From a bacterium (GTDB lineage Bacteria; Desulfobacterota; Deferrisomatia; Deferrisomatales; BM512), in contig SRXB01000002.1 of the NCBI GenBank assembly GCA_009724975.1, forward strand, positions 1 through 32,144: a stretch of 32,144 nucleotides of DNA. Reading direction: 5' to 3'. The position numbers and the translations under genes are program-made. Shown here one piece after another: positions 1-32,144 of the stretch. Positions within the stretch are counted from its first letter, which is position 1; the number at the start of each line of letters is the position of its first letter. The notes under the pieces were generated by a model. The model had not been told where the DNA came from. It saw nothing but the letters and a program-made list of their open reading frames with translations, and did not search any database.

Positions 1-30
1 GTTATATTGATAAACAGTACTTGGCAAGGC

Positions 31-2238
31 TTATGTGCAGTGGTTGCATTCCGGGCAGATGTACGTCCAATTCCCTAATGAGTCTTTGCAGGGTGTGGCG
101 AATACGTCCTGGCCAAAACTCCGATCGACCCAGTCGAACGGGGACAAATTCGCTACCTCATCGGACGCTTTCAAAACAATGACCGGGTAGCTTTTGTGAC
201 AGTGCCCGCAGATCCTGTTCCCCCACTTCGACAGGCAACTGGGACATTCACATTCAAAGTGCCCCGTTTTCAAATTGACAGGGGTTTGGGGAGCGTTGAT
301 GCCCGTACTGCAAACCGGACATTTCAGAAGTGCTTCGAAAACGCGTACGCTTTCATCGATTTTTGTGGCAAAGCTTTCTAGTGCGTCCTTGGCCATCTGA
401 GCTTCTGAAATCTGCTTCGTTAAATCTGCCTTTTGCCTGTTCAGATGTTCAGTCTTACTTCGTGCTGTCACCGCTTCACGAAGCTTACCGGTGACATCAT
501 CCCGTTCACCTTCCAGCCTCTGCAATAAGTTATCTGCTGTCTCGACAGACTTGCTAAGGTTGAACCGCCCCATTTCTTGCTCCGTTGGGGGTCGAAGCAG
601 CGTGACGAATCCGTGCCCATTCCCGGCAAGCCACTTTGTTTCAGAAAAATGGGCAAATTCTTTCTGTGGCTCCTTAATCTGTAGCGGGAAAGAGGCGTAC
701 AGAGGCCTGAACAAGGACCACCGTATCGCCCTGGCCACGCGCTCAACGCTGCCGAGATCCCATGGCGATACTGGAAGATAACCGAGCGGCGCGATTTGGC
801 TACTTTTCAAGTCATGCTTAAGAGAGTGGATCCGCTCACTGACCGCGGTTGTCATTTTGTTGGAAGAAAAGGCTTCCGGCGATGACGGGTAGAGAAGCAG
901 CGTGCTGTCAAGGCCAGCTGATGGGCTCTCAAGTTCACCAAACAGATCGCCCAACACCTTCTCTTCCATTTGGACGAGCGAAGATCCAAGGGGCACGATG
1001 CGAAGCACTTGTTTACACCCTTGCTGCACGAGGAAGTTATCCTCCTCGTCCCACGACAGGAAACAAGAACCGCTAGGACCGGTCAATTCCAGAGAACAGC
1101 CCCGCCTGATTGCAATATCACAAGCTTTAGGCTCAAACCCCAACTGGCTGAACGCTCTTGCGGTCAGCAAAAAACAAAATTTCACTATATTCCGGAACAG
1201 TTCCTGGTACTGTCGATAAATTTCCGAAGGCGTTTGCTGCCTGTTAACCCCCAGCTTGACATACGCCTGCCAAAGCGACGCCACATGCCTGTAGTGCTCA
1301 TCGTTCGACAGGATATTCGTCATTTTGATTGACGTGCCAACGCTCGAACGACGCGGGATGGCCCGATAGAGTTCCGTGTCTTTCAGCCCAGCAACCCGTC
1401 TCTTATATGTCTCAAGTTTCTTGATCGTGTTCCTAACCTGCACAAGCCCTTCGTTGGCGTTGACCGATTTCCCCCATAGAGAATAGATCCTTCTTGCACG
1501 CCCCCAAGTGGACCCCTTGGAGACAGAAAAGGTACTATCACTAGCTTCAACGAACATTTTTTCAAGCCGGCGAAGCTCATTGATGCGGGACAGAAGATAC
1601 TCCAGGATCAGGTCAGCAAGCCTAACGCATACCCGGTTCTCGTAGATGTCCAATTGGTCATATCGAACTTGCGAAAGGATCCGCTTGGGGACGACCGACC
1701 GCAGGGTCGGCCTTTCCCAGTCCTCAGTGTGCTCCGCGAGGTAAGCCGCTGCATTGTTGGGGATTCGGCGGCTCTGTGACACGTTCACGCGCTCGATTTC
1801 GACGCGCAGGTGTGCCCTCGGTCGGCGACAGACCTCCTCGAGATGGCAGAGCTCCCTGCCGATCTCGATATCCAGAGGTCGCATCGCGACTCGCTCCGCA
1901 AGCCCTGGTACCAGTGGCGAGATTTCAAGCCAGTCGAACCAGCCGGCGCCTTGATCGACAAGTTCGGACAGTTTACATCCGATGGCATTGATACTTCCCG
2001 CCTCGATCTGTTCCGGGTACTGGCCTGTCGCATACGTTCCGGCCCCTGCCAAGCCGTCCAGCCCGGTGAGCCGCCAATCCCTGGAGAGATCGGAGACGAG
2101 AAGATCCCCATCGGCAACCCGCACGGAATTCAGAAAGACCGGTCTGTCTCCCGGGCGCAGTTGCCAACGGCCGTAGAGAACAGTGCCCTTGGGAGCCTGG
2201 TGATCGGTCCTGGTTATGCGGTCTCGGAAAAGTGACAT
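31..2238 (-). CDS. McrC-position protein: McrC/DUF2357-like N-terminal half, coiled-coil segments, C-terminal double zinc ribbon; no recognisable PD-(D/E)xK motif
   Basis: 735-aa ORF. Its ATG at 2238 lies 3 nt after the stop (2242-2244) of the upstream McrB-like gene. LDIYENRVCVRLADLI resembles the D-x-x-(E/A)-N-R segment I remember from McrC/DUF2357 N-terminal domains. There are E/K/R/L-rich helical stretches. The last 96 aa (nt 34-321) carry CPVC, CPSC, CGHC and CPEC. I found no DAKY-like (D/E)xK block by eye. Confidence 0.55.
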   Translation of the reverse strand: MSLFRDRITRTDHQAPKGTVLYGRWQLRPGDRPVFLNSVRVADGDLLVSDLSRDWRLTGLDGLAGAGTYATGQYPEQIEAGSINAIGCKLSELVDQGAGWFDWLEISPLVPGLAERVAMRPLDIEIGRELCHLEEVCRRPRAHLRVEIERVNVSQSRRIPNNAAAYLAEHTEDWERPTLRSVVPKRILSQVRYDQLDIYENRVCVRLADLILEYLLSRINELRRLEKMFVEASDSTFSVSKGSTWGRARRIYSLWGKSVNANEGLVQVRNTIKKLETYKRRVAGLKDTELYRAIPRRSSVGTSIKMTNILSNDEHYRHVASLWQAYVKLGVNRQQTPSEIYRQYQELFRNIVKFCFLLTARAFSQLGFEPKACDIAIRRGCSLELTGPSGSCFLSWDEEDNFLVQQGCKQVLRIVPLGSSLVQMEEKVLGDLFGELESPSAGLDSTLLLYPSSPEAFSSNKMTTAVSERIHSLKHDLKSSQIAPLGYLPVSPWDLGSVERVARAIRWSLFRPLYASFPLQIKEPQKEFAHFSETKWLAGNGHGFVTLLRPPTEQEMGRFNLSKSVETADNLLQRLEGERDDVTGKLREAVTARSKTEHLNRQKADLTKQISEAQMAKDALESFATKIDESVRVFEALLKCPVCSTGINAPQTPVNLKTGHFECECPSCLSKWGNRICGHCHKSYPVIVLKASDEVANLSPFDWVDRSFGQDVFATPCKDSLGNWTYICPECNHCT

Positions 2239-2241
2239 CGA

Positions 2242-4677
2242 TTACTCATCGTCACCGGAACCGAGGCGCCTAAGCTCGTCCGCGATGATGGCCAGGGAGT
2301 GGGTCGGCTTGCCCTTTTTATCCAGTTCTTTCCACGATTCCTGCACCAATGTCTGCAATTCGACAAGGTGCTCCATCCGGGTGTCATGCCGGTTGCGTAT
2401 CTTCCGCAGGAGCTTCGTAGCGAGGATGTGGTCTGTTGCCTCGCCCACGCTCCCTCCTGCTGCCACCACGACGGGGACGAAATCCATCATCTGTCGCTCG
2501 AGACGATTGCCCCAGCCAACCCTAAACTTCCTGCCGAGAAACTCGGCAAACTTTTCATCGAGGAACTTGTACGCGTGCGTCCCGTGCTTTCCGTTTTTCT
2601 CACGGGCCTGATCGAAGGCCCCCTTCAACGATTCGAAAGCGACCGGATTCCGGTGGTGTGGTCGTTGCGGAGCAAACTCCTCCCGGTTCCTTGGCAGTTC
2701 CATCACGTGGCCGCGGTCATATGTCTTGTCAGCAAAGTCCTTAGTCGTCTCGTCGTGATTGGCAGTGCCGACAAACCACACATTCCTCGGGATCAGCAGT
2801 GTTCTGCCATTTGTCATCAGTTTCGGTGCCGGCTCGACTGGTGCGGTCATCAGGTCAAGTTTCTGCAAATGAGGCTCCTGCTCGAGTGCCGAAAGGAGAT
2901 CAGCGAAGTATTGCTCGGGGTGTGACAGGTTCATTTCATCCAGGACGACAATGTACGGACGGCCATCATAACAGGGAGACTGTGCTTCGTAGAGACCTTG
3001 CAAAAACTCGCTTTCGTAAAACCGGCGCTCGAAGGCGTTGAAGTGACCTACCAGGTCCTGCCGATCGCGCCAACCGGCCTGAACCTCAATCAGCTTGAAA
3101 CCGGCCCCTACTGCCCGAGAGAACGCAATGGGCAGGCTGGTCTTGCCCGTCCCGCTGATCCCTTGGAGCAGGTGCAGCCGGCTCATGGCCAAGCCACCGA
3201 GAAAACAGCGAAGGTCACGAAGGGAATAGTATAGGGGATTCGAAGCATCGGGATCGCTGGCAATTCGATGCTGAAGATCCGTCGTGAATTCTGACAAATC
3301 GATCGCATCCTCTTGCAGATTGACGGAAGAGCGCAGCGCCTTGTCCTCGTCCATTTGCATCAAGGCCGGGAACGGGCTGACTCCATCCGAGCGGCGGATG
3401 CGATCTTCGACATCGGCTCTCAACTCCTCCAATGCGGCTTGGAGTAAATTGCGACTGGTTTCAAGCGCTTTTTTCTGGTCGCGCAGCGTTTCCACCTCGG
3501 TGACTGCAATCTCGCACAGTCCCAATTTCCTCTCGAGCTCCAGCTTCTCCTGAGTCAACCGATACTGCTCCCCTTCCCAGGCCTCCCTTTCTCGCTCAAG
3601 CAACGCAAGGCGCTCAACGGCAGCTAGATTCGGTCGTGCCGCCAATTGTTTTTCCAGTTTTTGGCAGCACTTTACACTCTCGTTCAATTCGGCCAGCACC
3701 TGCTCCGGAGACTTGTTCCCGAAGCGGCGGTCCGACTCCTCCCGCTCGCGAAGGATCGCGTCAAGACGGTCCCGGTCGGCCGAGGCGCTCGATAGCCGAG
3801 CGTTGAGCGCCTTGATTTCAAAGTTCAGTGCTTCTTCCCTGGCCGCCGCTCTCTGTTCCGTGCGCTGCTCCAGATTCTTCCGTTGTTCTTCGATATCTTG
3901 GCGCTCAAATTCGAGCTTCCTTTTTGCTCTCTCGATGTCAACTAGCTGAAGGTGAAGTTTTTGCTCGTTTTTCTTCAATTCTTCATATTCACTCTCGAAA
4001 CGGCTTTTCATCTCGGCCTCATTCCGGCGCAAAAGCTCCTCATGCTCTTCCATCCGGTGGGCCAAATCTCGTTCCAAGGCCAAGCGTTCTTCCGCGACAA
4101 CCTTTCGGCAGTCGCCTATTTCCTGGCGCACAAGGCGCGCCTCTTCCTCCAACAGACGAAGGGATTCGCGGCGCTCCGTTATAAAACCAGCCTCGGCATT
4201 GAGCTCGCGTTTTTTCAATGCCTCTTCCTGGTCAAGAATCTCCCTTTGCTGCGCATCCAGCGCCGTTCGTTCCTCTTTCAACTCTTTTTCCTGCCTGTCG
4301 AGCTCTCGCGACCTCTCGCGCTGCGACTTTTCCTGATCGGAAAGTTTTACGCGCTCTTTATCCAGTTCCTCCTTGAATTCATTCGCACGCTTCTCTCTTT
4401 TTCTGCACAATTCCAAGGCCTCCTGCGCCTTTCTTAGAAGCGCAGGCAAATTGGTCATCTCAGGGGTGATCGTCATAGTGGAAACGGCATCGATATCCAC
4501 ATCCGCAGCCTCGGCGATGGCTGACTCGGAGACTTCATTGACGGCTAACAACTCCTGCGATGACGGTGTCTTTGATTCAACCTTTGGAGCCGAAGGTGTG
4601 GCGCCGGAGGAGTTCCCGTTAGTGCCCACCTGCCCAACTCTGTCCCTGTTCTTGTTTTTGTTCTTGTTCTTTGACAT
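2242..4677 (-). CDS. McrB-family AAA+ GTPase with a long N-terminal coiled coil (CoCoNuT CnuB-like)
   Basis: The ORF track starts at a GTG (4698). The ATG at 4677 is preceded by GGGAGGAAG and is preferred. Motifs: Walker A GISGTGKT, Walker B region IVVLDEMNLSHPEQYFADLLSALE, and WFVGTANHDETT (the McrB NTAD-type equivalent). About 350 aa of heptad-like E/K/R/L/Q sequence (aa ~85-430) precede the ATPase. The extreme N-terminus is KNKNKNKN low complexity. Confidence 0.8.
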   Translation of the reverse strand: MSKNKNKNKNRDRVGQVGTNGNSSGATPSAPKVESKTPSSQELLAVNEVSESAIAEAADVDIDAVSTMTITPEMTNLPALLRKAQEALELCRKREKRANEFKEELDKERVKLSDQEKSQRERSRELDRQEKELKEERTALDAQQREILDQEEALKKRELNAEAGFITERRESLRLLEEEARLVRQEIGDCRKVVAEERLALERDLAHRMEEHEELLRRNEAEMKSRFESEYEELKKNEQKLHLQLVDIERAKRKLEFERQDIEEQRKNLEQRTEQRAAAREEALNFEIKALNARLSSASADRDRLDAILREREESDRRFGNKSPEQVLAELNESVKCCQKLEKQLAARPNLAAVERLALLEREREAWEGEQYRLTQEKLELERKLGLCEIAVTEVETLRDQKKALETSRNLLQAALEELRADVEDRIRRSDGVSPFPALMQMDEDKALRSSVNLQEDAIDLSEFTTDLQHRIASDPDASNPLYYSLRDLRCFLGGLAMSRLHLLQGISGTGKTSLPIAFSRAVGAGFKLIEVQAGWRDRQDLVGHFNAFERRFYESEFLQGLYEAQSPCYDGRPYIVVLDEMNLSHPEQYFADLLSALEQEPHLQKLDLMTAPVEPAPKLMTNGRTLLIPRNVWFVGTANHDETTKDFADKTYDRGHVMELPRNREEFAPQRPHHRNPVAFESLKGAFDQAREKNGKHGTHAYKFLDEKFAEFLGRKFRVGWGNRLERQMMDFVPVVVAAGGSVGEATDHILATKLLRKIRNRHDTRMEHLVELQTLVQESWKELDKKGKPTHSLAIIADELRRLGSGDDE
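4648..4672 (-). repeat. Imperfect AAGAAC hexamer tandem repeat encoding KNKNKNKN at the 5' end of the McrB-like gene
   Basis: The minus strand reads AAAGAACAAGAACAAAAACAAGAAC. Confidence 0.7.
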
Positions 4678-4699
4678 AACTTCTTCCTCCCGCTCCACG

Positions 4700-6268
4700 T
4701 CATTGAGTCAGTGGCAACTCGTAGATGTCCCTGATGATTTGATAAACGCTATCGACACCAACCTGAATCTTGGCCCGGCTTGTCGTCAGTTGACCGCTTT
4801 GCCCGAAGTGCGCTGCATCGTTGACAACATCAGTGATAGAGGCTAATCGCTCCAGCAAGTCTGGGCACCGTTTAGCTGCAGACCTTAAGGGATGGCTATC
4901 AACCCTTGCCGCCGAAAGCATGCTGACGACTATGGCTGCACGTAGCTTCCAAACCTTTCCCGATGAGGAGACAGCCTTGATGTCACTGGGTTTTGCTACG
5001 GCCAGTGAGGCCGGTAGCGGAGTGACGAACCCCATGCTCGACGCTGAAGAGTTGTAGACCTTTTTGACATACTCGGCATGCTGCCAGTTCTTCTCGTCCT
5101 TATAAAGTGCACGCCAGACCTGCTCGTCCGGGAACATCGCCAACATGTGGCCAAAAACCCCCTCCAAGACGCGGCGTGCGGCATTGAGCGTGTCTCTGAA
5201 TTTGTGTTTAGGACAGCTCTCGTCAAGTAATTCCACTTCCTGGCGGCAGCACTCCATCTCAACTACCACCTCAAAGAAAGGGAGCTGTTCTAAGGTTGCG
5301 CCGAGCCTTGAAATGGCTTTGGCGCGGGCATCAACTTCAATTTCCCGGTGCCACTTGCGTTGATCTTCCAACCTATCGCGATTTTTCTCGCCGACGAGCC
5401 TGTCCAGCGTCGTCCTTAACCCTGGGTAGTCAGGGAGTTGCTCTTCTATTCTTTTTTTCAGCCGGGCACTTACCCCCAAGCCGAAGGGGTCACAGGCATA
5501 CCAGTCCCACACATCCATTTCGGCCTGGGGCAGATAGATGTACGTATTGAGAAAGCAGGGGGTGGGCTTGTCTTCCACCATCGAAACACGGTCAAGGCAA
5601 CTGCTGCTGATAGGTGTGGAATCTTCTTCACCATCGTTCTCGCCGCGCATGTTTTCATCGGCATCCGAATAGCGCGCGGCCCGATTGTGCCGCCGGGTTA
5701 CCGTCACGATTTCAGCGGCCTCCGGCGTCTGCGGCGGGCCGAGTGCCTTCGGTAAATGCATGTAGGTCGGCTGCAAATAGGGTTTCCCCTTTGTACCAAG
5801 CACCAGAATCGGGAAGCCCTTTTCTCCGTACTGTAAATTGACACTGTCGAGCTTACTCTGCTCGACAAAGCGCGGCCAGAGTTGCCCGCTCCAGGGGTCC
5901 TGAAAGACATAGCCGACAACGGTTTTGTGATCTTCGATGGTCTCATGAGCGAGTAGATCGAGCCCCTTTTGGGTCGGTATGCCGTGGCTGTCGACAAGAG
6001 CCTTCATCTGCAGCTCGAGCATTATCTTTGCTACCAAATCCGGGTGCAGGTGGAGCCGACCGCCGACCTTTTCCCGATTCACAATACCGATGCGGCACAT
6101 CCCCAGCACCGCCTTTTGAAAGACGTTCAGCACTTTATCCCGAGGTTCAGGTGCTACGACCTGATAGCGCCAGGCGGGCCAGAGAAGGTGCTGGCGCTTA
6201 TCGAATGGAACGTGCGCTCGCGGTCGGAAGTTGTGAACGGGAGAATTACGCTGAAAGTCGAATGCCAT
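4700..6268 (-). CDS. Hypothetical protein with a possible N-terminal winged helix and a C-terminal HEPN-like helical domain with a degenerate motif
   Basis: The ATG at 6268 is preceded by GGGGGGGAGC (the G7 tract at 6272-6278) and lies 19 nt after the helicase stop. VLNVFQKAVLGMCRIGIVNREKVGGRLHLHPDLVAKIMLELQ looks winged-helix-like. The C-terminal helical region ends in LLERLASITDVVNDAAHFG, which resembles a HEPN Rx4-6H helix but has Val where Arg is expected. Confidence 0.45.
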   Translation of the reverse strand: MAFDFQRNSPVHNFRPRAHVPFDKRQHLLWPAWRYQVVAPEPRDKVLNVFQKAVLGMCRIGIVNREKVGGRLHLHPDLVAKIMLELQMKALVDSHGIPTQKGLDLLAHETIEDHKTVVGYVFQDPWSGQLWPRFVEQSKLDSVNLQYGEKGFPILVLGTKGKPYLQPTYMHLPKALGPPQTPEAAEIVTVTRRHNRAARYSDADENMRGENDGEEDSTPISSSCLDRVSMVEDKPTPCFLNTYIYLPQAEMDVWDWYACDPFGLGVSARLKKRIEEQLPDYPGLRTTLDRLVGEKNRDRLEDQRKWHREIEVDARAKAISRLGATLEQLPFFEVVVEMECCRQEVELLDESCPKHKFRDTLNAARRVLEGVFGHMLAMFPDEQVWRALYKDEKNWQHAEYVKKVYNSSASSMGFVTPLPASLAVAKPSDIKAVSSSGKVWKLRAAIVVSMLSAARVDSHPLRSAAKRCPDLLERLASITDVVNDAAHFGQSGQLTTSRAKIQVGVDSVYQIIRDIYELPLTQ

Positions 6269-9200
6269 GCTCCCCCCCGCACAAATCATGGAAAGCGATC
6301 AATCCCGGAATGGCCTCAGACGCATCATTCACCGTGAGCATCCCTTCGTCACCGACAACAATCAGTAGCCTCTGTTGTCTACTCATCGCAACGCACAAAC
6401 GATTTTCGAGCATGAGATGTCCGAATTTCCTGCGAAGGGTTTTGCCCCCCCCCGAAGGAAACTCATTGCTTCTTGTCATCGAAAGGATAACAACGTCGAA
6501 TTCCTTGCCCTGGAACGCATCCACCGTTCCCACCCGCAATCTGTCCTTCAATTTCCCGTTGCTGTCCAGGAGTTCGCGCCATGCCGGAGCGACCGCAAAC
6601 GAACCGTTGTCAAGTTGTTCAGTCAACCCGTTCATGGAGAGAGCTTTGTTGATTTCATCGACCTGCGCTGAGTAAAAGCTGATGATCCCGACGGAAAGAT
6701 CCGATCGCAGCTCCAGCATGCGCTTGGTTTCCTTGGCGATCCACCTGGCCTCGACTGGACGGAACTTGCTCTGCTTCCCCTTTTCGGAGCCGGCGCTGTA
6801 AGGGATGTTCACCCAAGCCGCAACGGCATCACGGTAACGCTCCAACCCATGCACAAAGTCAGAGGCAGGGCGTCCGGAGCGGAACGACTCCCCGTGTGGC
6901 TTGTAGAACGTGTCGCTGACAAAGTCGCCAAGGATTGGGTGCATGCGGTACTGGACGTCAAGCGTGACAGTCCTCTTGATCCCATCGACTCTTTCCCTCT
7001 CGCGCATATCTTCAAAAAGGCGCCAGAACATACTCTTGCGCAGAGAGTCACGCGTCGCTTCCAGTACCGACTCCTCAAGCTGGAGTTCGACATCCGGTTC
7101 AAGAATGTGTGGGAGTTGCCTGTGGTCACCGACAAGAATGATCCTTCGCTCTGCACACGACAACGGGATCAGGAGATCGAGGGGGTTGGCTCGGGCCGCC
7201 TCGTCGACAACCACGTTTTCAAAAACGATGGAATTGGGCTCGGCTTCCCAGAGAGAGGCGCTCTCCCCCCCTTTAATGATCGACATGCGATAGCCAACAG
7301 CCTGCTGGCAGGTGGCGGCGAGAACGGCCGTGTACTCTCTGATCGAGTCGCGCATAGACTCGCTGTCGTTTTCCAAATCGTCGAGGTATTCGGAGAGGAC
7401 GACCTCTTCCCCACCGGCGGTCTGCCGCGCTCGCTGGTACAACGCCTCAACGGCTTCCACGAGAAGTGCTTGGACATCGTCATTGACTAAGCGGACCCCG
7501 AGGGGGCGTTGGTCCCCCTGCAATCGATCGAGAAGCACGCCCTTGAGTTGTTCCAGTTCCTGCAGAAATGGGGGAGGGGCATCGGGATCGGGCCATTCCG
7601 CAGCCCTCTCCAGCAGCGCGCGCTCCTGCTCATCGAGCTGGCCGTTGCTATCGATTCGGCTGAGAACCCGATAGGCACTTTGAGGACCGTCATCCCCAAA
7701 CGTTGTTGGCTCGACCCGCAGGCCGCGTACGGCCTTCATTGCGAAGTCGGTGTCTTCGGCTGCAAGCCCCCCTTTTAATAGATGCCCTTTCTGAAGCTGC
7801 AGTTGAAGGGTAAGAAAACGGTCCTTCAGCTCCGCCTGGAAATGATCACCTCCCTCACTCCTGACGGAAGCCAGGGCTTGGATCGCATCCTCCATCCCGG
7901 TCGGCGATCCAACGTATGCAGCCGCAATGTCCCTCACCCGTTTGAGGGCCTCTGTCACCGGCCGTGTCGGGAATTGCGCCAAATCAGCGCGAACCGCGTC
8001 CACACGTTCTTTTCGCCAACGTTCGAAACCATCGTCCTCTGTATCTTGCCCGCGTCTCCGGCCAACCTTGATTGCCGGCAATCCGTAGACCACGGTTCTC
8101 TCTGCGGCATTTTCAACGGCATCATGCTGGTAGCTCGTCAATAGTGTCTGCCCGGAAATCCCCCTTGATTCTTCGGCTATCTCGGCAAGCCGAGACTGCA
8201 GGGCAGCAATGACCATGGTCTTGCCAGTACCTGGGGGGCCTTGAATCAAGGCTATATCAGGTGTGTTGATAGCTACTTTCAGCGCTTCTATCTGGCGTGC
8301 CGTCGGTTCGGCACCAAAGGCTGCCTTGACGGCTCCGGATAGCGGTTGCCAAGTTTTCCCTCGGCGTTCATGAATAGGTGCGCGTTCGATGATAAGGCCG
8401 AGTTCTGGCATCCTGCACTCTGCCGTAACGATGCTTCTCAGCGCGAGTTCCCGTCTCTTCAGACGCTTTCTGTCCCCACTGAGGCTCATGAAAATGGCAC
8501 CGTCCCGGGGGGGGATGGTGTCATCGTCACCCCTAGAGGAGGACAGATCGATGGTCTTGGCATTCAGGTTGTAAGCGACAGGTTTCCCAACGAAAGCGAC
8601 TCGGCTTTTCTTCACCTCTTCGCCGGCACCATCCCTACCCCCGGAAGAGTGAAGCTCCGAGGGAGGGGCTTCGGCGACCTCAAGACTGACATCCTCATTG
8701 TCGAAAATTGCACTCAACACAGTATCAACATTGGGGGCGTCTTTGAGGCTAAAACGCCAAATGCCTTCCCGCAACAGCTCCGGCTTCCCCTTGTAGGATA
8801 GCCAGCCAAGGGCGCGAGCACGCTTTAAAATGCTCTCCCTTTCGATATGGTTGTAATCACCCCACAGTTTGAGATAGCTGCCGGCGCCTGCAACCATTTG
8901 GTCCAGCATGCTCCTGGCGGTACCACGAAACTGTCCGGCCATGGTGAGGTCGCAAAAACGGATATTCCCTTGAACGAGGATCACCGGTCTGCGTTCTTCC
9001 AACCGGTCGGAGCGTTTGCTCTGGACGATGCGCGTGACGAGAAGCCGATTCTCCTTGGTGCGGCTAACATCGATGGAGATACCGACGCCGTGAAGACGAA
9101 ATGCGGTTTTTTTCTCCCCCTGAAGGTCTGGGCTCCCGGTGAGCAAGGCCCTGATCAGCCCTCCGGGCTCGAACGGCACGAGCAAGACCCGCTCCGTGAG

Positions 9201-9617
9201 CCAATCGACAACGCCGGCGACATTGATAATCTTATCTTCCCGCCTGCGCACGTCTTCTACGACTTTATCGTCGATTCCCAAGTCGACGGTTTCTGGCCAC
9301 TCGTATCGCGCGGGGAACTCATGGATTTGTAGCGTTATCCGTCGTGTTTCCACCTTGGTGGGCAGCGCTGCAGCTACCCAGCAGATTCGCGGCAATCCTT
9401 TTGATCTCAACCGTCCGAGGGTCTCGTTGTCTCCCGGATTTTCCCCCGTTATGGAAATCGCATGATCACCGACTTTCATAAGCAGCTCATCAGTTGTTTC
9501 GTTGAAGAACAGGAAGACTTCCGTCTTGGGGCGAACCTCTAGCCCAAACGCGTCCCCTCGGGCTGGCCGCACGCCAACCGCAGTCATCCCTCCATGTGGG
9601 ACCTGATGAACGTTCAT
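6246..9617 (-). CDS. Superfamily-1 UPF1/DNA2-like (COG1112-type) helicase with ~450-aa N-terminal non-helicase extension
   Basis: Motifs seen: Walker A LIQGPPGTGKT, motif II VVVDEAARANP, ILVGDHRQLP, LDVQYRMHPILGDFVSDTFY, VGTVDAFQGKEFDVVILS and LCVAMSRQQRLLIVVGD. The ATG at 9617 overlaps the kinase stop as ATGA. The longer ORF reaching 9776 would overlap the kinase gene and is rejected. Confidence 0.85.
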   Translation of the reverse strand: MNVHQVPHGGMTAVGVRPARGDAFGLEVRPKTEVFLFFNETTDELLMKVGDHAISITGENPGDNETLGRLRSKGLPRICWVAAALPTKVETRRITLQIHEFPARYEWPETVDLGIDDKVVEDVRRREDKIINVAGVVDWLTERVLLVPFEPGGLIRALLTGSPDLQGEKKTAFRLHGVGISIDVSRTKENRLLVTRIVQSKRSDRLEERRPVILVQGNIRFCDLTMAGQFRGTARSMLDQMVAGAGSYLKLWGDYNHIERESILKRARALGWLSYKGKPELLREGIWRFSLKDAPNVDTVLSAIFDNEDVSLEVAEAPPSELHSSGGRDGAGEEVKKSRVAFVGKPVAYNLNAKTIDLSSSRGDDDTIPPRDGAIFMSLSGDRKRLKRRELALRSIVTAECRMPELGLIIERAPIHERRGKTWQPLSGAVKAAFGAEPTARQIEALKVAINTPDIALIQGPPGTGKTMVIAALQSRLAEIAEESRGISGQTLLTSYQHDAVENAAERTVVYGLPAIKVGRRRGQDTEDDGFERWRKERVDAVRADLAQFPTRPVTEALKRVRDIAAAYVGSPTGMEDAIQALASVRSEGGDHFQAELKDRFLTLQLQLQKGHLLKGGLAAEDTDFAMKAVRGLRVEPTTFGDDGPQSAYRVLSRIDSNGQLDEQERALLERAAEWPDPDAPPPFLQELEQLKGVLLDRLQGDQRPLGVRLVNDDVQALLVEAVEALYQRARQTAGGEEVVLSEYLDDLENDSESMRDSIREYTAVLAATCQQAVGYRMSIIKGGESASLWEAEPNSIVFENVVVDEAARANPLDLLIPLSCAERRIILVGDHRQLPHILEPDVELQLEESVLEATRDSLRKSMFWRLFEDMRERERVDGIKRTVTLDVQYRMHPILGDFVSDTFYKPHGESFRSGRPASDFVHGLERYRDAVAAWVNIPYSAGSEKGKQSKFRPVEARWIAKETKRMLELRSDLSVGIISFYSAQVDEINKALSMNGLTEQLDNGSFAVAPAWRELLDSNGKLKDRLRVGTVDAFQGKEFDVVILSMTRSNEFPSGGGKTLRRKFGHLMLENRLCVAMSRQQRLLIVVGDEGMLTVNDASEAIPGLIAFHDLCGGEHGIRLSA
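6445..6453 (-). repeat. G9 homopolymer (coding strand) inside the helicase CDS
   Basis: The plus strand has nine consecutive C. It encodes the SGGG of NEFPSGGGKTL, upstream of helicase motif VI. Confidence 0.9.
8517..8524 (-). repeat. C8 homopolymer (coding strand) inside the helicase CDS
   Basis: The plus strand has eight consecutive G. It falls in the codons for TIPPRD in the N-terminal extension. Confidence 0.9.
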
Positions 9618-11023
9618 GACGGACCCCCAGGATGAAACTCGAACCGTACGACCCGATGCACTTCTGCCTTGTCGCCAAGATGTAAATAAAGTGAAGATTT
9701 CCTCGGTTCGAGCTTCGTCGTGACGGGTCGTAAGCCTAGATCCATCTGTTTGGTCCTGGATGCCGATATGAGGCAATAGCTCGCGCCATCTAGAGATTTT
9801 AGGGACAGAACGTCCCCTGACAGACTCAATTCGACCAGCTCCCTACAATGAGACCCAGGAGTTGACCCGAAGGCCAAACGGCTATCGATGCGAAGGGGTA
9901 CCTGCTCATCCATGATCGCGATCTCGGCGATAACAGGTTTCTTATCCGGACGCTCCAATACTTCCTTGCCCTCACCAAGAGAAGGGTCCCAGAGGTAAAA
10001 GATAATGCGGACAAATGTTGGCCGTTGGTGGTCGCACCATGGGCAGTGCGCTTCGTTGTAGTAGTAGCTACCGCCGCAGCTTGGGCAATTCAAGGTGCGG
10101 TCGGCGGATGCGTGCAGTCGCTCAGCCCATTCGGCAATGCCCGGCCGCTTGGTTGGCTCGTTCAACCCCTCTTCGAAAGATCTGCGACACAGTTTTCTGA
10201 GTTCCGGCGACAACACCATTTCTCGCGGGATTCCGCTGTGGCAGCGGTTCAAGTTGTCACCCTCGTGCTCGATCCACGGGAGCTCCCCCAACAGGGCTTT
10301 TTCCTCCAGACAAGGCTCACCTTCCGTCACGTAATCTCCAATCAGTGGGTGAGCCAAGGTGAGTGTTTGAAACGCCAAGACTGAAAATGCGTGTGCATCT
10401 GTCAGTGAGTTGACGCCCGAGAGCCCCTTCAGAAGTTCGGGGGCCCCATAACTCGGGGTGTAAATCGTCTGCGCGACCGGAGAAGAGGAGTAAGTAAGGT
10501 TGTCGGCATCGATAAAGGCGACTTCCTGTGCATCGACAGACTCTGACACGAAGATGTTCGCCGGGGACGGATCACCGTAGACCAAGCCCTTGCTGTGGAG
10601 CTTGGCAAGTATGTCGGCCGATTTTGCCAGAAGTCGAAGACGCCTTTTGAGTCCACCCCCGGAAAAATACCATCTCACGAGGGACGGCGTACCCTTCGGG
10701 ACAGCGGCCAGCGTCTTCAATGGCACCATCCCCGACATCAACTCCATGACGTAGCCTAAATACGGGCTACGCAGAACTGCCAAAGGTTTGGCAATGGCAA
10801 CATCCTGAAGGGGGAGGCGTTTGACAAACGTAATCTGATTTTTCAATCGCTCCCGCTGTGCCGAGGTCCTGTTTATGAGAATTTTGACGGCAAGTTTGCC
10901 CCCCTCGACTTCAAAAACAGTCCCCTGACCGCCACTCTTTGGGGATGCGGTAGCGCTAAGGGGATAGCGGTGGCCATGTAAATCCACAACCTCTTTGGGC
11001 GCATTACTCATGGCTCGCTGCAC
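9614..11023 (-). CDS. Ser/Thr protein kinase (TerY-P triad kinase) with internal zinc ribbon and beta-rich C-terminal domain
   Basis: Motifs seen: Gly-rich loop SGGQGTVFEV, LAVKIL lysine, catalytic loop HSKGLVYGDPSPANIFV, FIDADN (DFG position), SYGAPE, and CPSCGG...CPWCD. The start is either the GTG at 11023 or the ATG at 11011. Both overlap the PP2C stop (11004-11006). Confidence 0.8.
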   Translation of the reverse strand: MQRAMSNAPKEVVDLHGHRYPLSATASPKSGGQGTVFEVEGGKLAVKILINRTSAQRERLKNQITFVKRLPLQDVAIAKPLAVLRSPYLGYVMELMSGMVPLKTLAAVPKGTPSLVRWYFSGGGLKRRLRLLAKSADILAKLHSKGLVYGDPSPANIFVSESVDAQEVAFIDADNLTYSSSPVAQTIYTPSYGAPELLKGLSGVNSLTDAHAFSVLAFQTLTLAHPLIGDYVTEGEPCLEEKALLGELPWIEHEGDNLNRCHSGIPREMVLSPELRKLCRRSFEEGLNEPTKRPGIAEWAERLHASADRTLNCPSCGGSYYYNEAHCPWCDHQRPTFVRIIFYLWDPSLGEGKEVLERPDKKPVIAEIAIMDEQVPLRIDSRLAFGSTPGSHCRELVELSLSGDVLSLKSLDGASYCLISASRTKQMDLGLRPVTTKLEPRKSSLYLHLGDKAEVHRVVRFEFHPGGPS

Positions 11024-11753
11024 TCTCTTTCATCCACAGAATGACCAAGGTTTTGTCGTCAATATGGTGAGGAGTTGGCCACTCCCTCAGTTCTCTCCTG
11101 AGCGAATGCCAGCGCTTTAAAGGAGGCATCGCGCCGAACTCCTCGAGCAGCCAAATTACAAAGTCATCGACCCTATCTGGTATCAAGTCATCAGAGATAC
11201 CGTCTGTTGCCAAAAGAACGATTGCTTCTCCCGTGACGCGAAAGTCCTGCAGGGTCCAATTGCTGACCTGGAGATTTTGCCCCAAAGCTCTTGTATTATT
11301 TGAAAAGTTGTCCCCGCGCTGGCCGTGAATCCATTCCGTGTCCTCGCCACCCCGCTTTATGACCGCCATTCCATCTCCCAACCCGCCAATCAGCAAATTG
11401 CCATCGGGGCGTTTCAGAGCGAACAAACAGGTAGCTTTGCTGGCGCCAGGCGGAAATGGCAATACAAGTCTCTGCCAGGTCGGCTCAATCTGCGTGATCA
11501 GTTCAGTTGGCGTGCCGCCCGAAAGTTTGCTCCACTTTTTGACGGATTGAACAACAGCCTCGCACGCACACTTCGCACCGTGTCTTGCGTGAGGGCATGA
11601 ACCTACTCCGTCACTGACGACGATCAGGTCGCCGAAAGCCCCCTTGGCTCTCATCCAGGCGTCTGCATTGGGCATGTGCCTGGCCCTGTGATAAGGCCCC
11701 GCCTCGGAGGCCCCGAATGCAAGGGTTTCCCCTCTGCTAGAAAACGTCTTCAT
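11004..11753 (-). CDS. PP2C-family Ser/Thr phosphatase (TerY-P triad)
   Basis: 249-aa ORF with LIVVSDGVGSCPH and VLLATDGISDDL metal-binding Asp motifs typical of PP2C. The start overlaps the vWA gene end by 17 nt. Confidence 0.8.
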   Translation of the reverse strand: MKTFSSRGETLAFGASEAGPYHRARHMPNADAWMRAKGAFGDLIVVSDGVGSCPHARHGAKCACEAVVQSVKKWSKLSGGTPTELITQIEPTWQRLVLPFPPGASKATCLFALKRPDGNLLIGGLGDGMAVIKRGGEDTEWIHGQRGDNFSNNTRALGQNLQVSNWTLQDFRVTGEAIVLLATDGISDDLIPDRVDDFVIWLLEEFGAMPPLKRWHSLRRELREWPTPHHIDDKTLVILWMKESAASHE

Positions 11754-12399
11754 CGAAATCGATCGGGTCGCTCGGAATGAAGCTGTCGGGGTTTACGCTG
11801 CGTGAGCGCTCCGTCACGCTCATCGTGACCCACTTGAAAAACTTTTTGATCTGTCGAACATCTTGTGCAGAGAAGACCTTGCCGTTTGGATCCGCCAAAA
11901 AAGCTGAAAGCATTGTCATGTCGGCATCATCGCCGATTCCCAAAGCAAAGCGGCTGGCCTTGGAACCACGCGGAGAGGACAAAAGGTCTTGCAACGGCTG
12001 TTGCCAGTCATCGGTAGGTTGACCGTCAGATACCAGGATCAAAGTCGGCGAGTAGGACCGGCTGGGTATCTGTTGCCGATCCTCGATCAACTGAAGAGCG
12101 GTATTAAGGGCCGCACCTAGAGGTGTAGCCCCGGCTGCAGTCATTCTTTGCCATGAGGTCTGTCCTGCAGGTGTCAGGGCTTGATGGAGTTGCCCCCCAT
12201 TTTTGCCGAAAGTGATGGTGGCCACATGGATTTCTGCCCTGTGGTCATCCTCACTGGCAAATGTCCGCAGCATTTCCTCGATGGAGTCATTGAGCACGTC
12301 AATTTTGCCATTTGTGCTCATACTGCCACTGACGTCAGCAAGAAGGATCACAGGGAGTGGGCGAGCGGTGCCGACGACGAATTCCTTTAGTTTGCTCAT
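11737..12399 (-). CDS. TerY-like von Willebrand factor A (vWA) domain protein (TerY-P triad)
   Basis: MIDAS motif LLADVSGSMS, followed by ATPLGAAL and LILVSDGQPTDD. ATG codons occur at 12405 and 12399; GAGGAA spacing favours 12399. The gene starts 5-11 nt after the RtcR-like stop (12410-12412). Confidence 0.8.
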   Translation of the reverse strand: MSKLKEFVVGTARPLPVILLADVSGSMSTNGKIDVLNDSIEEMLRTFASEDDHRAEIHVATITFGKNGGQLHQALTPAGQTSWQRMTAAGATPLGAALNTALQLIEDRQQIPSRSYSPTLILVSDGQPTDDWQQPLQDLLSSPRGSKASRFALGIGDDADMTMLSAFLADPNGKVFSAQDVRQIKKFFKWVTMSVTERSRSVNPDSFIPSDPIDFDEDVF

Positions 12400-12409
12400 G
12401 TTCATTTCC

Positions 12410-14062
12410 TCAGTTGAGTTGTCTGTCGAGCCAGTTTCTGATTGTTCGCTCAGTCACATCGCAGAGACTTTCTACTGGGACTCCGCGCGACTTCGCGATC
12501 CTCCGGATTTCTCCCGCCAGATATCGCCTGAACTCACCTTCAATCTGGGCGCAATCGATGGCCCCCGCAGACTGCAGCACAAGGTCAAGCGGCTGCCGAT
12601 CCGCAAAACAGCGCGCGACCCGCGGGGCGATCGCTTCCGTTTGTCTCTGTGTCGACGAGGAAAAATCGAGAGCTGATAACGCCTCGTCGATCGCCTGGTC
12701 GGGAGATAATCGGGTTTCCTCATCGCTGCGGGCAGCCAGGAAATGGTAAGCGACTTGATAAAGGGTTCGGAGATTGCCAGGGAGAGGATGCTGCTGCAAA
12801 AATCGCACAATCTTGTTGCTCTGCGCTTTACCGATCGATCTCGATCTGTGCGGGACACCGGAACGCTGGGCCGCGTTCTCGTAGACCTGCTCCCAGAGCC
12901 AAGGGATATCCTCTGGTATGTCCCGGAGAGCTGGGAAGTGGAGAACGAACGTGCTGATCCGATCAAGGAAGTCGCGATCAAGACGGCTTTCCAAAATGTC
13001 CCAAGGGAGATTGGTGGCTGTCAATAAGCGAAAGTTGCTTTCCACAGGCTGGTTGTCACCAAGGGGGTAGTACCGTTTTTCCTCCAACGCCTTTATCAGG
13101 AGTCTCTGGACCTCCTTTGACACGTCACCGACTTCGTCCAGAAAGAGCGTATCGTTGTTGGCTTTAGAGAGAAGGCCTTCCTTTTTGAATTTAGCGTCCG
13201 TGAAGGAGCCCTTCGCATGGCCGAAGAGTTCTGACCGCATGGTTTCGGGCGTATACTGGCCACAGGCCACGGCGGGCCACTCGGCCCCCTTGCCATTCTT
13301 GAACTGACTATGAAGTCTGATCCAGCTTCCCAAGGTGGTTTTCCCGGTGCCGCGTTCGCCCAGGATAAGGATCGGTACGTTCAATTTGGCATAACGGGCA
13401 GCTTTTTCATAAAGTGCGATGAGAGCCGCAGACCGAAAGAGCCGACGGTCCCATAGTATCTGTTGTTCTGAGGTTTCGACCTGTAATGGTCTGGTGGAAA
13501 CGAATTTTTTGTAAAACGTATCGATACCGATTTCTACGTTCCCAATTACCTGCCCATCTGGTCGCTCGCCTTTTCGATAGGATTTTACAAGTCGGAGCGG
13601 CGGAGCGATGAAACCCGTTTCCGCCATCAGTACCCAAATAGTGTGCATCGACGGGGTTCCGGGGCTCACATGGATAATGAGCTCGCGGTTTAGATACTGC
13701 TGGCGAAGCCGCGGAAGCTGATCTTCTAGAAACTCAAAGATGCTTTTGTGGTCGGTCGGATCGTCGGAATGCCAGCAGAGGGTTCGGGCCTTGATCCCAC
13801 TGTCGCGTTTGCGAATTTCACCTATTGTTTCTTCAGCCGTCTGCTTCTCCTCAGTACGTCCTGAAGAATCCTGACGGTAGAGTAAAATCACGTCCTTGAC
13901 GGTACCGCGCAGAGGCGACCCCTCGGAGAAAAGCAGGTTCAATGTGGGCCCCGGTATGGGGACTCCGTCAACGAGACGATAGCTCCTGGATTCGCGTTGC
14001 CTCTCAAACGGGTCATTGTTGAAGGCGGCCCATGATATGAGGACGGCGTCTTTATTTGTCAC
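12410..14062 (-). CDS. RtcR-like sigma54-dependent transcriptional activator (N-terminal CARF-type domain, AAA+ core, C-terminal HTH)
   Basis: GTG start at 14062 with GGAGG 10 nt upstream. Motifs seen: Walker A ILGERGTGKTTL, sigma54-contact loop ELFGHAKGSFTDA (GAFTGA-like), Walker B LFLDEVGD, and RLLTATN. The N-terminal ~190 aa include LIIHVSPGTPSMHTIWVLMAETGF, which resembles the RtcR N-terminal domain from memory. The C-terminal ESLCDVTERTIRNWL is HTH-like. Confidence 0.75.
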   Translation of the reverse strand: MTNKDAVLISWAAFNNDPFERQRESRSYRLVDGVPIPGPTLNLLFSEGSPLRGTVKDVILLYRQDSSGRTEEKQTAEETIGEIRKRDSGIKARTLCWHSDDPTDHKSIFEFLEDQLPRLRQQYLNRELIIHVSPGTPSMHTIWVLMAETGFIAPPLRLVKSYRKGERPDGQVIGNVEIGIDTFYKKFVSTRPLQVETSEQQILWDRRLFRSAALIALYEKAARYAKLNVPILILGERGTGKTTLGSWIRLHSQFKNGKGAEWPAVACGQYTPETMRSELFGHAKGSFTDAKFKKEGLLSKANNDTLFLDEVGDVSKEVQRLLIKALEEKRYYPLGDNQPVESNFRLLTATNLPWDILESRLDRDFLDRISTFVLHFPALRDIPEDIPWLWEQVYENAAQRSGVPHRSRSIGKAQSNKIVRFLQQHPLPGNLRTLYQVAYHFLAARSDEETRLSPDQAIDEALSALDFSSSTQRQTEAIAPRVARCFADRQPLDLVLQSAGAIDCAQIEGEFRRYLAGEIRRIAKSRGVPVESLCDVTERTIRNWLDRQLN

Positions 14063-14124
14063 TGGAAACAGGCCTCCACCGACAGAATGTCTTTGAATGA
14101 CATCATAAAAACCAGTGGGAAAAT

Positions 14125-14490
14125 CTATGCTGCCGCATGACCATGAAAATAATCGTCGCTTTTATTGCTTTTCCGCCAGACTTTCCCATACCGGGGTTTC
14201 AGCCCACGGAAATTGTGATTACGATAGGCAGTGAGGACGGTGCCGGACTGGGAGCAAACCACGTGAATGCCCTCGCACCTTTCAAGATTAATCCCCAGGT
14301 CCCTTTGAAATTTAATTTCCTTGATCCCAACTACGTAAATAATTGCCCCCCGAATTTGGATCGCCCGCCCATAAGTAAGAACGTTGTCAATATCGCTACT
14401 GCGAATGTGTCTGTCACTCATCCTCTCCAAAGCATGCTTAGTCAAAATCGCTTCGACGTCGCCCGACCACTCCGCATTGTGTCCTTGCAT
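14125..14490 (-). CDS. DUF4258-like small protein; first gene behind the candidate sigma54 promoter
   Basis: 121-aa ORF with ATG at 14490 preceded by GGAGGTGAACC. TKHALERMSDRHIRSSDIDNVLTYG resembles the DUF4258 H-A-x-E-R-M signature. GC content is visibly lower than in neighbouring genes. Confidence 0.45.
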   Translation of the reverse strand: MQGHNAEWSGDVEAILTKHALERMSDRHIRSSDIDNVLTYGRAIQIRGAIIYVVGIKEIKFQRDLGINLERCEGIHVVCSQSGTVLTAYRNHNFRGLKPRYGKVWRKSNKSDDYFHGHAAA

Positions 14491-14526
14491 GGTTCACCTC
14501 CGTGGATGGATGTTGACCATTAATTT

Positions 14527-14542
14527 TGCCAACAGCATGCCA
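14527..14542 (-). promoter_or_regulatory. Candidate sigma54 (-24/-12) promoter
   Basis: The minus strand reads TGGCATGCTGTTGGCA. GG and GC are spaced exactly as in the consensus TGGCACG-N4-TTGCW. The element ends ~37 nt upstream of the DUF4258-like ATG and lies in the same operon as a sigma54 activator. Confidence 0.5.
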
Positions 14543-14610
14543 AGAGGATCGAAAAAAATTAATTCATAAATATCGACATGTTAGATATGCATGAAGAGAT
14601 CGGTCACGAT

Positions 14611-14619
14611 ATTATATCA
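14611..14619 (-). promoter_or_regulatory. Possible extended -10 sigma70 element (TGATATAAT)
   Basis: The minus strand reads TTGATATAATATCG in the AT-rich 188-nt intergenic region. There is no convincing -35. Confidence 0.25.
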
Positions 14620-14626
14620 AAGTTTT

Positions 14627-14663
14627 CGGAAAAATAATTCCACTATAATGAATTTTATTTCCG
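14627..14663. promoter_or_regulatory. 14-nt imperfect inverted repeat; candidate activator-binding site (UAS)
   Basis: The minus strand reads CGGAAATAAAATTC-N9-GAATTATTTTTCCG, with 12 of 14 positions complementary. It is centred ~100 nt upstream of the candidate -24 element. Confidence 0.3.
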
Positions 14664-14678
14664 CAATGCGTTGCGTTG

Positions 14679-16268
14679 TTATCCTTTCCAAGGCAACGCA
14701 AGGAAGGACTCGTCCGTCGTTTTTGCGATCACGCCAGAGTCGGCGAGAAGCAATAAAGCCATGTGCAGCCTGTCGTCGCCGATGAACGGTTCGAGCCGCT
14801 TGCTGACCATGGGGGTCAACCCTTCCTCCTCAATGGTGAGGCGAAGTCTCTGCCCGTTCCCGTCAAAGCGGCTGGCGGCGACTCCAAAGTGCTGACTCAG
14901 TATCAAGTTTTCGAGGAGGTACAGGAGGAAATCGTTTAACGGGCGCCCTGCCCATTTGTCGAGAATATCGCACCAGAAACTGAGCGAGACCCTGTCCCGT
15001 CCGCCGATGCTCAGCTGGGGTGGGGCACCGTAACCGTCTCTGATTAGGCGCGTTAGGTGGGCACACGTCGCCAACAGCTTAAGGGCGACGGGAACCAAGT
15101 CGTCGCTGTTGTTCTTTAGGGCATCGAGTAAGACGTCGATCTGTCTGAAAATGCAATCCTGCGTGGGGATGGCAAACGAATTCAAGTAGTCATCGAGGGT
15201 GGGGTACCGTTGCCCCAGCGTGGAGAGCAGGTCTCCCGCGACTTGCATTCTAACGAAGAACTGGGGGTGTCCCTTGATCGCCGTCAGTGCGGACCGGAGG
15301 ATATCCTCCATGCTTTTTTCGCTTTCGTACAAGACCCTGTCCTCAACCCAGGCGAGCAGAGCCTCGAAGCCGAGCCGCTGGGCTTGTCTGGTCTGCAATA
15401 TCAGCCAGGCGAGCCAAGCGTCCTTCACCGAGTCGTCAACCCCCACGAGGCCGTGGCCTTCAACGTGGCGATAAGCCATAGCCTGCCGAATCTGGGCCAG
15501 AGTCATGGGACTGCCGGCAGCTTCCATGATCTTGAGGAGCCAGGAGATTGTCAGGCTTCTTCTGGCGATCTTGTTCTTCCCCCCGACGGTGCTCTGATCG
15601 TAGAAACTTTCGCGGAACGCGGCCCGCTCCTCATCGGAAGGGGTTCTCACGTCCCAAGCCGGGAGGAGACTCTCAGCGAGGCACTCGTCCCCCGAAAAAA
15701 GATCGAGCCCTATGAGCGCTGAATAGCCCTCACACTTCGCAAGTTCCCGGTCTAAGGCCTGGGCGAGCTTCACGCCGTGGCCGCGCGTCCTGTAAAAGTT
15801 CTTCTTGACGGGCTCGATGAAACCGAGCCCCCCCGTTGTCTTTGAAGCCGGGCCGTAGGTAGGCGCGGCGAGCAGGCTGGTGTTGTCCGGGCTACGGCTC
15901 CAAGCATCGAAGGACAAGTCCACGTCCCCCGAAGGGGTCGGGGGGACTGACGTGATCCCGGGGATCCCTCCCGGGTCAACGCCCCTGTGTCCCCAGGTAA
16001 ACAGGATTTCGGCTTTCTCCTTGAAACGGGTCATTTGCTCGTCCGTGGGATTCTGGATTTCCAAGTGCTGCGCCTGTTCGTGGAACTTCCAATAAATCCA
16101 GGAGATCACGCTAAAAACTCGCACGTAGCGCGTGTAGTTGTTAATCCCGGGCAAGCACTCGTCCATCATGTCGAGATTGGCTTGACGCAAGCCTAGGAAA
16201 TCGACCCCGCTTGACTCCTGCTTGAGCGGCGCTGAAATAAACGGCCCGATGGGAAGAGTTGTCGTCAT
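14679..16268 (-). CDS. Hypothetical 529-aa protein, translationally coupled partner of the PLD nuclease
   Basis: The ATG at 16268 overlaps the PLD stop as ATGA (16265-16268). The protein looks mostly helical and I recognised no catalytic motif. Confidence 0.6.
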   Translation of the reverse strand: MTTTLPIGPFISAPLKQESSGVDFLGLRQANLDMMDECLPGINNYTRYVRVFSVISWIYWKFHEQAQHLEIQNPTDEQMTRFKEKAEILFTWGHRGVDPGGIPGITSVPPTPSGDVDLSFDAWSRSPDNTSLLAAPTYGPASKTTGGLGFIEPVKKNFYRTRGHGVKLAQALDRELAKCEGYSALIGLDLFSGDECLAESLLPAWDVRTPSDEERAAFRESFYDQSTVGGKNKIARRSLTISWLLKIMEAAGSPMTLAQIRQAMAYRHVEGHGLVGVDDSVKDAWLAWLILQTRQAQRLGFEALLAWVEDRVLYESEKSMEDILRSALTAIKGHPQFFVRMQVAGDLLSTLGQRYPTLDDYLNSFAIPTQDCIFRQIDVLLDALKNNSDDLVPVALKLLATCAHLTRLIRDGYGAPPQLSIGGRDRVSLSFWCDILDKWAGRPLNDFLLYLLENLILSQHFGVAASRFDGNGQRLRLTIEEEGLTPMVSKRLEPFIGDDRLHMALLLLADSGVIAKTTDESFLALPWKG

Positions 16269-18748
16269 GGTTCAAGGTCCAGGATGATTTGGTTGCACTG
16301 TGTGCATTGCGCCAACCGCGTGTATTTCAGGTTGTGCTTCTGCTTTTCCACCAACGTCACGTAGCATTTTGGGCAAATCCCCTCGCTCTTCCCTTTGAGT
16401 TTCTCGAGGAAAAATACCTTGCCCTTTGCGATTTTGGCTTTTGCCAAGAATTCCTGGCCGACGGGCCCCTTGAAAATGAAGGCGGCCCCGTCAAGCGGAG
16501 CCCCGGCATTGTAGTTCGCAATCTGCTCGCTCAGGAGGCTGCGAGTCGTCTTTGTCCCCAACACGTCTCGGAGTGCCTGGCTTAGGTCGACTGGCTGCTC
16601 GTCCGTCAGAAACTCGGTAAAACCGACGTTCACGTCATCAATAAGCGCCTCTCTTGCAACGTCGACGTCGACCTCCCCGCCCCAGTAAGATTCCAGAGCT
16701 TCGTGGAGCCTCGTCAGACGTTCTCCCCTCTCTTCATCGTCATCAGTCTGGGCAGCTACAATGGCGGCGTTGGTGACGAAGTGCTGCTCCAACGCGCCCG
16801 ACTCGTCCTTGGAATACCTCTCCCGGGAAACCGCCCAGAGCCACTCGTTGACGAACTTCGTGGCCTCGTCCCGCTCCTTGAGCCGCCGGTACATGTACAT
16901 CGACACTTCAAACCAGATAACCAGTGCGGTTTTGACGACCTCTCGATCCGTGGCGCCCCTGACGGCACCTCTCATGACGCTGGAAAAATTATCAAAACTC
17001 GTCTTCAGGGCTCTCTGGTCCCGGTATTCCTGTTTTTTCTGTTTACCGGTTTTCTTTCGACCGTCGATTTCATCGGGGTCCACTTCTATGTCCGTGTCCT
17101 CACCCCTGTTGTGCCCCAGGAGAATCCGCCGAACCTGCGCCAGAATATCCCCTCGCCCGTGGGTGCCGAATGGCGTGGGTCCATCGTTGGGGTCGATGGG
17201 CGTGCCGTCCGGCGCGATCAAATCCAATTCGATCGTGACCGCCTGCTCGAGTTTCTCGCCACCCGGCACGGCCTCTTTCTTTCTCGCGTGCTTGATGGGG
17301 GTACGAAACGCTAGGTGGTGCTTCCCCGCACTGATCGCCAAAAAATCCAGCAGGGCGACCTCGTCATCGACAGTTTCCGTGCGATTGATAAAGCGAACGA
17401 AAGAGCGGTATTCCTTCGAGAGCCCGAGGATATCCTCGTGGTTCACCCAACCGCGACCGGAGATTTCCTCTCTGGTCATCTTAAGCTGGAGACCTGGGCC
17501 GAACAGGATTTGCTCCGAGGCCTCGAGGCGGCAATGGAAGAGACCGTGGGAGTCGACCTCAACGGCAAACTCGAGGGAATCCCCCCCCTTGTTTTCCAGT
17601 AAGCCCTGCCACTCCCCCGGCTGCGGCTCCTGCGCCAAAACGACCCCCTGCAGCAGCCCGTCCTTTTTGAGCGACGCGTAGATGAGGCACTTGCCGCTGA
17701 GCCCGCTGGCCTTGTAGTCGAACTTGACCGCTTTCGACGGGAAGGCTGCCGGCTCCCACTGGAGGGCCTCGCCACCCTTGGGAGTCCTGCGGACGACGCC
17801 GACCTCGACGTTGTCGACGCTGCACAGGGCTTTACTCGTAGCGTTGACACTCCCCGTCAACTCGATGACTTCGCCACCCTCTGCACCGATTTGAAACCAC
17901 TTCGCGTGCAGCCCCCTGTTCGCGGAGGGGACGACGGGCTTTTGGGCTTTCAGCGAGACACCCCAATGTGCTGACGAGTCAAAGGGGAAGTTGACTGCCT
18001 GTTTCGATTTGGTCGGCAAACCGATGCTTAGAGCGGTCGGTTTTAGGCTTTCGATGAGGCTCTTAACAGCCGAGCCGTCGTTGTCGTAATAGGGGGAGAG
18101 AATGTTGACTTCCCTGATTTTCCCAACCCCGGCGCAGAATTTGGCCATCTGCCCGACGATCGGCTCTGCGACCGTGTGCCAGAGTCTCGGTTGATCTTCC
18201 GGGGGGCTGGGGGCGGTTTTAGCCGCGCGCAGGGCTAGGGAGGAGAATTTATCAAGCCAGTCTCTTTCAGGGACAGCCCAGTTGTCCTTGATCGACAGGG
18301 ATTCCAGGAAGTCAGCGAAGTCTTCAAAAGCCAGAGGGCTCAGATCGGGGGTCAGTATCTCGAAGACCTCGAGGTTTCTGCCGAACCCGCCAAACGTCAC
18401 ATTCCCGCTGCCTACGACCAGGACATCCCCCTCATCGGAAGCGAGATACATGCACTTGGCGTGGAAAACCCCGTTCGGCAAAGCCACCGGTATGAGCCGA
18501 TAATCCTGCCCCACCTGGTGCGAACGGCGTTCGCTCAACGACATCTGGTAGCCGTCGGCGTCAGCGATCAGGTAAACCTCGCGGCACCCTTTCTTCCTGA
18601 GTTCCCTCATCACGAATGACTCGAAGAACGTCAAGCTCAAGGCGTAGGTCGTGAACAGCGCCTGCTTCCAGTTCCGATAGCCCAGGATCTCAGTAATAGA
18701 AAAGCCGTCCACATGTCCCCCTAGTTCCCGCATCAATAACAACTTCAA
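16265..18748 (-). CDS. Phospholipase-D-family (two HKD motifs) nuclease-like protein with C-terminal zinc ribbon
   Basis: HKD motif 1 is VFHAKCMYLASDEGDVLVVGSGNVT. HKD motif 2 is GLHAKWFQIGAEGGEVIELTGSVNAT. The C-terminus carries CPKC...CTQC. The ORF-track start at 18748 is a TTG; the first ATG is at 18733. Confidence 0.8.
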   Translation of the reverse strand: MKLLLMRELGGHVDGFSITEILGYRNWKQALFTTYALSLTFFESFVMRELRKKGCREVYLIADADGYQMSLSERRSHQVGQDYRLIPVALPNGVFHAKCMYLASDEGDVLVVGSGNVTFGGFGRNLEVFEILTPDLSPLAFEDFADFLESLSIKDNWAVPERDWLDKFSSLALRAAKTAPSPPEDQPRLWHTVAEPIVGQMAKFCAGVGKIREVNILSPYYDNDGSAVKSLIESLKPTALSIGLPTKSKQAVNFPFDSSAHWGVSLKAQKPVVPSANRGLHAKWFQIGAEGGEVIELTGSVNATSKALCSVDNVEVGVVRRTPKGGEALQWEPAAFPSKAVKFDYKASGLSGKCLIYASLKKDGLLQGVVLAQEPQPGEWQGLLENKGGDSLEFAVEVDSHGLFHCRLEASEQILFGPGLQLKMTREEISGRGWVNHEDILGLSKEYRSFVRFINRTETVDDEVALLDFLAISAGKHHLAFRTPIKHARKKEAVPGGEKLEQAVTIELDLIAPDGTPIDPNDGPTPFGTHGRGDILAQVRRILLGHNRGEDTDIEVDPDEIDGRKKTGKQKKQEYRDQRALKTSFDNFSSVMRGAVRGATDREVVKTALVIWFEVSMYMYRRLKERDEATKFVNEWLWAVSRERYSKDESGALEQHFVTNAAIVAAQTDDDEERGERLTRLHEALESYWGGEVDVDVAREALIDDVNVGFTEFLTDEQPVDLSQALRDVLGTKTTRSLLSEQIANYNAGAPLDGAAFIFKGPVGQEFLAKAKIAKGKVFFLEKLKGKSEGICPKCYVTLVEKQKHNLKYTRLAQCTQCNQIILDLEP
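17581..17588 (-). repeat. G8 homopolymer (coding strand) inside the PLD nuclease CDS
   Basis: The plus strand has eight consecutive C. It encodes the KGGD of ENKGGDSLEF. Confidence 0.9.
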
Positions 18749-18804
18749 ACCGCCTGCTGTAATGTTTGCCGTTCTTGGTCGCCGTCACTCCTCCCGTTCT
18801 TCCA

Positions 18805-19812
18805 TTAAGCGTGAGCGGGCTTTCTTGCTTTGACTGCACCGATGATCAGATTGTCGACGATTTTCAGCGGGGAGGTATCCCATGGGAACTCCTCACTTCG
18901 ACGGGCCCAGTGCTCTGTTGCGCTCGAAAATTCCTGGCTGGAGATCACCGGGACGAAGAACTTTTCGATGAGCCCCCGCATGAGATCCCATTGGCCGTGC
19001 AGGTCATTAGTGATGTTTTTGCTCCCGAGAAGGTGCGCCAACGTGTATTCCCTGTCGATCGGTGGCACGAGATTGGGGATGAGGTGGTGCATGACCTTAG
19101 AATTGCCGACGAGCCTCGTGCGGCTGGCCATCACGTCGATCCCCTCGAAAATCTCGCGTACGGCCCCCCAACGCGTCTCGTCCATCTGCGTGAGATCGAA
19201 CTGTTGGGCTTCGTGGATCCTGGCCACCAACGCCTCCACGCTGCGCAGGAAACGCTCGAAGGGACGCATCTTCGAGCCCTTTCCTCCCATGCGGTGCATG
19301 CCCCAAGAGGCCAGGGTGGCATAGACATACTCGAGGTGGGAGGTTGAGCACGGGGTTTGGCGAGTTTCCAGCGCTCTTCGGTGAAAGTATAGGCTGGGCC
19401 CCCCGAACACTTCCGCCTCGTAGTAGGCGACGTGATAAGGCCCCAAGTTTTCGAGCAGATCGCGAACCTTTTCGGGAAGCCCCTGGCCGGGACGCGCTCG
19501 CCGGCGAGGCGCCTCGCCCCGCCGCACGGACTCCTCGCGAGGGGCAGCACCCCCATCAGCCAGGAGGGAAATCCTCATCGGACGGGTGCTAGTGTCACGC
19601 CGCAACCGCCGGTCGGTCCTGACGGCCGTGTAGATGTTGGCCAGGAGAGCGTGATCGAGGGAGGTGTAGTTGCCTTTCTCGACATTCTTTAGCTGCGAGT
19701 CCGTCCCATAAAACTCGGGATGACTTCTTTTGATGATCTCGTGGATTTCCTGGGGTGTGATGGGGGCTCTTGCATTCGCGATTATGGTTCTTAATAGCTC
19801 AGCAAAGTTCAT
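18805..19812 (-). CDS. Hypothetical protein with an N-terminal winged-helix (HARE-HTH/Mrr_N-like) module
   Basis: The ATG at 19812 is preceded by GGGGGAG. The ATG-ATG at 19848 lacks an SD. MNFAELLRTIIANARAPITPQEIHEIIKRSHPEFYG looks like a small wHTH. The C-terminal ~200 aa are unrecognised. Confidence 0.45.
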   Translation of the reverse strand: MNFAELLRTIIANARAPITPQEIHEIIKRSHPEFYGTDSQLKNVEKGNYTSLDHALLANIYTAVRTDRRLRRDTSTRPMRISLLADGGAAPREESVRRGEAPRRRARPGQGLPEKVRDLLENLGPYHVAYYEAEVFGGPSLYFHRRALETRQTPCSTSHLEYVYATLASWGMHRMGGKGSKMRPFERFLRSVEALVARIHEAQQFDLTQMDETRWGAVREIFEGIDVMASRTRLVGNSKVMHHLIPNLVPPIDREYTLAHLLGSKNITNDLHGQWDLMRGLIEKFFVPVISSQEFSSATEHWARRSEEFPWDTSPLKIVDNLIIGAVKARKPAHA

Positions 19813-19855
19813 GTATGCTCCCCCGATGGGCCGAAGCCCAGCCATCATTCAGCGC

Positions 19856-20668
19856 TCAAATGATGTGATCTGAAATTACGTGCATCAACAAGGACTTCTT
19901 GGAAAACAGCCTGTTGCAGATATCGCAACGCACCAATCTAGTTTCAGTCGAATTTTCGACGTGATTGTGGTGTCGGCATAAATGTTTTATGAGTTTTCGG
20001 TAATCGACTTCCATATTACAGTATGGGCATACAGGTTCAGCATTGTGAACAATCTGGTTATCATCTGGATCTTTTTCACGCCATCCACTTGTTAATTTTG
20101 TTTTTTTCTTTGCAGTTTTGTATTTAATAATATCAAATACCTTTTTTTCATTAAACAGCAAGACCACTTGTTTCTTTTCTCTTGAGAAACAAATTATCTC
20201 TCCAGCAAGGTCTGCATAGCCATTTTCAACTATCATCCGCAAATATTCGCCATTAGAGTGTCGTACGAGGAGTTGAGCAAACGATTCTCCTGAGGCTTGA
20301 CTGGCCCTTACCACCAGACCAAGTTCTGGATCTAGAATTTGGTGCGCGGGGATAGCACTGACTACGGCCGGGGTGAAAGCCCCTCTAGATTGGTAAGAAT
20401 CGAAGCACCCATGCCTTGGCCAAGGCCAGCCAAGGTCATCGACCCAGACGCTCCCTCCGTTGTGTCGAATAAAGAAGACATCCTCTCCGCAAATCGGACA
20501 CTTGGATGGTGCACAGAATTCAGCTTCATCCCAGGCGTAAATCTTTTCCTGAAACCACCCTCTCGTAGGGTGTTCAAACCCGGCATTATAGCCTCCACCT
20601 CCTCCGAGGTGCCCCTCACCACCAAAACCACAGGTGCAGTTCAGGGAGTGGTTCCAAGCATTGCACAT
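19856..20668 (-). CDS. Cys-rich zinc-binding protein with two C-terminal C2H2-type zinc fingers
   Basis: The N-terminus carries CPICGEDVFFIRHNGGSVWVDDLGWPWPRHGC. The C-terminus carries CPYCNMEVDYRKLIKHLCRHH and CDICNRLFSKKSLLMHVISDH. The 3' ~480 nt are visibly AT-rich. Confidence 0.55.
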   Translation of the reverse strand: MCNAWNHSLNCTCGFGGEGHLGGGGGYNAGFEHPTRGWFQEKIYAWDEAEFCAPSKCPICGEDVFFIRHNGGSVWVDDLGWPWPRHGCFDSYQSRGAFTPAVVSAIPAHQILDPELGLVVRASQASGESFAQLLVRHSNGEYLRMIVENGYADLAGEIICFSREKKQVVLLFNEKKVFDIIKYKTAKKKTKLTSGWREKDPDDNQIVHNAEPVCPYCNMEVDYRKLIKHLCRHHNHVENSTETRLVRCDICNRLFSKKSLLMHVISDHII

Positions 20669-20682
20669 ATACCCCTCGATAG

Positions 20683-22116
20683 TTATGCGACGCCTCTAGG
20701 TTCATCACTTATCCCCGGCACCAGCGGCGTGCCGGGCTCGGGCCTGAACACGGTCTCTTCCACCTCAAATAGGTCGTACTTGAGGATTTCGAAACCAACC
20801 GCTTCACACGTGCAGTCCGACTCCTCAAGGGTGACGACGCGGAGCCTGCCGGTCCCGGATTCCCTATCGACGGCGACGACGGGCACCTCGCCGCAGGACA
20901 GGGCAAGAACCCCCTCCGCCGGCAAGGGGATGGCCGATTGGGTAGCCGTCGGCACCTTGCCAATCCTGAATTCGGGAACTTCAGCGTCATAGACAAAGTT
21001 CAGCGACTCCTCCCAGCGCCATGATGCCAGAATTTCCAAGGCTGCGTAAATCGTGATTGTGCCTCCCTGCAACGAAAGGAGTTCGCCCAGGAGGTCAACC
21101 TCCTGCCGGGTGAACGGCACCGGGTTCTTCTTGCATACCGCGACATGGGCGGCAACGGCCTTTTCGGTTGGTTCGAGGTAGGAGAACCACTCCTCTCTCG
21201 TCAGGTTGGGGTCTATCTTGGATGCTTCGTCAAACGCCCTGCGCTCCTCTTCGGTGGGCAAGTCAGAGCGCCCGAGGACTGCCGATCTTGGGCAGCTGGC
21301 CCTCAATTCGAATAAGGGGAGCCCCTCGCCGATCGTCTGTGACATACCGACGGCGACCCTGGCGCGGGGCTTTCCCTCCTCGACATCATCCAGGTAGGCG
21401 CTCCAGAAAAAGGCCGTGTGCAGCCACAGGCTCTCCCAGTGGAACTTCTTCCGGTCCGGCGTGAACACGAGGTCAGGGACAAGCAGCAGGCTGTACCGCC
21501 AGAGGTAGCTCGCGAACGGGCTGCCGTCAGGCTCGTGGTCCTGAAGGGTCACGACGCGCAACAGGCCCGTGCCCTGGTCGCGGCCGACGGCGACCCCCCG
21601 CACATTGCCACCCTTCAGGTGAACGAACCCTATGTCCGGCAATGAAGGGCCCCAGTGACCGGGGCTCATCGCCGCCTGCCCGGGGGGCTGAACGAGCCCA
21701 GGCAGCTCGGGCTCGACCGGCTCGGCCCAGCGGTTGGCGGTGAGCACGTTAAGGAGCGGGTCCATCACCGAGGAGTAGCTGCGCACCATGGCAACCTCGC
21801 CAAGCAGCTCAAATACCCGCTGGCCGAGTTCCGATTCCTCGGGGGTGAACGGGACAGGGGCTTTTTTGTACCTTTGCTGGAGGGCCTCGGCCTGGGCCTC
21901 GATCATGTCGATGTCTATCGCCATGCCGGCGGCAAGGTGGCCGTGGATATAGCGATGCCCCCAGAGGATGAAAGTGTCCATTCGGGATGGGTCCCGCCCT
22001 TGGCGCAGGTCCTCCTCGCTGGCGACCGCCCACGTCGGGACGCGAAAGGACCGCCCGCCCCATTCGCAGGGGTAAAGCTCCACGAGCCAGTACATCTGAA
22101 CATTGTTGTCATCCAT
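20683..22116 (-). CDS. Hypothetical two-module protein, paralogue of the C-terminal half of the Sel1-repeat protein; possibly SUKH/SMI1-KNR4-like
   Basis: Internal duplication: KKAPVPFTPEESELG...VAVGRDQGTGLLRVVTLQDHE versus KKNPVPFTRQEVDLLG...VAVDRESGTGRLRVVTLEESD. The protein aligns along its whole length with aa ~317-746 of the ORF at 28159-30399. Confidence 0.55.
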   Translation of the reverse strand: MDDNNVQMYWLVELYPCEWGGRSFRVPTWAVASEEDLRQGRDPSRMDTFILWGHRYIHGHLAAGMAIDIDMIEAQAEALQQRYKKAPVPFTPEESELGQRVFELLGEVAMVRSYSSVMDPLLNVLTANRWAEPVEPELPGLVQPPGQAAMSPGHWGPSLPDIGFVHLKGGNVRGVAVGRDQGTGLLRVVTLQDHEPDGSPFASYLWRYSLLLVPDLVFTPDRKKFHWESLWLHTAFFWSAYLDDVEEGKPRARVAVGMSQTIGEGLPLFELRASCPRSAVLGRSDLPTEEERRAFDEASKIDPNLTREEWFSYLEPTEKAVAAHVAVCKKNPVPFTRQEVDLLGELLSLQGGTITIYAALEILASWRWEESLNFVYDAEVPEFRIGKVPTATQSAIPLPAEGVLALSCGEVPVVAVDRESGTGRLRVVTLEESDCTCEAVGFEILKYDLFEVEETVFRPEPGTPLVPGISDEPRGVA

Positions 22117-22337
22117 GCGTGCGCCCCCTCAGGCAATGCTTAAGATGCAGGGCCCACCATAATGCGGCAGCCATGCGCCCCCAGCTTATCTTACCCGGCG
22201 GAATGTCAGGATAAGTCACAACGGCTTGCCGTCCATGATACCCACCCAGGAAAACATCCGGCCACACCATTTCGATAATGGGTGGCCGGGGCGTGCCTGA
22301 AGCGCACAGTTCGCTTTGGGGAATTTACGGGAACGGG

Positions 22338-22853
22338 CTATCTGGCCGGTTCAAAATCTCTGCGCAACTGTCGGTCAAATCCTTCAATGGCCTGCACGAT
22401 GAAATCAAACCAGCCATCGACATCAGGGTCCTGATCATAGCTGCCGCGCCGGGAAGAATAGGTGAGTTTGAGGGTGGCCCTTTCCTCAAAACCACTCGGG
22501 CGGAGCCTTTTCGTCACCTCGAATTCCACATCGTTGTCCCCTTCAAGGAACACATTCCTAGCGACACCGGGAAAGCCCTGCTGATCGGTTGGTAGTCGCT
22601 TGAACTCCTCCATGTACTCGACGTTGATCCGGAGGTAAACATGTGGTCTGTTCAGCGAAAGACGCCCCATGCCGGAAGAGACACCATCACATATGTTTAT
22701 CAAGGTCAGGCTGCGCAATCGGTTCAGCTTTTCGAGCCAGCTATCTTTCAGATTCTTGTCCACGCACCGCCCGTTCCAGAGTCGTTCATGAGGCCTGCAC
22801 TCCCTGCGGTTTGGCGCCATCTGCGGCGGAATGAGATTTACTCCCTGTGCCAT
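22338..22853 (-). CDS. Hypothetical 171-aa protein
   Basis: ATG at 22853 with GAGAGG upstream. No recognisable motifs. Confidence 0.45.
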   Translation of the reverse strand: MAQGVNLIPPQMAPNRRECRPHERLWNGRCVDKNLKDSWLEKLNRLRSLTLINICDGVSSGMGRLSLNRPHVYLRINVEYMEEFKRLPTDQQGFPGVARNVFLEGDNDVEFEVTKRLRPSGFEERATLKLTYSSRRGSYDQDPDVDGWFDFIVQAIEGFDRQLRRDFEPAR

Positions 22854-22934
22854 AAAACCTCTCAGATGTGATGATGGTCTTCACCTGCAATCAAAATGTG
22901 GATATTGCTGCAAGGTCGACGGGGGTTGTGCCTG

Positions 22935-24560
22935 TTATTCCGGTTTGGGATCGCGCCAGCAATTGTCGAGCATCCGGTCTGCGAGCCCGGTCAGTTCCTC
23001 GCGGAACTCAAGCTCACCCAGATAATCGGCATCCGTCTTCATGTCGGTTATGGCGAAGAGGTCCCGATCGCTGTCGGTCTTAACCTTCTGCCAATACTGG
23101 CGGTCCATGTTTCTATGGAGGCCGTTCAGTGCCCCGCAGAACGTGCCGGCCATGGCGGCGACCGTGTCCGAATCGACGCTCTCGTTGACGGCGTTGTAGA
23201 TGACCCGGTCGAAGTGGCCAGGGGAGAAGAGGAAGCAGTAGAGGGCGAACGGCAAGCTTTCCAGCACATAGGCACCACTCCAGAACTCTTCCTGGACCTG
23301 GGCGGGCAGTTGCTTTTCATCCAGGAACCGGGGGATGTCGTCGCGTATCCTCGAAGCCAGAGTCGATGGTTGGCCATCTTTGCGGGTCACATACTGACCG
23401 CCGCCCTCGATGCCGGCGATGGCGTCCGCCAGATCCCGGCAAAAAAGGGTCTTCTGCCCAAGATCCGACAGTTGATTGACGTTGATCCGCAGCAACATGG
23501 CCACGGCATAGGCCATGACAATACTGCTGGCAATCGCCATCGGGTCGTTATGGGTGACCATGGCCTGCATGCCGGCGGCCAGCTTGAGCTCGTCGAAGTC
23601 GTTGCGGAAGAAGATCCCCACCGGGGAGGCGCGCATCGCCGCGCCGTTCCCCGAGGAGGCGACGCCGGCCTCGTACCAAGGGAGCTTCTTGTCCTTGTAA
23701 TTGCCGACGAACTGCCTGGTCGCCTGACCGATGCCACGAATGTGCTCGCGGGTGAACCGCTTTGCCAAGTCATCCGGGACCAGCCTGCCATTGGTCAGCA
23801 GTGACTCGGCGAGCCACCATGTCATCTGGGTGTCATCGGTTATCGTGCCGACCGGCCCGGATTGCCACCCATGCCACGGCGCGTACCAGGTGGCCGGCGC
23901 GCACGTGCCGGGGAGCCGCCCCTCCATCTGCCTCCCTATGGCGTCGCCGATGGCCCCGCACAGGATCGCGCCCCGGACCTTGTCTTCGAGCCAACGCTTG
24001 CCTGACGGGCCCAGGTCTTCGTCCAGGTTGCCTTTCAGTGGTTTGTCGACCCCGACGTGCATGAAGTCGCAGCACAAGGCCCCCTTGTGGAAGATCTCCG
24101 TGTAGATCCCGTGGAGGGCCTCATCCCCCGAGCTCTTCTTCCTGATGGGCTTTGCCACCTGACTGCCGCCTTTCCGCCCCTTCAGCCAATTGCAGTAGAT
24201 GTCATTGGTGGCAAAGAAAAGCGTATCATTCGTTTCGTTATCGACGACGGAAATCCCCTCATTGAACTTGACGCCTGTGACGGAGCAGATGCCGGGCTTG
24301 TATGTTTGCGGTTCATTATCTCCGCACCACGGGATGCGGGTGTAATAACCCTCGAAGATCCCTGATGAGTACACGGGCCCTTTGATGGCTGGCATCTTGT
24401 CGGGAACCTTGTCTCTCCACCCTTCCCAATTGTTGCAGTAGGTCCAGAAGGGCACGGTGATACTGACCCCGCGCAATTCGCACCTGCCGCCTTGAGTCCG
24501 GTCCCCCCCAGTGCGGTTCCACGCACACGTTCCGCAATTATCTGGCCCGCCGTTTGGCAT
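22935..24560 (-). CDS. ADP-ribosylglycohydrolase (ARH/DraG family) with ~200-aa Cys-rich N-terminal extension
   Basis: Motifs seen: GAILCGAIGDAIGRQMEG, ITDDTQMTWW, SSGNGAAMRASPVG and SVDSDTVAAMAGTFCGALNG. The N-terminus carries NCGTC and further Cys residues. Confidence 0.8.
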   Translation of the reverse strand: MPNGGPDNCGTCAWNRTGGDRTQGGRCELRGVSITVPFWTYCNNWEGWRDKVPDKMPAIKGPVYSSGIFEGYYTRIPWCGDNEPQTYKPGICSVTGVKFNEGISVVDNETNDTLFFATNDIYCNWLKGRKGGSQVAKPIRKKSSGDEALHGIYTEIFHKGALCCDFMHVGVDKPLKGNLDEDLGPSGKRWLEDKVRGAILCGAIGDAIGRQMEGRLPGTCAPATWYAPWHGWQSGPVGTITDDTQMTWWLAESLLTNGRLVPDDLAKRFTREHIRGIGQATRQFVGNYKDKKLPWYEAGVASSGNGAAMRASPVGIFFRNDFDELKLAAGMQAMVTHNDPMAIASSIVMAYAVAMLLRINVNQLSDLGQKTLFCRDLADAIAGIEGGGQYVTRKDGQPSTLASRIRDDIPRFLDEKQLPAQVQEEFWSGAYVLESLPFALYCFLFSPGHFDRVIYNAVNESVDSDTVAAMAGTFCGALNGLHRNMDRQYWQKVKTDSDRDLFAITDMKTDADYLGELEFREELTGLADRMLDNCWRDPKPE

Positions 24561-24565
24561 TGTGT

Positions 24566-24946
24566 TTATTTCCCCCTTATCCTTGAATGACCTTCAAGGG
24601 GGTTCAGTTGCCACGCCTCCCCAAAAGTCTTCCTCTTCACGAGGCATTGCCAGAAATACCAGCCCCCCAGGAACAGGGCCACACCCCAGGGGGAGTAGCG
24701 GCGCATCTGCCGAACATGCTCGTACTCGTGCTGATAGACGTAATCGTAGGACGGCGTTGTCGTGCCGGCGATGTCGGCGCGGATCAAAATGACATTCAAA
24801 AAGGCCATGCCATACCCACCCATCGGCAGCCGCCTGACCCGCACCACTGCGACAGGCAGCCAGGTCCACAGCCAAATCGAGAGCATCAGCCCGAAGAACA
24901 CTGCTATCGGGAGATCGCCAGTGAACAGGATCGACAACAACCGCAT
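24566..24946 (-). CDS. Small integral-membrane protein with an HExxH zincin motif
   Basis: 126 aa with hydrophobic segments at the N-terminus and near the C-terminus. Contains YQHEYEHVRQ. The stop lies 5 nt before the ARH start. Confidence 0.5.
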   Translation of the reverse strand: MRLLSILFTGDLPIAVFFGLMLSIWLWTWLPVAVVRVRRLPMGGYGMAFLNVILIRADIAGTTTPSYDYVYQHEYEHVRQMRRYSPWGVALFLGGWYFWQCLVKRKTFGEAWQLNPLEGHSRIRGK

Positions 24947-24972
24947 ATGAGCTTTCCAACAGCCTGCTAGTG

Positions 24973-26019
24973 CTACGATCTCAATCCCGCTAATTGAGCC
25001 CGCTCAACAATGGCCTCGTATCGATTAAGCACTTCATCAAGTTGTGATTGAAAGGTATCTAAGTTGGGCGCATGGGCAGCCAGACCATTCACCTCTTTCA
25101 GCAGTTTTGGGAAAACGATCCGCCTTGATCTATCCCCGGTAAAAAACGCACAATTTTCGGCAAAAGGGAGTGCTTGAAAATATGCTGCCACAGCCGGCTC
25201 TTCTTGGGGACTCTCTTGGGAGGACTTCAGCAGACCGGCCTGGTGAAGGTGCTCTGCCACGGTCATAACATCACTCATGAAGACACCAAGGACCAGATTA
25301 TAACCCATCCTCTGTAATGTAAGTGCTTGATCCCCTTCCGGCCCTTCGATCTCTGGGAGTTTTAAGGGGATATATCCTCTCTCCAGACTCCACATATACA
25401 ACTCCATCGGGTTGGTCGGGCAATCCTGGCACCGCCCCAGCCGATAATTGATCACATGCGGGGCAAACTCCAAAACCCCCTGAACTGACAGAGAGCCATC
25501 ATTTGGAAGCGCACTGAAGAAATTGCTCAGTCGGCGAAAAGAGCCTGCCGTAATCCCGATGGGTATCACAAATGCCATCAGGAAACCGTCGGGGAAGTAG
25601 CTCCCCACGCCGACTCCTCCCATTTTCTCGTACGGGATGAACTGCAGATTGTATTTTTCTACAAGCTCTTGCTGTAAGACATTGTCCATGGCCTTCGTGG
25701 GTGACATACGGAATTGGCACATTGGGCCGCCGAACATCTTCATCGGGCCCATGTAATAAATAAGCTCTTGGGTGCGGTATGTCTCACGCACAAAGAAACG
25801 TTCATCGGACACTTTTAGTTCAAGAGCAAACTCACTGGTGCGATACTCTACCTGGAGTTCATCAAAGGTTCTCTTGAACGTTTCCGGAATTAACGTTCCC
25901 ATGAATAGTCTAGAGGGCAAATCCTCGATACATCTTGGCGGGCTAGACAGTGGCTTAAAATTCAAGGCTGGCCGCAAAACATGTGGGACTGCAATAGTTG
26001 GAAACGATTGGTTTGCCAT
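24973..26019 (-). CDS. Hypothetical ~348-aa protein
   Basis: The ORF-track start at 26025 is a TTG. The ATG at 26019 has AGAAAGG upstream. GC content is visibly lower than in the flanking genes. Confidence 0.5.
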   Translation of the reverse strand: MANQSFPTIAVPHVLRPALNFKPLSSPPRCIEDLPSRLFMGTLIPETFKRTFDELQVEYRTSEFALELKVSDERFFVRETYRTQELIYYMGPMKMFGGPMCQFRMSPTKAMDNVLQQELVEKYNLQFIPYEKMGGVGVGSYFPDGFLMAFVIPIGITAGSFRRLSNFFSALPNDGSLSVQGVLEFAPHVINYRLGRCQDCPTNPMELYMWSLERGYIPLKLPEIEGPEGDQALTLQRMGYNLVLGVFMSDVMTVAEHLHQAGLLKSSQESPQEEPAVAAYFQALPFAENCAFFTGDRSRRIVFPKLLKEVNGLAAHAPNLDTFQSQLDEVLNRYEAIVERAQLAGLRS

Positions 26020-26076
26020 GAACAAAAACCTTTCTTAGAAAAAGGAGAGCCCGGCTATCAATGGCTATTGTAGAGT

Positions 26077-26916
26077 TTAAATGAGCCCCCAGACTTTGAG
26101 AACATGGGGCATGATCGGTTCGCCCGTCTCGCGGGCTGTAATCGCATTGAGGCGAGGGGCAATGATTTTTGCGTAATCCTTGAGCGGCCACTTCTTCTTG
26201 ACTTCGACAGGTTCGCCGGCACCAACGGGGAAGCTGCGTTCGATGTCGCGCACCACCATATCCCTCGCCCCCAGGACTTGATTGGCCAATCCGGCAGCAA
26301 CCGCGCCATAAAGCGATGCGTCCCGTTCGCTATCGAGCTCGCCCAGCCAGTCCAGGTAGAACTCGATCGACCCGGCGACAAGCATACCACTGTGACAGTG
26401 AATGGCCTCCTCGACCTCGGCAACAGACAGGCTCTCCCGGTGGGCCTTGAGCAGCTCGGTGACTCGGCGGTCACCGCACACGACGAGCCCGCCGAAAATC
26501 GCCCCCGGGTTCCCGGCGATCTCGCTGGTTGCCCATTCAAGGAGGAGATTTACCCCTGACATCGGATCTTCCTCCCCCGGTTGAAGGACCGCAAAATCGA
26601 GGGCCGCTGATGAGACAATCTGCCGGTCATAATCGCACAGCAAAAAAGGCAGGAGGCCCAGAGGTGAGATCTCGCCTTGCTCGACGCGCTCACGACAAGC
26701 CTCGTAATTGAACAACCGCTGTTCCGAAGGGATCTTCTCCCGATAAATCGCGTAAAGCTCGGTGATGATGTCAACCAGCCGATCGTCGTTCGACGCGCCA
26801 TACATGCACGCGACACCGTGGACGAGTTGATCAAGCGTCTTGTTGTCCAGCGATCCCCACCGCTCAGGCTGTCCCAGCAACGTTGTGAATGTCTCTGCCG
26901 ACGGCTTGCCTTTCAT
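26077..26916 (-). CDS. Hypothetical 279-aa helical protein
   Basis: ATG at 26916 with a perfect AGGAGGA SD, 19 nt after the metK stop. Confidence 0.55.
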   Translation of the reverse strand: MKGKPSAETFTTLLGQPERWGSLDNKTLDQLVHGVACMYGASNDDRLVDIITELYAIYREKIPSEQRLFNYEACRERVEQGEISPLGLLPFLLCDYDRQIVSSAALDFAVLQPGEEDPMSGVNLLLEWATSEIAGNPGAIFGGLVVCGDRRVTELLKAHRESLSVAEVEEAIHCHSGMLVAGSIEFYLDWLGELDSERDASLYGAVAAGLANQVLGARDMVVRDIERSFPVGAGEPVEVKKKWPLKDYAKIIAPRLNAITARETGEPIMPHVLKVWGLI

Positions 26917-26935
26917 GGCTTCCTCCTGATCAACC

Positions 26936-28117
26936 TTAAGCGTTCACTTCCCGCAGAAGCCCACTGACCCGATCGGTCTTTTCCCAGGTAAACCCGGGGC
27001 CCGTCCTGCCGAAATGGCCATAGGCCGAGGTCGGCGCGTAGATCGGCCGGCGCAGATCGAGGGTGCGAATAATGCCGGCCGGCGTCAAGTCGAACACCTT
27101 GCGCACGGCTTTTTCAAGGATATCCTCGGCAACCGTCGCGGTGCCGTGGGCGTCCACCAGGACCGAGATCGGCTCAGCCATGCCGATGGCGTAGGACAGC
27201 TGCAGGGTGCAGCGTTTGGCCAAGCCGGCCGCCACCACGTTCTTGGCGACATAGCGGGCCATGTAAGCGGCCGATCGGTCAACCTTGGTGGGGTCCTTCC
27301 CGGAGAACGCCCCGCCGCCGTGCGGGCATGACCCGCCATAGGTATCGACAATGATTTTGCGGCCGGTCAGCCCGGTATCACCCAGCGGGCCGCCGATCTC
27401 GAACCGCCCGGTCGGGTTGACGTGGATCTGTAGCGCTCTTGACCGCAAGCTCACCGGGATCTCCGGGAGGACGATCTGCTCGATGACCTCACGGCGCAAC
27501 GTGTCGTTGTCGATCGCCGGGGCATGCTGCGTGGAAAGGACCACCTGCTCGACGGCTGCCGGGCGGCCATCCCGGTAGCGCACGGTCACCTGGGACTTGG
27601 CATCCGGGCGCAGCCAGGGCAGTTCGCCACTGTGCCGCAACTGCGCCTGCCGGCGCGCCAGCGCATGAGCCAGCGAGATCGGCAACGGCATCAACTCGGG
27701 GGTTTCGTCGCAGGCATAGCCGAACATCATCCCCTGGTCGCCGGCACCGATCGCCCCTTCCTTCTGATCGACGCCCTGGGCGATATGCTCCGATTGCACG
27801 CTGAGAGAGAGCCGTACCTCGCAGCGATCGGGATCGAAACCGGTGTCGCCACCGGCATAGCCGATCTCGCGCACCGCCTGGCGGGCGATAGCCGGGATTT
27901 CAGCCTGCAACTGCTCCAGCAGGTTAGGGATGGTTGCCGAGCCGAATTCGCCGGCGACGATGAGCAGGTCCTTGGCGATCAGCGTCTCGCAGGCAACGCG
28001 CGCCAACGGATCCTGCGCAAGAACATGATCGAGGACCGCATCGGAGATACGGTCAGCAACTTTGTCCGGGTGTCCCTCGGACACCGATTCAGATGTAAAC
28101 AGATATTCTCTGGACAT
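26936..28117 (-). CDS. metK: S-adenosylmethionine synthetase
   Basis: 393 aa. Motifs seen: [36 protein letters not shown] and [28 protein letters not shown] upstream. Confidence 0.95.
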
Positions 28118-28158
28118 GGGTGTCTCCTTTGATCATGACCTTGAGCTATTCGCCTGGG

Positions 28159-30399
28159 CTAGGCATTGCCCGCGCAAGCCGTATCTTCCAGCCCCGCGAT
28201 AAACAGACAGTCCTCAATCTCGAAGAGGCTGAGTGCCGGGATCTGGATCGCCTGATTTCGGTGCTGAACCTGGCTGGAGTCCTCGATGCTGACGACCAGG
28301 AGCCGCCCGGAGTTCGGGTTGCGATCGACGGCGAGGGAGGGGATGGGGCCGGAGCTGACGTTGATCAGCCCCTTGGCTGGAAACTGCAGTCCCCCTCCCT
28401 GTGATACACGTTGCACTTTACCTTTAAGCTGGAGTTCCGGAAAGAACTCTTTGAAGTTCTCGTTGGCAAGTCTCCCCCAGCGATAGGCGGCCAGGATCAG
28501 CCGGGCGTCGTTGATCGTGAAGTCGTCATCCAATGAGAGAATCCCGTGGAGCAGATCCATTTCCTCGGGCGTGAACGGCAGGGGGTTTGCCTGCCAATGC
28601 CGGACATGCTCAAGGACGGCGTCGTCGGTTGACTCCAAGGCTTCGGGGAGAGGGTGCTCCGTTGCCGTGACATCCGCCCCGTGCCCCTCGCTGAGCGACT
28701 GCGATTGCCACACGGCAACCATGGAGCGAGCAGTACCCTGCCGTTCAACGAGGCTTGCCGTCCAGAAAAAGTGGGTTTTCAGCCACAACAGTTCCCACTT
28801 GAACGTGCGACGGTCGGGGCGAAATGCCGCCGCCGGGATATGCAGTAGGCTGTAGCGCCACAGGAAGCTGTCGACCGGGTGCCCCTCGGGCTCGTAATCT
28901 TCCAGCGTCACGACCTGCACAAGGTCCGTCCCCGGTACCGGGCCGACAGTGATGACGCGGACATCCCCGTCTTTCAGGCGGGCAAAACCGATGTCCGGGG
29001 TCAAACCCCTGGAGGCGTTTTCTCTTGGTCTGCCATGAGCGATGGCGACCGATGGCTCCGGGCAGGCAGGAACGCCCCACCGCGTGGCCGTGACAACATT
29101 CAAGGTGATCCGGTATTTCTTGTAGTCCGTGGTACCAGACAACACCCCGTCCAGCAGTTGGAAGGTTTCCTTTGCCAGAACCATTTCGGCAGGCGAAAAG
29201 GGCACGGGATTGCTCTCGTACTTCTGCCTGACCTCGTTGGCCTCGCGCTCGAGGCGGCCGGCGTCAATCCCCTCGCCGGAGGTCTGCAACTGCCGGATGT
29301 AGTCACGGCCCCAGGAAACTAAGGTATCCATGCGCGTGGCATCCTCCCCCTGTTCCCTTTCTTCCTTGGTGATTACTGCCCAGATCGCCACCGGAAATTT
29401 CTGCCCGTCCCACTCGCAGGGGTAGTGCTTGACCACCCAGAACAGGTCCAGCCCCCCTTCGTCGACGTCAAGCTCAGCGGGTGACAAGAGCTGCGTGTCC
29501 CCGGCGAACGGGAGCAAGGCCTCCCCGTCGCGATTGGCAACAGCCAGGAGGGCTGCGATGTCGCGATAACCGACTGCGGCGTTCTTCGGGTGGAGGGTCA
29601 CGAAGTCGTGGATGTCCTTGGCCATCTGCTGCAAACAGGGGCGCCCGAGGAACTGCATCACGACGATGGTCCTGTGGCGAAGCGGCACGGCGTGATCGAG
29701 CGGGATTGGTCCCAGTTCAGCCTCGGCCGGCTCGAACAGGGTAAACGCGTCGAAACGCTCGCGAGTCTCGACCGCCGGCCCGTACTCCTGGACAGCGGCG
29801 CGGTCCAGCCAGTAGAAGGCTTCGATCTGATCGGCATCGACCCCGGATCCCTGGCCGAGGAGCGTCGCGACCAGGTACTGGGCTTCAGCCACCCCCTGCT
29901 CGGCAGCCGCCAGGAAGTAAGGGTAGGCCCTGCCGTCGTCTTGCACCGTCTCAGCTCCCTGGTGATAGATTTGCCCCAATCTGAGCTGGGCATCGGGATC
30001 CCCCTGCCGAGCCGCAAGGTCCAGCCAGTGAATGGCTTGGCGAATATTTTTCTTCACCCCCCGCCCCTGAAGGTAATAGAGCCCGAGGCTGTATTGCGCC
30101 GGGGCGTATCCTTGCTTGGCCGAGCGCCGGTACCACTGAACCGACAACCGGGGCTGCTGCGGGACGGCTATCCCTTTTGACAGGCAATACCCCAGAAAAG
30201 CCTGGGCCCGTGGGTGCCCTTGCTCGGCCGCCGCCGAACAATAGCGATAGGCTTTTTCAAGGTCTTCAGTCACGCCGTCAGCCTGCAGATAACGAATCCC
30301 AGCCCAGTACTGACATTCAGCGTCCCCCCGATCTGCGCGGTCGAGCAGCTCGTTGACAGGCAGGGGGCTTTCGATTTTTTTATTTATTCGCGTTTGCAT
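28159..30399 (-). CDS. Sel1-repeat (TPR-like) protein fused to a two-module domain paralogous to ORF 20683-22116
   Basis: At least five Sel1 repeats in aa ~25-205, for example AQYSLGLYYLQGRGVKKNIRQAIHWLDLAARQGDPDAQ. The C-terminal ~430 aa (nt 28162-29451) align with the 477-aa protein. GGGAGGA SD upstream. Confidence 0.75.
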   Translation of the reverse strand: MQTRINKKIESPLPVNELLDRADRGDAECQYWAGIRYLQADGVTEDLEKAYRYCSAAAEQGHPRAQAFLGYCLSKGIAVPQQPRLSVQWYRRSAKQGYAPAQYSLGLYYLQGRGVKKNIRQAIHWLDLAARQGDPDAQLRLGQIYHQGAETVQDDGRAYPYFLAAAEQGVAEAQYLVATLLGQGSGVDADQIEAFYWLDRAAVQEYGPAVETRERFDAFTLFEPAEAELGPIPLDHAVPLRHRTIVVMQFLGRPCLQQMAKDIHDFVTLHPKNAAVGYRDIAALLAVANRDGEALLPFAGDTQLLSPAELDVDEGGLDLFWVVKHYPCEWDGQKFPVAIWAVITKEEREQGEDATRMDTLVSWGRDYIRQLQTSGEGIDAGRLEREANEVRQKYESNPVPFSPAEMVLAKETFQLLDGVLSGTTDYKKYRITLNVVTATRWGVPACPEPSVAIAHGRPRENASRGLTPDIGFARLKDGDVRVITVGPVPGTDLVQVVTLEDYEPEGHPVDSFLWRYSLLHIPAAAFRPDRRTFKWELLWLKTHFFWTASLVERQGTARSMVAVWQSQSLSEGHGADVTATEHPLPEALESTDDAVLEHVRHWQANPLPFTPEEMDLLHGILSLDDDFTINDARLILAAYRWGRLANENFKEFFPELQLKGKVQRVSQGGGLQFPAKGLINVSSGPIPSLAVDRNPNSGRLLVVSIEDSSQVQHRNQAIQIPALSLFEIEDCLFIAGLEDTACAGNA

Positions 30400-30448
30400 G
30401 GCATCCTCCCTGGCGCCGTAGCACCACCGTTGTGATTGTCATTTAAGC

Positions 30449-30475
30449 CCGCATCGCCGATGGCCGGCGACGCGG
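30449..30475 (-). other. GC-rich hairpin between the 382-aa gene and the Sel1 gene
   Basis: CCGCATCGCCG-ATGGC-CGGCGACGCGG forms an 11-bp stem with one mismatch. No T-tract follows it on the minus strand, so it is not a classical intrinsic terminator. Confidence 0.25.
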
Positions 30476-30510
30476 GGTGCATTTCCCTTCAATGAGCCTC
30501 ACTGGACCGT

Positions 30511-31659
30511 TCAGACTTGGAACCAGGGGTCGGCCAGGATCTGGTCGCCCAGGTGCGGTCTCTCGTATTCACCGCAAGTCACGCAGTACCAGGCTTCCGG
30601 GTTGAACTCGGTGCGGAAGAATTCCCGCATCGCAATCCGGAAGGCGTCCACGAACTGGCGACGGTTGACGATGGCTTCGATGAACACCCCTTCCTGCTCG
30701 TCGCAGTAGGCGTTCAGGATGCGCAGGAGAATTCGGTCCGGATCGTCGGTCGCGTACGCCTCGAACTTCTTCTCGGGGCCTTCTTCTTCGATCTGGAACC
30801 TGACCGGCAGGTCGCCACGCCCGATCGACTTGAGCCATTCGATGAGCAGTTCGACCGGCGGGAAGGAGTTGGAGAGAACCGCGTCGAGAGTCTGCGACCC
30901 GACCCCCAGGTGGAGGTAGATCCAGTCCCAGCGGTTTTCCATTTCCAGGCGCACGGTCGCCGGTTCGTCCTCGACAGTCGGGTTGATCTGGAACAACCGG
31001 TCGAGCCCGAAGTGCGGCCGTTCCAAGCCGTCCCGGGTGAAGTGCCAATTGCCCAGAGACGACGTCCCTTCGAAGACCAGGCAAGGAGTGCAGTGGTCCC
31101 ATCCCCAGGAGCGGGCGTCCATGCGCTCGTAGTACCATTCGAGGTACTCGCCGTAGCTCTTGCAGGGGAACGGCTGCAGCTTCGTCGGGACAGCGATGCC
31201 CTCCGGGTCATCGTCGACTTCTTCGACGTAGCTGAAGTTCTCGGCCAGCATCTCGAAGAACGCCCGGCTGCGGTCAAACTCGACGTTACCGCCCATATCG
31301 GCATGGGCCGCGACCTTGATATTGCCGCCGAAGGTCGCGTCCAGGATCATTTGCGCCTGCCGCCGGCGCGCTTCCGCCCCATCGCACAGCGGGTCATGGG
31401 AGAGGGTCTTGCCCAGCATCAGCAGGGCTGCACGGATGCGCTCGTCCTTGCAGGTGGACAGCGGGAGGAGGATGCCGTGCTTGATGAAGCAACCGTTGCC
31501 GTAGCTCTCGTTGACGACGAAGATGCCTTTCTTTCCCTCGGCATGGGGGCCGCGCGCGTCAGCCCCCATGCCGCCACGACGGAAGATGTAGATGAAGGGT
31601 TGAAGCTCTTTCAGGTCACCGGCGATATCGCCGTACTGCCGTTGGTTGCCGTATTTCAT
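30511..31659 (-). CDS. Hypothetical 382-aa protein
   Basis: ATG at 31659 with GAAAGGA upstream. No recognisable catalytic motif. CVTCGEY occurs near the C-terminus. Confidence 0.55.
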   Translation of the reverse strand: MKYGNQRQYGDIAGDLKELQPFIYIFRRGGMGADARGPHAEGKKGIFVVNESYGNGCFIKHGILLPLSTCKDERIRAALLMLGKTLSHDPLCDGAEARRRQAQMILDATFGGNIKVAAHADMGGNVEFDRSRAFFEMLAENFSYVEEVDDDPEGIAVPTKLQPFPCKSYGEYLEWYYERMDARSWGWDHCTPCLVFEGTSSLGNWHFTRDGLERPHFGLDRLFQINPTVEDEPATVRLEMENRWDWIYLHLGVGSQTLDAVLSNSFPPVELLIEWLKSIGRGDLPVRFQIEEEGPEKKFEAYATDDPDRILLRILNAYCDEQEGVFIEAIVNRRQFVDAFRIAMREFFRTEFNPEAWYCVTCGEYERPHLGDQILADPWFQV

Positions 31660-31875
31660 AGCCCTTGTCCTTTCTCAATTGACGTGTAAGTGGTGTGTGA
31701 CGAGTCTTCGCAATGAGACCGATGTTTTTGCCGCCCTCAGGTGAAATCATTCAGTTGTCAGAGAGCGTACCGGGGGCGATTTTGGAGACAAAGCTTCCCC
31801 GGGGCCTCCGAACGCAGAACGACATCCGCTTCGGGGGTTGAATCAAATTCACGTCTGTTTTGAGAGAGGAGCGGT

Positions 31876-31971
31876 CTACGGCGGAGGTTCCGGAAGAACC
31901 CCTGTCATGGCTCCGAGGGCGGGTTGGCCGCTTGCGGCCGTTTGGCGGGATGTGGCGGCGAGTTTTTTCAT
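31876..31971 (-). CDS. Possible 31-codon ORF immediately after the riboswitch terminator
   Basis: GGAGG lies 6 nt upstream of the ATG at 31971, which is 14 nt after the terminator U-tract. The peptide is MKKLAATSRQTAASGQPALGAMTGVLPEPPP. It could be a real leader or small protein, or the remnant of a displaced gene. Confidence 0.25.
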   Translation of the reverse strand: MKKLAATSRQTAASGQPALGAMTGVLPEPPP

Positions 31972-31984
31972 GGCTGACCTCCGG

Positions 31985-32017
31985 AACAGAAAAACCCCTT
32001 CCGTATCGTGGAAGGGG
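31985..32017 (-). terminator. Intrinsic terminator forming the SAM-I riboswitch expression platform
   Basis: The minus strand reads CCCCTTCC-ACGATAC-GGAAGGGG followed by TTTTT, giving an 8-bp GC-rich stem directly downstream of the aptamer. Confidence 0.8.
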
Positions 32018-32037
32018 TCACCGGTGTGGTCGGCCTC

Positions 32038-32144
32038 TTCCTTATCTGCCGGGATCGTCGATCCCGCTGGAGTTAGCACCTTGCCTCCGTAGGCAGGTTG
32101 CTGCGACGTCAAAGGGCCAGTCCCTCGGTCGCTCTCGATAAGAA
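32038..32144 (-). promoter_or_regulatory. SAM-I (S-box) riboswitch aptamer
   Basis: The minus strand reads TTCTTATCGAGAGCGACCGAGGGACTGGCCCTTTGACGTCGCAGCAACC...GGTGCTAACTCCAGCGGGATCGACGATCCCGGCAGATAAGGAA. The P1 pairing CTTATC/GATAAG, GAGGGACTGGCCC (32114-32126), GCAACC, GGTGCTAACTCC (32069-32080) and a P4 hairpin (32050-32066) all match the S-box consensus. The element starts at the window edge. Confidence 0.9.

Follow-up and report, generated by a model that had tools for sequence, protein, structure and literature searches.

Does the run of nine genes at the start of contig SRXB01000002.1 (assembly GCA_009724975.1; Desulfobacterota, Deferrisomatales) encode one anti-phage system under one regulator, or several systems that happen to lie side by side? 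The stretch of DNA analyzed, referred to as the window, comprises 32,144 nt. On comparison of its gene content, protein motifs and upstream region with those of related loci, the nine-gene locus is likely to be an anti-phage operon of the Type II CoCoNuT kind that includes a TerY-P triad and is apparently controlled by RtcR from a single sigma54 promoter. A sequence-only reading had called it CoCoNuT-like. The composition, which is that described for Type II CoCoNuTs by Bell, Sahakyan, Makarova, Wolf and Koonin (eLife 2024; PMC11090510), bore out this assignment and sharpened it to Type II. The locus represents, in complete form, a kind of anti-phage cluster that was described recently, and does not constitute a new class.

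Gene order and junctions

All nine genes lie on the minus strand and run in one direction, spanning positions 31–14490 of the window. The sequence-only reading had described nine co-directional, tightly packed genes, and all nine open reading frames were confirmed at their places. Its list of domains was likewise matched by profile searches (DUF4258, RtcR-like, VWA, PP2C_2, Pkinase, SF1 helicase and AAA_5). Among the junctions it had reported, the 17-nt, ATGA and 11004–11011 overlaps and the 3-nt gap, which is that between cnuB and cnuC, were recovered; a 5-nt gap was not found.

As read from the sequence, the stop codon of the BrnT-like gene is separated by 62 nt from the GTG start of rtcR, and the rtcR stop by 4 nt from the ATG of the vWA gene. 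The vWA and PP2C genes overlap by 17 nt (11737–11753). The PP2C and kinase genes share 8 nt (11004–11011) if the kinase starts at ATG 11011 and 20 nt if it starts at GTG 11023, while the kinase gene and cnuH meet in an ATGA overlap (9614–9617). The overlap of cnuH with cnuE is 23 nt with ATG 6268 and 44 nt with ATG 6289. Between cnuE and cnuB there are 22 nt to ATG 4677, which is preceded by a Shine–Dalgarno-like stretch, GGAGCGGGAGGAAG, or 1 nt to GTG 4698. The 17-nt overlap holds only for the longer PP2C frame, a choice favored by the Pfam PP2C_2 match, which begins already at residue 19. The Logan gene call for PP2C is a shorter frame of 223 aa.

Judged by sequence comparison, the close spacing of the genes is not due to chance and recurs in 80 related loci, with medians for the corresponding junctions of −1, −4, −4, −17, +24 and −4 nt. 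A consensus scan for terminator-like sites inside the operon showed no excess (16 found, 16.8 expected). Co-localization of the homologs in other genomes, which the earlier reading had named as a check, was found: all seven core genes (vWA, PP2C, kinase, cnuH, cnuE, cnuB and cnuC) are present in 45 of the 80 related loci, in an order identical in all 45. These colinear loci span Myxococcota, Cyanobacteria, Planctomycetota, Actinomycetota and Pseudomonadota, and most of their junctions overlap.

Most neighboring open reading frames returned nothing from Pfam, PHROGs or PADLOC. Upstream of the operon and outside it, an 827-aa PLD protein matches the ZacB and DrmC models and not MkoB; its relatives are almost absent from species representatives.

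The seven core proteins

The TerY-P triad, made up of a vWA protein, a PP2C phosphatase and a Ser/Thr kinase with a zinc ribbon, is encoded upstream of cnuH and is colinear in relatives. In Type II CoCoNuTs this triad is frequent but not core (PMC11090510). The TerY-like vWA protein (222 aa; 11737–12405) matched Pfam VWA (3e-12) and PADLOC TerY, and the DxSxS part of its MIDAS motif reads DVSGS at residue 24. The phosphatase (249 aa; 11004–11753) matched PP2C_2 (7.1e-28) and has both DG motifs. The kinase (9614–11011) is 465 aa long from ATG 11011 or 469 aa from GTG 11023 and ends in a zinc ribbon and an unassigned tail of about 135 aa. It matched Pkinase at 4.5e-7 with 30.0 bits, under the Pfam gathering cutoff of 31.7 bits, and carries the motifs LAVK, YGDPSPAN, DAD and CPSC-N10-CPWC.

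CnuH (1123 aa; 6246–9617) is a UPF1-like SF1 helicase by its matches to AAA_11 and AAA_12 (2e-25 and 1.7e-33), to the NCBIfam IGHMBP2 family (3e-37) and to PADLOC MkoA (2.8e-85). Its Walker A motif is at residue 460 and its Walker B motif at residue 802, with about 335 aa between them that form a large insertion. Type II CnuH is described with a large helical insertion that follows Walker A, and with an N-terminal SmpB-like OB fold and a RelE-like (RTL) domain (PMC11090510). The N-terminal region of the protein in the window (residues 1–440) showed no Pfam or PDB sequence match, and a profile search with it gave nothing meaningful.

CnuE (522 aa; 4700–6268) was modeled with AlphaFold2 (pLDDT 87.7) as a winged helix-turn-helix (wHTH), a coiled coil and a single C-terminal HEPN-like helical domain. 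In Type II CnuE, as described, an elongated wHTH is combined with a coiled coil and a single HEPN domain that bears an RxxxxH motif (PMC11090510). A protein with wHTH and HEPN-like parts had been proposed from the sequence. The wHTH part stood, with Foldseek matches to MarR and CggR at a probability of 1.0 and with Pfam wHTH-PRTase_assc (PF24409) in 31 of 38 CnuE homologs. The HEPN part calls for a caveat, as the catalytic Arg is a Val. The domain is termed HEPN-like on the basis of the motif alignment and of a weak match of the model to Csm6, the best whole-chain Foldseek match against the PDB (E = 0.15), where none was significant. The motif is degenerate in the window, V482-N-D-A-A-H487, with Val in place of the Arg of R-x4-H. 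Among 77 aligned homologs the Arg of R[ND]xxxH is kept in 41, and 35 others have Gly, Ala, Cys or Thr in its place, whereas His487 is conserved in 74 and Glu369 in all 77. Because the Arg is missing in this sub-branch, an RNase step may be weak or non-canonical, or may fall to another component.

CnuB (2242–4677) combines an N-terminal coiled coil at about residues 60–430 with an McrB-like GTPase, matched by Pfam AAA_5; it is 811 aa long from ATG 4677 and 818 aa from GTG 4698. The coiled coil was matched by NCBIfam SMC_prok_A at residues 86–391 and by profile matches to myosin and SMC in the PDB. The full-length CnuB profile was swamped by coiled-coil proteins when run against PDB sequences, so the GTPase domain alone was used. 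Its best match among solved structures was E. coli McrB (6hz4, E = 4.8e-5). Walker A spans G506–T513 and Walker B is D580–E581. The signature GTANHDE has the NxD form (N640, D642 and E643) and is one residue shorter than that of E. coli McrB in the alignment. GTAN-x-DE was found in 64 of 68 CnuB sequences, consisting of 67 homologs and the one in the window. PADLOC matched the protein to PDC-M26A (3.6e-32), and a single-sequence phmmer search with CnuB found nothing. Placement of the GTPase in the coiled-coil McrB branch had been named as a check on the sequence-only reading; the defining NxD motif, the fused coiled coil and the gene context were all found.

CnuC (735 aa; 31–2238) starts 3 nt downstream of cnuB. 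Its AlphaFold2 model (pLDDT 83.6) has a small N-terminal beta domain, a helical DUF2357 (McrC N-terminal) region with coiled-coil hairpins, an alpha/beta domain at residues 382–550 and a C-terminal zinc ribbon. The zinc ribbon holds four CxxC motifs (CPVC, CPSC, CGHC and CPEC at residues 640, 665, 677 and 728). Pfam DUF2357 was detected in 35 of 38 full-length homologs, the best at 5.1e-8, and in the CnuC of the window only at E = 0.044. The family comprises 971 clusters at 50% identity (E ≤ 1e-3). Foldseek of the full-length model against the PDB returned coiled-coil arms only, neither McrC nor a PD-(D/E)xK fold, and the CnuC profile gave nothing meaningful against PDB sequences. No recognizable nuclease motif was found in CnuC with the model, Foldseek and Pfam, nor did Pfam searches with the protein and its homologs detect an Hsp70 domain or match HEAT. 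For comparison, Type II CnuC is described as lacking an Hsp70 domain and as combining a reduced beta-sandwich with an inactivated PD-(D/E)xK domain and a zinc ribbon of two to three CPxC motifs (PMC11090510).

The regulatory head

The operon begins with a BrnT-like gene (121 aa; 14125–14490) of the DUF4258, RelE-fold toxin family (Pfam DUF4258, E = 7.2e-8), a homolog of which is present in 36 of the 80 related loci. BrnT-like genes are known upstream of RtcR-associated CoCoNuTs (PMC11090510). The next gene encodes an RtcR-like activator (550 aa; 12410–14062) with CARF, sigma54 AAA+ and HTH domains. Residues 5–546 matched PADLOC RtcR_PspF1 CARF_AAA_HTH (E = 2.7e-149), and the protein also matched Pfam Sigma54_activat (1e-37) and NCBIfam RtcR (2e-54). 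Its motifs are intact: Walker A reads GERGTGKT, the loop at the GAFTGA position GSFTDA and Walker B LFLDEV.

A putative sigma54-type promoter, TGGCATGCTGTTGGCA (GG-N10-GC), lies at 14527–14542 on the minus strand, where its −24/−12 element stands 36 nt upstream of the first gene. It is the sole strict match in the whole window on both strands. A looser pattern allowing two mismatches was not enriched in the window (5 found, 15.8 expected), and the sigma54 evidence is informative only as the strict pattern taken together with its conservation across loci. In 20 of 34 related loci the same element occurs in the 220 nt that precede the BrnT-like gene (background 0.0037 per 220 nt). In two of the related loci (L163 and L164), TGGCAYG-N4-TTGGCA stands 34–35 nt ahead of the ATG.

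Farther upstream, a putative RtcR activating site, TGGAATTATTTTTCCG, was located at 14627–14642 on the minus strand, with its core GGAATTATTTTTCC at 14628–14641. This GGAA-N6-TTCC site begins 99 nt upstream of the −24 element. A second, degenerate candidate site, CGGAAATAAAATTCAT, is found at 14648–14663 on the same strand, 21 nt upstream of the proximal one; this copy does not fit the strict pattern. Of 35 loci, 24 carry the motif, at about −100 and −122 (background 0.013 per 200 nt), and in 15 related loci two GGAA-N6-T[TG]CC sites are arranged in tandem, 21–22 nt apart. It is missing from loci that have a regulator of another type or no regulator. The features of RtcR-type sigma54 regulation are accordingly all represented at the sequence level: a full-length activator, a GG-N10-GC promoter and putative upstream sites.

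The position of rtcR is a further feature of this locus. It lies within the operon, between the BrnT-like gene and terY and downstream of the predicted promoter. Of the 34 related loci with both rtcR and a BrnT-like gene, 30 have rtcR ahead of the promoter, on the same strand. The closest relatives of the RtcR protein are from Geomonas-like Desulfobacterota, and the RtcR clade nearest to it, which comprises Geomonas sp. Red69 and metagenomes, has the same head architecture and gene order. The locus is a mosaic of a Geomonas-type regulatory head and a Myxococcota-type body from different sub-lineages. It is probably mobile.

Classification, proposed mechanism and alternatives

With Type II CoCoNuTs as described (PMC11090510), the locus shares the set and order of vWA, PP2C, zinc-ribbon kinase, CnuH, CnuE, CnuB and CnuC, the fusion of an NxD GTPase to a coiled coil, overlapping frames, and 5′ RtcR-like and BrnT-like genes. 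In both, CnuC carries a zinc ribbon and lacks an active nuclease motif, and CnuE has just one domain of HEPN or HEPN-like type. The locus differs in the placement of rtcR behind the sigma54 promoter, in the Arg-to-Val replacement in the HEPN motif and in the different sub-lineages of head and body. Type III-A CoCoNuTs also have TerY-P, CnuH, CnuE and a coiled-coil NxD CnuB, and are frequently associated with RtcR; their CnuC, however, carries Hsp70-like NBD/SBD and HEAT parts and no zinc ribbon, and their CnuE has two HEPN domains. This type was rejected on the missing Hsp70 and HEAT matches, the CnuC zinc ribbon and the one HEPN-like domain of CnuE. Type I Mokosh, whose MkoA models are strongly matched by both CnuH and the kinase, was rejected as well, since the operon has no PLD effector MkoB and its kinase and helicase are separate genes.

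The sequence-only reading had regarded such systems as experimentally untested, which is outdated. Obangsin (Obs), a seven-gene Type II CoCoNuT (obsA to obsG/cnuC) cloned from P. aeruginosa PMM16, protects against the ssRNA phages PP7 and LeviOr01 and one DNA phage, MPK7 (bioRxiv 10.64898/2026.04.06.716636). It shares its type with the locus in the window and is the sole CoCoNuT with a reported phenotype. Transposon insertions in obsC and obsG restored phage production, with polar effects not excluded (bioRxiv 10.64898/2026.04.06.716636). Obangsin is a distant homolog: in L075, a locus of the same gene order from another Pseudomonas, the individual proteins have about 21–49% identity to those of the window. 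The system was cloned with neither RtcR nor BrnT, and the seven plasmid-expressed genes defend without RtcR (bioRxiv 10.64898/2026.04.06.716636), so the role of RtcR would be regulatory at most.

For the regulator, the closest known model is the RtcR–RtcBA RNA repair regulon, in which a CARF/sigma54 AAA+/HTH activator acts at a sigma54 promoter (PMC7790460; PMC9650030). The architecture of the activator and the type of promoter are shared; here, the predicted target is a defense operon instead of rtcBA, and the activator lies inside its own regulon. A control logic based on RtcR and cyclic phosphate has been proposed for CoCoNuTs (PMC11090510). In the mechanism that we propose, basal RtcR would sense infection or an RNA-damage signal via its CARF domain, bind the upstream site or sites and open the sigma54 promoter. 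As rtcR itself lies behind that promoter, induction would be self-amplifying. The coiled coils of a CnuB hexamer and of CnuC would mediate their assembly with CnuH, the helicase, and CnuE, the effector, and the complex may act on RNA or on translating ribosomes. The vWA, PP2C and kinase triad would serve as a phosphorylation switch, and the outcome would be phage restriction or growth arrest.

A defense island of separate systems would look similar in part, with a stand-alone TerY-P, a Mokosh-like CnuH/CnuE and an McrBC-like CnuB/CnuC each working alone. The MkoA match of CnuH speaks for it, as does the match of the kinase to the N-terminal part of the same model. Nevertheless, the seven genes are colinear in every one of the 45 loci that hold them, across phyla and with mostly overlapping junctions, and CnuBC alone would be left without an effector because CnuC has no recognizable nuclease motif. 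In P. aeruginosa the phenotype was lost upon insertion into obsC as well as into obsG, with the same proviso as to polarity. Independent action of the modules is improbable. Conventional DNA-targeting Type IV restriction, with the accessory genes merely modulating an McrBC-like core, was considered in the same way. E. coli McrBC has a homologous AAA+ GTPase domain, the best solved-structure relative of that in CnuB, and a partner with DUF2357, and the Pseudomonas homolog also protected against a DNA phage. E. coli McrB, however, has an NxxD signature and a DNA-binding N-terminus, and McrC an active PD-(D/E)xK domain. Here the signature is NxD, a coiled coil of about 400 aa takes the place of the N-terminal DNA-reading domain, CnuC showed neither a PD-(D/E)xK motif nor such a fold, and the only nuclease-like domain of the operon is HEPN-like. 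The canonical McrBC assignment was rejected on these grounds, and DNA restriction of this kind is very improbable for the locus.

A different doubt concerns CnuE itself. Its HEPN domain might be dead in this sub-branch, so that the system would be decaying, would use another effector (the BrnT-like protein or the CnuH N-terminus) or would arrest translation non-nucleolytically. The Val at the Arg position, the Gly, Ala, Cys or Thr of nearly half the homologs and the BrnT-like gene at the head of the operon are in line with this, but the near-invariant His487 and Glu369 and the evident constraint on the whole of CnuE (38–45% identity along the full length of the homologs and a confident fold) argue against it, and R462 of a nearby HPLR motif, present in 41 of the 77 homologs, could substitute for the lost Arg. 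The motifs of the NTPases, the kinase and the phosphatase are intact throughout, which indicates that the locus is not decaying, and a dead HEPN domain is considered unlikely. The activator behind its own promoter, the adjoining gene for a BrnT-like RNase toxin and the lost HEPN Arg together allow one further, rather speculative scheme. RNA cuts made by the BrnT-like protein or the CnuH N-terminus would yield cyclic-phosphate ends that activate RtcR, which in turn would raise the levels of RtcR and toxin, while CnuB, CnuC, CnuH and CnuE would act without a canonical HEPN RNase and the heads would be portable cassettes. This self-amplifying RNA-damage switch is distinctly unlikely as it stands.

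The preferred reading remains an RtcR-controlled Type II CoCoNuT. CoCoNuTs are a large defense class with one phenotype reported, and the locus is a clean, complete example of it. The new details that it contributes are the conserved promoter and activator site, the location of rtcR inside the operon, the mosaic of head and body, and the HEPN motif VNDAAH. With its defined cis-regulatory module, comprising GGAA-N6-TTCC, the degenerate copy and the putative sigma54 promoter, the locus lends itself to a direct test of the proposed control by RtcR. The two natural variants found here, an activator inside its own predicted regulon and a HEPN motif without its Arg, constrain models of how these systems may work.

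The operon and its proteins

The nine co-directional genes proposed in the sequence-only reading were confirmed on the minus strand at 31–14490, and the same genes are present in the public gene call of the source contig (Logan SRR8268563, 33.2 kb). In 5' to 3' order they are brnT, rtcR, the vWA, PP2C and Ser/Thr kinase (STK) genes of a TerY-P triad, and cnuH, cnuE, cnuB and cnuC. The junction coordinates were all right on re-reading, except that the gap of 5 nt, between rtcR and the vWA gene, is actually 4 nt. As read from the minus strand, brnT and rtcR are 62 nt apart, vWA and PP2C overlap by 17 nt (11737–11753), STK and cnuH share an ATGA (9614–9617), cnuH and cnuE overlap by 23 nt (ATG 6268), and 3 nt separate cnuB from cnuC. 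The PP2C–STK overlap is 8 nt (ATG 11011) or 20 nt (GTG 11023), while a 22-nt gap leads from cnuE to the cnuB ATG at 4677, which follows a Shine–Dalgarno-like stretch. Terminator-like sites showed no enrichment inside the operon; together with the gene spacing, this suggests a continuous transcript. Beyond window position 1, the source contig (L081, 16326–17112) has two small ORFs downstream of cnuC (112 and 108 aa). Neither has a family match, and the region shows no tRNA or integrase that would mark the edge of an island.

Searches of Pfam, PADLOC and NCBIfam bore out the domains expected for the operon. The BrnT-like protein matched DUF4258, and the TerY-P proteins matched VWA, PP2C_2 and Pkinase. 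RtcR is a full-length match to CARF/AAA+/HTH activators (PADLOC, 2.7e-149), with intact Walker A, GSFTDA loop and Walker B. CnuH is an SF1 helicase of the UPF1/IGHMBP2 kind (AAA_11/AAA_12) with Walker A, Walker B and motifs III, V and VI intact, the two Walker motifs being ~335 residues apart. STK residues ~335–469 (9614–10020, minus strand), about 135 residues beyond the zinc ribbon, have no family match; published descriptions give a zinc ribbon only or, for stand-alone TerY-P-like systems, an OB fold.

CnuB has an AAA_5 domain within a coiled-coil protein (coiled coil at residues ~60–430) and invariant Walker A (G506–T513) and Walker B (D580–E581) motifs. The best solved relative of its C-terminal domain profile is E. 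coli McrB (6hz4, E = 4.8e-5). Its signature motif GTAN-H-D-E, an NxD followed by Glu, is one residue shorter than the NTAD motif of E. coli McrB and occurs in 64 of 68 sequences (67 CnuB homologues plus the window).

CnuE and CnuC gave no significant family match in the three databases at E ≤ 0.01; two weak coiled-coil-type matches were seen for CnuC (LmuB and ASRP, E ~0.006–0.009). Pfam DUF2357, the McrC N-terminal domain, was found in 35 of 38 CnuC homologues (best 5e-8) and in the window protein itself at only E = 0.044. The AlphaFold2 model of CnuC (pLDDT 83.6) shows a small beta domain at the N-terminus, a helical part that includes two long hairpins, and an alpha/beta domain (residues 382–550); the zinc ribbon of the protein contains four CxxC motifs. 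No Hsp70 domain was found in CnuC, and Foldseek gave no significant PDB match for the model. For CnuE (pLDDT 87.7), the winged helix matches MarR/CggR (Foldseek probability 1.0), and the best whole-chain match, a weak one, is the HEPN protein Csm6 (E = 0.15).

Promoter, probable activator sites and origin of the regulatory part

Ahead of brnT, 36 nt from its ATG, is a sigma54-type element, TGGCATGCTGTTGGCA (14527–14542, GG-N10-GC). Searching the window with a loose pattern was uninformative. The strict pattern occurs once in the entire window; of 34 related loci, 20 have it in the 220 nt preceding the BrnT-like gene (background 0.0037 per 220 nt). Relatives have one or two GGAA-N6-T[TG]CC sites, placed ~100 and 122 nt before the −24 element, with tandem sites spaced 21–22 nt. 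At least one site is present in 24 of 35 loci and two in 15 (background 0.013 per 200 nt), and loci with a different or no regulator have none. In the window the proximal site (core GGAATTATTTTTCC, 14628–14641) is perfect and the distal one (14648–14663) degenerate. Both are very probably RtcR binding sites, of which no earlier description was found in the literature.

The stretch from the −12 element to the brnT start codon (14488–14526, minus strand) folds into hairpins (z-score −1.8). Leader hairpins in nine relatives (L001, L003, L009, L017, L025, L060, L079, L163 and L164) have z-scores of −2.6 to −5.6, and in several loci pair with the Shine–Dalgarno or start region. Transcription would start ~11 nt past the −12 GC. 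The outer stems are probably upstream of this point and untranscribed, which leaves the inner GC-rich hairpins of longer leaders as the only ones likely to be present in RNA. The short brnT leader of the window has none.

Of the 34 related loci with both genes, 30 have the order rtcR, sites, promoter, brnT, terY on one strand. The window instead reads sites, promoter, brnT, rtcR, terY; here rtcR follows the promoter that it is expected to activate, which predicts positive autoregulation. The nearest RtcR proteins (72–74% identity; Geomonas sp. Red69 and several metagenomes) come from loci with the gene order and tandem sites of the window and a TGGCAYG-N4-TTGGCA promoter 34–35 nt before brnT; the elements carrying these loci have TraG/TrbC or integrase genes. 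The matching order rules out an assembly artefact.

The window RtcR and BrnT-like proteins, the regulatory head, are 52–72% identical to the Geomonas type and 30–52% to Myxococcota-type loci (L001–L009). For TerY-P, CnuH and CnuE in the body, the values are 27–49% and 35–66%, respectively, and CnuB and CnuC are 35–57% identical to the Myxococcota type. By these identities, the locus is a mosaic of head and body.

In Geomonas-type loci, a WYL/WCX-domain protein gene lies just upstream of the sites and promoter (L163, 8790–9338; L164 and L165, 8257–9225). Adjoining conjugation genes (TraG_N, TrbC) or an integrase suggest carriage on integrative or conjugative elements; the L165 operon is interrupted after the kinase by an Mrr, PLD-SNF2, MmeI-type insertion. 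The Myxococcota-type loci closest to the window body (L001, L002, L004, L005 and L006) have a different sigma54 activator, ~30% identical to the window RtcR in the AAA+ core only. Its stop codon is ~30 nt from a TGGCACG-N4-TTCGC promoter, and GGAA-N6-TTCC sites are absent.

Surrounding genes

Directly upstream of the promoter are five co-directional ORFs (14679–22116, minus strand). Defence-family matches among them are limited to an 827-aa protein and a weak zinc-finger match on a 270-aa ORF. The 827-aa protein (16265–18748, minus strand) has two HxK (PLD) motifs, and matches PADLOC ZacB (9e-13) and DrmC (3e-6); a search of 185,579 species genomes gave a single partial relative. The end of its gene and the beginning of a 529-aa ORF without matches share 4 nt. 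A separate, rare defence module may lie here. A 541-aa protein with an ADP-ribosylglycohydrolase domain (22935–24560, minus strand; Pfam, 5.4e-60) is encoded between unassigned ORFs and the MetK region. There, a SAM-I riboswitch (32039–32144, minus strand; RF00162, 94.6 bits) heads three co-directional ORFs (30511–31659, 28159–30399 and 26936–28117, minus strand), encoding a 382-aa protein without assignment, a Sel1-repeat protein and SAM synthetase (MetK). No species representative has a MetK more than 66% identical to this one, indicating a poorly sampled host lineage.

Assignment to Type II CoCoNuT

A CnuH scan of one genome per species gave 80 loci from Myxococcota, Cyanobacteriota, Planctomycetota, Verrucomicrobiota, Actinomycetota, Pseudomonadota and others, with a top CnuH identity of 53%. 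By tblastn of all window proteins, homologues of CnuH and CnuE were found in all 80, STK in 74, CnuB in 69, vWA in 68, CnuC in 67, PP2C in 59, and the BrnT-like and RtcR-like proteins in 36 each. The expected co-localisation held: the seven core genes (TerY-P and cnuHEBC) are colinear in 45 of the 45 loci having all of them, with overlaps at most junctions. These counts and a CnuC family of 971 clusters at 50% identity (1.8-billion-protein library) show the kind to be common.

The proposal of a CoCoNuT was correct as to kind, and the core-protein features fit the published definition of Type II (PMC11090510). Type III-A, in contrast, has a CnuC with Hsp70/HEAT and a CnuE with two HEPN domains (PMC11090510), and the window core proteins exclude that type. 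The same gene composition was already described by Bell et al. 2024 (PMC11090510). The view that such systems are experimentally untested is outdated, as a 2026 preprint reports transposon hits in the obsC and obsG genes of Obangsin, a seven-gene Type II CoCoNuT of P. aeruginosa PMM16, leaving the mechanism open (bioRxiv 10.64898/2026.04.06.716636). A 2025 preprint added Druantia I/II as 'Type IV CoCoNuT'; the literature search found no further papers with the Cnu gene names.

In the best-supported reading, a single sigma54/RtcR-dependent operon would encode one multi-protein machine; family knowledge suggests its steps from ligand sensing through RNA targeting. The strict colinearity, the junction overlaps and the genetics of two Pseudomonas genes speak against neighbouring systems acting independently. 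A classical DNA-restriction system is likewise disfavoured, since the CnuB motif is NxD, the DNA-reading domain is lost and no nuclease motif was recognised in CnuC.

A HEPN-dead variant of the machine relying on another effector is possible. R[ND]xxxH is present in 41 of 77 aligned CnuE homologues; its Arg is missing in the window (V482-N-D-A-A-H487) and 35 others, while the His is kept in 74 and Glu369 in all 77. The Arg loss makes the RNase activity assumed for Type II uncertain in this sub-branch.

The window locus belongs to a known kind, Type II CoCoNuT. To this it adds a promoter and activator sites defined as one module, a variant with the activator inside its own regulon that is shared with a Geomonas-type clade, a mosaic of head and body, and a HEPN motif that lacks its arginine.

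Follow-up and report, generated by a model that had tools for sequence, protein, structure and literature searches.

A probable cnuB gene of a Type II CoCoNuT operon encodes an McrB-like AAA+ protein with a long N-terminal coiled coil

The gene analysed here is very probably cnuB of a Type II CoCoNuT (coiled-coil nuclease tandem), and its product the AAA+ NTPase of the McrB family in that system. It lies in a stretch of bacterial DNA of 32,144 nucleotides (the window). As an explanation of the locus as a whole, cnuB of a Type II CoCoNuT, a derived branch of the McrBC Type IV restriction systems, is strongly favoured. CoCoNuTs are a predicted RNA-targeting anti-phage system described computationally by Bell, Sahakyan, Makarova, Wolf and Koonin (eLife 2024, PMC11090510), who report the NxD-type McrB members as uncharacterised to date; our literature search found no experimental work on CoCoNuTs. 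The operon layout and the definition of an NxD motif plus a coiled coil agree with the Type II systems of that paper, and the Type II assignment is made against its description rather than by comparison with its own Type II representatives. Because Type II CoCoNuTs were already described by computation in 2024, the locus is not a new kind of system; it adds a clear example of a kind already known.

Results

Gene boundaries and operon

The coordinates given for the gene in the initial annotation proved correct, and the strand is minus by ORF and translation (ATG at 4677, stop codon at 2242-2244). Translation starts at this ATG and not at the upstream GTG at 4698; a GGAGG sequence lies 8 nt upstream of the ATG, and in the alignment homologues start at the same M-x-K-K-N-K. 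The operon runs in the order (RtcR-like CARF activator)-VWA-PP2C-kinase-CnuH helicase-CnuE-CnuB-CnuC, and all its reading frames are intact. Features are collected in Table 1.

Table 1 Features of cnuB and its operon, with positions in the window
Feature	Positions	Strand	Basis
cnuC, 735-aa McrC-like protein: DUF2357, coiled-coil segment, C-terminal CxxC zinc ribbons	31..2238	-	Pfam, alignment
cnuB, 811-aa coiled-coil McrB-like (NxD) AAA+ protein	2242..4677 (stop codon included)	-	ORF and translation
AAA+ (McrB-like) domain and lid, aa 486-805	2263..3222	-	Pfam AAA_5 E 3.4e-5; hhalign to E. coli McrB
Signature N-H-D-E, aa 640-643: McrB NxxD motif in its NxD form, with Glu next	2749..2760	-	aligns with NTAD of E. 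coli McrB
Walker B DEMN, aa 580-583	2929..2940	-	aligns with DEIN of E. coli McrB
Walker A GISGTGKT, aa 506-513	3139..3162	-	invariant in homologues
Proximal helices, aa 325-346 and 352-430, with Arg-Pro break and IAVTELETLRDQK block	3388..3705	-	AlphaFold2 models, conservation
Soft break, aa 298-324	3706..3786	-	loop in full-length model; helix to aa 319 in N-terminal model
Long helix, aa 77-297, distal coiled-coil arm holding the variable-length segment	3787..4449	-	DSSP on AlphaFold2 models, periodicity
ELNAEAGF motif, aa 158-165, invariant, within the long helix	4183..4206	-	alignment
Low-complexity Ser/Pro/Gly/Ala linker and acidic segment, aa 14-76	4450..4638	-	predicted largely disordered
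Start codon and cationic Lys/Asn tail MSKNKNKNKNRDR, aa 1-13	4639..4677	-	coded by an imperfect AAGAAC hexamer repeat
cnuE: wHTH-like N-terminus, HEPN-like C-terminus, motif VNDAAH	4700..6268	-	alignment, motif census
cnuH: UPF1-like SF1 helicase with conserved N-terminal extension of about 440 aa	6246..9617	-	AAA_11, AAA_12, IGHMBP2-family and MkoA matches
TerY-P triad: Ser/Thr kinase (9614-11023), PP2C phosphatase (11004-11753), TerY-like VWA protein (11737-12405)	9614..12405	-	Pfam and PADLOC
RtcR-like CARF-AAA+(sigma-54)-HTH activator	12410..14062	-	PADLOC RtcR_PspF1--CARF_AAA_HTH E 2.7e-149; Sigma54_activat E 1e-37
DUF4258 (BrnT-like) small protein, next to the activator on its upstream side	14125..14490	-	Pfam DUF4258 E 7.2e-8

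The ATPase domain is of the McrB type

The Walker A sequence picked out in the initial annotation was confirmed at aa 506-513. The extended Walker B motif reads VVLDEMN (aa 576-583), and Walker A, Walker B and the NHD-E signature (N640, D642 and E643) were invariant in 30 and in 27 homologues. The canonical McrB NxxD signature is absent from CnuB, in which the Asp falls one residue earlier (N-H-D-E versus NTAD). An NxD motif, usually with Glu or Asp next, is the form defined for CoCoNuTs in PMC11090510. GTP specificity of CnuB is assumed.

Aligned with hhalign, the ATPase-region profile matched E. coli McrB across 148 columns, among them those of all three motifs (96.7% probability, E 4.3e-10), bearing out the proposal that this is an McrB-family AAA+ protein. 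Its coiled coil occupies the position of the DNA-reader domain of canonical McrB. The match of the same profile to the MoxR protein RavA extended only from Walker A to Walker B (48%, E 1.9e-4). Neither phmmer nor a profile of the full-length alignment gave a direct match to the solved McrB chains. In VIA-align the AAA+ model matched E. coli McrB 6ut6_D with a Z score of 13.1 (rmsd 3.1 A, 180 residues); MoxR, MCM and dynein scored level with it, and fold search alone cannot separate these families.

AAA+ proteins of the MoxR type act with VWA partners, as in the pairs RavA-ViaA, NorQ-NorD and CbbQ-CbbO. CnuB might accordingly be read as a MoxR-type chaperone that remodels the VWA protein of its operon and is no relative of McrB. 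The operon does hold a VWA gene, the sole Pfam match of CnuB is AAA_5, a family common to MoxR and McrB, the top structural match is the MoxR-like ATPase 2r44 (Z 14.4) with RavA in the same VIA-align list (Z 13.2), and NorQ-NorD entries occur in the Foldseek list. However, the profile favours McrB through the signature, the N-x-D-E signature is invariant, the immediate neighbour is DUF2357/McrC-like in 76 of 80 loci, and the VWA gene stands four genes off and is absent from 22 of the 80. We regard a MoxR-type chaperone as highly improbable and retain the McrB assignment.

The N-terminal region is a disordered cationic tail and linker followed by long helices

The protein opens with the Lys/Asn repeat reported in the initial annotation, and the Ser/Pro-rich linker reported with it is likewise present, is Gly-rich as well and has low pLDDT. 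Over aa 14-76 the mean AlphaFold2 pLDDT was 35-52 per 10-residue block and the alignment is poorly conserved and indel-rich; in the full-length model pLDDT was below 50 over aa 1-40 and 63-76. The charge of the tail is widely kept: residues 2-16 carry a net charge of at least +3 in 97% of 113 homologues versus 3.9% of random windows, and distant CnuB copies keep the cationic tail too. In one homologue a SEC-C zinc motif takes its place. The tail, at the distal tip of the coiled coil, is a possible nucleic-acid contact of CnuB.

Beyond the linker, AlphaFold2 predicts about 350 aa of nearly unbroken helix (aa 77-430). DSSP placed helices at aa 77-297, 325-346 and 352-430 in the full-length model, and at aa 78-319, 324-345 and 351-431 when aa 70-444 were folded alone (mean pLDDT 83.9). 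In the family-averaged hydrophobic profile the periodicity of aa 77-157 was 3.5 residues (power 12.2 versus a 99th-percentile null of 4.6), that of aa 166-297 was 3.6 (power 14.2), and a significant 3.5-residue period was also found in aa 325-346 and 352-430; the same profile gave no such periodicity in the AAA+ domain. By a cruder, single-sequence heptad score, the protein (0.357) exceeded all 200 shuffles (maximum 0.354). The helical stretch of CnuB exceeds chance. The charged, heptad-like stretch noted earlier at aa ~85-430 is helical and periodic but not strictly continuous, with breaks at 298-324 and 348-349.

Several conserved elements mark this region. E158, A161, G164 and F165 of ELNAEAGF are invariant in 30 homologues, and local pLDDT drops to 59 at the motif. 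Around the soft break, conserved residues occur at heptad spacing (L295, R302 and L309; G320, V327, S334 and L341), and a conserved Arg-Pro break at aa 348-349 interrupts the helix. The proximal helices are the best conserved part of the N-terminal region. GN(320) and IAVTELE(390) are always exactly 72 aa apart in homologues with a correctly placed IAVTELE anchor (60 rows scored, 5 of them uninformative owing to a mis-hit of the regex anchor), whereas the distance from ELNAEAGF to GN ranges from 128 to 237 aa across homologues.

Every structural match of the N-terminal model was an extended single helix from a filament or coiled-coil protein (myosin, lamin, tropomyosin and kinesin stalk), and ESM Atlas neighbours of the N-terminus are coiled-coil segments. 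Pfam gave no match within aa 1-480 even at E<=10, and the AlphaFold2 models have no beta strand before aa 455, up to which point they are all helix or disorder. The statement that no recognisable nucleic-acid reader is present was thus upheld by the lack of a Pfam domain, beta strand or reader-like fold match ahead of the ATPase; structure prediction, the check proposed for it, likewise gave no folded reader domain in the N-terminal stretch of approximately 430 aa.

CnuC resembles the Type II partner

Pfam detected DUF2357 in 19 of 26 CnuC homologues (best E 1.4e-6), the CnuC of the window itself scoring only E 0.044. The PGAP name of the Deinococcus CnuC orthologue is also DUF2357, and Atlas neighbours of CnuC carry DUF2357 and PDDEXK_7. 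Five CxxC motifs (CPVC, CPSC, CGHC, CPEC and CNHC) lie within aa 640-734. No conserved PD-(D/E)xK (D...ExK) motif was found in the alignment of the 26 homologues, a CnuC profile did not match E. coli McrC, and Pfam gave no Hsp70 match at E<=10. Type II CnuC proteins are described as having DUF2357, a PD-(D/E)xK fold that is inactivated and two or three CPxC zinc-binding motifs (PMC11090510). Judged by its motifs and homologues, the present CnuC appears to be of this sort, with DUF2357 and zinc ribbons and without the nuclease motif.

These features bear on a more conventional reading, that of a DNA-cutting Type IV enzyme in which the coiled coil serves as a ruler that fixes how far from the point of DNA contact McrC cleaves. 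The McrBC ancestry seen in the profile match to E. coli McrB fits such an enzyme, the length variation of the coiled-coil mid-segment is what a ruler might show, and DNA binding by the zinc ribbons of CnuC is conceivable. Yet CnuC is without the conserved PD-(D/E)xK residues and CnuB without a modified-base reader, the helicase is of the UPF1 type and the candidate nuclease is HEPN-like, which leaves a DNA-cutting enzyme very unlikely beside the Type II CoCoNuT.

CnuE lacks the HEPN arginine

In Type II systems CnuE is described as an elongated wHTH plus one HEPN domain with an RxxxxH motif that is conserved in most cases, and the HEPN-like family cleaves RNA (PMC11090510). The Pfam match of the present CnuE to wHTH was weak (E 0.069), and a single position for a HEPN-like motif is seen in the alignment, close to the C-terminus. 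Of 64 homologues in the motif census, 42 have R-N/D-x-x-x-H and 21 have A, G, T, V or C in place of the Arg; here the sequence is VNDAAH. Since CnuE is without the HEPN catalytic Arg, the predicted RNase effector of the present locus may not work as published.

Loss of the Arg appears to recur on several branches of the CnuB tree (a quick, provisional FastTree, midpoint-rooted), with the His retained along with a second His-Pro motif. Repeated loss of the Arg while these are kept argues for selection on a changed function and not for decay; all operon reading frames are intact. The locus could thus be a functionally altered CoCoNuT in which CnuE does not cut RNA and CnuB-CnuC uses another effector chemistry or only sequesters its target. 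HEPN motifs are variable, though, and another residue may replace the Arg, and the branch pattern depends on that quick tree. Such an alteration is unlikely, although it deserves consideration, and the Type II CoCoNuT stays the favoured reading.

The helicase and the accessory genes fit a Type II CoCoNuT

CnuH matched the IGHMBP2-family helicases (E 3.7e-37). The N-terminus of Type II CnuH is described, from predicted structure, as an SmpB-like OB fold plus a RelE-like domain (PMC11090510). Profile comparison of the present extension with SmpB gave no similarity (0.1%); the published SmpB claim is structural. The TerY-P triad and the RtcR-like CARF activator are frequent non-core associates of Type II CoCoNuT, and association with a BrnT-like gene has been described for CoCoNuTs (PMC11090510).

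The associations with CnuH, CnuE, the TerY-P triad and RtcR are common to Types II and III-A (PMC11090510) and would equally suit a Type III-A system. In Type III-A, however, CnuC has lost the zinc ribbons and gained an Hsp70-like unit (NBD/SBD) and HEAT repeats (PMC11090510); the CnuC found here has its five CxxC motifs and no Hsp70 match. Moreover, CnuE has one HEPN-like motif position, not two, and CnuB is without a C-terminal HTH, ending six residues past the AAA+ lid (AlphaFold2). Type III-A is barely plausible and the locus is treated as Type II.

The operon is conserved in order and patchy in distribution

Among 80 related loci searched with tblastn, CnuC was found in 76, CnuH in 72, CnuE in 68, the kinase in 61 and the VWA protein in 58. 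Where present, the partners keep order and strand across these loci, which range from Planctomycetota to Actinomycetota and Bacteroidota, and the same operon occurs on the Deinococcus plasmid p96k. The CnuB family comprises 1,991 clusters at 50% identity (E<=1e-30), with relatives in at least 584 species genomes. Full-length homologues are found at about 50% identity, the nearest relatives at 50-58%, and the CnuB sequence is a singleton at 90% identity. One full-length copy was present among 60 relatives, and none in a same-genus genome (100% complete). The spread of the operon is patchy and sometimes plasmid-borne. Defence islands are in general patchily distributed and sometimes plasmid-borne.

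Discussion

A possible mechanism for CnuB

From Bell et al. 2024 and the precedent of E. coli McrBC, we infer that CnuB would assemble into a hexameric ring. CnuC, docking there by its DUF2357 domain, would stimulate nucleotide hydrolysis. The helical arms of CnuB might project from the ring as a scaffold or tether that holds CnuC and the helicase-effector pair CnuH-CnuE, all three of which carry shorter coiled-coil segments. Target recognition would then fall to partner domains (the wHTH of CnuE, the zinc ribbons of CnuC and the N-terminal extension of CnuH), to which the conserved cationic tip of CnuB may add. The scaffold mechanism is put forward tentatively, at somewhat less than an even chance. 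The initial annotation had held that recognition is supplied in trans, or that the coiled coil is a scaffold or ruler; this is reasonable and agrees with the hypothesis of PMC11090510.

CnuB might instead be the sensor itself, its tail making contact with the ribosome or with RNA and its stalk, some tens of nanometres in length, signalling to the NxD motor, with clades without the HEPN Arg sequestering or remodelling the target and not cutting RNA. We consider this quite improbable. The parts of such a stalk would be the fixed-length proximal module, the invariant ELNAEAGF joint and the variable-length distal arm.

CoCoNuTs are a large and widespread branch of McrBC systems, and an intact, annotated Type II locus is useful for probing the published proposal that RNA surveillance makes use of a motor taken over from restriction systems. 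Handles on the role of the coiled coil are the cationic tip, ELNAEAGF, the constant 72-aa module, the variable arm and the recurrent loss of the HEPN Arg. The cationic tail, ELNAEAGF, the fixed 72-aa module beside a variable segment and the HEPN Arg loss are small additions that leave existing knowledge unchanged.

Comparison with known systems

CnuB shares the AAA_5 clade and overall fold with MoxR proteins such as RavA, NorQ and CHU_0153 (to 2r44, rmsd 4.7 A over 285 residues). Unlike CnuB, however, MoxR proteins are without a coiled-coil N-terminus or DUF2357 partner, and the profile similarity to them is weaker and stops at Walker B.

The likeness to Mokosh type I is limited to the neighbours of CnuB: the helicase matches MkoA (E 3e-85), and the separate kinase matches MkoA positions 8-273. 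Some MkoA forms carry a kinase domain. Mokosh is without an McrBC-like module, and kinase and helicase are separate genes here.

Protein A of the PADLOC candidate PDC-M26 (PDC-M26A, PADLOC-DB v2.0.0) matches CnuB aa 342-602 (E 3.1e-32) at model positions 173-433 of 724. The match takes in the N-terminal half of the ATPase as well as the proximal coiled coil, and the distal coiled coil is not common to the two at the sequence level; our literature search found no published description of PDC-M26.

The protein has in common with E. coli McrB both Walker motifs (Walker B as DExN), a signature with Asn that follows strand 4 and a partner gene immediately downstream. It differs from EcoKMcrBC in its signature, which at NHD(E) is one residue shorter than NTAD, in that the N-terminal methylcytosine-DNA reader gives way to a tail and linker ahead of about 350 helical residues, and in a partner, CnuC, without the PD-(D/E)xK motif.

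The closest correspondence is with the Type II CoCoNuT. As in that system, CnuB has NxD then Glu and a long N-terminal coiled coil instead of a DNA-reader, CnuC has DUF2357 and zinc ribbons without a nuclease catalytic motif, CnuH and CnuE lie upstream in overlapping or abutting reading frames, and the TerY-P triad, the RtcR-like CARF activator and the BrnT-like gene accompany them. The present CnuE departs from the Type II description in being without the Arg of RxxxxH.

The cnuB gene and its product

Up to 14.5 kb into the window every large reading frame lies on the minus strand, including the one assigned in the initial annotation to a McrB GTPase, which encodes a protein of 811 residues, the McrB-like AAA+ protein CnuB. 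Homologues of CnuB likewise open with M-x-K-K-N-K and thus the ATG at 4677 was confirmed as the translation start, the upstream GTG at 4698 being without comparable support. Slippage within the AAGAAC repeat that encodes the N-terminal tail would add or remove Lys-Asn units while leaving the reading frame intact.

Features of the cnuB operon. Nucleotide positions are those of the forward strand of the window.
Feature	Position	Strand	Description
cnuC	31-2238	minus	735 aa, McrC-like; starts 3 nt downstream of cnuB
cnuB	2242-4677	minus	811 aa; ATG at 4677, GGAGG 8 nt upstream of ATG
CnuB N-terminal tail	4639-4677	minus	MSKNKNKNKNRDR, coded by in-frame imperfect (AAGAAC)x4 repeat
CnuB region after tail		minus	Ser/Pro/Gly/Ala-rich stretch, then long Glu/Lys/Arg/Leu/Gln-rich stretch (translation)
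CnuB Walker A	aa 506-513		GISGTGKT
CnuB Walker B	aa 580-583		DEMN
CnuB signature	N640-E643		GTANHDETT
cnuE	4700-6268	minus	529 aa; weak wHTH match, HEPN-like C-terminus
cnuH	6246-9617	minus	UPF1/IGHMBP2-like SF1 helicase with 440-aa N-terminal extension
Ser/Thr kinase, PP2C phosphatase, TerY-like VWA genes	upstream of cnuH	minus	
CARF-AAA+-HTH activator gene	upstream of VWA gene	minus	PADLOC RtcR_PspF1 model, E 2.7e-149
DUF4258 gene	just before activator gene	minus	BrnT-like

The N-terminal region of CnuB is helical and lacks a recognizable reader domain

The CnuB N-terminus had been described as about 350 residues of heptad-like coiled coil in place of a DNA reader. AlphaFold2 modeling of the full-length protein (30-sequence alignment, mean pLDDT 75.8) gave a disordered segment (residues 1–40), two short low-confidence helices, helices at residues 77–297, 325–346, and 352–430 with a loop at 298–324, and an alpha/beta AAA+ domain from about residue 486 to 805. 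No beta strand preceded residue 455 in this model. When residues 70–444 were folded alone (36 sequences) the mean pLDDT was 83.9 and the helices spanned residues 78–319, 324–345, and 351–431. A homodimer prediction using two copies of this segment gave scores of 0.21 and 0.20 versus a mark of 0.42, in a run made without controls, and these favor neither self-association nor its absence.

Foldseek searches with the N-terminal model gave no match at E ≤ 10, and in an exhaustive VIA-align search all matches were to long single helices from filament or coiled-coil proteins. Examples include the myosin rod (2fxm, rmsd 3.2 Å over 126 residues), lamin, tropomyosin, rootletin, kinesin stalk, and microtubule inner proteins. 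The ESM Atlas neighbors of this part of CnuB were the MAD1, kinesin stalk, and PcsB coiled coils, and Pfam gave nothing for residues 1–480 even at E ≤ 10. Coiled-coil character was assessed as periodicity of the family-averaged hydrophobic profile rather than with a dedicated predictor. Residues 77–157 gave a power of 12.2 at 3.5 residues versus a 99th-percentile null of 4.6, and the 3.5-residue periodicity was also significant for residues 325–346 and 352–430. Residues 166–297 peaked at 3.6 residues (power 14.2) and the AAA+ domain was without periodicity. Together the models, fold searches, Pfam result, and periodicity confirm the initial annotation with one refinement. No folded reader was found within residues 1–480 by AlphaFold2 or Pfam, and the region is helical and periodic, but it is divided into segments by a soft break at 298–324 and a conserved Arg-Pro at 348–349.

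CnuB and CnuC are related to McrB and McrC

The only Pfam match of the CnuB ATPase was AAA_5, a family common to McrB and MoxR. Among solved structures, McrB was not found by phmmer or by a full-length CnuB profile, and the ATPase domain alone matched only RAG1, at chance level (E about 0.5). Foldseek with the whole CnuB model gave only generic AAA+ matches. In the fold search E. coli McrB (6ut6_D) was matched with Z 13.1 and rmsd 3.1 Å over 180 residues, tied with MoxR-like 2r44 (Z 14.4), RavA, MCM, and dynein. As these searches did not separate McrB from MoxR, a profile of the CnuB ATPase region (27 sequences) was compared with McrB and RavA taken from the E. coli K-12 record. E. coli McrB was matched with 96.7% probability (E 4.3e-10, 148 columns) across Walker A, DEMN/DEIN, and GTANHDE/GLMNTAD, whereas RavA was matched at 48% with the alignment reaching Walker B only.

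The DUF2357 domain (the McrC N-terminal domain) was detected in 19 of 26 homologues of CnuC, the product of the adjoining downstream gene (best E 1.4e-6; E 0.044 for the window protein), and the NCBI pipeline labels the Deinococcus orthologue a DUF2357 protein. Atlas neighbors of CnuC carry DUF2357, and more distant ones have the PDDEXK_7 nuclease domain. At the C-terminus of CnuC are the zinc-ribbon motifs CPVC, CPSC, CGHC, CPEC, and CNHC. The McrB profile match and the DUF2357 partner directly downstream argue that CnuB and CnuC are a McrB–McrC pair, albeit a non-canonical one. CnuB has the signature N-H-D-E rather than the canonical McrB NxxD. CnuC has a zinc-ribbon end and no D…ExK conserved among the 26 homologues, and the CnuC profile has no similarity to E. 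coli McrC (probability 0.15%).

The operon has the layout of a Type II CoCoNuT

The genes upstream of cnuB have overlapping or abutting frames, and the operon layout is that of a Type II CoCoNuT (coiled-coil nuclease tandem) as defined by Bell et al. (eLife 2024, PMC11090510). In that work CnuB is a McrB-like GTPase with an NxD motif, usually followed by Glu/Asp, fused to a long coiled coil; CnuC is a McrC homologue with an inactivated nuclease and zinc ribbons; and CnuH and CnuE are encoded upstream. Type II loci are often accompanied by the TerY-P triad (kinase, PP2C, and VWA), RtcR-like regulators, and BrnT-like toxins (PMC11090510). Type III-A CnuC proteins have an Hsp70-like unit in place of the zinc ribbon and, as none was detectable in CnuC of the window, Type III-A was ruled out. 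The proposed SmpB-like reader of CnuH was not confirmed at the sequence level, comparison of the CnuH N-terminus with the SmpB profile giving a probability of 0.1%.

The kinase and helicase genes (6246–11023, minus strand) match a single PADLOC MkoA (Mokosh) model, PDLC03920, the kinase covering positions 8–273 and the helicase positions 530–1081, and therefore the pair resembles a split kinase–helicase fusion. No literature description was found for the PADLOC candidate PDC-M26. A sigma-54 −24/−12-like sequence, TGGCATGCTGTTGGC (14528–14542, minus strand), lies upstream of the DUF4258 and RtcR-like genes. The pattern itself, TGGCAC-N5-TTGC with two mismatches, is uninformative, occurring 18 times in the window versus 32.5 expected, and hence is not enriched.

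The HEPN-like motif of CnuE is altered

CnuE has V-N-D-A-A-H (4808–4825, minus strand) where most homologues have R-N/D-x-x-x-H. The Arg residue is present in 42 of the 64 aligned homologues and replaced by Ala, Gly, Thr, Val, or Cys in 21, the replacements falling on several separate branches of a CnuB tree (MAFFT and FastTree, midpoint rooted, without support assessment). The His residue and an upstream second His-Pro motif are retained. On this sequence evidence, VNDAAH argues for caution over the published RNA-cleavage model.

Conserved motifs and a variable arm in the CnuB stalk

The net charge of CnuB residues 2–16 is +3 or more in 97% of 113 full-length homologues versus 3.9% of random windows, and M-x-K-(K/R/N)-N-K also opens distant CnuB proteins of Pseudomonas, Colwellia, Lutibacter, and Actinomadura. 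One metagenomic homologue has a SEC-C zinc-binding motif (residues 10–28, E 6.9e-8) in place of the cationic tail. Within the otherwise variable helix ELNAEAGF (residues 158–165) is invariant and lies where model confidence dips. The distance from Gly-Asn (residue 320) to IAVTELE (residue 390) is exactly 72 residues in all correctly anchored homologues (the IAVTELE regex anchor was mis-hit in 5 of the 60 scored rows, which were left out of these distances) and that from IAVTELE to Walker A is 112–121 residues. The segment from ELNAEAGF to Gly-Asn varies from 128 to 237 residues. The fixed spacing set against the variable segment indicates that the stalk combines a rigid proximal module with a distal arm whose length is adjustable. 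The length differences of the variable segment occupy all classes modulo 7 rather than being multiples of seven, and do not allow a strict parallel coiled coil or a hairpin topology to be inferred. CnuB length did not correlate with the lengths of CnuC (r 0.05) or CnuE (r 0.12), which gives no sign that coiled-coil lengths are matched between these proteins. We did not find the cationic tail, ELNAEAGF, or the 72-residue module with its variable segment described in PMC11090510.

Distribution of the locus

A word-index search gave 216 proteins at E ≤ 1e-5, the best 120 of which are mostly 760–940 residues long and 42–58% identical over nearly the whole query. In an exhaustive profile search 1,991 clusters, built at 50% identity, passed E ≤ 1e-30, the best 150 mostly aligned end-to-end. 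A CnuB relative is encoded in no fewer than 584 species genomes. In the best 80 CnuB loci tblastn detected CnuC in 76, CnuH in 72, CnuE in 68, the kinase in 61, and the VWA protein in 58, with the neighbor genes in the same order on one strand. The hosts of these 80 loci include Planctomycetota, Myxococcota, Cyanobacteriota, Actinomycetota, Verrucomicrobiota, Bacteroidota, and Pseudomonadota (including Pseudomonas, Aeromonas, and Marinobacter). Plasmid copies occur, as in p96k of Deinococcus sp. AJ005, which has the same seven genes. On this 96-kb plasmid the complete Type II-like operon (22181–34899) adjoins a tyrosine recombinase, and its public annotation is generic (AAA family ATPase, hypothetical protein, DUF2357). 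Two unannotated human-fecal phage records matched part of CnuB, within the ATPase domain alone (22–35% query coverage, 30–32% identity).

The genome containing the window (2.56 Mb, 650 contigs, 100% complete, 5% contamination) has a single cnuB copy. The gene is patchy in the lineage of the window, with one full-length homologue found among 60 relatives and none in the same-genus genome (100% complete) or the four same-family genomes. At 90% identity CnuB of the window forms a cluster of its own. The same holds for MetK and two further housekeeping-side proteins, and thus the lineage is poorly sampled.

Genes upstream of the CoCoNuT operon

The segment at 14679–18748 (minus strand) encodes an 827-aa PLD-like protein (PLDc_2; PADLOC ZacB E 9e-13, PDC-M27B, DrmC) and, after it in the same orientation, a 529-aa protein lacking a family match; both genes are upstream of the CoCoNuT operon. 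The pair may be a second defense module of one island. A co-directional run at 18805–24560 (minus strand) encodes proteins of 347, 270, 477, and 171 aa with few or no family matches plus a 541-aa protein with an ADP-ribosylglycohydrolase domain (E 5e-60). The 270-aa protein gave C2HC zinc-finger matches below the Pfam cut-offs (zf-C2HC_2, 25.6 versus 27 bits; zf-Di19, 22.8 versus 27.5). PADLOC models gave no match to the genes of this run.

Discussion

By analogy with EcoKMcrBC, CnuB would form a nucleotide-dependent hexamer and the DUF2357 domain of CnuC may activate the ring. The ring would then bear six long helical stalks, each with a flexible cationic tip, instead of six small DNA readers. 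The stalks could tether or organize the CnuH–CnuE pair and CnuC, all of which have shorter coiled-coil segments, with target choice presumably made by domains on CnuH, CnuE, and CnuC. Such tethering by stalks seems the most economical reading and is common to Bell et al. (PMC11090510) and the initial annotation, whose interpretation of CnuB is sensible.

The CnuB family was already named and analyzed in 2024 (PMC11090510). This locus is of value as a complete and clean example of a system yet to be studied at the bench, together with a few mapped features that may guide mutagenesis. In its NxD and coiled-coil CnuB, zinc-ribbon CnuC, upstream CnuH and CnuE, and accompanying genes the operon of the window matches Type II CoCoNuT.

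Follow-up and report, generated by a model that had tools for sequence, protein, structure and literature searches.

In E. coli and Salmonella the rtcBA RNA-repair operon is switched on by the sigma-54 activator RtcR, which becomes constitutively active when its CARF domain is deleted. CoCoNuTs are widespread predicted RNA-targeting anti-phage defence systems. Activation of E. coli RtcR is reported to need, in addition, RtcA and RtcB, both of which bind its CARF domain (PMC9650030). [quoted passage not shown] The literature searched yielded one experimental report on CoCoNuTs only, a 2026 preprint in which a Type II system guards P. aeruginosa against RNA and DNA phages.

The stretch of DNA analysed here, 32,144 nt in length and referred to as the window, carries a regulator of this family within a CoCoNuT locus. 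Sequencing runs containing the region were DNA metagenomes only, from freshwater sediment. As the link between regulator and CoCoNuT was published in 2024, the locus is a good example and not a new kind of thing; what is new is a predicted sigma-54 promoter and a palindrome pair, mapped for the RtcR-associated CoCoNuT loci. It is likely that the regulator serves a Type II CoCoNuT defence operon of the RtcR-associated kind as its dedicated transcriptional switch, and that it acts through this promoter.

Domain architecture of the regulator

The regulator gene (12410-14062, minus strand) encodes a 550 aa protein of the RtcR_PspF1 family, with a GTG start and the domain order CARF, sigma-54 AAA+, helix-turn-helix (HTH). 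The database gene call is 510 aa long and starts with TTG at codon 41. The GTG start, and with it the coordinates 12410-14062, was preferred because the alignment with homologues begins at residue ~3 and the GTG has a GGAGG 10 nt before it. PADLOC profile PDLC01994 'RtcR_PspF1--CARF_AAA_HTH' matches aa 5-546 (E 2.7e-149, profile positions 3-466 of 468), and by this alignment the protein is a full-length member of that family. Its best NCBIfam match is RtcR (NF038308 equivalog, E 2e-54, aa 60-474), with a score of 185.4 bits against the 650-bit cut-off for RtcR sensu stricto. Judged by this score the regulator and true RtcR are no more than distant paralogues, with a common CARF-AAA+-HTH architecture and 32% identity over aa 101-386. 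The Pfam RtcR N-terminal model PF06956 gave no match at E <= 0.01; for some homologues of the regulator a match to this model is precomputed.

The CARF sensor domain (aa 1-175; 13538-14062, minus strand) was delimited from an AF2 model, Foldseek and an hhalign comparison with the N-terminus of E. coli RtcR. The AF2 model of aa 1-200 (pLDDT 86.8) has a Rossmann-like CARF fold, and its Foldseek matches in the PDB are almost exclusively CARF proteins, including all those at E <= 0.001. The best is Csm6 (6tug, E 7e-7, TMq 0.62), followed by Cam1, Sso2081, Csa3, Csx1-Crn2 and Cad1. A PDB sequence search with the regulator recovered solved relatives for the AAA+ part only and none for an RtcR-type CARF. 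Homology to RtcR emerged from profile comparison, in which the N-terminal family alignment matched E. coli RtcR aa 1-190 with 91% probability (E 9e-7). Three motifs that follow strands are invariant in the family, W11/D17-P18, D101-P-T-x-H105 and S133-P-G-T136, the first and last of them in the loops that are conserved behind strands one and four. The domain is only ~25% identical to the CARF of RtcR, and therefore its ligand may differ.

The sigma-54-interaction AAA+ domain (aa 205-446; 12725-13450, minus strand) is matched by Pfam Sigma54_activat (PF00158) at aa 210-374 with E 1e-37. Its PDB sequence matches are Flagellar regulatory protein A, NifA, NtrC, FleQ, ZraR and PspF (E about 1e-25 to 1e-29). 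The translation contains Walker A G235-ERGTGKT-242 (13337-13360), Walker B L306-FLDEVGD-313 (13124-13147) and putative arginine fingers R363 and R368 within 'LDRDFLDR', the set of AAA+ features that marks a bacterial enhancer-binding protein (EBP). The sigma-54-contact loop reads G285-SFTDA-290 (13193-13210) and departs at two positions from GAFTGA, the form found in RtcR and in the majority of the family. GSFTDA is a clade variant, and F287, T288 and A290 are the same throughout the family. D. vulgaris EBPs with the single variants GAFTDA or GSFTGA have assigned sigma-54 regulons (PMC4641369), while sigma-54 was not pulled down with VfmH, which has a GAFTDA loop.

The C-terminal HTH (aa 504-546, '...VESLCDVTERTIRNWL'; 12425-12553, minus strand) was placed from the full-length AF2 model, in which helices 504-526, 530-532 and 538-546 form an HTH-like end, and from the PADLOC alignment, which extends to aa 546; no Pfam HTH model matches the C-terminus. 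Motifs, Pfam, PADLOC and AF2 thus agree with the sequence-only reading, which had recognised an RtcR-related protein with a CARF-type sensor in the N-terminal ~190 aa, a sigma-54-type core bearing GERGTGKT, GSFTDA (not GAFTGA) and LFLDEVGD, and a C-terminal HTH. It had named a profile comparison of aa 1-190 with the RtcR N-terminus as a check and the lack of a CARF-like N-terminal fold as grounds for dropping the claim; hhalign and the CARF fold of the AF2 model both came out in its favour.

Gene content of the CoCoNuT locus

The regulator is the second gene of a co-directional series on the minus strand. The first gene after the predicted promoter encodes a small DUF4258, BrnT/RelE-like protein (14125-14490; Pfam PF14076, E 7e-8), a homologue of which lies between regulator and vWA genes in about 50 loci. 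After the regulator comes a TerY-P triad made up of a TerY-like vWA protein (11737-12405), a PP2C phosphatase (11004-11753) and a Ser/Thr kinase with a C-terminal zinc ribbon (CPSC, CPWC; 9614-11023). The phosphatase was identified by Pfam and the kinase by Pfam and motifs. Next is the UPF1-like SF1 helicase CnuH (listed as 6246-9776, with a likely ATG start near 9617), which has Pfam AAA_11/AAA_12 matches and also matches the PADLOC MkoA-like profile (E 3e-85); Pfam matches thus cover both the helicase and the triad.

The CnuE homologue (4700-6289) was assigned from conserved gene order and from the aligned position of its motif. Type II CnuE has one HEPN RxxxxH motif that is 'conserved in most cases' (PMC11090510); the aligned position reads VNDAAH here, so that the motif is absent, and RDRAAH in some relatives. 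CnuB (2242-4698) combines a coiled coil with a McrB-like GTPase: the N-terminal ~400 aa are E/K/R/L-rich and heptad-like with a weak SMC match, AAA_5 is matched at aa 510-661 with N647-H-D (NxD instead of NxxD), and the PADLOC profile PDC-M26A matches with E 4e-32. The McrC-like CnuC (31-2238), placed by motifs and conserved gene order, retains a C-terminal zinc ribbon, seen as three CPxC motifs (CPVC, CPSC and CPEC, aa 640-731), and has no Hsp70 domain match. On these sequence features the genes downstream of the regulator, a vWA-PP2C-kinase triad followed by CnuH-CnuE-CnuB-CnuC, are assigned to a Type II CoCoNuT, with the partners described for the RtcR homologues of Type II and III-A systems (PMC11090510).

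Among 80 genome loci spanning many phyla, about 55 have the same set, i.e. regulator, BrnT-like, vWA, PP2C, kinase, CnuH, CnuE and CnuB on one strand; PP2C is missing in a few. Pfam scanning of 24 window ORF translations revealed neither RtcA nor RtcB domains, the window ORFs scanned contained no domain of a cyclase such as Cas10 or CD-NTase, and the window contains no CRISPR-Cas genes. The sequence-only reading had described a regulator in front of a defence-like gene set and away from rtcB and rtcA, inside the operon that it probably controls, and it had singled out 14491-14678 as the promoter region; each point is supported by the gene content above and by the promoter mapping below.

Predicted sigma-54 promoter and enhancer-like palindromes

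The predicted sigma-54 promoter CTTGGCATGCTGTTGGCAAAA (14524-14544, minus strand), with the -24 GG at 14540-14541 and the -12 GC at 14528-14529, precedes the BrnT-like ATG by about 38 nt. It is the sole GG-N10-GC site scoring >=6 in the 32 kb window. The strict rule missed about 12 loci, where inspection by eye gave TGGCAC-N5-TTGGA with G for C at -12, and it was therefore replaced by a position weight matrix (PWM). A possible coupling of the GAFTDA loop to the -12 variant was dropped, since GAFTGA loci have the same variant. With a PWM built from other loci, 14524-14544 ranks first among ~64,000 window positions; it scores 15.6 bits, and the highest control score is 13.5. Of 53 related loci, 51 have a -24/-12 element ahead of BrnT-like or vWA, 46-137 nt before the next gene, that outscores 99% of 1008 control windows. 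The E. coli rtcBA promoter TGGCACGACGGTTGCA is of the same -24/-12 form. The -12 element of the window promoter is TGGCA instead of TTGCA, which counts against it. rpoN is not in the window, and its presence in the source genome is only assumed, from the promoter itself and from the relatives (Geobacterales).

Upstream of the promoter lies one tandem pair of enhancer-like palindromes (14627-14663), the only one in the window. The distal copy CGGAAATAAAATTCAT (14648-14663, minus strand; consensus CGGAA-N6-TTCCG) begins 122 nt and the proximal copy TGGAATTATTTTTCCG (14627-14642, minus strand) 101 nt upstream of the -24 GG. These offsets are typical of the family, as is the spacing of 21 bp (21-22 bp across related loci, ahead of the promoter). 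In 1.38 Mb from 80 loci, 50 tandem pairs were counted, 44 of them at the 3' end of the regulator gene and upstream of the promoter; some loci (L073, L027) have extra pairs elsewhere. In about 50 distant relatives promoter and palindromes recur with conserved sequence and spacing. The region 14491-14678 holds both the pair and the best -24/-12 match of the window. The stretch between palindromes and promoter has no match to the IHF consensus. Counting against the assignment, nearly all of the ~18 family members located away from CoCoNuTs (Rhodothermales, Bacteroidota, Verrucomicrobiota), whose neighbours are heterogeneous, have none of these DNA motifs next to the regulator gene. The arrangement is that of a predicted enhancer-binding-protein target, a -24/-12 promoter with upstream sites; binding of the regulator HTH to the palindromes is probable, and the conserved promoter suggests that the operon depends on sigma-54.

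In most other loci the regulator gene leads, ahead of promoter, BrnT-like and vWA. The window and a 72-74%-identical clade differ in that the regulator gene stands after both the promoter and the BrnT-like gene. Geomonas diazotrophica Red69 (L001, 72% identity) and L081 (72%) have the BrnT-first order, the -24/-12 element and the palindrome pair as in the window. Gaps are short, 62 nt between the BrnT-like and regulator genes and 4 nt between the regulator stop codon and vWA, and later genes overlap or abut. The 62-nt gap shows no terminator-like site and, in a sigma-70 scan, no convincing promoter. With the regulator between BrnT-like and vWA and downstream of the promoter, a location inside the controlled operon is the natural reading. 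This position implies positive autoregulation in the window and its closest relatives, and induction should therefore be self-amplifying.

Discussion

The evidence is best accommodated by a mechanism of the following kind. Regulator dimers would bind through the C-terminal HTH to the palindrome pair about 100-120 bp upstream of the sigma-54 promoter, and a signal occupying the CARF domain would release a brake on the AAA+ domain. The ring then assembled would use ATP, via the GSFTDA loop, to open the closed complex of the sigma-54 holoenzyme, giving a transcript through brnT-like, regulator, vWA, PP2C, kinase and cnuH-E-B-C. RtcR likewise has a homologous sensor and a -24/-12 target promoter; the regulator described here differs from it in its NF038308 score, in its loop, in having no Pfam RtcR-domain match and no rtcA or rtcB nearby, and in lying inside and co-directional with the target operon, whereas the RtcR gene is divergent. 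The CARF fold is shared with the Csm6/Csx1 effectors and the Csa3 CARF-HTH regulators of type III CRISPR-Cas, in which a ligand at the CARF dimer switches the attached output domain, as predicted here; in place of their HEPN RNase or simple HTH, the output here is a sigma-54 AAA+ motor.

As for the signal, we infer purely by analogy with RtcR that it could be a nucleotide, most likely an RNA fragment with a 2',3'-cyclic-phosphate end. The window lacks the RtcA and RtcB required for activation of E. coli RtcR, an observation that counts against RtcR-like signalling. Sensing of a cOA-type cyclic oligonucleotide in place of damaged RNA, which would tie the operon to a cyclase encoded elsewhere, is unlikely: the best structural matches are indeed the cA6/cA4-binding CARFs Csm6, Cam1, Sso2081 and Csa3, and identity to the RtcR CARF is low, but sequence profiles group the domain with RtcR and not with Csm6, no cyclase domain was present among the scanned window ORFs, and putative RNases of the operon itself (BrnT-like, the CnuH RTL domain, CnuE) could make cyclic-phosphate ends.

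Less probable still is control that is limited to the BrnT-like and regulator genes, or directed at distant targets, with the TerY-P and CoCoNuT genes using their own promoters. Long CoCoNuT loci probably do have internal promoters (Bell et al., PMC11090510), and the extra palindrome pairs of L073 and L027 could be read in this sense. Against this, vWA starts 4 nt after the regulator stop and is followed by overlapping or abutting genes, no second sigma-54-like site was found upstream of vWA on the coding strand, and the regulator is linked to the entire gene set across phyla. Loss of the sigma-54 partnership, leaving a sigma-70-type activator or a palindrome-binding repressor, is the least probable alternative, since the doubly altered loop, the failed VfmH pull-down and a possible extended -10 TGATATAAT (14611-14619) between palindromes and -24/-12 element are set against a -24/-12 element kept beside the palindromes in the window, L001 and L081, the retention of the loop F, T and final A, both Walker motifs and the arginine fingers, and the sigma-54 regulons of GAFTDA and GSFTGA EBPs.

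Returning to the regulator as a sigma-54-dependent switch of the whole operon, a more speculative extension, which we regard as doubtful, is a self-priming RNA-damage alarm. RNA cleavage, either by a low level of the BrnT/RelE-like RNase or during infection, would yield 2',3'-cyclic-phosphate ends that act on the CARF domain; as the regulator gene comes second in the sigma-54 operon under its own control, the response would be an all-or-none CoCoNuT burst, and the gene order of the clade would be an evolved bistable switch and not a neutral rearrangement.

The mapped elements make the published hypothesis, that the system is induced when the RtcR-like CARF detects RNA damage, directly testable. 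As test pieces the window and roughly 50 relatives offer a sigma-54 promoter of 21 bp and a pair of 16-bp palindromes, and the clade in which the regulator lies inside its own operon provides a natural comparison for the role that positive feedback may have.

The regulator and its sensor domain

The minus strand of the window carries all of its long ORFs, including that of the regulator (12410-14062, 550 aa), which starts with GTG. The public gene call is 510 aa long, with a TTG start at codon 41; it omits 13943-14062 and with it the first CARF strand. As the alignment of more than 100 homologues begins at about residue 3, and GGAGG was found 10 nt 5' of the GTG at 14062, the coordinates of the sequence-only reading are correct. 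The motifs named in that reading, GERGTGKT (aa 235-242), GSFTDA (285-290) and LFLDEVGD (306-313), are present in the translation together with an arginine pair, R363 and R368, in LDRDFLDR. The protein matched Sigma54_activat (Pfam, E 1e-37) and, weakly, Csm6-CARF at aa 100-147. RtcR was the top-ranked NCBIfam match (E 2e-54, aa 60-474), at 185 bits against a cut-off of 650 bits, and among the CARF family profiles, which are part of PADLOC, PDLC01994 'RtcR_PspF1--CARF_AAA_HTH' covers aa 5-546 (E 2.7e-149).

A model of aa 1-200, built from a 21-sequence alignment (pLDDT 86.8, pTM 0.82), displays a beta-alpha Rossmann-like sandwich. Its Foldseek matches in the PDB were almost only CARF proteins: Csm6 with bound cA6 (6tug, E 7e-7, TMq 0.62), Cam1, Sso2081 (a ring nuclease), Csa3, Csx1-Crn2, Cad1 and the cOA-activated type III CRISPR DNA nuclease 6sce. 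Profile-profile comparison aligned the N-terminus with E. coli RtcR aa 1-190 over about 125 columns (probability 91%, E 9e-7), and full-length BLASTP gave 32% identity to E. coli RtcR across aa 101-386. Thus, the N-terminal domain has the CARF-like fold that had been proposed for it. In the full-length model (pLDDT 81), disordered residues 180-200 link the CARF domain (aa 1-175) to the AAA+ module (205-446), which is followed by a helical C-terminus (helices 504-526, 530-532 and 538-546) with an HTH-like helix pair at its end.

Gene content of the window and of related loci

A DUF4258 (BrnT/RelE-like; Pfam) gene is directly upstream of the regulator. The genes downstream, which overlap or stand a few bases apart, encode in order a TerY-like vWA protein, a PP2C phosphatase, a zinc-ribbon Ser/Thr kinase, a UPF1-like SF1 helicase, a protein of 529 aa for which Pfam gave no match, a coiled-coil and McrB-like GTPase protein with an N-H-D motif, and a protein of 735 aa with CPxC zinc-ribbon motifs at its end. 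What had been described as a defence-like set is the Type II CoCoNuT with TerY-P triad (vWA, PP2C, kinase) named by Bell et al. (eLife 2024, PMC11090510). [quoted passage not shown]

Further upstream, 14679-26025 holds several more genes on the same strand and may be a further defence module. Their products include a 529-aa protein without Pfam matches, a PLD-like protein of 827 aa that has a CxxC pair near its C-terminus, a C2H2 zinc-finger protein and an ADP-ribosylglycohydrolase of 541 aa. The metK gene is at 26936-28117.

When species-representative genomes were scanned, 80 loci with relatives (43-72% identity) emerged, in Desulfuromonadota/Geobacterales, Myxococcota, Alpha-, Beta- and Gammaproteobacteria, Planctomycetota, Latescibacterota, Nitrospirota, Verrucomicrobiota, Rhodothermales and others. 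Searching with the window proteins (tblastn) disclosed the regulator, BrnT-like, vWA, PP2C, kinase, CnuH, CnuE and CnuB genes on one strand in about 55 of the 80, a few of which have no PP2C. About 18 family members, from Rhodothermales, Bacteroidota, Verrucomicrobiota, Phycisphaerae and others (loci L009, L046, L050, L054, L056, L062, L064 and L071 among them), are not beside CoCoNuT and have mixed neighbours (LysM-SLT, kinase-WD40, PP2C-FtsW-PBP, alpha-2-macroglobulin, DUF2779, DUF1848, AAA_15 ATPase).

In the locus L082 (13058-21644) the regulator is identical to that of L081 and is accompanied by the same BrnT-like, vWA and PP2C genes, followed by a truncated kinase gene, after which HARE-HTH-Mrr, PLD-SNF2 helicase and MmeI-type methyltransferase genes replace CnuH-E-B-C. 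Both loci adjoin conjugation genes (TraG/TrbC) and a gene for a WYL protein, suggesting that effectors are swapped on a mobile element.

The sigma-54 contact loop

Among the 80 loci the loop reads GAFTGA in 35, GAFTDA in 19 and GSFTGA in 15; its F, T and final A are invariant in the protein alignment, and both substitutions are united in GSFTDA of the window regulator. Desulfovibrio vulgaris enhancer-binding proteins with assigned sigma-54 regulons include GAFTDA and GSFTGA loops (PMC4641369); for VfmH (GAFTDA) sigma-54 interaction was not detected (PMC10714721). The variant is no evidence against sigma-54 dependence, but these precedents carry one substitution each and the window loop carries two.

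Predicted promoter and enhancer-like sites

The regulator-to-BrnT-like interval of syntenic loci (150-310 nt) is unalignable except for a conserved -24/-12 element with the consensus TTGGCACG-N4-TCGCA, which resembles the E. coli rtcBA promoter in form. Scoring by an iteratively refined PWM placed a site of 51 of the 53 loci beyond the 99th percentile of 1008 control windows, 46-137 nt before the next gene. In one group (TGGCAC-N5-TTGGA; L037, L041, L045, L047, L051, L057, L058, L060, L065 and L066) the near-invariant C at -12 is changed to G throughout.

Two 16-bp palindromes, CGGAA-N6-TTCCG, 21-22 bp apart, start about 100-150 nt upstream of the GG. Such tandem pairs occur 50 times in 1.38 Mb of loci, 44 of them at the 3' end of the regulator gene, and in many loci a palindrome is inside its last codons, encoding the 'RKxSSE' tail that is conserved in the protein alignment; L003, L004, L021, L035, L052 and many others, which have the usual gene order, contain CGGAAG-N4-CTTCCG within the last ~30 nt. 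Conservation of the peptide may therefore be due to the DNA site. Additional pairs stand away from the regulator gene in L073 (1363, 3537 and 8323) and L027 (6895, some 170 nt away from a BrnT-like gene on the minus strand); several promoters may be under the RtcR-like regulator in some genomes. Promoter and palindromes were not found beside the regulator gene in nearly all of the ~18 members lacking CoCoNuT, the exceptions including L009, L048 and L074.

The models were built without the window. Its predicted sigma-54 promoter, CTTGGCATGCTGTTGGCAAAA at 14524-14544 (-), was the best PWM match among ~64,000 window positions (15.6 bits, where the controls reached at most 13.5) and is placed in an AT-rich intergenic region, about 38 nt 5' of the ATG of the BrnT-like gene, which is preceded by GGAGG. 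In the sole tandem palindrome pair of the window (14627-14642 and 14648-14663, 21 bp apart), the sites begin 101 and 122 nt before the GG, so that 14491-14678, already put forward for reporter fusions, contains both elements. The rpoN gene was not found in the 32,144-nt window.

The second-best match, GGTGGCACGAGATTGGGGATG at 19061-19081 (+), scored 14.1 bits, above the control maximum; it is antisense within a minus-strand gene, has no palindrome pair upstream and is probably due to chance. Separately, a perfect extended -10, TGATATAAT at 14611-14619 (-), stands downstream of the proximal palindrome and upstream of the sigma-54 promoter; its position is not conserved in L081, and the BrnT-like and regulator genes could be expressed from it at a basal level by sigma-70.

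The order promoter, BrnT-like gene, regulator, vWA gene differs from that of the usual loci and recurs, with promoter and palindromes, in Geomonas diazotrophica (L001) and the metagenomic locus L081, both 72% identical. The 'RKxSSE' tail is missing from the regulators of this clade, consistent with a joint move of enhancer and promoter, and by comparison with more distant relatives the arrangement looks like a derived state. The gap before the regulator is 62 nt, with no terminator-like site, and that after it 4 nt; almost certainly, the promoter that the regulator is predicted to activate also drives the regulator gene, in agreement with its proposed location inside the operon it probably controls.

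Signal and significance

Activation of E. coli RtcR also requires RtcA and RtcB, which bind to the CARF domain (PMC9650030); as had been noted from the sequence, neither is encoded in the window, which comes from a freshwater-sediment metagenome. Cyclic-phosphate ends could be produced by putative RNases of the operon itself, which would close a feedback loop; three candidates are encoded, namely the BrnT-like protein, a RelE-like domain in CnuH (described by Bell et al., PMC11090510) and CnuE (4700-6289). At the HEPN RxxxxH position of CnuE (aa 488-496), however, the sequence is VNDAAH, so that the arginine is gone; the CnuE RNase of this locus may be inactive. Some relatives have RDRAAH, and the arginine is also gone in many others.

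The observation in the sequence-only reading is confirmed and its interpretation supported; as the association with CoCoNuT was already published by Bell et al. (2024), that interpretation is essentially the published hypothesis, independently reached. Two modest additions are made here: the predicted sigma-54 promoter and enhancer are mapped family-wide, and a clade-specific gene order is predicted to put the regulator under its own control.

Follow-up and report, generated by a model that had tools for sequence, protein, structure and literature searches.

Why a SAM-I riboswitch should stand ahead of genes that have no visible link to SAM is the question raised by this locus. Riboswitches are usually read as feedback on the synthesis or import of their ligand. 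In the stretch of bacterial DNA analysed here (32,144 nucleotides, contig SRXB01000002.1, positions 1 to 32,144; the window) the riboswitch lies at one edge, and metK is reached only after a 31-codon open reading frame (ORF), a gene for a 382-aa protein and a gene for a Sel1-repeat protein. The sequence-only reading of the window offered two scenarios: a riboswitch-metK unit received accessory genes by insertion, or the whole accessory array is derepressed when SAM falls.

The riboswitch and its distance from metK

The regulatory elements at the edge of the window are listed in the direction of transcription.

32039..32144, minus strand: SAM-I (S-box) aptamer with helices P1-P4 (Rfam RF00162 covariance model)
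32010..32041, minus strand: predicted antiterminator hairpin (nascent-transcript folds of the window and of contig L003)
31985..32019, minus strand: intrinsic terminator with a 10-bp GC-rich stem and a U-run (terminator scan)

The aptamer is of the SAM-I type. Its match on the minus strand (32144..32039) covers the full RF00162 model (1-108) and scores 94.6 bits, where the gathering score is 44.4 (E = 9e-22). Standard pairs occupied 91.9% of the pair cells in six aptamers, compared to 36-48% when the partners were slid, and pairing in the P1-P4 four-helix junction was kept across homologues, with changes on both sides at five pairs. Distal P3 is not the same in the window and in L003, a second metagenomic contig, yet a 4-bp helix occurs in each fold. 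The 10-bp terminator stem (32019..31993) is followed by UUUUUCUGUU, has a dG of −19.1 and has a counterpart at 3883-3910 in L003. The aptamer and terminator that the sequence-only reading had placed at 31985-32144 were thus recovered at or near these positions. In the predicted antiterminator GGAAG.GG pairs with CC.CUUCC, and its 5' arm shares positions with the 3' strand of P1; the nascent-transcript folds of the window and L003 agree on this hairpin, which suggests that it may function as an antiterminator. Just 5' of the aptamer, in the 91 nt of the contig beyond the window edge, lies a promoter composed of a −35 box (TTGACA) and a −10-like hexamer (TACATA). Together these elements would allow SAM-dependent switching.

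The position of metK was compared with controls consisting of 160 metK loci among the matches listed from genomes and metagenomes, 39 of which carry a SAM-I aptamer. In 38 of these 39 loci the aptamer ends 50-176 nt 5' of metK, in agreement with the premise that SAM-I normally sits directly in front of this gene. In the window the distance to metK is 3,921 nt, far beyond the usual range, and the 379 nt from the aptamer end to the start codon of the 382-aa gene is more than twice the canonical maximum. No methionine or SAM metabolism or transport gene lies within the ca. 200 nt that characterize a canonical S-box arrangement.

A promoter-to-stop-codon block shared with a second contig

Downstream of the terminator, a leader of ca. 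330 nt precedes the 382-aa gene.

31876..31971, minus strand: putative 31-codon leader ORF with a GGAGG ribosome-binding site, ending in Pro-Pro-stop
31784..31809, minus strand: conserved hairpin block GGAG(G/A)CCCCGGGG(A/G)AGCTTTGTCTCC (window-L003 comparison)
30511..31659, minus strand: gene for the 382-aa protein of an uncharacterised family (ORF)

In L003 the promoter, aptamer, terminator, leader and 382-aa gene are found again, all within one homologous block of 1.7 kb. Its aptamer scored 93.4 bits with RF00162 and lies 5' of a 382-aa homologue of 78% identity, behind the same leader. DNA homology between the two contigs is confined to a single block (L001 52-1725, L003 3714-5414) whose limits are exactly the −35 box and the stop codon of the 382-aa gene, with 76% nucleotide identity. 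The aptamer is its best-conserved part (88%), followed by the terminator region (81%), and the spacer is just 57% identical. Within this spacer the hairpin block forms an island of conservation, and the 31-codon ORF has kept its start codon, ribosome-binding site, frame (with a 6-nt in-frame indel) and stop position while only ca. 41% of the residues are shared.

Beyond the block the two contigs show no homology. A search of L003 for homologues of the other window proteins found none; metK is absent, the downstream genes differ from those in the window, and the gene after the 382-aa homologue abuts its stop codon. The module thus has defined boundaries and recurs without metK. Since the same promoter-to-stop block occurs in L003 without metK, the riboswitch belongs to the 382-aa gene, which judged from these two sequences is most likely its conserved partner; metK is most likely not the ancestral one. 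With only two known instances that are fairly close to each other (76% at the nucleotide level), the module may represent a single evolutionary event.

The 382-aa protein gave no match in Pfam, NCBIfam, PHROG or PADLOC, and its AF2 model (pLDDT 74) gave no fold match. Members of the family are encoded near integrases, TrwB/TrwC, KorA/KleE, TraU, DUF932 and RtcB-Thg1-RlaP-cpYpsA arrays, and by these neighbourhoods the family appears linked to mobile elements and conflict systems. The family is rare, and its C-terminal domain is widespread. The 382-aa gene has no visible link to SAM metabolism; a hidden link may exist.

A probable accessory metK in an array of accessory genes

The genes and hairpins that follow the 382-aa gene are listed in the same direction.

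30448..30477, minus strand: GC-rich hairpin with a 12-bp stem between the 382-aa and Sel1 genes (fold)
28159..30399, minus strand: gene for a 746-aa protein with N-terminal Sel1 repeats (E = 9e-40) and a C-terminal module of ca. 420 aa
26936..28117, minus strand: gene for an accessory-type methionine adenosyltransferase, MetK (TIGR01034, Pfam)
22338..26916, minus strand: five co-directional genes (279 aa, 350 aa, 126 aa, 541-aa ADP-ribosylglycohydrolase (ARH), 171 aa), with gaps of 19, 51, 26, 5 and 81 nt
22251..22289, minus strand: terminator-like hairpin followed by UGUUUU (dG −28.6, z = −3.8)

The intervening ORFs named by the sequence-only reading were all located, as were the 41-nt gap between the Sel1 gene and metK and the listed downstream gaps, after which a gap of 221 nt follows. 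The Pfam and TIGR01034 matches bore out its claim that metK is the only SAM-related gene downstream of the riboswitch. MetK scored 545 bits with TIGR01034 (cutoff 309), contains the three MetK Pfam domains and the motifs GHPDK, GAGDQG and GGGAFSGKD, and by its sequence looks enzymatically intact. Its nearest relatives are 69-75% identical, 75% being the best value from any source except one short contig; the best match among those listed for GTDB representative genomes was 66%. C-terminal fusions occur in 9 of the 20 nearest MetK clusters. The single clade member with a retrieved genomic context, P0023, adjoins AcaB, SSB, topoisomerase III, HigB and a Gabija-like pair, a context that resembles conjugative-element or ICE-like DNA. 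Annotated plasmids contained no MetK of this clade, all matches being below 60% identity. The neighbours of metK in the window are all accessory genes, and the enzyme looks like accessory, mobile-element-type cargo from a clade often fused to accessory domains; it is not clearly the housekeeping gene of the host. Nothing in the window has the look of core genome, and a gene order conserved as part of the core genome, which the sequence-only reading had weighed against its own proposal, was not found.

The C-terminal module of the Sel1 protein is 38% identical to a 477-aa protein encoded at 20683-22116. The hairpin ahead of the Sel1 gene, reported earlier at 30449-30475, was found as a 12-bp stem at 30477..30448 (dG −25.6, z = −4.4). 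It has no U-tract and the terminator scan did not flag it; it could stop or process transcripts ahead of the Sel1 gene and metK. In the gaps of the five-gene stretch a scan found no promoter-like or terminator-like sites, and these genes possibly belong to the riboswitch-led transcription unit. The 541-aa protein matched ARH with E = 5e-60. The hairpin at 22251..22289, in the 221-nt gap 3' of the 171-aa gene, is the likely 3' limit of the unit. Further downstream, an AT-rich 188-nt gap at ca. 14.5-14.6 kb contains a perfect extended −10 and a sigma54-like site before a gene for an RtcR-like regulator. Conflict-type domains in the array include ARH, PLD, the RtcR-like regulator, a VWA-PP2C-kinase triad and an MkoA-like helicase. 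PADLOC-DB gave no match for the 382-aa, Sel1, MetK, 279-aa, 350-aa and ARH proteins; its matches were far downstream only (PLD, RtcR-like, MkoA-like and PDC-M26A).

Proposed control of the module and alternative explanations

We consider it probable that this riboswitch serves to control a discrete, portable module of ca. 1.7 kb that heads an accessory array, with the downstream metK as cargo. The module would comprise a sigma70-type promoter, the SAM-I aptamer, the antiterminator and terminator, the leader of ca. 330 nt with its small ORF, and the 382-aa gene. At high SAM, P1 would form and block the antiterminator, and transcription would end at ca. 31,990; at low SAM, read-through would allow expression of the 382-aa gene. 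Because the genes that follow are closely spaced and neither promoters nor U-tract terminators are recognisable there, read-through may continue into the Sel1 gene, the accessory metK and up to five more genes, ending near 22,260. A MetK placed behind a SAM riboswitch would give ordinary feedback, with SAM made when SAM is low. The aptamer type, the terminator, the module limits with their recurrence apart from metK and the neighbourhoods of the 382-aa family are observed, whereas SAM-dependent switching, the extent of read-through and any reason for sensing SAM are inferences. The anatomy described by the sequence-only reading stands and its view that accessory, non-methionine genes are under a SAM riboswitch is strengthened, while neither of its two scenarios holds in the form proposed.

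A possible but rather unlikely reading is that a mobile element or defence island uses the SAM level as a danger or state signal. A fall in SAM, caused by starvation or by a SAM lyase of phage or plasmid origin that in addition inhibits the host MetK, would open the riboswitch and turn on a conflict module. This module would include the 382-aa protein as a binding or immunity-like protein, the Sel1 protein as a scaffold and the divergent MetK as a backup enzyme that restores SAM for use in SAM-dependent restriction, BREX or methylation. The locus would then be a counter-measure guarded by a metabolite and operated by a classical riboswitch. SAM is contested through phage SAM lyases and SAM-dependent restriction, which makes this locus a sensible one in which to look for SAM-based signalling in conflicts of phages or plasmids with their hosts.

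It is unlikely that the riboswitch controls the short leader only, either through the 31-codon ORF or as a trans-acting terminated RNA, with transcription from the 382-aa gene onward starting at an unrecognised promoter in the spacer. The unusual length of the spacer (379 nt compared to 50-176 nt in the controls), the conserved small ORF with its strong ribosome-binding site and the conserved block with TTGACA in L003 and CTGACA in the window would fit such an arrangement, and an unrecognised promoter or operator could be present in the conserved blocks of the leader. However, no promoter passed the sigma70 scan between the terminator and the 382-aa gene in either the window or L003, no acceptable −10 was found for the putative −35, and the aptamer, terminator and gene are inherited as one block from the upstream promoter to the stop codon.

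An ancestral riboswitch-metK unit that was split by insertion of the 382-aa and Sel1 genes, which thereby came under its control, is very unlikely. The common placement of SAM-I directly before metK in the control loci, the position of MetK as the sole SAM-related gene of the unit, and the absence from L003 of the 30448-30477 hairpin and the Sel1 gene, which implies some rearrangement after the 382-aa gene, agree with it. The insertion scenario is contradicted by the L003 block, in which the promoter-to-382-aa segment has no metK downstream; in both contigs the riboswitch and full leader are contiguous with the gene. Furthermore, no riboswitch was found with the MetK-clade relatives L173 and L175, nor a SAM-I aptamer with the betaproteobacterial MetKs that are the closest genome matches among those listed. 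The insertion scenario would require secondary loss of metK in L003 and replacement of every downstream gene.

Riboswitch control over the whole array is unlikely, and we give least credence to a single SAM-guarded regulon that extends to the PLD nuclease or beyond and is derepressed when SAM falls, e.g. when a phage SAM lyase attacks: the genes are all co-directional with mostly short gaps, the array is rich in conflict-type domains, and depletion of SAM by the SAM lyase of T3 is well established as a tactic against restriction and BREX (PMC11580459; bioRxiv 10.1101/2023.02.27.530186), but the terminator-like hairpin with U-run at 22251-22289 and the extended −10 and sigma54-like site ahead of a dedicated RtcR-type regulator argue against one unit, the riboswitch-proximal genes match no known defence model, the contexts of the 382-aa family resemble mobile-element cargo at least as much as host defence, and a literature search for a precedent of such a regulon found none.

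Relation to known systems

The probable module shares its aptamer family and a sigma70 promoter immediately 5' of it with the canonical S-box leaders that Firmicutes have before metK and other methionine genes, and the same transcriptional OFF design, in which P1, antiterminator and terminator compete, is predicted here. It differs in that the first gene is uncharacterised and associated with mobile elements and conflict rather than with methionine or SAM, in the distances of 379 nt to this gene and 3,921 nt to metK compared to the usual 50-176 nt, and in its recurrence as a portable unit in two gene arrays that are unrelated. RNA-repair arrays centred on RtcB, which encode RtcB, Thg1-like, RlaP, HD, cpYpsA and kinase proteins and have an RtcR regulator, are related by the 382-aa homologues directly 3' of RtcB in L004 and L006 and by a family member that is fused to cpYpsA; an RtcR-type CARF-AAA+-HTH regulator is also encoded in the window, as is an ARH enzyme. 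In contrast, the window lacks RtcB, Thg1 and RlaP, and those arrays lack a riboswitch. Anti-restriction cargo of conjugative elements offers a third comparison, as the 382-aa family and a related MetK fusion also occur near conjugation or ICE genes, and SAM levels in donor and recipient reportedly influence conjugation by way of SAM-dependent methylation and restriction (PMC12456054). Unlike for such cargo, an inspection of the window itself showed neither transfer genes nor an integrase or attachment site.

A textbook SAM-I switch and a gene without a visible SAM link, from a rare family associated with mobile elements and RNA-repair arrays, are thus inherited as a unit, and this unit occurs in two arrays that are otherwise unrelated. 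A functional switch would mean that a sensor of a core metabolite was recruited for accessory or conflict genes, a proposal that is concrete and easily testable. It would also open a way into two groups that are still uncharacterised, namely the 382-aa family and the clade of MetK enzymes with repeated fusions to accessory domains.

The SAM-I riboswitch and its leader

All sizeable open reading frames of the window are on the minus strand, and a riboswitch occupies its extreme right end. The features of this part are:

32144..32039, minus strand: SAM-I aptamer (Rfam RF00162), 94.6 bits against a gathering score of 44.4, whole model covered
32019..31993, minus strand: intrinsic terminator from the terminator scan, 10-bp GC-rich stem followed by UUUUUCUGUU, dG -19.1
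31971..31876, minus strand: 31-codon leader ORF with a GGAGG ribosome binding site, read from the sequence
31659..30511, minus strand: 382-aa ORF, no library match
30477..30448, minus strand: strong 12-bp hairpin without U-tract, inside the 111-nt gap between the 382-aa and Sel1 genes
30399..28159, minus strand: 746-aa Sel1-repeat protein (Sel1 domain)
28117..26936, minus strand: MetK, 41 nt after the Sel1 gene (domain and equivalog models)
22289..22251, minus strand: terminator-like hairpin followed by UGUUUU, dG -28.6, z = -3.8, in the 221-nt gap after a 171-aa gene

The sequence-only reading had placed an S-box aptamer with terminator at the window end and metK far downstream, behind a 31-codon ORF, the 382-aa gene and a Sel1 gene; the Rfam match, the terminator stem and the same order of features were recovered here. 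In the terminator scan the stem at 32019..31993 was the sole strong terminator-like site of that strand in the region. The 91 nt that precede the window in its Logan contig (SRR8268563_7003, locus L001) contain TTGACA and TACATA separated by a 17-nt spacer and ending about 10 nt before P1. Over six aptamers, standard pairs made up 91.9% of the pair cells as compared to about 40% with the partners slid, and double-sided changes were found at five aptamer pairs.

Folding of nascent transcripts cut before the 3' arm of the terminator predicted an antiterminator hairpin, GGAAG.GG with CC.CUUCC, of which the 5' arm overlaps the 3' strand of P1. It is the same in the window and in L003 (contig ERR1857085_21018), which carries a second copy of the riboswitch and the 382-aa gene. 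The minimum free energy fold of the full leader gave the terminator every time; the antiterminator became visible only once the transcript was truncated. The predicted platform in both loci, an antiterminator overlapping P1 followed by a terminator, corresponds to the classical S-box OFF design. The switch of the window looks complete, and from these features we infer that it binds SAM and switches.

The distance from the aptamer end to the start codon of the 382-aa gene is 379 nt, more than twice the canonical maximum. The promoter scan detected no sigma70-like promoter between the terminator and the 382-aa gene in either the window or L003. Since the spacer contains a conserved small ORF and a conserved hairpin block, further regulatory layers or an unrecognized promoter are possible in this stretch. 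In L003 the small ORF (3932-4021) keeps the start codon, the stop position and, through a 6-nt in-frame indel, the frame. It ends with Pro-Pro-stop in both loci and harbors a conserved 14-bp palindrome, GGCCGCNNGCGGCC (window 31939..31926), and only about 41% of its residues are conserved. Pro-Pro-stop is a ribosome-stalling motif, and the leader ORF could act as a second regulatory layer. A search of JGI metagenomes for the origin of the aptamer lineage with an exact 31-mer of the aptamer core gave no match.

A probably portable riboswitch module

The closest relative of the 382-aa protein, with 78% identity, is encoded on L003, and a full SAM-I aptamer (93.4 bits) lies upstream of this homologue as well. 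The leaders of the window and L003 were homologous throughout, from the -35 box via the aptamer, the terminator, the GGAGG site with the small ORF and the hairpin block to the gene. BLASTN returned a single block (L001 52-1725 to L003 3714-5414, 76% identity) that runs from the -35 hexamer to the exact stop codon of the 382-aa gene.

Identity between L001 and L003 within the shared block
Aptamer: 88%
Antiterminator and terminator: 81%
Promoter: 67%
Small ORF: 64%
Rest of the spacer: 57%

No homologues of window proteins other than the 382-aa protein were present in L003, of which the downstream genes encode a 285-aa unknown protein, a 252-aa ARH-like protein and a 337-aa unknown protein. A metK gene was not found on L003. 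Judged from these two related instances (n = 2), a discrete module of 1.7 kb, made up of promoter, riboswitch, leader and 382-aa gene, heads two otherwise unrelated arrays, and by this comparison the conserved partner of the riboswitch is the 382-aa gene and not metK. The riboswitch was absent in every other locus of the 382-aa family examined (L004-L008, L089-L092), and apart from a weak ARH match no genes were found in common between the window and other 382-family loci.

Divergent from the module in L003 (1377-3490, minus strand) are genes for a Porphyromonas-type peptidyl-arginine or agmatine deiminase and a PD-(D/E)XK nuclease. Taken with the ARH-like genes that occur in the window, in L003 and in L006, this hints at an arginine modification or ADP-ribosylation theme around the 382-aa family.

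The 382-aa protein family

The 382-aa protein matched nothing in Pfam, NCBIfam, PHROGs or PADLOC, and no copy turned up among annotated plasmids and phages or in the viral contigs of IMG/VR. It is rare: word-indexed searches of 5.8 billion proteins returned 8 and then 13 clusters. An AlphaFold (AF2) model built from 8 sequences (pLDDT 74, pTM 0.55) consists of repeated beta-beta-beta-alpha units. No entry of the PDB or BFVD matched this model at E < 1e-3 in Foldseek, the best weak matches being Whirly/PUR-like and CdiI-like folds and uncharacterized viral proteins. Hydrophobic or structural residues make up most of the invariant positions of the family, and this pattern suggests binding rather than enzymatic function.

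An exhaustive profile search uncovered a larger superfamily with 525 representatives at E ≤ 1e-3. In many of these the C-terminal domain of about 150 aa (residues ~225-379; window 30511-31000, minus strand) stands alone, and in single cases each it is fused to cpYpsA, to Cys_rich_CPCC and HIRAN, to WG repeats, to LRR or to Sel1 repeats. A profile of the stand-alone domain found nothing in Pfam or the PDB. The domain is a candidate new family in conflict systems.

The genomic surroundings of the homologues point to mobile elements and conflict systems. In L004 and L006 the homologue directly follows RtcB inside RtcB-Thg1-AAA_33-HD-RlaP-cpYpsA-ARH arrays; RlaP has been described as an RNA-ligase-associated nucleotidyltransferase (PMC12776372). 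The homologues in L090 and L091 adjoin integrases, with TrwB, KorA, KleE and Fic nearby in L090. TrwC, SLT and peptidase S26 are found near the L089 homologue, and Bro-N and TraU near that of L007. The L008 homologue adjoins an MmeI-type restriction enzyme.

Possible reach of riboswitch control

Between the 382-aa gene and the 171-aa gene (22338), successive genes are separated by 111, 41, 19, 51, 26, 5 and 81 nt, in agreement with the 41-nt Sel1-metK gap without terminator and the later gaps of 5-81 nt proposed earlier; these gaps contain neither promoter-like sites nor U-tract terminators. The terminator-like hairpin at 22289..22251, which the simple terminator scan missed because of a bulge, is a plausible operon end. 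Further downstream the window contains:

14491-14678: AT-rich 188-nt gap upstream of the DUF4258 gene, with a perfect extended -10 (TGATATAAT)
14125-14490, minus strand: DUF4258 gene, ahead of the RtcR-type regulator
12410-14062, minus strand: RtcR-type regulator with CARF, sigma54 AAA+ and HTH domains (PADLOC RtcR_PspF1, E = 2.7e-149)
9614-12405, minus strand: triad of VWA (TerY-like) protein, PP2C phosphatase and Ser/Thr kinase
6246-9776, minus strand: MkoA-like (Mokosh) SF1 helicase (1176 aa, E = 3e-85)
2242-4698, minus strand: PDC-M26A-like AAA_5 protein

The part with the triad, the MkoA-like helicase and the PDC-M26A-like protein looks like a defence island. A sigma54-like TGGCAT-N5-TGGCA at 14542..14527 is plausibly placed in the 14491-14678 gap; the sigma54 promoter scan gave weak matches only, overall fewer than expected by chance. 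RtcB itself is not in the window, whereas 382-aa homologues directly follow it elsewhere. The C-terminal ~420 aa of the Sel1 protein (residues 312-733) are 38% identical to the whole of a 477-aa protein (20683-22116, minus strand); this common module has an internal repeat and matched no family in any library.

The sequence-only reading had also considered that the whole array, possibly down to the PLD nuclease, is guarded by SAM. Its premise that non-methionine accessory genes are wired to a SAM riboswitch appears to hold. Because of the hairpin at 22289..22251 and the promoter-like sites in the 14491-14678 gap the array very probably comprises several transcription units, and a riboswitch regulon reaching the PLD nuclease is unlikely.

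The position and origin of metK

To compare the distance between aptamer and metK with that at other loci, 160 control metK loci (80 each from GTDB species representatives and metagenomes) were scanned with a SAM-I covariance model made from six aptamers. SAM-I was present in 39 of them, which are Firmicutes-like loci, and in 38 the distance from the aptamer end to metK was 50-176 nt; the exception was a weak 41-bit match. With 3,921 nt between aptamer and metK, the arrangement in the window is clearly non-canonical. The proposal that accessory genes were inserted into a riboswitch-metK unit is contradicted by the presence of the same module without metK in L003. Inspection of the Sel1-metK surroundings for insertion signatures revealed neither flanking direct repeats nor a tRNA, and the composition did not change clearly.

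The MetK of the window retains the motifs GHPDK, GAGDQG and GGGAFSGKD, and its match to the equivalog model makes an active SAM synthetase probable. Among the matches listed, the best MetK was 66% identical in 185,579 species-representative genomes and 64% in JGI metagenomes. In the search of 5.8 billion proteins the nearest cluster was 89% identical (on a 2.4-kb contig), followed by clusters at 69-75%. Plasmids and viral contigs contained only distant copies (at most 57-59% identity). Full MetKs extended at the C-terminus, with lengths of 539-616 aa, make up nine of the 20 nearest clusters. In the relatives P0016-P0034 (65-75% identity) these extensions are of at least three unrelated kinds, namely DUF3293, a ~190-aa helical domain and one further type. 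A Rosetta-stone link was rejected, the extensions being homologous neither to the 279-aa neighbour nor to any other window protein.

The one relative of which the context was examined (P0023, 71% identity, GCA_942493085.1, L173 10001-11746) is surrounded by AcaB, SSB, topoisomerase III, peptidase S49, HigB and a Gabija-like OLD/UvrD pair, by its gene content conjugative-element (ICE-like) or defence-island DNA. No riboswitch was found at this locus. In view of the low best identities, the fusions among relatives and the context of P0023, the window MetK does not look like an ordinary housekeeping orthologue.

The closest genome MetKs among the matches listed are from betaproteobacteria and are without SAM-I. 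Two of these loci, L014 (7456-7540) and L015 (7611-7680), have a SAH riboswitch ~1.3-1.5 kb on the downstream side of metK, where it presumably precedes ahcY. The closest genome relatives thus use a different class of SAM-cycle riboswitch.

Mechanism and meaning

The best-supported reading is a SAM-gated mobile accessory module with the 382-aa gene at its head, in which a SAM-responsive transcriptional OFF switch would control expression. In the window, the same transcript would probably extend over the genes of the Sel1 protein, the accessory MetK and as many as five others, one of which encodes an ADP-ribosylglycohydrolase. Placing MetK under a SAM-I switch would follow ordinary feedback logic.

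Two framings are compatible with such a module. A conjugative element may carry it as cargo that tunes methylation or restriction dependent on SAM; donor and recipient SAM levels were reported to change conjugation efficiency (PMC12456054). It may also respond when phage SAM lyases deplete SAM; these enzymes degrade it and inhibit host MetK, and so overcome type I restriction and BREX (PMC11580459; bioRxiv 10.1101/2023.02.27.530186). The latter framing would accommodate a divergent backup MetK. The literature searched contained no example of defence or mobile-element genes under a SAM riboswitch, and no work on DUF3293, on accessory MetK fusions or on accessory MetKs carried by conjugative elements. 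The novel aspect of the locus would be the combination of a canonical SAM-I switch with a non-canonical, portable and conflict-associated target.
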